The notes beneath the pieces were generated by a model. That model made no database searches. It was not told where the DNA came from and saw nothing but the letters and a program-made list of their open reading frames with translations. A program made the translations under genes and the position numbers. This document shows, one piece after another, positions 1-32,000 of a DNA stretch of 32,000 nucleotides. The stretch comes from Candidatus Saccharimonadota bacterium. GTDB taxonomy: Bacteria > Patescibacteriota > Gracilibacteria > BD1-5 > UBA6164. Within the stretch, counting starts at the first letter, position 1, and each line of letters starts with the position of its first letter. The stretch is taken from positions 1,380,001-1,412,000 of the forward strand of contig OZ245768.1 in the NCBI GenBank assembly GCA_965227835.1, read 5' to 3'.

Positions 1-162
1 GAGACATATGATATGACAGCAACAGCAATTTATATAAAGCTTATGTGGTGTTTAGCTCAAATAAATAAAAAAATAAAGGCTGGTGTTTTAAGTAGTGATG
101 ATTTGATTCCAGTAATAAGAGAAATGTTTAATACAAATTATGTTGGAGAAGTTAGTATTTAA
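1..162 (+). CDS. atpA: Probable F1 ATP synthase alpha subunit, C-terminal fragment (5' end outside window)
   Basis: Frame 1 is open from the window edge to TAA at 160-162 (…LIPVIREMFNTNYVGEVSI*). It lies 11 nt upstream of atpG in the usual atpA-atpG-atpD-atpC order. The assignment rests mainly on position. Confidence 0.5.
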   Translation, partial: ETYDMTATAIYIKLMWCLAQINKKIKAGVLSSDDLIPVIREMFNTNYVGEVSI

Positions 163-173
163 CTTATATTTAA

Positions 174-1082
174 ATGCCAAATTCAAAAGAAATAAAAAGA
201 AAAATATGAAGTATTAAAAATACTTGAAAGATCACAAAAGCTATGGAGCTTATTTCCACTGTAAAGATGAAAAAAGCTCAAGATTTAGCTGTATCTAAAA
301 GAGAATTTGTTTTAGAAATTTTAAAGATATTTATTAGGATAGAACCATTTTTGTGAGATATACCTTTCTTTAAAAAAACACAAAATAAAAAAACTCTAGC
401 TGTGATTATTACTTCAAATAAATGACTTTGTGGATGATATAATATAAACGTTTTTAAAGAGGTGAGTAAGTATTCTAAAAATAGCAATGAAATTATAGAA
501 TATATAACTCTAGGAAAGAAAGCCTCAAATTTCGTACTTAGGACTTGAAATAAACTTTTAGCTGATTTTTCAGAAACTTTTACAGACAATTTAGAAACTA
601 TTTTTTCTAGAAATATTTCTAGAATGATAAATGATGAGTTTGTGTCTTGAAAATACCAAAAAGTTGTTGTTTTTTATAACCATTTTATAAATACCATAAA
701 CCAAAAACCTATAAAAAGAGAATTTTTACCTATTGAATCAGGAGAAATAAAAAAATATCTTTTTTCAGTTTTAGATTGACACTATGATTTGGAAAAAGAG
801 CTTAGTAATATTAAAAGTTTATCTCCAGAAATAGAGCCTTGAATAGAAGATTTGGCTAGCCATATTATTCCTATGATACTTGATATGATGTTTTTTGATG
901 TACTTTTAGATGCAAAAGCAAGTGAACATAGCTCTAGGATGATTGCAATGAAAAATGCCAAGGATAATGCCAGTAAAATAGCTTCAGATTTGACTTTGGT
1001 ATACAACAAAGCAAGACAAGCTTCTATTACCAGAGAAGTCTCTGAAATTACGGCTGGTGTAGAATCTATGAAAGATAGTTAG
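174..1082 (+). CDS. atpG: F1 ATP synthase gamma subunit
   Basis: Code-25 translation gives [36 protein letters not shown]…, ITSNKGLCGGYN and …[17 protein letters not shown]…[13 protein letters not shown]. These are the typical gamma N- and C-terminal helices and the LCGG motif. Several in-frame TGA codons fall at Gly positions. The standard-code track shows only the last 76 aa. Confidence 0.9.
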
Positions 1083-1268
1083 ACTAAATTTGAGTGTAGC
1101 TTATTTTGGTTATTTTGATATGTTGTTAAGGAAAAACCGAAAAATTATTATTTTATCAAAATTAAAGAATTTTTCAGCCTCTCTTTAAATTATATGAGAG
1201 TTACTATTTACAATATATAAAAATGTCTTAGTATAAGAGTGTAAATTTATAATTTAATCTTTTTAACT

Positions 1269-1586
1269 ATGAAACTACCAACTTTTATGAAAATTGTTTT
1301 AAATATTATATTTTATATAGTATATGTTTTATTTTTAACAATAATTGTAAGCTTTGCCTTACCTCTTTTATTTAACTTTTTTATTGATAGTAATACAGGT
1401 ATATCTAGTATTATACAGCTTATAATTGCAATTTTTGTTCTTTTTGTAACTACAATTTATAGAAGATATTTTTATATGTCTGTTGATTTTGGAAGTTTAG
1501 CATTTTGAAAAACAGATAAACAAGATAGTGAGTCTAATTTTATGCAAGAAGAAGAACTGGATATTTTAATACCCAAGGAAAAGTAA
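1269..1586 (+). CDS. Small hypothetical membrane protein (about 105 aa, two hydrophobic segments)
   Basis: The ATG at 1269 opens a frame that reads through one TGA (1506-1508) to TAA at 1584-1586. There are two long hydrophobic stretches and an acidic tail. No family recognised. Confidence 0.55.
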
Positions 1587-1760
1587 TATAATTTTAAAAT
1601 TTTGAAAATAAGTTAACATTTAACAACCAAGCTAATTTTAAAATTACTTATTGCTTTGTTATTTAAGGAAACCCTGAAAAATTCATTTAAAAGAAAAACA
1701 ATTCTTTTTTGTTCCTAATAAAATTAAAAAATTTTTAAAAATTAATATAAATTAAAAAAT

Positions 1761-3152
<1,392 letters not shown>

Positions 3153-3176
3153 AAATTTATTAAAAAATTTTAGAAT

Positions 3177-3608
3177 ATGGAACTACAAATACTTAGTTTT
3201 GATGGAAAAAAAATTGAAAATGACAATGTCTTGTCTATAACTTTGATGACTAAAACTTGAGAAATAACTGTCTTGGATAAGCATACTTCTTTGATTACTA
3301 GTGTAAAGCCTAGTACTATGTATTATGTTTATAGAGATGAAAACAACATGCAAAATAGAGATGATGTTGCAATATGAAATTGAGTTGTGGAAATAGCTGA
3401 TAGCAAGGTTAAGGTTATGGTTGATATGCTTGTTGATATTGAGGATTTGGACTTGGGACATCTAGAGAGAGCTAAAGTAGAAGCTCAAAAAAAGATGGAG
3501 GATTTAAGAGGTTCTAAGGATAAAATTGATATGGAACAGTTTATTGAAGCTGAAGATGCTTTACTTAAATCTATAGCTTCTTTGAAGTTGTATGATATGA
3601 AGAAGTAG
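3177..3608 (+). CDS. atpC: F1 ATP synthase epsilon subunit
   Basis: 143-aa product directly after atpD. The N-terminal beta-sandwich-like part (MELQILSFDGKKIEND…GEITVLDKHTSLITSVKPS) is followed by a C-terminal helical hairpin (LERAKVEAQKKMEDL…). Confidence 0.85.
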
Positions 3609-3711
3609 GGGTTTTACTCATTTGAGGTTTAATTGTAAAAAGTGTGTGGCTGGTTAAGTTAGTTTTCCCCATGTATGAGAGCTAAAATTAGTTTAATTTT
3701 TCTCTCTTTTT

Positions 3712-4686
3712 TTAATCCCTATAAAATATAGAACTAACATATAAATATCAAACCACAAAATATATAATAACTACAAAACTAAAATCTAGAGTTATAGCCA
3801 AATCAAATATAAAATGCAGAGACACCGTGAAAAATATTCATATTAAAAAGACTTTTAAATAGGGAAATATTTGAGGTCTTTTTTTGTATCACAAATAAGC
3901 CTTTGTAAAAAAGTATGCTATAATACTTGAACAAAATACATGTACCATTATAGAAAATACACTCCTAAAAAAATATATCTTTGTAAGTTCAAAGCTTATT
4001 CAAGAAGCATTATATAGACTATAAAAATACAAGATATTCTCTATAAAAGAAAATCATAGAGCTACAAATATGGCATAAAGCACTCAATCTTTTGTGCTTT
4101 TAATTTCTAAAATACCAGCTGAAATGAAGTTAAAATGTTTGGAAGATTCTTCTATAAAAGCCACTAAAACATAATAAAATATTATTAGCTTTAGAGTATT
4201 AAAAATAGTCTCTCAAAAATATATTTGGGAGAAACTAGAGATATTTTTGTTTAAAAAAACAAAATCTTTTGATATTAAATCCAAAGCATAAAAAAGAAGT
4301 GAAATTATACACACAAAAATTATAAAAATTAAGAAATTCCTAGAATAAAAAGCTAAAATTGACATCTTCTTTCTTAAAAATAGACTAAAAATAAAACTTA
4401 AAATTACAATTAAGCCTAAAAAAATACTCAAAGATAAACCAAAACTTAAAGTTCAAAAAAAACTTCAAATATCTTTTGCATACTGAAAGAAATTTATGCT
4501 TTCTATTTTTAAAAAACCTATTAATTCATCCATATAAAGTATAGGTACTACACTTAAAATACCAGAAACTATTCATAGAAAAAATCTATTTCTATTAAAC
4601 TTTTCTTCTGAAATACTTGAAAAAATATATGCCCAAAATAAAATAGGCATAAAACTTATGAAAGCTATTAAAACTATATTTAGCAT
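3712..4686 (-). CDS. PrsW-family intramembrane protease-like protein (polytopic membrane protein)
   Basis: Continuous 324-aa code-25 frame, checked codon by codon from 4215 down to the TAA at 3712-3714. It is multi-TM and carries AFIEESSKH, GFSFIENILY and a later H-rich helix (SIMVHVF…), the pattern typical of PrsW/CPBP-like proteases. Confidence 0.65.
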
Positions 4687-4830
4687 TATTATTTTAAGTT
4701 AAATAAATTCTCCTTAATACATTTTACTAGCTTTAATTCTAATATCAAAAAATATAGCAAAAAACATTATTTTAGAGTTTTTCCATATTTTTTTCAATTG
4801 TTCATATTTTAATTTTTACACATTTAAATT

Positions 4831-5478
4831 ATGCTAAAAAAAGATATAGATTTTTTCGCAAAGACACTCTATAATATGTACCCAAATGCAAAAACTGAAT
4901 TGGAATACTACAACAATTTTCAATTACTTATTGCTATAATTATGTCTGCTCAAACTACTGATAAGCAAGTTAATAAAGTCAATAAAACCTTTTTTAAAGA
5001 TCTAAAAGAACCTAAAGATGGTTTGAAGTTATGATTATTAGGATTAAAGAATCACATAAAAAGTATTTCTTTTTTTAACAACAAAGCAAACAATATATAC
5101 AAAACCTGTAAAATATTAGCTGAAAATAAAACTGATACAAAATTAGATAGCTTTGACACGATTGAAAAACTTTTAAAGCTACCTGGGGTTTGAATAAAAA
5201 CTGCCAAGGTATTTTTGGCAATAACCAAAGATTATCCTTATCTAGCAGTTGATACTCATGTTCACAGGGTATTAAATAGAGTTTGACTTGTAAATACAAA
5301 AACTCCCCTAGAAACTGATAAAAAGGCAGAAAAATTATTTAACAAACAAAATTTATGAAATATGCATCATGGGTTAATACTTTTTTGAAGGTATCACTGC
5401 ACTGCAACTAAAAAACCTAAATGTTACTCTTGTCCACTTTTAGAAAAATGCAGCTACAAAAACAAAAATTTAGTTTAA
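4831..5478 (+). CDS. nth: Endonuclease III (DNA glycosylase/AP lyase)
   Basis: SAQTTDKQVNKV…, helix-hairpin-helix LPGVGIKTAKVFL, VDTHVHRVLNRVG, and a C-terminal 4Fe-4S cluster motif CTATKKPKCYSCPLLEKC. In-frame TGA codons fall at Gly positions. Confidence 0.9.
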
Positions 5479-5513
5479 AAATACTTACAAAAACAACTAA
5501 ATTTCTCAGTTTT

Positions 5514-5858
5514 TTATTCATCTAATACATCTCTTCTCCTTACAAACTCATCATAATATACAGAATGTCTATCAATATATTCTTTTCACCAAGAACTTAT
5601 TAATGAATCTATTTTATCAGGTATTCTATTAATATTTTCGCTATCTTCCATGTCTATTATTAACTGTGATATATTCATATTATCTATAAAGAAACTTACT
5701 TGCATTTTTATCCGGAAATCTTTTTTGGTTATATATCTTGTGAAAAATCTATCATCACTTATTCAAATACAATATGAATCTATATAACTAAGGATCTTGT
5801 TTCCTATTTTATTAATTATAGAGTTTCTGTTTCAAACTATATAGCTAGTATTATCCAT
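5514..5858 (-). CDS. Hypothetical protein (114 aa)
   Basis: ATG at 5858 to TAA at 5514-5516, open with TGA=Gly (MDNTSYIVGNRNSIINKIG…VRRRDVLDE*). No motif recognised. Confidence 0.45.
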
Positions 5859-5888
5859 TTTTTATAGTATTAGTTATAATCTTTTCTT

Positions 5889-5988
5889 AAAAAGAGGGGT
5901 ATTTTAAACTCTCTTTATATATCGCTAAATACATATCTAAATTGAAAAAAACCAAAATAGAAGGAAGAGCTAAAATACCCCTCTTTTT
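5889..5988. repeat. Perfect 18-bp inverted repeat (AAAAAGAGGGGTATTTTA / TAAAATACCCCTCTTTTT) flanking a 64-bp spacer
   Basis: The arms at 5889-5906 and 5971-5988 are exact reverse complements. They are the only G/C-rich blocks in this AT-rich intergenic region. Confidence 0.7.
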
Positions 5989-6050
5989 AGTTTTTTCCAA
6001 TTAATGTATTTAGCTTTGTATAATTTAAGTAAAGACAAGAAAAAAGCAAT

Positions 6051-6085
6051 AAAAATTCGGTAGAAATTTTTTCTACCGAATTTTT
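6051..6085. terminator. Rho-independent-type hairpin (16-bp stem, 3-nt loop, A/T runs on both sides)
   Basis: AAAAATTCGGTAGAAA ttt TTTCTACCGAATTTTT. It lies 28 nt downstream of the stop of the minus-strand gene 6113-6391. Confidence 0.65.
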
Positions 6086-6112
6086 ATTATAAAATATTTT
6101 AAAAACACTATT

Positions 6113-6391
6113 TTAAGCTACTTTTTGCATTTCTTGTCTAATATCATCTAAACTCCTTCTAGAAGTTAGGATAGCTATTTTTCCTCTTATTTCTCAAATA
6201 GCTTCTGCTAAATTGGGAAAATCACAACAAAGATCAACAAGATGTTTATCCAGAGAAGCTAAATGTTTGTCCTCTACATTTTCTGGCTGTATATTTAATA
6301 TAGCTTCAACAGTAGGTGGCATTTTTCATAGAAAATCTAAATTTTCTTCACCTCCGTGGCTTCTGCAATTTATTCCAGATTCTTTTAGCAT
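6113..6391 (-). CDS. Hypothetical protein (92 aa)
   Basis: ATG at 6391 to TAA at 6113-6115 with two TGA=Gly codons (MLKESGINCRSHGGEENLDFLGKMPP…RQEMQKVA*). The plus-strand ORF 6213-6404 in the track is its antisense artefact. Confidence 0.5.
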
Positions 6392-6421
6392 TTTTATTTT
6401 TTAATTTTTATTTTTATCTCC

Positions 6422-6667
6422 CTATTTTTTATAAAGATTTCTTATATCTGAAAATACCTCTCCTATAAGTATTTTTCTTTCAATCTCTACTTGTTTATGC
6501 ATCAAACTTACATTAAAAACCAGAGTTTCGAAGTTATTTATTATGTTTTGCTTTTTTTTAGCTGGTAATAAATTAAAAATCTGATTTATTTCATACTTAT
6601 CACTATTACTAAGATTGGATTTTTCAAATAGTTCTTTTAGCTTTGTATTCATGATTACATTTAACAT
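6422..6667 (-). CDS. Hypothetical protein (81 aa)
   Basis: ORF from the supplied track, same strand as and just downstream of pilC. No motif recognised. An alternative start at the MNTKLKELF methionine is possible. Confidence 0.4.
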   Translation of the reverse strand: MLNVIMNTKLKELFEKSNLSNSDKYEINQIFNLLPAKKKQNIINNFETLVFNVSLMHKQVEIERKILIGEVFSDIRNLYKK

Positions 6668-6804
6668 AAATTATTATATCATATTTAATTATATAATCAC
6701 AAATTTTTTTATCAAATTTTTCAAACTTTAGATAGACAATTTTAATTTTTTAATTTAAGGAAAACCTTAAAAAAACCCATATTATGATTTTAAATTAATA
6801 TTTT

Positions 6805-7941
6805 TTATATAACATTAACCATATTAAAAAAAGGTAACATTATTGCCATTATCAAAGTTCAAATAATTATTCAAACTATCATTATTACAACAGGTTCTAT
6901 AACACTAGAAAGATTTTTTGTAATATTATCTATCTCTTTATTAAATTTTTTAGATATTTTTTCAAGCAATTCTGCAAGCCTTCAGGTTTGTTCTCAAATT
7001 TTTACCACACTAGAAAGTTCTACTGGAAAATAAAAATTTGATTTTCAGTTCTTTATTTCATTTATTCACATAAGACAGCTAAGATTTTCACCTTTTCTGA
7101 CACCTTTAATAATATCTTTTAATTTCTTCTCATAACAATCATTTTCCAAAGCCCTTGAGCTTATTTCTAATGCCTTGTTTATAATAACTCATCTAGATAA
7201 AAGTACTCAAAGAGAATTTGTAAAAAGAGCCAAAGTTTTCTTTTTTATAAGTCAACCAAAAACAGGAATATGTAAAATCATCGTATCCCAATATATTTTT
7301 GTGTATTTACTTGTTTTAAAAATTTTTATACAAGCTATAAGAACTATAAATCACAAAATAATTAAATTTATATTATTTTGTATAAATTCAGAAGCATATA
7401 TTACATTGTTGGTAAGATCTGGAAGATTAACTTTGGCATCCTTATACATTCATTTTATCTTTGGTATTACATATATCATAAAAATAAATATCATAGAAAC
7501 TGATAGAAATACTATCAACATAGGATATATAAGTGCTCAAAGTATTTTTCATTTTAACTCCTTTGTCTTTTCTTCTTTTTCCTTTATGGTATCAATAGAC
7601 TCTGATAAATTACCCGTTAATTCTCACATTTCAATAATAGAAATATCAAAAGAATTAAAGGTTCTTTCGTGTATAGAAAATATATATTTAAGATCTTTAC
7701 CTGTTTTTAGTTTTTGTAATGTATCTTCTATAATTATCTTTATTTTTTTGTTTTTGGATTGGTGTCTCATTATTGTAAATGAGTTTATTATAGGTATACC
7801 ACTTCAAAGCAAATTTGATAACTGTTCCAAGAAAAAGATTTTTTCTTTTACACTTAGTTTTACTCAATTGTTTTTAAATATTTTTTTTAAGTTTATTTCC
7901 ATATTTTTTCAAAAAGAAACCATTTCTTTATATTCTAGCAT
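6805..7941 (-). CDS. pilC: Type II secretion / type IV pilus platform protein (GspF/PilC family)
   Basis: 378-aa code-25 frame. It has two repeats of the T2SS-F domain (…LEQLSNLLGSGIPIINSF…FDISIIEMGELTGNL… and …FTNSLGVLLSRGVIINKALEI…FPVELSSVVKIGEQTGRLAELL…) and three TM segments ending …MLPFFNMVNVI*. The 256-aa plus-strand ORF 7175-7945 in the track is antisense to it. Confidence 0.85.
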
Positions 7942-8007
7942 TTAATTTGAAATTTTTCAAAAAAAATCTAAAATATATTTCAACTGTAATTTAATATCTA
8001 TTACAAA

Positions 8008-8442
8008 ATGAAAATATTTTGAATTTCGGATAAAAACCAAAATCCTAGTATGGATTTTGAAGAAGCTGAAAATGATATAAATGATAAAAGAATTGATGAT
8101 CTAGAAGGACAAATTGCTCTTGATATAATTGAAAATCAAGAGGAATTTTTGATTGTATCTCCTATTGCCTGAGTAAATTTAGAAAATATAGATATTTCTC
8201 TAGAAAGTGATGTTTTAACTATAAGTTGATTTAGAGAAGAACTTAGTGATATATATTGTGATAATAATATTACTAGAATATCTGAAGTTTTTTGGTGAAA
8301 ATTTAGCAGAAATATAATACTCCCTGATAATTTAGACCTAGACTCTATAAAAGCAGTTTTAGAGAAAAATATACTTATAATAAAAATATCCAAACTTAAA
8401 TTTAAATGACAAGCGATAAAAATAGAAGAAATAAATGAATAG
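8008..8442 (+). CDS. Small heat-shock protein, Hsp20/alpha-crystallin family
   Basis: …GQIALDIIENQEEFLIVSPIAGVNLENIDISLESDVLTISGFRE…FWGKFSRNIILPDNLDLDSIKAVLEKNILIIKISK… is the typical ACD pattern. Confidence 0.85.
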
Positions 8443-8520
8443 TTTATTTGAATATATTTAGACTTTTATTGAATTTTAAAACTTTTATCAATAGATCAGG
8501 AATTTAATAATTTTACAAAA

Positions 8521-8748
8521 ATGTTTTTTAAGAAGAAAAAAGATAAAGCTAAAAGAAAGCTGGATAGTTTAGCTACTTGACTCATAATCTGAGGTGCTGT
8601 TGCATGAGTTATAGGCTTATCAAAAACTGAAAAATGAAAAAAAATAACTAAAAGTTTATGACAAGAAACAAAAAAAGCTTTTTCAAAAACTCACAATATT
8701 TTTTGAAAAATCATAGTTTCAATCTTAGATAACATAATTAAAAAATAA
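8521..8748 (+). CDS. Small YtxH-like membrane-anchored protein (75 aa)
   Basis: A basic N-terminus is followed by the Gly-zipper helix LATGLIIGGAVAGVIGL (four of its Gly are TGA) and a Lys-rich tail. Family call is tentative. Confidence 0.45.
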
Positions 8749-8751
8749 TTT

Positions 8752-9333
8752 ATGAAAAAAATCTTTTTTATTTTATTTGTTTTTGTGTTCTGTTTTAAAA
8801 ATACATATTCTTCAACCATTGAAGATACAAAAGATTTATTTCAAAATTCAACTGATAAATATTTTTCACCAATAGATGAACAAATAGAAAATTATTTATC
8901 AAATTTGGAAAAATCTAAAAATCATTGTTTTTGACAAGACAAAAAACAAAACTTTGTTCAATGTATAAACGATATAGAGAAAAATTTTGATTCTTATGCC
9001 TTAAAATATAAAGAAACCTGTCCTAAAATAATAAATGATACTATGCAAGAAATTGATGAAAACTATATATCATCCACCCAAGCTCAAAAATTTTTATATT
9101 CTAAAAATAATGATAGCTTGTGTGCTAGATTATATGAATTTAAGATAAGAATTTATAGAGAAACAGCATATGATATATTAAAAATCAACAAGAAACAAAT
9201 ACTTCAAGATGAAAACAAATTTTTTACCCAAAATCAAAGAGATAGATATTCTAGTTTATTAGATTTGATAAGAACTAACATTTGATATATAGAGAGAATA
9301 TGGAAAAAGTGGCCAAGTAAAACTCAAAAATAA
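8752..9333 (+). CDS. Secreted hypothetical protein with N-terminal signal peptide (193 aa)
   Basis: MKKIFFILFVFVFCFKNTYSS… The two track ORFs 8752-8934 and 9043-9285 are in one frame joined through TGA codons. TAA at 9331-9333. Confidence 0.6.
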
Positions 9334-9355
9334 TACAAATTAAATAATTAAAAAA

Positions 9356-10033
9356 ATGTCTGATAACTACTATGATATACTAGGTGTTTCAAAAGATTCA
9401 AGTAGCGAAGAAATAAAAAAAGCATATAGAAAAAAAGCTATGCAATATCATCCAGATAGAGCTAAATGAGACAAAAAACAAGCAGAAAAAAAATTTAAAG
9501 ATTTAGGTGAAGCATACGAAGTTTTGTCTGATGAAAAAAAAAGACAACAATATGATATGTTTTGATCATCTAGACAAAATCCTTTTTGATGATGAAACTC
9601 TTATAACTCTAGTTGAACATCTTGATTTGAAGATATTTTTTCTAGTATGTCTTGATCATGAGGTTCTTTTTCTTGAAAAACATGATGATTTGATTTTAAT
9701 TTGGAAGATTTATTTTGATGATGAAAAAATAGACAATATGAAGATAAAAGAGAACCTATAATTTTGGATTTTGAAAAAACTTATGAAATTCCTATTTTTG
9801 ATTTTATACTGTGAAAAAACTTAGAAGTAAAAGGAGTTTACTGACAAAAATCTATGATAAAAATACCTACTTGAACTAAGCCCTGAACAAAAATGAGAGT
9901 AAAGGGCCTATGAAAGAAACAAGGATGAGAAGTTTGAAATTTGATTATAAAACTTGAGGCTAAAATGCCCAAAAATATATCTGATATGGATAAAAATATG
10001 CTTGAAAGAATAAGTGAATCTATATGATATTAA
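9356..10033 (+). CDS. DnaJ/CbpA-like J-domain co-chaperone lacking the zinc-finger domain
   Basis: J domain [31 protein letters not shown]…[21 protein letters not shown]. It is followed by a G/F-rich linker in which runs of Gly are encoded tga tga tga (9587-9595 and 9716-9724). A single C-terminal beta domain follows (…[26 protein letters not shown]…). No CxxCxGxG repeats. Confidence 0.85.
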
Positions 10034-10050
10034 ATTGTTAATACAAAACT

Positions 10051-10083
10051 AAAAAATTAGCTTTTTAAAAAAGCTAATTTTTT
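10051..10083. terminator. Bidirectional hairpin terminator between convergent genes
   Basis: AAAAAATTAGCTTTTT/AAAAAGCTAATTTTTT palindrome between the dnaJ-like stop (10033) and the stop of the minus-strand gene at 10113. Confidence 0.6.
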
Positions 10084-10112
10084 GTTAAGGTTTAAATTTT
10101 TCGTTTCACTTT

Positions 10113-10433
10113 TTAACATGAACATCAACTACCACATCAACCTGGGGCACATCATCAAGAAGAGCTTCAACCTCAAATTATGCTTACAAGCATTGATTTT
10201 ATTTCCTCTTGACTAGGAGTTTGTCATTCAAATATCATATCTTTAAATTCTATAGATTCTTCTTCTATTATCAAAGCAGGTTCTGCTTTGATTCAAAATT
10301 CTTTTTTATAATCAGAACTTTCACTGTTTTCCAATTCTATAAAATCATTTAAACCAAGTTCTTCAAGGCATAAATTTAATATATTCATCAACTCCTTTGT
10401 ATTTTCTTTTTTTCAATAAACTATTATTTTCAT
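10113..10433 (-). CDS. Thioredoxin-fold-like small protein lacking CxxC, with a Gly/Ser/Cys-rich C-terminal tail
   Basis: 106 aa: MKIIVYGKKENTKELMNILNLCLEELGL…AEPALIIEEE…QTPSQEEIKSMLVSII. This resembles the small MTH895/redox-active-disulfide-protein-2 type fold but without the active-site cysteines. The tail is GGGSSSGGCAPGGCGSGCSC*, with most tail Gly encoded by TGA. Confidence 0.55.
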
Positions 10434-10492
10434 ATTTTTATATAATTATTAAAATTAAAATTTTGTAATTATTGAAGTATTTCAGGGTTTCC

Positions 10493-11110
10493 TTAACTTT
10501 CAGTTTCATCTCATTTGCTTTCTTTGTCTTCTTCAGCCTCTGTGCTGTCTTCTATTTTTTCTGTTCTAGGTTTACTAGCTATTGCTATAACCTCGTCTTT
10601 AGAATTTGTTATCTGAATATTATCAGGCACCTTTACATCAGAAACTTTTATATTATCCTCCACTTTTGCTAATATAGATAAGTCTACATCTATATGATCA
10701 ATCAAATCTTCAGGTAAACATGATATCTCTAATTCTTTTTGTAGTTCTTCAAGGATTGCTCAATCCCTTACAGCTTCAGATTCTCAAATGAAATTTAGGT
10801 GAACTTTTGTATTAAGTTTTTCTCCTTTTGTTAATGCAAAAAAGTCTACATGTGTAAAGTTTCAAGTAACCGGATCTTTTTGAAAATCATGAACCAAAAC
10901 CTCTATTTCTTTTTTCCCAAATTTTAAATTAATTATATTTGATTCTCAAGTTTTTCTAAAAAGTTTTAAAAATTCAGAATAATCAATTATCAAACTTACA
11001 GCTTCCTGTTTTTTACCATAAACTACTCAAGGAAGCTTCATTTGCTTTCTTAAATGTTTACAGTTCTCATCTTTTGCTCTTATTTGAGCTTCAATACTAA
11101 AACTTGTCAT
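10493..11110 (-). CDS. rplY: Ribosomal protein L25 / general stress protein Ctc
   Basis: MTSFSIEAQIRAKDENCKHLRKQMKLPGVVYGKKQEAVSLIID…VLVHDFQKDPVTGNFTHVDF… with an acidic C-terminal extension. The track ORF 10511-10705 is an internal piece. Confidence 0.85.
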
Positions 11111-11401
11111 AACATTTATTTAAAATAATAAAAATAACTCTTTTAACCAATTTGGTTTTAATTTGAAAGAGATTTTATATAAAATATTAAAATATGCAAA
11201 AGTTTTCATTTTTTGTGTATTTTAAAAGGTAATATTAAATATTTTTATATCTATTTATATAAAAAGTATATATTGTTTTTTGACTTTTCTCACAAAACTA
11301 TTAGCCTGCTGTAAACAATAACTTTCAAGAAAAAATTAAAAAATCATCTCCTACTGCAATTTTTTCTTTTCAAAATATATTTAATAATTTCCAAATATTT
11401 T

Positions 11402-12265
11402 ATGAAAACTTCTATTTCTCATATCCCACAAGAAAATCAATTAGAGCTTTTGAAAGTAGTTGATTTAATCAGATGAGAATCAAAAAATAAATTAAAAGTT
11501 GAAATGATTATACTTTTTTGATCTTATGCTAGAGGAGAACAAGTTGTAAAAGATGTAGTTATGGAATGAAACAATAAATTGGAATATAGAAGTGATTTTG
11601 ATATTTTGGTTGTTACTAGAAAACCTTCTCAAGAGAGAAACCTAACTCTTTCTTATGAAATATCTAAAAAAATAAACCAAAGCAAAGAAATAAATACCCC
11701 AGTTAGTATTTTAATAGAAGATATATATCACATAAATGATAGATTAGGTGAAAATAGATATTTTTACTTAGATATTAAAAAGGAATGAATAATTTTATAT
11801 GATTCTTGAAAATGTATTCTTTGAGAAGCTAGAATATTAAGTGAGCAAGAGAAAATTGATTTACAAAAAGATGACTTTAATATGTGGTTTTTTTGATGAA
11901 AAAATTTTTTTAAATATTCAATAGATGCAATGGAGAAATGAAATTTAAATGATTCAGCTTTTTTACTCCATCAATCTGCAGAAAGGTATATATCAGCATT
12001 TTTACTAGTTTCAAATTGATATAAATCAAAAACACATGACCTACAAGTTTTATACAATAATATGATAAAACTTGATAAAGAATTTGAAACCTGGTTTGAT
12101 TTAGAAAATGAAAATAAATATTTTGTACTTTTGAAAAAAGCTTATGTAGATGCAAGATATTCCAAAAGTTATCAGATAAATAAGCAAGAAATCAAATATC
12201 TACATAAAAAAGTAGAGGTATTGGAAAGACTTGTTGAACAAAAATGCCTAAAAATTATCAATTAA
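11402..12265 (+). CDS. Fused minimal nucleotidyltransferase (MNT) plus HEPN domain protein
   Basis: N-terminal pol-beta-type NTase motif …ILFGSYARGEQ…SDFDILVV. The C-terminal helical HEPN-like domain has …FLLHQSAERYISAFLL… and …KKAYVDARYSKSY…. Track ORFs 11579-11788 and 12062-12265 are in the same frame. Confidence 0.75.
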
Positions 12266-12274
12266 CAAAAAATT

Positions 12275-12904
12275 ATGAAACCTAGAGAAAAACTTTTAAA
12301 ATATTGAGAGAAAAAATTGGAATGATGGGAATTAGTTGCTATTATATTATGATCTTGAATTAAATGACAAGATATATTCAAACTATCTAAGAAAACTTAC
12401 AAAATAATAAAAGAAAAAAGTGAAAATCTAAAAATGGAAAATCTTTTGGCAATAAAATGAATATGAAAAGTGAAGGCAATACAAATAATTTGAGCTTTTG
12501 AACTAGTAAATAGACATATTAACAAAGATTTTTTTTACATAAACTCTAGCAATGACATAATAGAATGTGTAAAAGATTACAGGGATAGAAAACAAGAATA
12601 TTTGCTCTGCATAACACTTGATTGAGCTAATAGATTTATAAAAAAAAGAATCATAACTATAGGTTTACTAAATGAAAGTTTGATACATCCAAGAGAGATA
12701 TTTTCTAGTGCTATAGAAGATAGAGCTAATAGCATAGTGGTTGTCCATAATCATCCTTCTTGAATGGCTGAACCATCAAAAGCTGATATAAATTCCACTA
12801 TAAGACTAAAAGAGGTTTCAAACACTATATGAATAAAACTATTAGATCATATAATAATAACAAAAAATAATTATTTTAGTTTTGCAGAAAATAACTTATT
12901 ATAA
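12275..12904 (+). CDS. radC: RadC-like JAB-domain protein
   Basis: N-terminal HhH-like region (…[21 protein letters not shown]…) and JAMM motif …[25 protein letters not shown]…. Confidence 0.85.
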
Positions 12905-12932
12905 TCCAATTTAATTTTTAAAAATATTTCTT

Positions 12933-13499
12933 ATGGAAAACATATCATCAAAAGAAGAAATAATGTCTTTGGTAGACAAATACTCTAATTCTACAAAACA
13001 GCATTTATTACAAGTTTGAACTATAATGCAATATTTCGCAGAAAAAATATGAGAAGACCCATTATACTGGTGGACAGTTTGAGTGTTACATGATATAGAT
13101 CGGGATTATGTAGAAAAAGATTCAAGCAGACACTTAAAAGATGATTTTGAAAAAATAATCTCTGAGATTAGTGTTTCTGAAAATATTATATGAGACATAA
13201 GATCACATGGTTATTTTTTGGATTGAATACAAGAAAATCCTGATAATTTAGTTAGAAAATATCTCTGTAGTATTGATGAGCTATCTTGATTTATTTGGGC
13301 ATATTTTCGTATGATACCAAGTGAAGATGTAATGGATATAAAATCAAAATCTATAAAAAAGAAACTTAAAGACAAGAGTTTTGCTGCTTGAGTTGACAGA
13401 GAAGAGGCAAGACAATGTGAAAAATTACTTGAAATATCAATTGATGAATTTATAGAAGACATAAAACTCGCTTTGAAAGATTGAAACTGGACTAAATAA
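12933..13499 (+). CDS. HD-domain hydrolase family protein
   Basis: …HLLQVGTIMQYFAEKIG…WWTVGVLHDIDRDY… (H…HD signature); 188 aa with TGA=Gly. Confidence 0.65.
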
Positions 13500-13710
13500 A
13501 AATTATAAAAGATATTTCTTATAATTTATACAAAGTTTGTAAATATAAATTTAGGATTTTAGAGCTTCAAAAATTTATAATTTAAAAGCATTTAAAAAAT
13601 TTTAAGTATTTAACAGAAGTTTATATGTTATCTAGAAAAGGGTTTTTTGAATAAAAACTTCTTTTTTAAACAATTTTTTTTTAAAGACCGTGGTAAAAGT
13701 AAGTTTTTTC

Positions 13711-13738
13711 TTGATTATATAAAACTACAAGTTAAAAT
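13711..13738 (+). promoter_or_regulatory. Candidate sigma-70-like promoter for gyrB (TTGATT-N16-TAAAAT)
   Basis: The hexamers at 13711-13716 and 13733-13738 lie 32 nt upstream of the gyrB ATG. Sequence pattern only. Confidence 0.3.
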
Positions 13739-13770
13739 AATCAAAAATTAATTCTTTATATTTTTAATTT

Positions 13771-15675
<1,905 letters not shown>

Positions 15676-15995
15676 GTTTTTTATTTCTAAGAGACAATAT
15701 TGAAAAAACCCTTAATTAACCTCCTAATCACATTTATTCAAGGTACCAGTTTTTATGAAAATCATATTTAGTTTTTATTTTAAATAAGAATATACTGAAC
15801 TTATTTTTAGTGTTTTTTATACTTCATAAATAATCTATTATAAGCCAATTTTACTTTACAAAATTCAGTCAAATATAAAGCCTCTGAATTTAATCACATA
15901 AATTTAAGGCATTAACCATAAAATACAAAAAACTGAGAGATCTTGAGCATTGAGTTTTAAATTATTTTTGAATTTCATCTAATAGAATAACTATT

Positions 15996-16136
15996 ATATT
16001 TAAATGGATTTTTTATTTCTCTCTCTTGAAAATTAATTATCAGTAAGCAGTTTATTGTATTAGAAAATAATAGTTATTATCTAAGAGGGATATCATATTT
16101 TCTTCTTAACTAATTGTGCTTCATTTCTTACTTTGG
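15996..16136 (-). mobile_element. Degenerate partial copy of the IS30-family element end (terminal repeat, 5' UTR and first codons, ATG lost)
   Basis: About 140 bp align by eye with 23490-23630. Shared blocks include TTCTCTCTCTTG, ATTAGAAAATAAT, ATATTTTCTTCT and CTTCATTTCTTACTTTGG. Similarity ends at the same terminal GG. Confidence 0.65.
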
Positions 16137-16153
16137 TTCCTATAAAATTCAAT

Positions 16154-16181
16154 TTGACATATAATGAAAAATTTATAAACT
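16154..16181 (+). promoter_or_regulatory. Candidate promoter of the tRNA cluster (TTGACA-N16-TAAACT)
   Basis: TTGACA at 16154-16159 and TAAACT at 16176-16181, followed by CC. The architecture matches the element upstream of the 16S gene. Confidence 0.45.
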
Positions 16182-16222
16182 CCTTCATACTTACCTCAAA
16201 ATAGGTATTTTTGGTTCTATTT

Positions 16223-16297
16223 TCCTCCGTAGCTCAGCGGTAGAGTAGATGGCTGTTAACCATTTGGTCACTGGTTCGAATCCAGTCGGGGGAGCCA
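16223..16297 (+). tRNA. tRNA-Asn (anticodon GTT), CCA encoded
   Basis: Cloverleaf folded by hand: acceptor TCCTCCG/CGGGGGA, anticodon loop CTGTTAA, T-arm ACTGG TTCGAAT CCAGT. Confidence 0.9.
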
Positions 16298-16303
16298 TAG
16301 AAC

Positions 16304-16368
16304 AGAACTTAGAATTGAGAATTATAAACAATACTTTAATTAAGTTTAAATTTTCAATTCTAAGTTCT
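16304..16368 (+). other. 15-bp perfect hairpin (AGAACTTAGAATTGA … TCAATTCTAAGTTCT) in the tRNA-Asn/tRNA-Ser spacer, followed by TTTT
   Basis: The arms at 16304-16318 and 16354-16368 are exact reverse complements with a 35-nt AT-rich loop. Confidence 0.6.
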
Positions 16369-16372
16369 TTTT

Positions 16373-16462
16373 GGAGAGATGGCTGAGTGGTCGAAGGCGA
16401 CGGTCTTGAAAACCGTTGTGTTACTTGTGACACCCAGGGTTCGAATCCCTGTCTCTCCGCCA
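16373..16462 (+). tRNA. tRNA-Ser (anticodon TGA, reads UCN), long variable arm, CCA encoded
   Basis: GGAGAGATGGCTGAGTGGTCGAAGGCG…CTTGAAA…GGTTCGAATCCCTGTCTCTCCGCCA. Confidence 0.9.
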
Positions 16463-16482
16463 ATTCAAAACTAAATTTTTGA

Positions 16483-16572
16483 GGAAGGGTGCCAGAGTGG
16501 CTGAATGGGCTCCCCTGCTAAGGGAGTGAACCCTTTCGGGTTCCGTGGGTTCGAATCCCATCCCTTCCGCCA
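16483..16572 (+). tRNA. tRNA-Ser (anticodon GCT), long variable arm, CCA encoded
   Basis: GGAAGGGTGCCAGAGTGGCTGAATGGG…CTGCTAA…GGTTCGAATCCCATCCCTTCCGCCA. Confidence 0.9.
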
Positions 16573-16586
16573 TTTTAATTCCTTAG

Positions 16587-16662
16587 GGGCCTGTAGCTCA
16601 GTGGTTAGAGCAGTTGGCTCATAACCAATTGGTCGTTGGTTCAATTCCAACCAGGCCCACCA
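16587..16662 (+). tRNA. tRNA with CAT anticodon (elongator Met type; lysidine-modified Ile2 not excluded)
   Basis: Acceptor GGGCCTG/CAGGCCC, anticodon loop CTCATAA. It lacks the initiator hallmarks (1:72 mismatch, three G-C pairs in the anticodon stem). Confidence 0.85.
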
Positions 16663-16699
16663 TAAAATTTGTTGTAAAACTAGTTTAAATTAAAAATTT

Positions 16700-16727
16700 T
16701 TGACAAAGAAAAATATTTTTATAAACT
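16700..16727 (+). promoter_or_regulatory. Candidate rrn promoter (TTGACA-N16-TAAACT)
   Basis: TTGACA at 16700-16705 and TAAACT at 16722-16727, followed by CCT, about 220 nt upstream of the 16S 5' end. Confidence 0.45.
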
Positions 16728-16870
16728 CCTCTTGCTTTTTCGGGGAGGCAGTATTTGTTTAAACATTTTTTAGCATAAGAATTAATGCTTTTAATTTTTT
16801 AAATACATATGATTTAGCTTGTTTGAAAGCATTGAGGGGATATATATAAAACAAGAATTTTTAAAATATC

Positions 16871-16883
16871 GTTCTTTAAAATA
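16871..16883 (+). promoter_or_regulatory. boxA-like antitermination element (GTTCTTTAAAATA) in the 16S leader
   Basis: It resembles the enterobacterial boxA TGCTCTTTAACAA. An identical 13-mer recurs in the 16S-23S spacer. Confidence 0.45.
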
Positions 16884-16949
16884 AACAAAATATTAGAAGA
16901 AAACTTTAAAAAACAATGTACTAAAAATTGAAACAAAATTCATTTTTTA

Positions 16950-18440
<1,491 letters not shown>

Positions 18441-18492
18441 TCATATTTTTAGTATATATAATGTTTTTTCTTCTAATATTTTGTTTATTTTT

Positions 18493-18505
18493 GTTCTTTA
18501 AAATA
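18493..18505 (+). promoter_or_regulatory. Second boxA-like element (GTTCTTTAAAATA) in the 16S-23S spacer
   Basis: Identical to 16871-16883. The spacer carries no tRNA. Confidence 0.45.
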
Positions 18506-18554
18506 CTTTGAATAAATAGAAATAGTTAGTAAATTTAGAATAATTAATAGTTTT

Positions 18555-21508
<2,954 letters not shown>

Positions 21509-21690
21509 TTAACAATTGTTTATTTTATTTGCTAGCTGTTTCTATTTATTCAATAATATTTTTAGTTTTTGTAAAATAATAAATTTTTTAAGTAATTTTT
21601 GAGAAATTTTAATACAAAAAACCTTTATTTTTTTAAGATAAACTTTCTATAACTTTTAGTTTAAATTTCAAAAAGATTTTGATGTTATTA

Positions 21691-21807
21691 TCTTGGTTGT
21701 TATAACGGTTGGGGTACACCTGTTCCCATCTCGAACACAGAAGTTAAGTCAACTAGTGCTTATGGTAGTGCATTTCGTAAATGTGCGAGAGTAGGTAGCA
21801 ATCAAGA
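21691..21807 (+). rRNA. rrf: 5S ribosomal RNA
   Basis: TCTTGGTTGTTATAACGGTTGGGGTACACCTGTTCCCATCTCGAACACAGAAGTTAAG…GAGAGTAGGTAGCAATCAAGA. The terminal helix pairs TCTTGGTTG with CAATCAAGA. Confidence 0.9.
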
Positions 21808-22116
21808 TTATGATATTAAAATAAATGTACTTTTGATTAGTTGTTAAAATTTTATATTGCAGTATATTTTAATTCTTTAGAGTGGATTTATATTTTTAAG
21901 TGTCAATTTTTTTAAAAATATAGCTATTTTAAAGTTTTAAATTCTATACTTTTATTTTTTCTAAAAATCAACTAATCATAAGTTTTAGTTTTTTAAGGAA
22001 ATTTTAAAGAATTTTTTAATACTTGATAAAATAATAAATTTTTTGGGGTCTCCTTAATAGTTCTTTCTTTTTTAGCTATAGCAGTTATTTTACTTTTACA
22101 ACTTTCTGCTCTATAA

Positions 22117-22192
22117 GCACGAGTAGCTCAGTTGGAAGAGCAGCGCCCTTCTAAGGCGAAGGTCACAGGTTCGAGCCCTGTCTCGTGTACCA
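22117..22192 (+). tRNA. tRNA-Arg (anticodon TCT), CCA encoded
   Basis: GCACGAGTAGCTCAGTTGGAAGAGC…CTTCTAA…GGTTCGAGCCCTGTCTCGTGTACCA. Confidence 0.9.
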
Positions 22193-22229
22193 TTTTAATT
22201 TGATAGTCTTATTTATTGATACTATATTT

Positions 22230-22306
22230 GGGTGATTAGCTCAGTTGGCGAGAGCATCTGCCTTACAAGCAGGGGGTCATAGGTTCGAATCCTATATCAC
22301 CCACCA
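22230..22306 (+). tRNA. tRNA-Val (anticodon TAC), CCA encoded
   Basis: GGGTGATTAGCTCAGTTGGCGAGAGC…CTTACAA…GGTTCGAATCCTATATCACCCACCA. Confidence 0.9.
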
Positions 22307-22317
22307 TAATGAATTTT

Positions 22318-22357
22318 AAAAAAACCATTAGTTTTAATTAAAGCTATTGGTTTTTTT
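22318..22357 (+). terminator. Probable terminator hairpin after the rrn/tRNA unit
   Basis: AAAAAAACCATTAG…CTATTGGTTTTTTT: imperfect stem (one mismatch) followed by a T-run. Confidence 0.45.
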
Positions 22358-22447
22358 GATTTTAATATTCTAGAGTTAATATCAAAAACATGTGTTAATT
22401 ATATAAATTTTTTATTTTTTTAAGTATAGTACATTGCAAAATAGCCT

Positions 22448-23630
22448 CCTGAATTAAACCCCGAAGTGCAATTTTTTAAATGAACTTAAAGAAGAAAATA
22501 TAGCATTAAGAAATTTTTTATTTTTGAGATTATAAAAAATTTTGTTATAATTCCAAATACAACATTAAGATTGTGAAAAGTGTGCTTGATTAGGGGAAAT
22601 AAATCAAAGTATTTCTCTAGGAGTATTTGCTAATATATCGCAAATACTTTTTATTTTTTCATCACTTACATAATCAAATATAGTTCATTTAGGAAAAAAT
22701 CTCCTGATAATCCTATTTAAATTCTCAACACTTCACTTCTGCCAAGAAGAATAAGGTTCACAAAAGTAAGTATCTATTCATATATCATTTAATAAATAAT
22801 GCTTAGCAAATTCCATTCAATTATCAAAAGTAACAGATTTAATTCATATATCATCTTTAACTCAAGCTATTAGATTAATTATATTTTCACTTGATTTATC
22901 TTTTATTTTAAAAATTTTAGGTAACCTAGTCTTTCTATCAACCAATGTAAGTATAGCTCATTTAAATCATTTTTTAGAAACAATTAAATCAGCTTCAATA
23001 TGTCATTTTTCTTCTCTGTTATTTATTGTTTCAGGTCTATTTTTAATACTAACTCTATTTTTAATTTTCACTCTTTCTGTTTGTTGTTTTTTCTTTCTAT
23101 AACCTTTATGTTTATATAATAATAGTTCTTTATATTTATTTCACATACCAGTTTCTAGCCAAGAATATATACTTGTATGGGAGATATGTTTCTTTTTATC
23201 TGTTTGAGTATTATTCCGTTTCTTAGCAATTGTTTTTGGGGACATTTGTATTTCTGTTATTGATAGTTGTTCTATTATGAAATTTTTCATATTAGTATTC
23301 ATATTTATCTTCATTGATTGAGTTTTTGTTAACCATCGTCTTTGATATGATTTGATTTCTGCTTCTAGTGCTAAATATACTTTTTTATTGTTTCATCGTT
23401 TTTTTACTGAATTTCTGTATATCTCTCTGCTTATTGTTGATTCTGATCTTTTTAGTATTGATGCTATATCTTTTTTCTTTAATCATTTATTTAAATGAAA
23501 TTCAATACTTTCTCTCTCTTGGAATATTAATTGTCAGTACATATCTTATTATATTAGAAAATAATGTTATTACCCTACGGGGAATACTATATTTTCTTCT
23601 CTTTTAATTGCACTTCATTTCTTACTTTGG
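22448..23630 (-). mobile_element. Intact IS30-family insertion sequence (about 1.18 kb)
   Basis: Single transposase ORF. Imperfect terminal inverted repeats share GAAGTGCAATT…AGAAGAAAATATAG (left 22463 onward; right, reverse complement, 23616 downward). GCCT occurs immediately outside both proposed ends (22444-22447 and 23631-23634), a possible target-site duplication. Boundaries are good to a few bp. Confidence 0.8.
22565..23542 (-). CDS. IS30-family DDE transposase (325 aa)
   Basis: Code-25 frame MYGQLIFQERESIEFHLNKGLKKKDIASILKRSESTISREIYRN… (HTH). Catalytic region …EEKGHIEADLIVSKKGFKGAILTLVDRKTR…SVTFDNGMEFAKH…FCEPYSSWQKGSVENLNRIIRRFFPKGT…LANTPREILGFISPNQ. It contains many in-frame TGA codons and is invisible in the standard-code track. 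Confidence 0.9.
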
Positions 23631-23675
23631 GCCTTTTTGAATACTATCAAATCGAATAAATCATGATAAATATAA

Positions 23676-25514
23676 ATGGCAATTTGAGAAATAAACATCA
23701 AGTGAGTAGTAAGTGATATCAAGAATACATCTGTGTATTATTCTGTTTTTGAATGAATTGTAAATGGTATTCATGCTTTTGAAAAATCATCAAAAGATAA
23801 ATGAAAAATTGATATTCAAGTTATTAGGAGTAATCAAACTAGATTATGAACATCAGAAGATGATTGACTAGAGGATATAGAATCTTTCATTATTTCCGAT
23901 AATTGAGTTTGATTCAATAGTGAAAACCAGAAATCTTTTCGAACATTTAAAAGTGACTATAAACTAGAAAGTCATTGAGGTAAATGATTTTGACGTTTTT
24001 TTTATCTAAAATTCTTTGAAAAAGTTAGTTTCGAAAGTGTTTATGAAGATGAATGAGAAAAAAAGAGAATCACTTTTTCTTTTGATATTAATGCAAATGA
24101 CATGATGTCTAATCCTGTCATCTCTGTAGTTGATAAAAATACTGAAACAGGCACAAAACTAAAATTACAAAGTTTAAAAAAGAAATATAGCACAAAACTT
24201 AATTCCCAAAGTAAGAAGATTCCAACTTTATGAAGAAAACTATTAGAACATTTATTAATGTACTTTGTAAATGACGATTTTAATTGTCCAGATATTGATA
24301 TTTTTGATTCTCATGATAGAGAGAATTTGAATAATATGATAGGAGAAAAAAAGGATATAAGTGTTATACACAATAATAAAATCTTCTTGAAGAAAAATGA
24401 AAAAAAAACCGAGGAAACAGAATTTTGATTTAAAATTTTTAAAGTGAAGTATTCAGTTGAGAGTAACACTATAAGCTTATGTGCACATAATAGAGTAGTA
24501 ATAGACGAAAATTTAGGTAAGTTCCTACCTGATTTTAACCAAAAATTAAAAGAAGTTTCAAATAAAAAAGAAAATAATTACGCAATTAAATGTTATATAT
24601 ACGGAAACTACCTTGATAATAATGTTGATACTGAGAGAGAAAGTTTCAACTTTATTAAGGATGATGAAATATTTGAGGGTGTAATTCTAGATAGAGATAT
24701 TTTCAATGCTGCTACGAAAGAAATAAAGAATTTATATCAGAACTTCTTAAAGTGTCAAAAAGAAATCAAAATAAATAATGTAAAGAGCTTTATAAACAAT
24801 AAAGCTCCTTGGTATAGTAGTTTATTTAAAAGCTTTGATTTTAATACTATTGATTCAAGCATATCTGAAGATATGTTGGATTCAAAATTTCATGAATTAA
24901 AATATACAAAAGAAAAGGAAACGAAACTAAAAACTAATACATTTGTAAAGAGTAGTGATTTCTCAAATAAAGATGAGATCAGAGATTTGGTATTATCTTT
25001 AGACGACCTTGTAAAAACTGATTTAGCTCATTATGTGGCAACAAGAAAATTTACACTTGATTTACTTGATAAATCTCTTGAATGGGATGAAAATACAAAG
25101 AAATATAAATCAGAAGATAGTCTACATACTATCATATTTCCAACTAAGAATGATACAGATACAGTAGATTACAAGGATCATAATATGTGGGTACTTGATG
25201 AAAAGTTAGCATTTTCTGACTATATATCATCTGATATTCCCTTAAATTCATGAAAATCCGAAAGAGGAGACGTGATTATTTTTGATAAAAAGATAGCTTT
25301 TCGATGAGAGAATAATAGTTCAAATCCTATTACTATATTTGAATTTAAAAAACCTTGAAGGGAAGATTTTGTAAATCCATCCTCACATGAAGACCCTATT
25401 CAGCAAATAATTAGGTATGCAAATAACATTGTTGATTGAAAATACAAAACTCCAAAGTGAAAAAATATTCAAGTTGCTGAAAATACACCCTTTTATTTCA
25501 ACACATCGGGATAA
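23676..25514 (+). pseudogene. 5' part (about 607 native codons) of a GHKL/Bergerat-fold ATPase with a C-terminal PD-(D/E)xK-like module, truncated by an IS200-type insertion
   Basis: Frame walked codon by codon from ATG 23676. N-box-like FEGIVNGIHA; G1 box ISDNGVGF (23898-23915 encodes DNGVGF); G2 box HGGKGFGRF (23976-23996 region). A long helical middle follows (the track ORF 24444-25253 is an internal piece). Then …HTIIFP…ERGDVIIFD…ITIFEFKKPGRED…QQIIRYANN…TPFY. The frame then runs into IS sequence and stops at TAA 25512-25514. Confidence 0.75.
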
Positions 25515-26189
25515 AAACCCCTATCTTTAGATAGTTAAGACACCGAAGGTGTAAGTGATAGAAATTGAATAAATGAGATGTGTTGTGACATAGGGTTTTA
25601 AACCCCGTTGCCTTCAGGCCGATTCTAAAGAAAAAAGTGTAAAAAATCAATAGAATAAATAAAATAGTGTTAAAAACTAACACTAGAGAGAATGAAATAC
25701 CAAAAAAGTAGTCATGCGACATATGATGTCAGATACCATATAGTATGGATAACAAAATACAGAAATCCATTCATGACAAAAGAGATACAAGATAGATTGG
25801 AAAAGATCATAAGATGAATAAGTAAAAAGCTATGAGTAATAATAATAAAGATATGAATGGAAGAAGATCATGTACATATGTATTGTAGGATACCGTTAAC
25901 TAAACCAATATCTACAATAGTATGACATATAAAGTGAGAAAGTTCTAAGGCAATAAAGAGGTATTTTTACAAAGAAATTAAGAGATGGTATTGGAAGACA
26001 TGAAATATATGGTGAGTATGATATTTTGTATCTAGTGTATGAGAGATAAATTGAGAAATAATATCTAATTATGTGGAACAACAGTGAGAAGAAGAGAATA
26101 AGATTGAAGAGATAGAGCTTTAAATTTCAGTACAAATAAAAGCCCCGTGCCTTCAGGCCGGGGTAGAAGAAAAGCTAAAACTTTTTTAC
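25497..26189 (+). mobile_element. IS200-type (IS200/IS605 family, tnpA only) insertion sequence, about 0.69 kb
   Basis: A Y1 transposase gene is flanked by subterminal hairpin-forming sequences: CCCCGTTGCCTTCAGGCCG at about 25604-25622 and CCCCGTGCCTTCAGGCCGGGG at about 26143-26163. Removing 25497-26189 rejoins the host reading frame (…PFY|GYVVC…). Ends uncertain by about 10 bp. Confidence 0.8.
25692..26123 (+). CDS. tnpA: IS200/IS605-family Y1 (HUH) transposase TnpA (143 aa)
   Basis: MKYQKSSHATYDVRYHIVWITKYRNPFMT…EEDHVHMYCRIP…GHIKGESSKAIK…WGVGYFVSSVGEINGEIISNYVEQQ: the HUH motif (HVHM) and the C-terminal Tyr-containing helix. At least ten in-frame TGA=Gly codons. Confidence 0.9.
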
Positions 26190-26393
26190 TGATATGTTGT
26201 TTGTACTCTAACAGAAAAGGTAAAAAGTTGGCTAAAAAGAGAGAAAAACTTTAAAGTTATGCCTGATGGTCAATGATATTTTGATTGGTATGATAATAAT
26301 AATCTATATATAGAAGTGCTTGATTGGGATAAGGTAGTGAATGATTCAAGGATGAGAAATAAAATATTTTTTGATAAACTTAAGGTCGAATAA
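26190..26393 (+). pseudogene. 3' remnant (67 codons) of the IS-split GHKL ATPase/nuclease-like gene
   Basis: GYVVCTLTEKVKSWLKREKNFKVMPDGQGYFDWYDNNNLYIEVLDWDKVVNDSRMRNKIFFDKLKVE*. It is in the same frame phase as the 5' part once the IS is removed. Confidence 0.7.
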
Positions 26394-26436
26394 TAAAAAT
26401 GAATAAAAAATCTAAATTTATCGTTCAGTCTTGATT

Positions 26437-27057
26437 TTAACCAATTTCCTTAAAATAAAGCTTTTTTTCCAATATATACTCAACTATTTCTGGAATAAGA
26501 AATCTATTTAGTGCTTTTTGTAGATCTAGCTTATTTTTTCTTATCTCTTCTCTAACCATAGATGAAGAAATATCATTTTCACTTACCTGTTCTACCAGAT
26601 TAAAATTTTCTATATCTCTTGTATTAATAACATATCAAGGTCTTTCTATAATTATTTTTTTTAAAAACCTTTCTATATAAGAGTCTTTATTTCAAGACCA
26701 ATATTTTATGTCTGGTATTACATCAATTCAAAATATATGATAGGGAGAGTGTCCAAGTTTATCTTTGAAATATTCATCCACATTTACAGTATTTGTGTAT
26801 CAATTATTTTTTCATTCTAAAAAATGTGTATCTAGCTCTACATTTAGTCATTCATTTTTTAGATTTTCAAAAAATAATTCTATTAGCTTTAATTTATCAT
26901 TATCATTTATTCAATAGTTTTTATCTAACCTTTTTCAATCAGGTGTTAGTATTATTTTATCTATACAAGAATTATTTAATACTTTTTTTATTATGCTTTT
27001 ATGTCATAGATGAGGAGGGTTAAAAGCTCATCAGTATATTGCTATATTTGTTTTCAT
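26437..27057 (-). CDS. nadD: Nicotinate-nucleotide adenylyltransferase
   Basis: MKTNIAIYGGAFNPPHLGHKSII… ((H/T)xGH motif) and a C-terminal …ISSSMVREEI… (ISST-like motif); 206 aa. Confidence 0.88.
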
Positions 27058-27063
27058 ATTTTT

Positions 27064-27897
27064 TTATTTGGTTTTAAATCCTTGTTCTTCTAGTTCTCTG
27101 CTACTCCATATATTTAAATAACTTGTTGGTATTAAGAAAGTTATTTTCTCTTCATAACTTTTTACCTCTACACTAAATTCTTCTCACTTTGGAATATCTT
27201 CTATTTTTTCTCAATCACAATTTATTTGCATAGGATTAAGCCTTCAAACATTTTTTACTTCTATTAAATTATGACTAGGTACAAGAATTGACGTACTAGG
27301 ACAGTTGGAAGGTGCTTTTGGAGTTATTCCAATTAAATCAGTATTATGACGGATTATGGTTCATCCTAAGCTTTTATTGTATGCAGTAGATCATATTCAA
27401 GAGTATATAATAGCTCAGTCTCATCTTAATGATTTATTAAACTTTAAAGGTGAAATGAAACTTTGTGAGTCTAAATTTCTTAAATATTCGGTAACTTCTA
27501 TTAAAATGTCTACAGGTCTTCAACTATTTGCTCTTATATCTACTTCATTTACAGCTATAGTTTCTTTGGATCCACTTTTTGTATTTACAAAGATTTTTAA
27601 TATTTGTAACTTTTTTTCTACATATAGGCTTCAATCATTCACATATTCCTTTTCATTTAGTAAATATCATTTATTTCAAAAGTTTATTCACAAAAAAGGT
27701 AAACTCCTGCTATGATTTTCTTTTATTGCTCTTATCATTGTACCATCTCATCATAAAACTATAACTACATCTTTTTTTATAGAATCAATTATAGTTGCTA
27801 TATTTGCAGGTTCTAAAAAACTTCTTAATTCATTGTTTTTCTCAAAAGAATAATCATCGTAACATACAATGCTATTTCATATTTTCCTAGTTTCCAT
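27064..27897 (-). CDS. nadK: NAD+ kinase
   Basis: …VVIVLGGDGTMIRAIK… (GGDGT), …GINFGNKGYL…, …NEVDI…, …GDGAIIYSGIGSTAYNKSLGGTII…; 277 aa. Confidence 0.88.
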
Positions 27898-27925
27898 AAT
27901 TAAACAGATTAAATATAAACTTTAT

Positions 27926-28846
27926 TTACTCATATAATATAATATTTCTTATTAGATCTGACATTTCTAAAACTTTCATATTTGGTGTATTTTTAGCTCT
28001 TTCTATATTTGTTGGTATTGAGTCAGAGACAATTAACTCATCTACTTCTTGTGCCACTTTTTTATGAGAGTTTTCAGGGAATACTCAGTGAGGAATATAT
28101 ACTCTTACACTTTTTGCTCACTTTTCTCTTAGTTTATTAACTGCCTCTATTACTGTTCATCCTGTTTGAATTAGGTCGTCTATTATTAGAATATCTTTTC
28201 ATTCAGGATTTCACTCTTTTATCCATATCTTTCTTTTATCTCACTCTAATCTTCTTTTTTCACAAACTATTTTTTCAAAATCTTTAAATTGAGGATTAAA
28301 TCTCTTATATGCTCATTCATCTGGAAAAGCTATTTGTACATTTTCTTCAATTTCTTCTTTGATCAAATGCATAGTAGTGTGAAGTTCTGGATTTATTCTG
28401 TCTAAGTTGAAATAATTTCTTGTTCATAAATCGTGTATATCAAAAATATGTATAGAATTTTTTTTATCTCTTCCTGGTGGTATACTAGAAATTAAATCTG
28501 CAAAAATTTTAGCAGTTATTACTCTTCATCTTACATCTTCTTTTTCCATTGTTCAACAAGGAAAAAATGGCATTATTATACGAAGTTTATCAGCATTATT
28601 TGATACTATAGTTGATAATATAGATAAATGATCAAACATAGTTTTCCTTTCAGAAAAATCTCATATATATGTTACATCTTTGTGTTCTATATATTTTTCT
28701 GTTTCTTCTAACAAAAAATTAGGCCACTTATCTTTGAATAGATCCTTTTGGACTTTTCATATGTTTATACCTCTCTCTTTTCAAAAACATTTTGGTAATT
28801 CTTTAGAAATATGAGAAAATTTCTCATCTATTATAACTGTTTTCAT
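27926..28846 (-). CDS. prs: Ribose-phosphate diphosphokinase (PRPP synthetase) family protein
   Basis: …LRIIMPFFPCGTMEKED…, …IHIFDIHDLGTRNYF…, …IAFPDEGAYKRF…, and the PRPP loop …DILIIDDLIQTGGTVIEA…; 306 aa. Divergent N-terminus. Confidence 0.75.
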
Positions 28847-28854
28847 ATATTTTT

Positions 28855-30630
28855 TTATTGTTTTAAAATTAAATTTTTTAGTTTTTTATATTTTTCTCAA
28901 AAATAAACTGGGTTTTGGGCTTCTCTATATTCAAATCAAAAACTTGATTTACTTATAGTGAGTATTGGTGGAGACTGGACCCTTTTAAAATAGTTTATAT
29001 TTAATAGATTCCATATTTTTTCAATTTCTTCTATAAATTTATTTTCATTTTCAAAGTAACTGGATATTTCTTGGGGTATTCATAAAAATTCTTTTAGTTC
29101 TCATTTTAGATACATATCAAGTATATCTGCTGGTTCTTTTTTCTTTTCTATGAGTGCTTGGTTAAGTTTTGATGTAAATTCATAGTTGAATGGATCTCAA
29201 TTTCAAGATTCTACATCTTGTTTATCACTTAGTTCCGCACTTGGGACTATATCTATTATACCTTGTGGTATAAGTTCTCCATATTTTTTATTTATGTATT
29301 TTGAAAGTTCATATACTTGTGTTTTATATAAATCTCAAAGTACGCAGAATGCTCATGCTACATCTCAATATAGTGTTGCATATCATAGAGCTATTTCATC
29401 TTTATTTCCATTGTTTGTAAAAACGGCTCATATATTACTTGCCATATCTGCTAGTATTTGTCACCTTTCTCTGGCTTGTATATTTTCTATTTCAAAATCT
29501 GTGGGTGCTTTTCAGCTTGTTTGTGTTATTTGTTTTATTTTTAGATCTATTGATTCTTGTATTGGAAATATCTTATATTCTACTCAGAGTTTTTGGGCAC
29601 ATTCTTGAGCTAGGTTTTTTGTGGTTTTTGAATTAAACTTAGAGGGCATATTTATGGTAAAAACATTTTTGCTTCATAGTGCAATGGTACATAGTGCGGC
29701 ACTTAATGCACTGTCTATTCAACCACTTAGTCATATAACAACTTTTTCTTGAGATATATTTTTCATATACTCTCTTATGTAGTATATACTTGTTTCAAGT
29801 ATTTGCTCTAGCTCGTTTTTTTCTTCATCAATTGTGGCATTTTCTTCTTTTGTATAGTCCTTTATTCATTGCAGTTTTTTTCAGTTTTCATATATACTAC
29901 TTCCTCATTCAAATATAAATACATTTTTTCAGTTATTTTGTTGTCATATAGGATTTACATAGGCTAGCTTGCCTTTTCTGCTAGCTTTTTTTAATATCCT
30001 ATTTCTCATGTCAAATTTATTTAATCCAAATGGTGATGCTGATGGTACAGCTATTAAATCTGGGCTATGTTTTCTTGTTAGTTTTACAGGGTCTATATTG
30101 TAATCTCCATTTATATTCCATATATCTTCGCATATAAGTACAGACACTTTTGTTATAACTCAGTTTATTTCTATTTCTATTGGTTTGTAATACTGTTCTA
30201 GTGGTTTTTGTTCTTCTTTTGCCAAGGTTTGAAGAGAAGTAAAATATCTTTTGTCATCAAACATACGATAGTTTGGTAAAAGTGTTTTGTGTACTTTTCC
30301 TAGTAGTTTTCAGTTTTGGCTTATAAATGCTGTGTTGTATTTTCTTATACTCCCATCTTCATTTTTCTTTCTTTCGTCAATATCTATATTTCCCCATATT
30401 CAGGCTATCCCATTTTCATCTAATATTTGTATTATTCTCTGGTTTATCTCTCTGCACTCTTTTACAAAACTATCCCTTAACCATCTATCTCAGATCATAT
30501 ATCAGGGTATACACATTTCTGGTAGGATTAAAAGTCATCATTTTGGAGTTTTTTTTGCCATTTCTTCAACTCATTTTAGATTTCTTTCGGGATCTCATGC
30601 ATATACCTGCATTTGTCATAATTTTATCAT
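28855..30630 (-). CDS. nadE: Glutamine-dependent NAD+ synthetase (CN-hydrolase plus synthetase domains)
   Basis: N-terminal nitrilase-type domain (MIKLGQMQVYAGDPERNL…LPEMCIPGY…VLICEDIWN…). C-terminal N-type ATP-PPase domain (…VVIGLSGGIDSALSA…NKDEIALGYATLYGDVAG…VPSAEL…). The track ORF 29944-30147 is an internal piece, and the plus-strand ORFs 29186-29636 are antisense artefacts. Confidence 0.92.
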
Positions 30631-31709
30631 AGTCTTTGTATTATTATATTTTTAAAATCATTTGCCACTGTTTCTATTTCTTCAAAGTTTTCTAAGTTTT
30701 CTATGTAGTATCTTTCTGGCATTTCTCAACTTAAAGCTCAAACCATATTTCATACTATTGATCAATAGCTATCAGTATCTCATCATATGCTTACTGAATC
30801 TATTATTGCTTGAAAACTTTGTTCTCTTAAAAATATACAGTAGGTTATTGCCAGTGTTGTAGCTATTTGTCCGGATTTTTTTATATCGTCTCCCCATCAA
30901 AAATTTTCTAATATTTCATCATCACTTATTATAAGTTTTCATTTTTTTGAAAATTCTTTCATTTTCTCAAATATTTGTCTAATTTTTGCAAGTTCTTGTC
31001 ATTCCAAAGTGTCTTTTTCTGGAGCTGATTTTTTATCTGTCAATTCTTCGTAAGTTCTTATTTTTCTAGTCATATATTCTAAAAATTCTCACACATTTAT
31101 ATTTCAATTGCTATTTAGAATATATCTAAAACCTATATCATGTATAATGCTTGCCAGTTTTTGAGGGTAGCTGTTGTGTGTTAATCTGGTAAAATCAATG
31201 ATTTCTCTATTTGGTGCCTCCCAAAGTGTAAGAGGTGCTTGTTTCATCATAATTCCACATCACATAGAACTACTTTCTATACTTAATAGTTTGTTTATGT
31301 CTTTGTATTCTCTAAAGTGTTTTATAGCTTTTCTCGTAGCTCCTCAAAATCCATATGGAAATTTGTCATAACCTTGCATTGTTTTTTCCATAATATCATA
31401 TAAATCTATTGTCTTTTTTTCTGTAATGGATTTCATAACTGCCATAGTAAGAATTGTATCGTCTGATATTTTTCATACTTCTTTTGATGATAATTCTAAT
31501 CCAGCTTTTATGAAGTAAGTATTCCATCATGAAGGCAGGTAAAAATCTATTTTTGAAGAGCTTTTATGCAGAATGTCTTGTATTTCTTGTTTTGTTTTCG
31601 TTTCTACTGGTAATCATAGTGCATCTCATACTGCTCAGTTTATAAGTATTGCCGGTATTTTTTCTGCTTTTTTTAACTCAAAGTTTTTACTTCCTATTTT
31701 ATCTTTCAT
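30624..31709 (-). CDS. ADP-ribosylglycohydrolase (ARH/DraG) family protein
   Basis: …AILINGAVGDALGLPVE… near the N-terminus and …SVSIGGDTDSYGSIVGNMVGALSG… near the C-terminus, the two metal-binding signature regions of the family. 361 aa. It ends cta tga taa, overlapping the nadE ATG. Confidence 0.8.
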
Positions 31710-31729
31710 TTGATTTGGTGTTTAATGAT

Positions 31730-32000
31730 TTAAACTAAAACCTCATTTTTTTTCATTCAATTCACTCAAAAAATTCTTTTAAACCTTTCAACTCTATTTT
31801 CTTCTCCCATAGCTTTTTCTGGATTATCTGATAATTTTACAGCAGATTCTCATCCTGCTTGAGTAACTTTACATACTTGAGAGAAAGCTCTAAATCCAGG
31901 TATTTCTGATGCTATTCATTTACAATCATTTGTAGTCATAGTTCACATAGCTTGTGGTAATCTCATTATTCTACTTGATAATTCTCTTACATTTTGTACT
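31730..32000 (-). CDS. pncB: Nicotinate phosphoribosyltransferase, C-terminal fragment (5' end outside window)
   Basis: …AMGTMTTNDCKG…FSQVCKVTQAGGESAVKLSDNPEKAMGEENRVERFKRIF… parallels the PncB C-terminus (FGIGTxLTxD … KPVAKLSDSPGKT…). Only 89 codons are visible. Confidence 0.6.

Follow-up and report, generated by a model that had tools for sequence, protein, structure and literature searches.

Sequence evidence for UGA as a glycine codon, and probably CGG as a tryptophan codon, in a chromosomal segment attributed to an uncultured Gracilibacteria (BD1-5) bacterium

The locus described here raises the question of which genetic code its genes are written in. The window, that is, the whole stretch of 32,000 nucleotides that was analysed (1..32000), is a chromosomal segment with 26 complete genes that need TGA as a sense codon, one rRNA operon and six tRNA genes; the GC content of its coding regions is about 25%. 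A sequence-only reading of this DNA proposed that all of it follows NCBI translation table 25, in which UGA is glycine. The GTDB class JAEDAM01 contains the table-25 orders BD1-5 and Absconditabacterales. For Absconditabacteria and Gracilibacteria, UGA=Gly is given by Shulgina and Eddy 2021 (PMC8629427) with reference to Campbell 2013 and Rinke 2013, and in a proteomic study of a BD1-5 bacterium (Hanke 2014, PMC4032931) 97 unique peptides supported Gly versus 3 for Trp.

Under code 11 the longest ORF of the window has 274 aa, and the ORFs of at least 100 aa add up to 2,276 aa; when TGA is taken as sense these values are 635 aa and 12,779 aa, in agreement with the proposal that the standard code shatters the genes. 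Codons were counted in 26 genes (7,118 codons), which contain 326 TGA, 123 GGN and 37 TGG codons. Translation of these genes ends at TAA (23) or TAG (3) and never at TGA, as had been claimed. TGA is the dominant glycine codon (326/449, 73%), and the Gly content is 6.3% when TGA is counted and 1.7% without it. Fragmentation under code 11 could, taken alone, resemble a decayed genome, in which the in-frame TGA codons would be true stops due to pseudogenes or assembly errors, or else sites of selenocysteine insertion or programmed readthrough. Such an explanation is scarcely conceivable and is already refuted: all 26 genes carry in-frame TGA codons, and these sit at conserved glycines of essential genes (the atpD Walker A motif, the gyrB ATPase domain), in columns that show TGA or GGN both in an independent assembly and in 27 relatives; moreover, TGA never serves as the end of a gene and makes up 4.6% of all codons, beyond what selenocysteine could explain.

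TGA is spread over genes of diverse functions. On the forward strand, the ATP synthase genes are atpG (F1 gamma, 174..1082, 302 aa, 9 TGA, stop TAG; Pfam ATP-synt, 2-285/285, 252.7 bits with Gly vs 234.2 with Trp), atpD (F1 beta, 1761..3152, 463 aa, 24 TGA) and atpC (F1 epsilon, 3177..3608, 3 TGA; Pfam ATP-synt_DE_N). The same strand encodes an endonuclease III-like HhH-GPD glycosylase (4831..5478, 5 TGA), an Hsp20 family chaperone (8008..8442, 5 TGA, stop TAG), a DnaJ-like protein (9356..10033, 23 TGA) whose Gly/Phe-rich linker is nearly all TGA at its glycines, a nucleotidyltransferase-HEPN protein (11402..12265, 10 TGA), a RadC-like JAB domain protein (12275..12904, 11 TGA), an HD-domain hydrolase (12933..13499, 8 TGA) and gyrB (13771..15675, 634 aa, 38 TGA, 15 GGN, 3 TGG, stop TAA). 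A 612-aa protein with a weak GHKL-ATPase (HATPase_c) match (23676..25514, forward, 19 TGA) lies between two transposase genes, of the IS30 family (22565..23542, reverse, 14 TGA) and of the IS200-like Y1 type (TnpA, 25692..26123, forward, 11 TGA; Pfam Y1_Tnp, 115 bits). The reverse strand also carries a PrsW-family membrane protease (3712..4686, 10 TGA), a type II secretion/type IV pilus platform protein (T2SSF, 6805..7941, 17 TGA; 155.6 bits with Gly vs 126.8 with Trp), ribosomal protein L25/Ctc (10493..11110, 6 TGA), a nadD-like nucleotidyltransferase (26437..27057, 11 TGA) whose GGAFNPPHLGH motif uses TGA, NAD kinase (27064..27897, 16 TGA), with NAD_kinase Pfam domains that are found with Gly and undetectable with Trp, a ribose-phosphate pyrophosphokinase-like protein (27926..28846, 13 TGA), the glutamine-dependent NAD synthetase NadE (28855..30630, 32 TGA) and an ADP-ribosylglycohydrolase (ARH, 30624..31709, 19 TGA; 113.4 bits with Gly vs 63.5 with Trp).

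The motifs named in the earlier reading place TGA at glycines. The AtpD Walker A motif (2208-2231) is written ggt tga gca tga gta tga aaa acg and read G-G-A-G-V-G-K-T; the three glycines of the GyrB motif at 13816-13866 are all TGA; on the reverse strand, GGDGT of NadK (27739-27753) is TGA TGA GAT GGT ACA and GGDTDS of ARH (30768-30785) is TGA TGA GAT ACT GAT AGC. SGGIDS of NadE (29710-29727, reverse; AGT GGT TGA ATA GAC AGT) does use TGA, at one of its two glycines. The WQKG motif of the IS30 transposase (22733-22744, reverse; TGG CAG AAG TGA) keeps TGG for its tryptophan.

Alignment to solved proteins from standard-code organisms indicates which amino acid is expected at these codons. The TGA codons of GyrB face Gly in E. 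coli GyrB (7z9c_B) at 30/38 positions (chance probability, 7e-26), those of AtpD face Gly in the Bacillus PS3 F1 beta subunit (8spw_D) at 19/24, and those of NadE do so at 14/29 aligned positions of 5kha_A, a lower score because this reference is distant; Trp was found at none of them. Altogether, 63 of the 91 aligned TGA codons pair with Gly and 0 with Trp. When 40 standard-code GyrB genes were fetched as DNA and compared, Gly was the majority residue in 32 of the 38 TGA columns and invariant in 27 of these, and of the remaining columns five are variable and one (codon 43) is Trp/aromatic; hence the statement that TGA falls exactly on invariant glycines holds for most columns but not for all, and the predominant residue is Gly instead of Trp or a random assortment. 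In Pfam searches each of 10 proteins scored higher with Gly, with totals of about 1,798 bits (Gly) and 1,388 bits (Trp).

These results bear on code 4, the code of Mycoplasmatales and several insect endosymbionts, which assigns UGA to tryptophan. Long ORFs return when TGA is any sense codon, and in a public protein collection the GyrB and IS30 proteins of the source genome show Trp at every TGA; we take these entries to mean that code 4 was chosen by an automatic pipeline, and they justify the warning that standard gene calls are unreliable here. Nevertheless, code 4 is highly improbable and is already refuted by the alignments to solved proteins (0/91 Trp); in addition, TGA alternates with GGN in relatives and meets TGG at one GyrB column, the Pfam total drops by about 410 bits with Trp, and Trp content in the 26 genes would be 5.1%. 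The table 4 organisms resemble the window in having UGA as sense in an AT-rich reduced genome, presumably with loss of release factor 2 (RF2), but their UGA is Trp whereas that of the window is Gly.

The comparison with related loci points in the same direction. Where gyrB of the window has TGA, 27 Gracilibacteria gyrB genes show TGA 580 times, GGN 414 times and TGG 27 times, all of the latter in a single column; where it has GGN, they show TGA 143 times. In contrast, the TGG columns hold TGG in 78/81 cases and TGA in 0. Across 37 related loci the partners of TGA sites (n=2,501) are TGA in 61% and Gly in 31%, whereas the partners of TGG sites are Trp in 90% and TGA in 1.2%. Of 13 differences involving TGA between the window and its close relative L081, 8 are exchanges between TGA and GGA or GGG. 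From these comparisons and the stop codons counted above it can be concluded that in this DNA UGA is read as glycine, that UGG alone is Trp at standard Trp positions, and that only UAA and UAG terminate translation.

The single TGA on a Trp column is gyrB codon 43 (13897..13899, forward), at which 27/27 relatives have TGG and most standard-code GyrB proteins have Tyr. The codon is also TGA in L081, which was assembled independently. A possible explanation is that UGA is ambiguous, mostly Gly with a functionally relevant share of Trp inserted by near-cognate tRNA-Trp(CCA); Shulgina and Eddy (PMC8629427) pointed out the potential for UGA/UGG ambiguity, and Hanke 2014 (PMC4032931) found one high-stringency peptide with Trp at UGA versus 40 with Gly, proposing mistranslation at a low level. 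We consider this quite improbable, since a TGA on a Trp column is one codon in 326; at 175 of the 189 TGA sites of the window that have relatives the majority partner is TGA or Gly, and codon 43 is the sole Trp case. Besides, this column is not invariant in 40 standard-code GyrB proteins (Y36, V2, I1, Q1; F in E. coli), so that a real Trp-to-Gly substitution is plausible.

A second codon departs from table 25. The window has three CGG codons, two of them informative, to which one change in L081 can be added. Codon 57 of the HD protein (13101-13103) is CGG on a Trp/aromatic column: relatives show W in 69 cases and 'R' in 29, distant standard-code homologs are Y14/I2/W1, and in standard-code homologs, which read LHDLDYE here, the residue at this column is aromatic. 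At the DNA level 'R' is CGG in L081 and L087-L089, all four loci checked, and 'W' is TGG in L082-L085. With Arg at CGG, the peptide of the HD protein would read VLHDIDRDYVEK. Codon 109 of the IS30 transposase (23216-23218) is CGG on a Trp column that is TGG in relatives, and at codon 272 of ARH the window has TGG where L081 has CGG; the third CGG (5712..5714, reverse) lies in a 114-aa hypothetical protein. In addition, both CGG codons of the 27 Gracilibacteria gyrB genes fall on TGG columns.

The alternative is that the code is exactly table 25, with CGG as Arg, and that CGG on Trp columns reflects real Trp-to-Arg substitutions. CGG is reachable from TGG by one base change and is scarce, a conserved Arg of the IS30 transposase is written CGG in the relative L092, and CGG=Arg is retained in some Gracilibacteria according to Shulgina and Eddy (PMC8629427). 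This alternative deserves consideration but seems unlikely, given that clade-wide the partners of CGG are CGG (43%), W (26%) and F (15%), and R in only 6.5%, whereas R makes up 72-85% of the partners of AGA, AGG, CGT and CGA sites (AGA 85% R; CGA 72% R and 24% K). Also against it are the HD column, and the W of the IS30 WQKG motif, which is 'R' in 39/119 relatives and CGG in the one locus checked as DNA. CGA behaves differently: codons 49 and 69 of the IS30 transposase are CGA in columns that are Arg/Lys (K52/R47) and Arg/Cys (R79/C36). We conclude that CGG is probably read as Trp in the genome of the window, while CGA still behaves as Arg.

The Gracilibacteria lineage proposed earlier was supported by several features. 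The best GyrB matches carry the name Candidatus Gracilibacteria, and the 16S gene, found at 16951-18440 (16950-18440 in the sequence-only reading), is 88-91.5% identical to those of Gracilibacteria loci; given that identity does not exceed 91.5%, the organism is not close to the fetched species-representative genomes. Window and Gracilibacteria loci share the order gyrB, tRNA Asn-Ser-Ser-Met, rRNA operon, tRNA Arg-Val, formed here, on the forward strand, by Asn(GTT), Ser(TGA), Ser(GCT) and Met(CAT) at 16223..16662, the rRNA operon at 16951..21807 (23S, 18562-21503; 5S, 21692-21807), with no tRNA in its spacer, and Arg(TCT) and Val(TAC) at 22117..22306. The window thus almost certainly belongs to the chromosome of an uncultured Gracilibacteria (BD1-5) bacterium in which UGA is glycine.

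With table 25 of Gracilibacteria/BD1-5 the window shares UGA at conserved glycines, UGG as Trp, UAA and UAG as stops and low GC, as well as its nearest proteins and rRNA; there is no difference in UGA, but the table keeps CGG as Arg. In Absconditabacteria (SR1), for which UGA=Gly is attributed to Campbell 2013, CGA and CGG are both predicted to be Trp (Shulgina and Eddy 2021, PMC8629427). The window resembles SR1 in UGA and in the alternation of CGG and TGG at Trp columns; in contrast, its CGA is Arg-like and its nearest named relatives are Gracilibacteria. Locus L090, whose HD protein gene has CGA at both Trp columns and no TGA, may come from an SR1-type lineage.

A scan of the window and of 40 related loci found no tRNA whose anticodon is UCA or CCG; the decoding machinery is therefore inferred from what has been published on this clade. 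Shulgina and Eddy 2021 (PMC8629427) reported tRNA-Gly(UCA) in reassigned genomes and RF2 in two Gracilibacteria without the reassignment. By analogy, a tRNA-Gly with anticodon UCA would decode UGA, loss of RF2 would leave UGA unrecognised as a stop, and AT mutation pressure (about 25% GC) would then favour TGA over GGN; CGG would presumably be read by a tRNA(CCG) derived from tRNA-Trp.

The UGA=Gly assignment is correct and already documented, given that this code has been known in Gracilibacteria/BD1-5 since 2013, with proteomics in 2014, and is therefore not new. As to the proposal that the whole window follows table 25, it stands for UGA but probably not for CGG: the presence of CGG on Trp columns fits what Shulgina and Eddy 2021 (PMC8629427) predicted computationally for "some Gracilibacteria", namely CGG=Trp, so that table 25 alone is probably incomplete and the actual code would be table 25 plus CGG=Trp. 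The conserved Arg written CGG in at least one relative, L092, implies, in turn, that CGG does not have one meaning throughout the clade.

When the window is read with the standard bacterial code, its longest ORF spans 274 aa, and the ORFs that reach 100 aa add up to 2,276 aa over 32 kb; with TGA taken as a sense codon the corresponding values are 635 aa and 12,779 aa. This bears out the sequence-only reading, which had proposed that the standard code shatters the genes of this DNA, that TGA as sense restores them to full length, and that standard-code gene calls are unreliable here. The full-length genes recognised in this way include atpG, atpD, atpC, and those encoding a PrsW-type protease, endonuclease III, a T2SS-F/PilC protein, Hsp20, a DnaJ-like protein, the ribosomal protein L25, an NTase-HEPN protein, RadC, an HD-domain hydrolase (HD) and GyrB. 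Mobile elements are represented by an IS30 transposase and an IS200-type TnpA, and the NAD cluster is formed by nadD, the NAD kinase gene, a PRPP-synthetase-like gene and nadE, followed by an ADP-ribosylglycohydrolase (ARH) gene. The 26 genes comprise 7,118 codons, among them 326 TGA, 123 GGN and 37 TGG; TGA is found in frame in every one of the 26 and accounts for 4.6% of the codons. Translation of these genes ends at TAA in 23 cases and at TAG in 3, and the ends of GyrB, AtpD and AtpG coincide with those of their homologs or profiles, in agreement with the proposal that only TAA and TAG act as terminators. The Walker A motif at 2208-2231 indeed reads ggt tga gca tga gta tga aaa acg, and the other motifs cited as carrying TGA at conserved glycines are also written as claimed, except that in the NadE motif SGGIDS only one of the two glycines is encoded by TGA.

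Several features of this region are worth recording. In the DnaJ-like gene (9356-10033), the Gly/Phe-rich linker consists almost wholly of TGA codons, some of them in runs of TGA TGA TGA, and under code 11 it appears as a dense cluster of stop codons. The ARH ORF ends with a TGA placed directly before TAA (30624-30632), which may encode a last residue Gly, and its stop-to-stop ORF overlaps that of nadE by 28 bases. The rRNA operon is complete, with the 16S gene at 16951-18440, one base from the start given previously, followed by the 23S and 5S genes; the 16S-23S spacer (18441-18561) is about 120 bases long and lacks a tRNA gene, a layout shared by related loci. The 6 tRNA genes of the window are located outside the operon, 4 upstream and 2 downstream. 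The interval 22565-26123, which separates the rRNA operon and its tRNAs from the NAD-biosynthesis cluster, carries genes for the IS30 transposase (minus strand), for a protein of 612 aa that matches GHKL ATPases weakly, and for a Y1 transposase of the IS200-like type; this interval may be a mobile island.

The amino acid specified by TGA was evaluated using queries that carried X at these positions, so that Gly was not favoured. The best 120 database homologs of GyrB are not independent evidence, given that they are Gracilibacteria proteins translated by pipelines with either code 25 (UGA=Gly) or code 4 (UGA=Trp); for this reason, solved structures and gyrB DNA from standard-code organisms were used. 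In GyrB aligned with the E. coli protein (7z9c_B), TGA stands opposite Gly at 30 of 38 positions (chance p = 7e-26 with a Gly background of 8%); in AtpD against the Bacillus PS3 F1 beta subunit (8spw_D) this occurs at 19 of 24, and in NadE against 5kha_A at 14 of 29, the lower share being due to the distance of this reference. Pooling the three structures, Gly is found at 63 of 91 TGA positions and Trp at none, as opposed to the columns rich in Trp or random residues that had been named as a refutation of the assignment. From the GTDB species representatives, 40 standard-code gyrB genes (mostly from Clostridia, 53-57% identity) and 27 usable Gracilibacteria genes (74-83% identity) were obtained. 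In the former, Gly is the majority residue at 32 of the 38 TGA columns and is invariant at 27 of them. In the latter, the TGA columns of the window contain TGA 580 times and GGN 414 times, and the GGN columns contain TGA 143 times; TGA and GGN are therefore used interchangeably. The sum of TGA and GGN per gyrB is 55-62 in almost all Gracilibacteria and 53 in the window, and standard-code genes carry 50-60 Gly codons.

Other measurements gave the same result. In 37 related loci together with the window, the partners of 2,501 TGA sites are TGA in 61% of the cases and Gly in 31%; these codon-partner counts were taken from filtered ORFs, as an earlier matrix of all ORFs was contaminated by antisense and intra-rRNA ORFs. 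In the profile-coverage comparison that had been proposed, Gly scores better than Trp in 10 of 10 proteins (total Pfam scores of ~1,798 and 1,388 bits, respectively), and the Pfam domains of the NAD kinase vanish when Trp is placed at TGA. The Gly content would be 1.7% without TGA and is 6.3% with it, and Trp would reach 5.1% if TGA encoded this residue. Pseudogenes, sequencing errors and selenocysteine were also considered as the source of the in-frame TGA codons, and were rejected.

It had also been proposed that TGG is still read as Trp, and this holds in the two data sets available. At the three TGG columns of GyrB, the relatives show TGG in 78 of 81 cases and never TGA, and the partners of 277 TGG sites in the same 37 loci plus the window are Trp in 90% of the cases and TGA in 1.2%. 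Given that TGA sites pair with TGA or Gly, code 4 is excluded: TGA neither aligns with Trp nor alternates with TGG. The sole exception is codon 43 of gyrB (13897-13899), which is TGA in the window and TGG in 27 of 27 relatives. This codon adjoins the catalytic Glu of the ATPase domain; in standard-code GyrB the column is Tyr in 36 of 40 sequences and Phe in E. coli, and Val, Ile and Gln are also tolerated. A sequencing error does not account for it, because TGA is also present in the close relative L081, an independent assembly whose GyrB is 98% identical at the amino-acid level. The simplest reading is a real TGG-to-TGA (Trp-to-Gly) substitution. The same codon could be a hint of low-level or occasional decoding of UGA as Trp, for which there is a precedent in the single peptide with Trp at UGA reported by Hanke 2014 (PMC4032931).

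With regard to the lineage, the top GyrB matches show 74-83% identity and the best named ones are Candidatus Gracilibacteria. Of the 28 nearest genome loci, one is labelled Sulfurimonas and the others Gracilibacteria, Patescibacteria group or 'Peribacteria'; gyrB of those analysed contains 5-43 in-frame TGA codons. The 16S and 23S genes of the window are 88-91.5% and 84.5-88% identical to those of the nearest loci, which share the order gyrB, tRNA Asn-Ser-Ser-Met, rRNA operon, tRNA Arg-Val. Judged by these GyrB matches, rRNA identities and common gene order, the organism is a member of the BD1-5/Gracilibacteria group, as the recoding had suggested (Gracilibacteria/SR1), and is not close to the species-representative genomes that were fetched. 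In a 2026 preprint, the table-25 orders BD1-5 and Absconditabacterales are placed within the GTDB class JAEDAM01. Among complete genomes, CP060226.1 (L001, 10001-11887), labelled 'Candidatus Peribacteria', has the GyrB closest to that of the window (83% identity); its gyrB has 5 TGA versus 57 GGN codons and a GC content of 41%, and Arg is written CGT, so that the use of the reassigned codon tracks GC within the clade. The Peribacteria and Sulfurimonas titles of several TGA-recoded NCBI loci look like taxonomic mislabels. Comparison of the window (10113-15675 and 26437-31709) with L081 (1-11905) revealed that in the latter the NAD cluster (ARH, nadE, prs, nadK, nadD) is immediately upstream of the thioredoxin-like gene and L25, on the strand opposite to gyrB, that a DDE transposase marks the junction, and that no tRNA/rRNA operon follows gyrB; the two genomes therefore differ by a recent rearrangement with IS elements at its borders.

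The reassignment of UGA in these bacteria is well documented. Shulgina and Eddy 2021 (PMC8629427), citing Campbell 2013 and Rinke 2013, attribute UGA=Gly to Absconditabacteria and Gracilibacteria, and Hanke 2014 (PMC4032931) confirmed it by proteomics in a BD1-5 bacterium. The window shows the following features of table 25: frequent in-frame UGA, UGA at Gly positions, UGG as Trp, UAA and UAG as stops, and the corresponding lineage. The observation that TGA falls on glycines is thus confirmed and its interpretation as Gly supported; in view of these reports it represents the recognition of a known code and not a discovery, and adds nothing new. Regarding the decoding machinery, tRNA-Gly(UCA) was reported in reassigned genomes, and RF2 in two non-reassigned 'Gracilibacteria' (PMC8629427). 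The source genome would be expected to carry tRNA-Gly(UCA) and to have lost RF2 (prfB). tRNA scans covering the window (6 tRNAs) and 40 related loci, which are not whole genomes, detected neither a UCA nor a CCG anticodon. The only release factor seen, in locus L089, is of the RF1 type, with the tripeptide PET and the GGQ motif.

The code in use has consequences for public data. In a public protein collection, GyrB of this genome (P0001; 13771-15675) carries Trp at 38 of 38 TGA positions and the IS30 transposase (P0242; 22565-23542) at 14 of 14; evidently, table 4 was used for this genome. Such a translation makes 4.6% of the residues wrong and turns most of the conserved glycines (including those of Walker A and GGDGT-type motifs) into Trp, which weakens homology searches, the NAD kinase being missed by Pfam. 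In many related entries both W and G appear at the TGA columns, and consequently the clustering and Pfam annotation of the clade are degraded. Gene calls on this DNA must be made with table 25, as table 11 shatters the genes.

The CGN codons were examined following the prediction made in the Codetta paper. The window contains 198 AGA, 37 AGG, 5 CGT, 0 CGC, 4 CGA and 3 CGG codons. One CGG (13101-13103, plus strand) is codon 57 of HD, another (23216-23218, minus strand) is codon 109 of the IS30 transposase, both on Trp columns, and the third is located at 5712-5714 on the minus strand. Among Gracilibacteria relatives the HD column contains W 69 times and 'R' 29 times; this 'R' is CGG in 4 of 4 loci checked (L081 and L087-L089), and W is TGG in 4 others (L082-L085). 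Distant standard-code homologs of HD, with the motif LHDLDYE, have Y in 14, I in 2 and W in 1, and a metagenome scan with the HD protein yielded 5 loci. Among relatives, the IS30 column has W in 107, R in 12 and G in 0; its codon is TGG in L092 and L093 and CGG in L091, where the W of the WQKG motif is also CGG. For codon 272 of ARH the window has TGG and L081 has CGG, and the two CGG codons found in the 27 Gracilibacteria gyrB genes are both on all-TGG columns. Across the clade, the partners of CGG sites are CGG (43%), W (26%), F (15%) and R (6.5%); for AGA, AGG, CGT and CGA sites the partner is R in 72-85% of the cases. The CGA codons of the window lie on K/R and R/C columns.

At these sites CGG occupies Trp columns, where it exchanges with TGG instead of Arg codons, as expected of the CGG-to-Trp reassignment that Codetta predicted for Absconditabacteria and some Gracilibacteria. 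Table 25 leaves all other codons standard, whereas here CGG is on a Trp column in 2 of 2 informative cases, the codon being rare in 32 kb. From these alignments, in which few codons are involved, CGG is likely to encode Trp in this organism, and the code of the lineage probably extends beyond table 25, with UGA as Gly, CGG as Trp and CGA retained as Arg. To our knowledge, CGG=Trp has so far been a computational prediction only, never confirmed at the protein level. Shulgina and Eddy (PMC8629427) predicted that both CGA and CGG encode Trp in Absconditabacteria and that CGG does so in some Gracilibacteria, and stated that the meaning of CGG varies among the latter; a counter-example found here, a CGG at a conserved Arg in L092, fits this statement. 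These authors also pointed out that CGA and CGG are difficult to split where tRNA(UCG) reads both, and suggested this as the reason why SR1 reassigned them together (PMC8629427). If the split is real, it would require a tRNA-Arg(UCG) of restricted wobble plus a Trp-type tRNA(CCG), or else an ambiguous decoding of CGG. Locus L090 (GCA_964523785.1) contains a homolog of HD (2039-2971) that is fused to a tRNA-synt_2 fragment or lies beside it. This gene is free of TGA, and its two conserved Trp columns are occupied by CGA; the locus may come from a lineage in which CGA encodes Trp, as in SR1.

What this analysis contributes is a practical warning about the code-4 proteins present in the public collection, and clean support at the codon level, from several genes and relatives, for the prediction that in part of the Gracilibacteria CGG encodes Trp and CGA remains Arg. 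Related lineages do not all read CGG in the same way, which makes the clade a natural system for the study of a sense-codon reassignment in progress.

Follow-up and report, generated by a model that had tools for sequence, protein, structure and literature searches.

The window, by which is meant the whole stretch of 32,000 nucleotides that was analysed, carries a protein-coding gene that is split by an IS200-type element and preceded by a second insertion sequence of the IS30 type, with two tRNA genes bounding the inserted block on its left side. The features concerned, with the evidence for each in brackets, are as follows:

22117..22306, + strand: tRNA-Arg(TCT) and tRNA-Val(TAC), end of the rrn operon (ARAGORN, Rfam)
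22463..23616, - strand: IS30-type element, ~1.15 kb (HTH_38, rve, terminal inverted repeats)
22565-23542, - strand: IS30-type transposase ORF, 325 aa (HTH_38 E=7e-9; rve E=2e-5)
23676..25496, + strand: disrupted gene, 5' part, codons 1-607 (code-25 translation, invariant columns, model)
23676-24275, + strand: GHKL ATPase, aa 1-200, approximate (model, Foldseek, VcSduA residue map)
24276-24680, + strand: beta-rich transducer/S5-like domain, aa 201-335, approximate (model, Foldseek)
24681-25070, + strand: long helical arm, aa 336-465, approximate (model)
25071-25496, + strand: first three-quarters of the PD-(D/E)xK nuclease, aa 466-607, approximate (model, invariant columns)
25497..26189, + strand: IS200-type element, 693 bp, tnpA only, no tnpB (empty-site comparison, Y1_Tnp)
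25692..26123, + strand: tnpA, intact 143-aa Y1 (HUH) transposase (Pfam PF01797 Y1_Tnp, E=3e-33)
26142..26163, + strand: right-end subterminal GC-rich hairpin GCCCCGTGCCTTCAGGCCGGGG (direct repeat, DNA fold)
26190..26393, + strand: disrupted gene, 3' part, codons 608-674 and TAA (translation, alignment, model)

Translated with table 25, the disrupted gene has an open frame of 612 aa at 23676..25514, and excision of 25497-26189 leaves 2025 nt in frame (23676-25496 joined to 26190-26393, with TGA read as Gly) that encode 674 aa followed by a TAA stop at 26391-26393. A protein of about 674 aa is what the preliminary description of this DNA had expected once the element was removed, and the excision junction is confirmed at the protein level by full-length homologues spanning 100% of the reconstituted protein. 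The disrupted gene contains 21 TGA codons; among 53 standard-code homologues, Gly makes up 56% of the residues at the corresponding columns, against a background of 5%, and in five of these columns it is found in 53/53 sequences. Code 4 (TGA=Trp) was dismissed, since the TGA columns are rich in Gly and Trp is not among their six commonest residues. The nuclease residues E480, H484, D532, E556-x-K558 and Q577-xxx-Y581 all belong to the 5' part, and the 3' part supplies the bulk of the fourth core beta-strand (GYVVC) together with a helix, a beta-hairpin and a long C-terminal helix, including the conserved residues D633, K655, D659, R663, F668 and L671.

The inserted element belongs to the IS200 group of the IS200/IS605 family, as follows from its sole ORF being a Y1 transposase, its length of 693 bp, its seamless AT-rich site and its subterminal hairpins. 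The match of tnpA to Y1_Tnp reaches 115 bits over profile positions 2-121 of 121, and both the HVH motif ('...EEDHVHMY...') and the C-terminal Tyr ('...ISNYVEQQ') are present. In three intact orthologues (L021, L005 and L004) the empty site TTTTAT|TGAT equals the joined flanks of the window copy, and comparison with them places the insertion 3' of TTTAT with neither duplication nor loss of sequence; because TTTTA is common to the left flank and the right end of the element, the junction may slide by up to 5 nt, leaving the protein unchanged. The GC-rich hairpin lies 26 nt from the right end of the element, with a degenerate direct copy near the left end (25600-25634), and its sequence is unique in the window, with 0 occurrences expected by chance. 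The exact 22-mer is present in 10 genomes from diverse phyla and lies near HEARO/IscB RNA or an IS200-like tnpA at 4 loci in 3 genomes; an Rfam search at permissive thresholds gave no match within the element.

The upstream element belongs to the IS30 family and stops ~60 nt before the ATG of the disrupted gene. Its transposase carries HTH_38 and rve, the latter match scoring 25 bits, under Pfam's cut-off of 32.6, and the ORF is bracketed by terminal inverted repeats at about 22463-22507 and 23583-23616. These comprise the repeat I3 (22490-22507 / 23583-23600, 94% complementary) and its extension by GAAGTGCAATT at 22463-22473 / 23606-23616, read directly from the sequence; a target-site duplication of this element was looked for and not found. 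The window copy has rRNA and tRNA genes on one side and an NAD-metabolism cluster on the other. The description of the site as a mobile-element hot spot and defence island following an rrn/tRNA locus is therefore correct as regards the rrn operon, the tRNAs and the IS30, but no second defence gene adjoins the disrupted gene in the window, which leaves the defence island of that description unsupported in this genome.

The motifs that had been quoted for the protein occupy columns of the 64-sequence family alignment that are invariant or near-invariant, among them E26, N30, D75, K96, K103, R107, E480, H484, D532, E556, K558, Q577, Y581, T604 and P605. The proposal of an N-terminal Bergerat (GHKL) ATPase is upheld by these columns, with the ATP-binding motifs E26/N30 (N-box), D75-x-G77-x-G79 (G1) and G101...G104-x-G106-R107 (G2) all being invariant or nearly so. 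HATPase_c is matched in Pfam by 55 of the 64 family members (best E=5.5e-8); the window protein itself reaches only 19 bits, under the Pfam cut-off, and Pfam returns only the generic HATPase_c or HATPase_c_3, the HATPase_c matches of the reconstituted protein being sub-threshold. No Pfam match to Morc6_S5 was obtained in the family. In the full-length model (pLDDT 84.5, pTM 0.75) the N-terminal two-thirds resemble Hsp90/GRP94, SMCHD1, MORC2/3/4, MutL/PMS2 and Topo VI-B (Foldseek, E=1e-9 to 1e-5), in alignments of 390-450 columns that cover the ATPase and the transducer, the full-length fold search having seen the GHKL module only. The middle region, described earlier as helical, does contain a long helical arm, but the beta-rich S5-like transducer preceding it (~residues 207-330 in the model) had been overlooked.

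The restriction-endonuclease-like nature ascribed to the C-terminus was likewise corroborated, E480, D532 and E556-x-K558 being invariant and Q577-xxx-Y581 kept in at least 90% of the 64 sequences. In the model the domain has the order alpha-beta-beta-beta-alpha-beta, the catalytic residues occupying the elements where they would be expected, and the best structural neighbours of the isolated C-terminal model are PD-(D/E)xK nucleases (McrC, FokI, BstEII, CdiA-CT, MUS81 and SfsA); the top match, to McrC, has E=0.019 and none reaches E<=0.001, so that at the level of the fold, as distinct from the motifs, the model is no more than suggestive of PD-(D/E)xK. Weak matches to PDDEXK_9 or HSDR_N were seen in a few of the 64 members, and sequence searches of the PDB with the reconstituted protein and the family profile gave nothing relevant.

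A homology search gave 127 matches, the best intact ones being 673-681 aa long with 99-100% coverage, and an exhaustive profile search gave 1,771 cluster representatives at E<=1e-30, constituting a large and uniform family of ~665 aa; nearly all of the best 150 of these 1,771 are single end-to-end matches of about 650-700 aa. One protein related to this family has been characterised experimentally: VcSduA (A1552VC_00276, 673 aa), encoded in VSP-II of the Vibrio cholerae WASA lineage and assigned to Shedu type I-D, is composed of a GHKL ATPase, a transducer, a helical arm and a PD-(D/E)xK nuclease, and it alone protects E. coli from phage, at all MOIs, the protection being lost in E27A (ATPase) and K557A (nuclease) (PMC12137116). 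BLASTP against P0242 (673 aa), a 90%-identical twin of VcSduA from the same clade, gave E=2e-90 with residues 7-673 aligned to 6-670, and global alignment with VcSduA itself gave 636 aligned positions, 35% of them identical. From the window protein to VcSduA, the GHKL residues map as E26 to E27, N30 to N31 and D75 to D76, and the nuclease residues as D532 to D527, E556 to E555, K558 to K557 and Q577/Y581 to Q575/Y579; E26 and K558, the counterparts of E27 and K557, are invariant in the 64-sequence alignment. The homologue P0030 (EAW52_RS00525), which shares 42% identity with the window protein, appears as hit #144 in the homologue table of the VcSduA authors, both entries coming from record CP033105.1 and agreeing in the N-terminal sequence that the table gives; the HMM of these authors (MacSyFinder model) would likely recognise the window protein as well.

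According to the VcSduA paper, such proteins were previously annotated as paraMORC3 (PMC12137116), a name given in 2008 by Iyer, Abhiman & Aravind to proteins having a GHKL domain with intact ATP-binding motifs, an S5/transducer domain and a C-terminal RecB-like domain with E-D-ExK (PMC2292703). The same authors predicted a role in restriction-modification (R-M) for paraMORCs from their gene neighbourhoods and remarked that some of them, which have the C-terminal nuclease, form a subset that stands alone (PMC2292703). GHKL-bearing proteins were later placed in Shedu class 1D (10.1101/2023.08.10.552793), and the naming as Shedu type I-D/VcSduA dates from 2023-2025 (10.1101/2023.08.10.552793, PMC12137116). 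The architecture, which the preliminary description did not recognise as a named defence system, is thus already described and named and is not a new kind of system. Its suggestion of a single-gene defence candidate akin to Shedu/MORC, with GHKL and PD-(D/E)xK parts, was well founded, the protein being a full-length homologue of VcSduA. Judging from homology, fold, the neighbourhoods of intact homologues and the state of the insertion site, we consider it very probable that this locus belongs to the paraMORC3/VcSduA (Shedu type I-D) family of single-protein anti-phage nucleases and lost its function recently. The anti-phage role of the intact protein is a candidate one, drawn by analogy with the 35%-identical gammaproteobacterial VcSduA.

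The label 'Shedu' rests on the literature and is not reproduced by the profile or fold searches performed here, since none of the DUF4263, PADLOC v2, NCBIfam, PDB-profile or Foldseek searches returned a Shedu match. The checks that had been suggested against DUF4263 and PADLOC were accordingly negative: PF14082 (DUF4263) has no Pfam match at E<=1 in the window protein or in the 64 family members, nor at E<=10 in the isolated C-terminal domain, and no PADLOC v2 model matches the reconstituted protein or VcSduA. NCBIfam likewise gave no match at E<=1 for the reconstituted protein, the family profile found no Shedu chain at E<=10 among PDB sequences, and the top 50 Foldseek matches include no Shedu entry, the query domain model being weak near the D-strand (residues 53-74, pLDDT <50). 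A profile of the C-terminal domain, used to seek other N-terminal partners or DUF4263-annotated relatives, found fragments of the same family only. VcSduA itself, which bears the UniRef name 'DUF4263 domain-containing protein', has no PF14082 match at E<=1, and because it and the 64 members give none either, the missing DUF4263 and PADLOC matches are a property of the libraries and mark no difference from VcSduA.

As regards the state of the gene, the element breaks strand E605-610 of the P0003 model, the fourth in the nuclease core, after Tyr607, so that the remaining product, of 612 aa, is short of 67 conserved residues at its C-terminus. Model and alignment agree with the earlier claim that the nuclease module is split beyond the ExK motif and ahead of the last core strand, and because the fourth core strand is split and these residues are detached, the disrupted gene is, on the evidence of the model, most likely inactive in this genome. 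The insertion is recent, since there is no other lesion, the invariant residues are kept (25/25 family-invariant residues), tnpA is intact and the empty site matches that of the orthologues. That the interrupted gene still matters, either through a functional 612-aa product or through precise excision of the element acting as a reversible switch, seems to us very unlikely. The catalytic residues E26, N30, D75, E480, D532, E556 and K558 do all lie upstream of the insertion and the ATPase clamp is intact, but the insertion takes away the greater part of a central beta-strand together with a sub-domain of 67 residues that contains the invariant F668 and L671, and residues 601-660 are confidently modelled (pLDDT blocks of 83-95 in the P0003 model), which argues against a functional product. 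IS200/IS605 elements excise precisely, and with tnpA intact and the insertion seamless an exact excision would restore the wild-type sequence; against a switch, however, stands the very low rate at which IS200-group elements transpose, and an exact-match search with the truncated product, which matched no contig, brought no IS-free allele of this genome to light.

Intact relatives are often lodged in type I R-M or BREX operons. In three recoded-genome orthologues hsdS follows the gene immediately, overlapping it by 1 nt in one and starting after a gap of 0 to 11 nt in the others: at L004 the gene occupies 10001-12034 and hsdS starts at 12046, at L022 the gene occupies 3775-5814 and hsdS starts at 5814 (1-nt overlap), and at L025, where the order is hsdR-gene-hsdS-hsdM, the gene occupies 2547-4583 and hsdS starts at 4584. 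At L010 the gene is 24 nt downstream of hsdS, and at L006 it is found between pglX and pglZ, inside a type 1 BREX operon; one relative has a type IIG enzyme together with a MORC-like ATPase as neighbours, and one an AAA_15/AAA_21 pair. Homologues also occur on 58 plasmids, half of them conjugative, and are distributed sporadically across phyla. The orthologues are therefore located in variable defence contexts (R-M, BREX and other defence clusters) rather than in housekeeping operons, in keeping with what the preliminary description anticipated. Fic, Zeta toxin, SMODS/SLATT and Bro-N genes occupy the same gaps of R-M operons as the gene. A 666-aa neighbour at L005 and a 440-aa neighbour at the BREX locus were tested as a paralogue or conserved partner and are neither.

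These arrangements raise the question of whether the protein could serve type I R-M (or BREX) systems as an accessory subunit, a nuclease or remodeller driven by ATP, with the methylation by its partner distinguishing self from non-self, the window copy being an orphan whose partner was lost. The tight placement against hsdS at L004, L022 and L025, the packed operon at L025, the positions at L010 and L006 and the R-M role predicted for paraMORCs (PMC2292703) would be in line with this, but VcSduA is protective in E. coli when expressed alone (PMC12137116), a standalone subset with the C-terminal nuclease had already been remarked (PMC2292703), and several homologues, like the window copy, have no R-M neighbour, so that we regard such a role as unlikely. 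The passenger genes sharing the same gaps also count against it. Unrelated passenger genes are known to settle in type I R-M and BREX operons. A narrower version, in which the TGA=Gly (Gracilibacteria/Absconditabacteria-type) clade forms a built-in fourth component of type I R-M operons and not an independent Shedu, and the window copy was orphaned before it was knocked out, is suggested by the conservation of the gene-hsdS arrangement in three orthologues and has, in our estimation, a small chance of being correct; if true, it would mean a GHKL clamp and nuclease coupled to the methylation read-out of HsdMS. Far less credible still, and in our opinion extremely improbable, is a housekeeping function in place of defence, the protein then being a GHKL enzyme that acts in repair like MutL, as a chaperone like Hsp90 or as a kinase. 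Its best full-length structural matches are indeed Hsp90-family chaperones and MutL/PMS2, and two homologues are placed among metabolic genes; its distribution, however, is sporadic across phyla and includes conjugative plasmids, its nuclease motifs are conserved, a homologue has validated anti-phage activity (PMC12137116) and disruption of the gene by an IS is tolerated in a reduced genome with a 1.49-Mb contig. An identity as a conventional MutL, Hsp90 or histidine kinase was also rejected on the basis of family-specific profiles, with no match to MutL_C, HSP90 or HisKA in Pfam across the 64 members and none in NCBIfam.

Returning to the paraMORC3/VcSduA reading, we infer a dimeric DNA clamp with a licensing step and a trigger. 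ATP binding would cause two copies to dimerise through their N-terminal GHKL ATPase domains, the transducer domains and the long helical arms would then close as a clamp around DNA, and ATP binding and hydrolysis would license the two C-terminal PD-(D/E)xK domains (RecB-like, E-D-ExK-QxxxY) to cut the invading DNA, such that the phage would be restricted directly and the host cell not killed. An ATP-driven dimerising clamp is the mode of action to be expected by analogy with other ATPases combining GHKL and transducer domains. In the window copy, the landing of the IS200-type element in the fourth core beta-strand after Tyr607, with the resulting 612-aa product, would most likely have left this system non-functional.

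With this locus a single-protein defence family that was validated recently is seen to reach into a code-25 lineage with reduced genomes, and the locus offers a clean natural case of the recent loss of a defence gene through IS200 insertion, leaving the picture of how such systems work unchanged. Standard pipelines miss such copies, both because database translations use TGA=Trp and because Pfam DUF4263, PADLOC v2 and NCBIfam do not recognise them; in the database copies of the recoded orthologues, translated in this way, ATP-box glycines, several of which are TGA-encoded, become Trp. The recurrence of the gene between hsd genes or in BREX is a useful lead as to whether proteins of the GHKL-nuclease kind act together with methylation-based systems.

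Among known systems, the ATPase and transducer module superposes on those of MORC, MutL, Hsp90 and Topo VI-B (Foldseek E=1e-9 to 1e-5), whereas the C-terminal endonuclease of MutL or C-domain of Hsp90 is replaced in this family by a fused PD-(D/E)xK nuclease. With canonical Shedu (SduA, e.g., of Bacillus cereus) it shares single-protein defence, a PD-(D/E)xK end and a variable N-terminal regulatory module; canonical SduA is, however, a homotetramer (10.1101/2023.08.10.552793), whereas for VcSduA a GHKL-type dimer is predicted and its modelling as a tetramer was poorly supported (PMC12137116). The likeness to paraMORC3 consists of matching domains and motifs, a sporadic occurrence across phyla and copies that are both R-M-linked and standalone, the link being made through the published description and the statement in the VcSduA paper rather than by direct sequence comparison. 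VcSduA itself has 673 aa against 674, an equal order of domains, an end-to-end alignment and conserved GHKL and E-D-ExK-QxxxY residues. The window protein nevertheless falls in another sub-clade, being 50-76% identical to other proteins of recoded genomes and only 31-35% to the Vibrio clade, and its relatives in that sub-clade are mostly found within type I R-M operons, whereas VcSduA stands beside GrwAB in VSP-II; the window gene differs from that of VcSduA also in its 21 TGA=Gly codons and in the IS interruption.

Under the standard code (table 11) the region yields only a succession of short ORFs; once TGA is taken as sense, as the preliminary description had advised with table 25, a single open frame runs from 23676 to 25514. 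Deletion of 25497–26189 gives a frame of exactly 2025 nt, which encodes the 674 aa foreseen and ends at a TAA (26391–26393). The gene contains 21 TGA codons, and in the corresponding columns of 53 standard-code homologues Gly constitutes 56% of residues (5% background), Trp is not among the six commonest, and five TGA columns, belonging to the G1 and G2 boxes, have Gly in 53/53. Code 4 (TGA=Trp) is ruled out by this enrichment of Gly without Trp, and the genome therefore uses code 25. Database homologues of 658–681 aa cover 97–100% of the reconstituted sequence, and their consensus runs unbroken over the excision junction (NTPFYGYVVC). In a DNA comparison, the empty site of three intact orthologues reads ...CC(T/A)TTTTAT followed by TGAT(A/T)TGT..., and the window flanks, ...CCCTTTTAT joined to TGATATGT..., show nothing duplicated and nothing lost relative to them. 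As TTTTA is common to the left flank and the right end of the IS, the junction can shift by up to 5 nt, which leaves the protein unchanged. The reconstitution is correct at both the protein and the DNA level.

The protein belongs to a large and architecturally rigid family: an exhaustive profile search returned 4,418 cluster representatives at E<=0.001, 1,771 of them reaching E<=1e-30, and the best 150 matches are nearly all single, end-to-end and about 650–700 aa long. The 25 invariant columns of a 64-sequence alignment form two groups, one in the Bergerat fold (E26, N30, D75, K96, R107 and the G1/G2 glycines) and the other in a RecB-like nuclease (E480, H484, D532, E556-x-K558), while Q577-xxx-Y581 is kept in at least 90% of the sequences. 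An AlphaFold model was made of P0003, the closest long intact orthologue (pLDDT 84.5, pTM 0.75), from a TGA=Trp translation in which the ATP-binding glycines appear as Trp, which should not affect fold assignment. It consists of a GHKL domain, a beta-rich transducer, about 130 residues of long helices and a C-terminal alpha-beta-beta-beta-alpha-beta domain. The first two-thirds match the ATPase and transducer modules of Hsp90/GRP94/TRAP1, SMCHD1, MORC2/3/4, MutL/PMS2 and Topo VI-B (E=1e-9 to 1e-5 over 390–450 columns). Modelled by itself (pLDDT 78, weak near the D-strand), the C-terminal domain has only sub-significant neighbours, the meaningful ones almost all PD-(D/E)xK nucleases (McrC at E=0.019, FokI, BstEII, CdiA-CT, MUS81, SfsA), and a few family members have weak Pfam PDDEXK_9 or HSDR_N matches. 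The ATPase, helical middle and nuclease-like module read from the sequence at the outset are thus recovered, the transducer having been overlooked.

The inserted segment encodes an intact 143-aa Y1 transposase (Pfam Y1_Tnp, E=3e-33), and its insertion 3' of a TTAT-like site, seamless and without duplication, is what IS200/IS605 elements typically produce. It enters after Tyr607, within the nuclease's fourth core beta-strand (E605–610 in the model, whose pLDDT blocks over residues 601–660 are 83–95), splitting this module as had been proposed and cutting off 67 residues, with the invariant F668 and L671 and the near-invariant D633, K655, D659 and R663. Given the broken strand and the loss of these conserved residues, the nuclease domain of the 612-aa product is expected to be misfolded. 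All 25 family-invariant residues are intact in the window gene, there is no second lesion and tnpA is intact, so by this reading the insertion must be recent. IS200/IS605 elements excise precisely, and reversion of the gene would therefore be possible in principle.

At the right end of the element a hairpin, GCCCCGTGCCTTCAGGCCGGGG (window 26142–26163; 9-bp stem, bulged T, TTCA loop), is conspicuously GC-rich within a 25% GC genome. As an exact 22-mer it was found in 10 genomes (loci L011–L020) from Verrucomicrobia, cyanobacteria, Chloroflexia, Chlorobiota, Balneolales, Paceibacterota, Ktedonobacterales and Ferruginibacter, with flanking sequences unrelated apart from the 22-mer; in L013, L017 and L018 a HEARO (IscB omega-RNA) element lies about 1.3–1.5 kb away, and L014 has an IS200-like tnpA nearby. 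It looks like an end structure common across the IS200/IS605 superfamily.

Features flanking the interrupted gene
About 22463–23616, transposase on minus strand: IS30-type element (HTH_38 and rve), inverted repeats at both ends
26437–31721, minus strand: compact NAD-related cluster, directly downstream (NadD-like cytidylyltransferase-fold protein, NAD kinase, PRPP synthetase, NadE, ADP-ribosylglycohydrolase)

The IS30 and the rrn/tRNA locus expected upstream are both present, the latter as tRNA-Arg, tRNA-Val and a complete rrn operon. The IS30-type element stops about 60 nt short of the ATG (gap 23617–23675) and may have displaced or replaced the native promoter; a promoter scan of 23500–26500 gave 25 matches against 19.7 ± 4.6 in shuffled sequence, with no excess. 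The downstream cluster, whose NadE is a glutamine-dependent NAD synthase (CN_hydrolase and NAD_synthase), was treated as housekeeping. About 11 kb upstream of the gene, 11315–12265 (plus strand) encodes a single 287-aa protein with minimal nucleotidyltransferase (Polbeta/NTP_transf_2) and HEPN (E=8e-15) domains, by its sequence a one-chain module resembling MNT-HEPN toxin-antitoxin systems. Since the window copy stands alone between tRNA genes and the NAD cluster, the term defence island fits the family, with its R-M and BREX neighbourhoods, and is not demonstrated in this genome.

Genomic settings of ten sampled intact homologues (protein, locus)
P0006, L004 (recoded genome): HsdR ... gene-HsdS-Fic-HsdM
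P0005, L022 (recoded genome): HsdM-BroN-gene-HsdS-Zeta-HsdR
P0008, L025 (recoded genome): HsdR-gene-HsdS-HsdM, closely packed
P0028, L010 (standard code): HsdM-HsdS-gene-SMODS-SLATT-HsdR
P0036, L006: whole type 1 BREX operon, gene between pglX and pglZ
P0003, L005: type IIG enzyme, HATPase_c_4 protein, MORC-like ATPase
P0032, L007–L009: AAA_15/AAA_21 pair
P0007, L024: HsdS/HsdM at 6–8 kb, integrase fragment upstream
P0030, L001: metabolic genes
P0039, L002: metabolic genes

In the Gracilimonas BREX operon a 440-aa protein (L006 12013–13335) follows the gene, also between pglX and pglZ; it has no Pfam match, shows no similarity to the window protein and was not seen in the other sampled neighbourhoods. 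Members of the family were also found on 58 plasmids, of which half are conjugative, and their annotation there is in every case just 'ATP-binding protein'. Phage vB_RanS_PJN03 (ON245412.1) encodes a full-length homologue at 40034–42043 (27% identity, 99% coverage, E=3e-48) under the annotation 'N-acetylmuramoyl-L-alanine amidase'; either the annotation is wrong or the phage carries a copy of the defence gene.

Membership of the VcSduA/paraMORC3 family is established by sequence comparison. The supplementary homologue table of the VcSduA preprint includes Pseudomonas sp. LTJR-52 EAW52_RS00525, which lies on the same record as P0030 and whose N-terminal sequence, as far as shown, is that of P0030; P0030 and the window protein share 42% identity (E=5e-151). 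VcSduA itself was recovered as P0241; residues 7–673 of the window protein align with its full-length, 90% identical twin P0242 at E=2e-90, and in a global alignment of the window protein with VcSduA the identity is 35%, E26 corresponds to E27 and K558 to K557, and the remaining GHKL and nuclease residues are kept. VcSduA of pandemic V. cholerae (673 aa, N-terminal GHKL ATPase, C-terminal PD-(D/E)xK nuclease) alone defends E. coli against T1-like phages, loses protection with E27A or K557A, and protects at all MOIs, indicating direct restriction and not abortive infection; its predicted assembly is an entwined dimer in which the middle domain is clamp-like (PMC12137116).

In three recoded-genome orthologues (L004 10001–13239, L022 3775–6896, L025 2547–5798) hsdS lies directly downstream of the gene: the two overlap by 1 nt in one case and are 0 to 11 nt apart in the others. 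The arrangement suggests co-transcription with type I R-M genes and perhaps a functional link to that system. This adjacency favours the main rival explanation, in which proteins of the window protein's clade act together with type I R-M or BREX and not alone; that explanation is weakened by the autonomy of VcSduA and by the unrelated passenger genes that occupy the same gaps in these operons. For defence by the single protein, we infer that ATP would drive GHKL dimerisation, that dimerisation would shut the transducer/helical-arm clamp on DNA, and that clamp closure would license the two paired nucleases. The present analysis contributes homology, residue conservation, folds and defence-type contexts; one-gene protection, the need for the ATPase glutamate and nuclease lysine and the non-abortive phenotype have been demonstrated for the V. 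cholerae homologue (PMC12137116).

P0001–P0010 are the public database copies of the window gene and its recoded-genome orthologues. Of these, P0001–P0003 are TGA=Trp translations (e.g., DNWVWF in place of DNGVGF), and the alignment columns point to a like translation of the remaining ones up to P0010. A precomputed Pfam HATPase_c match, present for many standard-code homologues, is lacking for P0001–P0011. Routine annotation probably overlooks this family, and others besides, through mistranslation of code-25 genomes.

The preliminary description was right in its anatomy and in its guess of single-gene defence, a full-length VcSduA homologue with the essential residues kept. The ATPase and transducer resemble those of MORC; a relationship of the nuclease to Shedu/DUF4263 was not reproduced, as neither family members nor VcSduA match PF14082 (DUF4263) or PADLOC v2, and no Shedu chain was found by family profile or Foldseek, so that the Shedu label rests on the cited papers. 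The architecture, which the preliminary description did not recognise as a named defence system, had already been described: the VcSduA authors give paraMORC3 as the earlier name (PMC12137116; Iyer et al. 2008, PMC2292703), defined as GHKL, S5 and a RecB-like E-D-ExK nuclease with a sporadic distribution, partly in R-M operons and partly standalone (PMC2292703), and GHKL-nuclease proteins are currently filed as Shedu type I-D (10.1101/2023.08.10.552793). What is new is an inactivated copy of a known architecture, validated in V. cholerae, from an under-sampled, recoded lineage.

What the first reader, a model, noticed from the sequence alone, without database searches (positions are those of the whole stretch)
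26437..32000. Six-gene NAD salvage super-operon with an embedded ADP-ribosylglycohydrolase
On the minus strand the order is pncB (3' end), ARH-family hydrolase, nadE, prs, nadK, nadD. The genes are packed with gaps of 6-28 nt and one 7-nt overlap, so this is almost certainly one transcript. Together they encode the complete Preiss-Handler route: nicotinate plus PRPP to NaMN, NaAD, NAD and NADP, including the PRPP supplier. Finding every step in one operon is unusual, and an ADP-ribosylglycohydrolase translationally coupled to nadE is not part of the textbook pathway. It suggests coupling between reversal of ADP-ribosylation (or O-acetyl-ADP-ribose/ADP-ribose turnover) and NAD resynthesis in a reduced-genome organism. 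A more speculative alternative is worth testing. The divergent Prs-like enzyme and the type II PRTase could act on ADP-ribose-derived substrates, as in the phage NAD-reconstitution pathway where a Prs homologue pyrophosphorylates ADP-ribose.
Basis: partly seen in the sequence, partly recalled or inferred. Interest (0 to 1): 0.65.

Follow-up and report, generated by a model that had tools for sequence, protein, structure and literature searches.

The report
NAD salvage operon with embedded ADP-ribosylhydrolase
A recoded (UGA=Gly) candidate-phylum bacterium packs its whole nicotinamide/nicotinate-to-NAD(P) recycling pathway, a plant-type PRPP synthase and an intact ADP-ribose-releasing hydrolase into one tight gene cluster; the pathway is ordinary, but the hydrolase recurs beside NAD-rebuilding genes in many unrelated bacteria, and I found no paper describing that link.

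Summary
Table 11 shows almost no genes here. On the minus strand lie the pncB 3' end, ARH, nadE, prs-like, nadK and nadD, with gaps of 20, -7, 8, 28 and 6 nt.

In the closest relative (L001) the cluster continues upstream with pncA, an unknown gene and a full-length pncB.

The "divergent Prs" is not a phage-type Adps. It fails the published Adps sequence rules. It matches the recently defined Class II/IV PRPP synthases (RF-loop GTMEK/GTMER, no FLAG-region Glu, shortened C-terminus), and members of both classes were shown to make PRPP from ribose-5-phosphate.

All-in-one NAD clusters with this prs are common in Gracilibacteria and other CPR phyla, so the "super-operon" itself is not unusual.

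The ARH is real. All invariant catalytic residues are present, dN/dS is 0.15, and its overlap with nadE is conserved. It recurs inside NAD clusters in at least five CPR lineages. In other bacteria ARH sits inside NrtR-regulated Adps-Namat (NARP1-type) operons together with Macro, NADAR and KptA.

Best reading: ARH frees ADP-ribose from ADP-ribosyl conjugates or O-acetyl-ADP-ribose, so that both halves of consumed NAD are recycled. This role is inferred, not shown.

The parts
31730..32000 (-). 3' end of pncB (nicotinate phosphoribosyltransferase): last 89 codons plus stop. The gene runs off the window.
   Evidence: NCBIfam PRK05321 positions 331-396/398, E 4e-11. ~95% identical to the C-terminus of the 481-aa L001 PncB, which has NAPRTase_N + NAPRTase domains.
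30624..31709 (-). ARH: ADP-ribosylglycohydrolase-family hydrolase, 361 aa, 19 UGA-Gly codons.
   Evidence: PF03747 E 2e-32. All invariant family residues present: D29, E36, D83, D84, T85, T177, H178, D311, D313, S314. dN/dS 0.149 against L001. Ortholog model has an ARH fold, TM 0.90 to MJ1187.
28855..30630 (-). nadE: glutamine-dependent NAD+ synthetase, 591 aa. Its start overlaps the ARH stop by 7 nt (ATGATAA).
   Evidence: PF00795 + PF02540; TIGR00552 at 144.5 bits (cutoff 63.65). The overlap is conserved in L001. dN/dS 0.058.
27926..28846 (-). prs: Class II-like (Class II/IV pair) PRPP synthase, 306 aa.
   Evidence: TIGR01251 at 131 bits (cutoff 113). Best PDB relatives are all canonical PRPS. 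RF loop GTMEK, FLAG FKDKW (no Glu), canonical DDLIQTGGT loop, short C-terminus. Class definitions and activity from PMC13252144.
27064..27897 (-). nadK: NAD kinase, 277 aa.
   Evidence: PF01513 + PF20143, both above gathering score; GGDG motif present.
26437..27057 (-). nadD: nicotinate-mononucleotide adenylyltransferase, 206 aa. Last gene of the cluster.
   Evidence: PF01467 above cutoff; best NCBIfam hit TIGR00482; GGAFNPPHLGH motif. Followed by an IS200-type transposase gene at 25692-26123.

Best explanation
This is the 3' six genes of an at least eight-gene NAD recycling operon of an Absconditabacteria-type (code 25) bacterium. The order in the close relative L001 is pncA - X246 - pncB - ARH - nadE - prs - nadK - nadD.

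Mechanism:
- Nicotinamide is deamidated by PncA.
- Nicotinate is joined to PRPP by PncB to give NaMN.
- NadD adenylates NaMN to NaAD.
- Glutamine-dependent NadE amidates NaAD to NAD.
- NadK makes NADP.
- PRPP comes from the operon's own Class II-type PRPP synthase, a branch with a remodelled ATP/regulatory loop. Characterised relatives make PRPP from ribose-5-phosphate.

These steps follow from family assignments and conserved motifs.

The inferred step concerns ARH. It is an active Mg/Mn-dependent hydrolase that releases free ADP-ribose from ADP-ribosylated substrates or O-acetyl-ADP-ribose, i.e. from the non-nicotinamide half of consumed NAD. ADP-ribose would then be cleaved by a Nudix ADP-ribose pyrophosphatase to AMP plus ribose-5-phosphate, which feeds Prs. 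The Nudix is encoded in the cluster in most relatives but not locally here. The operon would thus rebuild NAD from both of its breakdown products, in organisms that may lack a pentose-phosphate route to ribose-5-phosphate.
For: Gene identities, code 25 and spacing.

Upstream pncA and full-length pncB in L001.

Prs is a PRPP synthase, not Adps:
- Canonical TGGT loop, aliphatic residue at Adps position F221, retained DSIP C-terminal segment.
- 64-78 bits to canonical PRPS against 41-52 bits to Adps.
- GTMER-type RF loop, no FLAG Glu and a short C-terminus, matching Class II/IV. Representatives of both classes made PRPP from R5P + ATP.
- In 22 Gracilibacteria loci the gene directly upstream is a MazG-Apt fusion, a PRPP consumer.

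Cluster conservation: 18 of 33 code-25 loci and 9 other-CPR loci have this prs beside pncA/pncB/nadE/nadK/nadD, usually with Nudix and NrtR.

ARH is functional and non-accidental:
- Invariant residues are intact; dN/dS is 0.15 and the nadE overlap is conserved.
- It recurs in NAD clusters of Gracilibacteria (L010, prs-ARH with a 2-nt gap), Parcubacteria (L054, ARH-prs-nadE), Buchananbacteria (L071, pncA-ARH-nadD-Nudix-pncB), and an ACD 'gcode 4' bin (L004, NMNAT-Nudix-ARH-NrtR-PARG).
- All 3 ARH genes in the prs-seeded loci lie within 2 genes of a core NAD gene, against 149 of 1080 for background genes; rough P 0.003.

Functional precedent: in other bacteria ARH sits in NrtR-PncA-Adps-Namat-NadE-ARH (L147) and NrtR-Adps-NADAR-Macro-KptA-ARH-phosphoesterase-ARH-Namat (L146).

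Literature: Rodionov 2008 proposed ADPR -> Rib-P -> PRPP as the rationale for prs in NrtR regulons. A closed Gracilibacteria genome lacks the pentose-phosphate pathway.
Against: - ARH's substrate is unknown. Sequence and fold place it equally near MJ1187 (uncharacterised), a Listeria ART-immunity ARH, ARH3 and DraG.
- No Nudix box or Nudix homolog occurs in the window or in the 21 kb of L001, so the ADPR-to-R5P step is not encoded locally.
- No sirtuin or ADP-ribosyltransferase was seen in the 32 kb window, so the source of ARH's substrate is unidentified.
- ARH is absent from most Gracilibacteria NAD clusters (3 of 79 prs-seeded loci). Two relatives of this ARH lie outside NAD contexts: L003 in a defence-island-like setting and P0008 in a phage-like setting.
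- Whether this prs is the genome's only PRPP synthase could not be checked.
- Co-transcription is inferred from spacing only.
Confidence: 0.62

Rival explanations
1. ARH is a repair or immunity enzyme. It removes ADP-ribose put on the cell's own proteins or nucleic acids by foreign ADP-ribosyltransferases (phage, prey or competitor toxins). It is co-expressed with NAD resynthesis because such attacks also drain NAD: 'de-modify and refill' rather than metabolic recycling.
For: Iyer/Aravind 2022 predicted ARG-centred systems, lacking a linked transferase and regulated by ADPR-sensing Nudix-HTH factors, as counter-measures to viral ADP-ribosylation. The second-best structural match is a Listeria ART-ARH effector-immunity pair. 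One ortholog (L003) lies among MmeI, OLD-family and AAA_15 genes. L146 combines ARH with Macro, NADAR and a phosphoesterase, as in those systems.
Against: No PADLOC defence family matches the ARH. In the window the gene is translationally overlapped with housekeeping nadE and has a dN/dS similar to its neighbours, not the rapid evolution typical of conflict genes. This reading overlaps with the best explanation, since the freed ADP-ribose could still be recycled.
Confidence: 0.2
2. ARH is a DraG-like regulatory switch. An NAD-pathway enzyme (for example NadE or NadK) or another target is reversibly ADP-ribosylated, and ARH reactivates it.
For: DraG is among the closest named families (TIGR02662, E 4e-15). 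The tight coupling to nadE (7-nt overlap) is conserved.
Against: No DraT-like transferase is present in the window, in L001 or in any of the ARH-containing NAD clusters examined. The TIGR02662 score (55.7 bits) is far below its cutoff (337). ARH's neighbour differs between lineages (nadE, prs, nadD, Nudix, Namat), which argues against one specific protein partner.
Confidence: 0.07
3. A deamidated NARP1-like shortcut. The Prs-like enzyme pyrophosphorylates ADP-ribose released by ARH. The PncB-like enzyme joins ADPR-PP to nicotinate to give NaAD directly. NadE finishes to NAD.
For: No Nudix is encoded locally to turn ADPR into ribose-5-phosphate. ARH accompanies genuine Adps-Namat pairs elsewhere. 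Class II PRPS has lost adenine-specific contacts in the site that ADP-ribose occupies in Adps. L147 (NrtR-PncA-Adps-Namat-NadE-ARH, no NadD seen) hints that a deamidated NARP1 might exist somewhere.
Against: The Prs-like protein fails every sequence rule for Adps: Thr217-Gly-Gly-Thr rather than a remodelled loop, Val rather than Phe221, retained C-terminal segment, and closer to canonical PRPS than to Adps. The Adps genes of L146 and L147 pass these rules. The window clade matches classes shown to make PRPP from R5P. nadD, needed only if NaMN is an intermediate, is in the operon. The PRTase is PncB-family, not Nampt/Namat. The same prs sits next to Apt in 22 loci.
Confidence: 0.05
4. ARH is a passenger: a gene that landed in the operon by chance and has no functional tie to NAD metabolism.
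For: ARH is absent from most syntenic Gracilibacteria clusters. IS elements flank the operon in both the window and L001.
Against: Independent recurrence in at least five CPR lineages and in non-CPR NARP1-type operons, at different positions within the clusters. Purifying selection and a conserved translational overlap. Enrichment test P ~0.003.
Confidence: 0.06

Closest known systems
NrtR-regulated NAD salvage operons (Rodionov et al. 2008, PMC2330246), e.g. nrtR-pncA-pncB-nadD-nadE in Clostridium acetobutylicum
   Same: Same enzymes in one operon (PncA, PncB, NadD, NadE). prs is co-regulated with NAD salvage in some genomes. The ADPR -> ribose-5-P -> PRPP rationale is already proposed there. 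Gracilibacteria relatives of this cluster carry Nudix and NrtR genes.
   Different: No NrtR or Nudix gene in the window or in L001. nadK and a Class II-type prs are included. An ARH gene is embedded, which that work does not list.
NARP1 (Adps + Namat), the phage NAD reconstitution pathway, and its bacterial homologs (bioRxiv 2024.02.11.579819; PMC12774641; PMC13586617)
   Same: A PRPS-fold enzyme and a type II PRTase sit together in an NAD-rebuilding gene cluster. [quoted passage not shown] ARH accompanies genuine bacterial Adps-Namat modules (L146, L147).
   Different: Here the PRPS-fold enzyme has the canonical ribose-5-P loop and lacks the Adps signatures. The PRTase is PncB-type, not Nampt/Namat-type. 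NadD and NadE are present, so the standard NaMN -> NaAD -> NAD route is encoded.
Class II / Class IV PRPP synthases (Karki, Meller & Cunningham 2026 preprint, PMC13252144; plant Class II enzymes)
   Same: RF-loop xTMER motif with Thr replacing the Arg96 equivalent; FLAG-region Glu absent (Class II pattern); C-terminal filament interface missing; catalytic His, Lys, DD and TGGT retained. The phyletic spread matches: CPR, Desulfobacterota, metazoa.
   Different: The motif reads GTME(R/K) rather than TTMER or STMER. Assignment to II versus IV rests on two motifs, not on their phylogeny. The activity of this bacterial branch is untested.
ARG(ARH)-centred ADP-ribose-processing systems with Nudix-HTH or WYL regulators (Iyer et al. 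2022, PMC9503650, section 3.8)
   Same: An ARH without a linked transferase. Association with ADPR-sensing NrtR-like regulators, Macro, NADAR and phosphoesterases in relatives (L004, L141, L146, L166).
   Different: In the section read, those systems were described with phosphatases, chaperones and nucleases, not NAD-synthesis enzymes. The window's ARH sits among biosynthetic genes with no regulator, chaperone or effector.
Characterised ARH enzymes: DraG, ARH3, Listeria ART-ARH immunity protein, MJ1187
   Same: Same fold and the same binuclear-metal ligand set.
   Different: Only 17-25% identity. No DraT or ART partner. Substrate class cannot be assigned.

Membership tests
Adps (NARP1 ADP-ribose pyrophosphokinase) | Remodelled PP loop used to bind donor ATP (ICP1 C215-D216-G-A218-A219-S220; non-Thr at position 217) followed by an aromatic lid residue, Phe221 | tested here: not met
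   The window has I-Q-T-G-G-T then Val, like E. coli I-D-T-G-G-T then Leu. ICP1, Thrax4, L146 and L147 Adps all have non-Thr at 217 and Phe at 221. Rule taken from PMC13586617.
Adps (NARP1 ADP-ribose pyrophosphokinase) | Loss of the C-terminal alpha11-alpha12 region of PRPS | tested here: not met
   The window clade keeps the DSIPxN...NMxVL...LI segment that aligns to E. coli DTIPLS...NVRTLTLSGMLAEAI. Only the last ~12 residues are missing.
Adps (NARP1 ADP-ribose pyrophosphokinase) | Adjacent Namat (Nampt-family) gene (97% of Adps-clade members, per bioRxiv 2024.02.11.579819) | tested here: not met
   No ORF in the window, L001 or any of the 79 prs-seeded loci was labelled Namat in the reference searches. 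The adjacent PRTases are PncB-family.
Adps (NARP1 ADP-ribose pyrophosphokinase) | Closer in sequence to Adps than to cellular PRPS | tested here: not met
   phmmer: 77.8 bits to E. coli Prs and 64-69 bits to other canonical PRPS, against 51.7 (Thrax4) and 41.1 (ICP1) bits to Adps.
PRPP synthase Class II/IV | RF-loop xTMER motif with Thr replacing the PRPS1 Arg96 equivalent | tested here: met
   GTMEK in the window; GTMER in 65 of 79 clade members. Definition from PMC13252144.
PRPP synthase Class II/IV | FLAG-region Glu (PRPS1 E39): absent in Class II, retained in Class IV | tested here: met
   FSDGE aligns to FKDKW in the window. The common clade variants have W, T, F, Y or M at this position, which is the Class II pattern; one member, P0081, keeps Glu (FDDGE).
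PRPP synthase Class II/IV | C-terminal filament-stacking interface absent | tested here: met
   The clade ends ~12 residues before the canonical ...SNEESISAMFE tail.
PRPP synthase Class II/IV | Catalytic residues conserved (His of DxH, catalytic-loop Lys/Arg, DD, TGGT ribose-5-P loop) | tested here: met
   H, D, K, DD and TGGT are all conserved at the mapped positions. TIGR01251 scores above its cutoff.
PRPP synthase Class II/IV | Makes PRPP from ribose-5-phosphate | not testable with these tools
   Shown for amphioxus Class II and Corallochytrium Class IV enzymes. Here it is supported only by context: Apt and PncB as neighbours.
ADP-ribosylglycohydrolase (ARH, PF03747) | Profile match above the curated threshold | tested here: met
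   113.4 bits against a cutoff of 26.2. phrog_6572 at 95 bits.
ADP-ribosylglycohydrolase (ARH, PF03747) | Binuclear-metal and catalytic residues (GDxxGxxxE, SDDT, GGDxD[ST]) | tested here: met
   D29, E36, D83, D84, T85, D311, D313 and S314 fall in invariant or near-invariant columns of a 22-sequence alignment.
ADP-ribosylglycohydrolase (ARH, PF03747) | All-helical ARH fold | tested here: met
   By proxy. The window protein could not be submitted. The model of ortholog P0002 (~40% identical) has pLDDT 90; Foldseek gives TM 0.90 to MJ1187 and 0.7-0.84 to ARH3 and DraG.
ADP-ribosylglycohydrolase (ARH, PF03747) | Substrate class (Arg-, Ser-, O-acetyl-, 1''-phospho-ADP-ribose) | not testable with these tools
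   Sequence and fold ranking do not discriminate between classes.
DraG (ADP-ribosyl-dinitrogenase reductase hydrolase) | Equivalog-level score and a DraT partner | tested here: not met
   TIGR02662 at 55.7 bits against a cutoff of 337. No DraT-like gene in any context examined.
PncB-type nicotinate phosphoribosyltransferase | NAPRTase_N + NAPRTase catalytic domains | tested here: met
   Only the last 89 residues are in the window (E 4e-11 to PRK05321). The ~95%-identical L001 ortholog has both Pfam domains and aligns to 4-396 of 398 of PRK05321 at 290.8 bits, below the 379-bit subfamily cutoff.
Namat (nicotinamide ADP-ribose transferase) | Nampt-family core with an adenine 'selectivity clamp' | tested here: not met
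   The window fragment and its L001 ortholog best match PncB-type NAPRTase models (PRK05321/TIGR01514) in NCBIfam and the NAPRTase domains in Pfam. In the reference searches these ORFs are labelled pncB, not Namat.
NrtR regulon | NrtR (Nudix-WHD) regulator gene in or beside the cluster | tested here: not met
   Absent from the window and L001. Present in many Gracilibacteria relatives and in L002/L004. NrtR binding sites were not searched.

The most novel reading that the evidence does not exclude
The ARH-containing NAD clusters, this one included, are cellular NAD-reconstitution systems that recover ADP-ribose from ADP-ribosylated macromolecules or O-acetyl-ADP-ribose. In this lineage no Nudix is encoded locally. 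The Class II-type PRPS, whose adenine-specific contacts are relaxed, would pyrophosphorylate ADP-ribose directly, and PncB would condense ADPR-PP with nicotinate to NaAD, which NadE amidates. This would be a deamidated counterpart of phage NARP1 operating in a free-standing bacterial genome.
Probability: 0.06. Interest if true: 0.85.

Novelty: new variant of a known kind. Interest (0 to 1): 0.45.

Why it matters
NAD-consuming enzymes (sirtuins, ADP-ribosyltransferases, NADases of defence systems) always yield nicotinamide plus an ADP-ribose moiety. Salvage of the nicotinamide half is textbook. How cells recover the ADP-ribose half is much less clear, and direct ADPR-to-NAD rebuilding (NARP1) has so far been framed mainly as a phage counter-defence.

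The recurrent placement of an ADP-ribose-releasing hydrolase inside NAD-rebuilding operons points to a widespread cellular "recycle both halves" strategy. It appears here beside a Preiss-Handler route with a Class II PRPP synthase. Elsewhere it appears beside genuine Adps-Namat pairs together with Macro, NADAR and KptA, under ADPR-sensing NrtR.

For ultra-reduced CPR bacteria, some of which lack a pentose-phosphate pathway, ADP-ribose could be a significant source of ribose-5-phosphate.

The finding also gives a physiological context for the newly defined Class II/IV PRPP synthases in bacteria. The pathway itself is ordinary, and the ARH role remains an inference.

Tried and rejected
- Table-11 ORF listing shows nothing. 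All proteins had to be translated with code 25 and pasted in as letters.
I used homologs P0001-P0004 for context and P0002 as a structural proxy.
- The promoter/terminator scan was uninformative in this AT-rich DNA.
- The window ARH has no PADLOC match. The Prs-like protein gives only weak generic PRTase hits.
- The Foldseek and PDB sequence rankings do not resolve ARH substrate class.
- NARP3 was checked as a possible analogue. It is PnuC + NadR, so unrelated.
- Literature searches for ARH together with NAD salvage operons found nothing. The NARP1 papers do not mention ARH or NrtR.
- The MMBR PRPP review (PMC5312242) is not held.
- P0008-type ARH contexts are phage-like, not NAD-linked.
- The weak radical-SAM neighbour of ARH in L002 and L054 has no counterpart in the window.
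- X246 of L001 is at best a degenerate isochorismatase-fold protein without the catalytic Cys. It lies outside the window.
- I could not test whether a second, canonical prs exists in the genome, because no tool retrieves whole genomes.
- The genome scan's back-translated patterns miss UGA-encoded Gly, so Absconditabacteria are under-sampled among the related loci.

Full report
**1. Observation**

With the standard bacterial code, the region 26,437-32,000 has no long minus-strand ORFs. Reading UGA as a sense codon raises total ORF length in the window (ORFs of at least 100 aa) from 2,276 aa to 12,779 aa.

UGA falls on invariant glycines of well-known motifs: nadD YGGAFNPPHLGH, nadK GGDGT, nadE GLSGGIDS and prs TGGT. 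The genome therefore uses code 25 (UGA=Gly), the code of Absconditabacteria (SR1) and Gracilibacteria. The window also carries a complete rRNA operon and six tRNA genes and has about 25% G+C outside the rRNA operon.

Under code 25 the minus strand carries these genes:

| Gene | Coordinates | Length |
|---|---|---|
| PRTase gene, last 89 codons | 31999..31730 | 89 aa (partial) |
| ARH | 31709..30624 | 361 aa |
| nadE | 30630..28855 | 591 aa |
| prs-like | 28846..27926 | 306 aa |
| nadK | 27897..27064 | 277 aa |
| nadD | 27057..26437 | 206 aa |

Pfam and NCBIfam confirm every family. The promoter scan equals its shuffled background, and no terminator-like site lies on the minus strand within the cluster. 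A single transcript is therefore plausible but not shown.

**2. Extent and boundaries**

The ARH has a ~94%-identical ortholog on a 52-kb ENA contig (L001). That protein was deposited under code 4, which is why it scored 89%.

In L001 the order is: Band-7/SPFH protein, pncA (isochorismatase family; best NCBIfam hit is nicotinamidase), an unknown 246-aa gene (X246), a full-length 481-aa pncB with both NAPRTase domains, then ARH, nadE, prs, nadK and nadD, followed by a transposase gene. The window's 89-residue fragment is ~95% identical to the C-terminus of that PncB. So the operon has at least eight genes and includes nicotinamidase.

In the window the 3' end is followed by an IS200-type TnpA gene (25692-26123), an unannotatable 612-aa ORF and an IS30-like gene. 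No Nudix box or NrtR homolog occurs in the window or in L001.

Comparing window and L001 gene by gene gives these dN/dS values: pncB fragment 0.25, ARH 0.15, nadE 0.06, prs 0.13, nadK 0.27, nadD 0.15. The ATGATAA overlap of the ARH stop with the nadE start is conserved. ARH is thus under the same purifying selection as its neighbours.

**3. What the Prs-like protein is**

Its best solved relatives are all canonical PRPP synthases. Its homologs, however, form a tight clade at 42-53% identity, mostly Gracilibacteria and Altimarinota, with a sharp score drop to ordinary Prs. A genome scan extended the clade to other CPR phyla, to Desulfobacterales and Desulfovibrionales, and to some Gammaproteobacteria. 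Sea urchins carry an intron-bearing copy on a 37.9-Mb chromosome.

I retrieved the Adps-Namat pairs of Bacillus phage Thrax4 and Vibrio phage ICP1. ICP1 Adps is the enzyme whose structures define the Adps rules (PMC13586617). All 16 published ICP1 positions map correctly.

- The window clade keeps the canonical T-G-G-T ribose-5-phosphate loop. Adps has G-A-A-S (ICP1) or Y-G-G-T (Thrax4).
- It has Val/Ile/Leu where both Adps have the lid residue Phe221.
- It retains the C-terminal DSIP... segment that Adps lacks.
- It scores 64-78 bits against canonical PRPS but only 41-52 bits against Adps.
- Adps genes found later in bacterial operons (L146, L147) do carry the Adps signature, so the rule discriminates.

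The clade's own peculiarities are Thr in place of the conserved RF-loop Arg (GTMEK/GTMER), no FLAG-region Glu (FKDKW instead of FSDGE) and a truncated C-terminus. These match the Class II/Class IV PRPP synthases defined in a 2026 preprint (PMC13252144). In that work Class IV has STMER and affinity to CPR. Class II has TTMER, lacks the FLAG Glu, and has affinity to Thermodesulfobacteria and metazoa. Recombinant representatives of both classes made PRPP from ribose-5-phosphate and ATP.

Context agrees with this assignment. In 22 Gracilibacteria loci the gene immediately upstream of this prs is a MazG-adenine phosphoribosyltransferase fusion (NCBIfam apt, 198 bits against a cutoff of 125). Apt is another PRPP consumer.

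I conclude that the gene encodes a Class II-type PRPP synthase. The activity of this particular branch remains untested.

**4. How unusual is the operon?**

It is not very unusual.

- Of 33 code-25 loci carrying this prs, 18 have at least one core NAD gene within 10 kb and 16 have two or more. The typical order is pncA pncB .. prs. nadE nadK. NMNAT Nudix NrtR nadD.
- Nine loci from Uhr-, Moran-, Parcu-, Falkow- and Buchananbacteria and related CPR groups show prs next to pncB, nadE or nadK.
- NrtR-regulated pncA-pncB-nadD-nadE and prs-nadV operons were described in 2008. That paper explicitly suggested that Nudix cleavage of ADP-ribose supplies ribose-5-phosphate to Prs (PMC2330246).

**5. The ARH**

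The window ARH retains every invariant position of a 22-sequence alignment of divergent homologs: D29 and E36 of GDALGxPVE, D83-D84-T85 of SDDT, T177-H178, and D311, D313 and S314 of GGDTDS.

The window protein could not be submitted for structure prediction. A model of its Absconditabacterales ortholog P0002 (pLDDT 90) has the ARH fold. The closest structure is MJ1187 (TM 0.90), followed by a Listeria ART-ARH immunity protein, ARH3 and DraG. Substrate class cannot be read from this.

ARH orthologs recur inside NAD clusters of independent lineages:

- Gracilibacteria L010: prs-ARH with a 2-nt gap, then nadD-coaE, nadE and nadK.
- Parcubacteria L054: ARH-prs-nadE.
- Buchananbacteria L071 (standard code): pncA-ARH-nadD-Nudix-pncB, divergent from NadM-like/Nudix-prs-nadE.
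- An ACD 'gcode 4' bin, L004: NMNAT-Nudix-ARH-NrtR-PARG.
- More loosely, Absconditabacterales L002, with nadD-coaE and NrtR 2-5 kb downstream.

In the prs-seeded loci, all three ARH genes lie within two genes of a core NAD gene, against 149 of 1,080 background genes. The rough hypergeometric P is 0.003 and ignores phylogeny.

Counter-examples exist. L003 is a defence-island-like context, and P0008-type ARHs are in phage-like contigs.

**6. Reverse test**

I seeded a metagenome scan with the ARH alignment. It returned mostly distant ARHs from standard-code bacteria. Ten of the 80 loci carry NAD- or ADPR-related genes. The most telling are:

- L147: NrtR - PncA - Adps - Namat-like - NadE - ARH.
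- L146: NrtR - Adps - NADAR - Macro - Tpt1/KptA - ARH - calcineurin-like phosphoesterase - ARH - Namat.
- L140: ARH - Namat.
- L098: Nudix - ARH, with a Namat-like gene 7 kb away.

So ARH, along with the other known families of ADP-ribose-releasing enzymes, is repeatedly placed between or beside enzymes that rebuild NAD from ADP-ribose, under an ADPR-sensing regulator. The NARP1 papers I read do not mention ARH or NrtR. A full-text search for ARH together with NAD salvage operons found nothing. The Aravind-lab survey describes ARG-centred systems with Nudix-HTH regulators, phosphatases, Macro and NADAR. In the section I read, it does not link them to NAD-synthesis genes.

**7. Mechanism**

*Shown by sequence.* A complete nicotinamide/nicotinate -> NaMN -> NaAD -> NAD -> NADP enzyme set is present, with its own PRPP synthase and an intact ARH, all tightly packed and conserved.

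*Inferred.* ARH liberates free ADP-ribose from ADP-ribosyl conjugates or O-acetyl-ADP-ribose. A Nudix enzyme, clustered in most relatives but not local here, converts ADP-ribose to AMP and ribose-5-phosphate. The Class II PRPS then turns ribose-5-phosphate into PRPP for PncB. At least one closed Gracilibacteria genome lacks the pentose-phosphate pathway (PMC6851277), which would make this ribose source valuable.

*Rivals.*
- A repair or immunity role against foreign ADP-ribosylation. This overlaps with the main model.
- A DraG-like regulatory switch. No transferase partner was found.
- The deamidated NARP1-like shortcut. It fails the Adps tests, and nadD is present.
- A passenger gene. This is disfavoured by recurrence and purifying selection.

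**8. Verdict**

The pathway and the PRPP synthase are ordinary members of known kinds, and the NARP1-like alternative is not supported for this locus.

The embedded ARH is a genuine, recurrent and, as far as I could find, undescribed accessory of NAD-rebuilding operons. I rate it a new variant of a known kind, with moderate interest (0.45).

**Caveats**
- The ARH structure rests on a 40%-identical proxy.
- Absconditabacteria are under-sampled, because the scan's back-translated patterns miss UGA-encoded Gly.
- No whole-genome inventory was possible.
- All functional statements about ARH are inferences from context.

Noticed in passing
L147:571-5845 (metagenome contig Ga0123354_10035132): The operon reads NrtR - PncA (isochorismatase) - Adps (DDISSYGGTF signature) - Namat-like - NH3-type NadE - ARH, with no NadD/NMNAT seen on the 7.8-kb contig. 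PncA and NadE alongside Adps and a Namat-like enzyme suggest a possible deamidated NARP1: nicotinate + ADPR-PP -> NaAD -> NAD.
   Followed up: partly
L146:2989-10420 (metagenome contig Ga0308157_10002958): The operon reads NrtR - Adps - NADAR - Macro - Tpt1/KptA - ARH (279 aa) - calcineurin-like phosphoesterase - ARH (337 aa) - Namat. Every major family of ADP-ribose-releasing enzyme sits between the two NARP1 enzymes. L140 shares the phosphoesterase-like - ARH - Namat end.
   Followed up: partly
P0094/P0095; L095:3001-18022: Sea urchins (Lytechinus, Diadema) encode a 39-41% identical member of this otherwise bacterial Prs clade. It is a ~15-kb, evidently intron-bearing gene on a 37.9-Mb chromosome and shares the GTMER and DDLIQTGGT motifs. 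This is consistent with the metazoan Class II PRPS described in PMC13252144.
   Followed up: partly
L001:7770-8510 (gene X246, between pncA and pncB; outside the window): A 246-aa protein with no Pfam or NCBIfam hit. It shows weak colinear similarity to PncA and to Pyrococcus nicotinamidase (E ~0.001-0.01), but the catalytic Cys motif (ATDVCV) is replaced by LENRGA. It may be a degenerate isochorismatase-fold paralog.
   Followed up: partly
window 22565-26123; L001:15479-16444: Mobile elements sit at the operon's 3' end in both relatives: IS200-type TnpA and an IS30-like gene in the window, a DDE_Tnp_1 transposase in L001. The operon's orientation relative to the L25 - HEPN - RadC - HD - GyrB block (window 10493-15675) differs between the two, which indicates an IS-associated rearrangement.
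   Followed up: no
window 23676-25514 (+): A 612-aa ORF between the two IS elements has no Pfam or PADLOC match.
   Followed up: partly
L002:11140-12060 and L054:156-1118: A weak radical-SAM-like gene lies directly next to ARH in two distant lineages (Absconditabacterales and Parcubacteria). The two proteins are only weakly related (E ~3e-8). There is no counterpart in the window.
   Followed up: partly
L009-L040 (22 Gracilibacteria loci): A conserved local module reads TrmB-family regulator - (x) - MazG-Apt fusion - Class II prs. A TrmB-like regulator also sits next to the prs paralog in the Gammaproteobacteria MAG loci (L052, L055, L066, L075, L078).
   Followed up: partly
L048, L053, L059-L061, L067, L068, L080 (Desulfobacterales): In these larger genomes the Class II-type prs paralog is followed by an ~867-aa protein that resembles a PlsB-type acyltransferase by eye (not profile-tested). 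No NAD genes are nearby, so its role there is unexplained.
   Followed up: no
L004:1127-5255 (ACD 'gcode 4' bin): The cluster reads NMNAT - Nudix (YffH/AdpP-like) - ARH (8-nt overlap) - NrtR-like - bacterial-type PARG. It is an ADP-ribose-processing and NAD cluster containing two different ADP-ribose glycohydrolase families.
   Followed up: partly
window 16223-22306: A complete rRNA operon (16S-23S-5S) flanked by six tRNA genes (Asn, Ser x2, Met; Arg, Val). At 34-46% G+C it stands out against a background of ~25%. None of the six is a UGA-reading tRNA-Gly(UCA).
   Followed up: no
L089-L092 (contexts of P0008): A related ARH subfamily sits in phage-like contigs (T4 endonuclease V-like Pyr_excise, many small ORFs, VWA protein, IS605 OrfB). 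ARHs of this broad group therefore also travel on mobile or viral elements.
   Followed up: no
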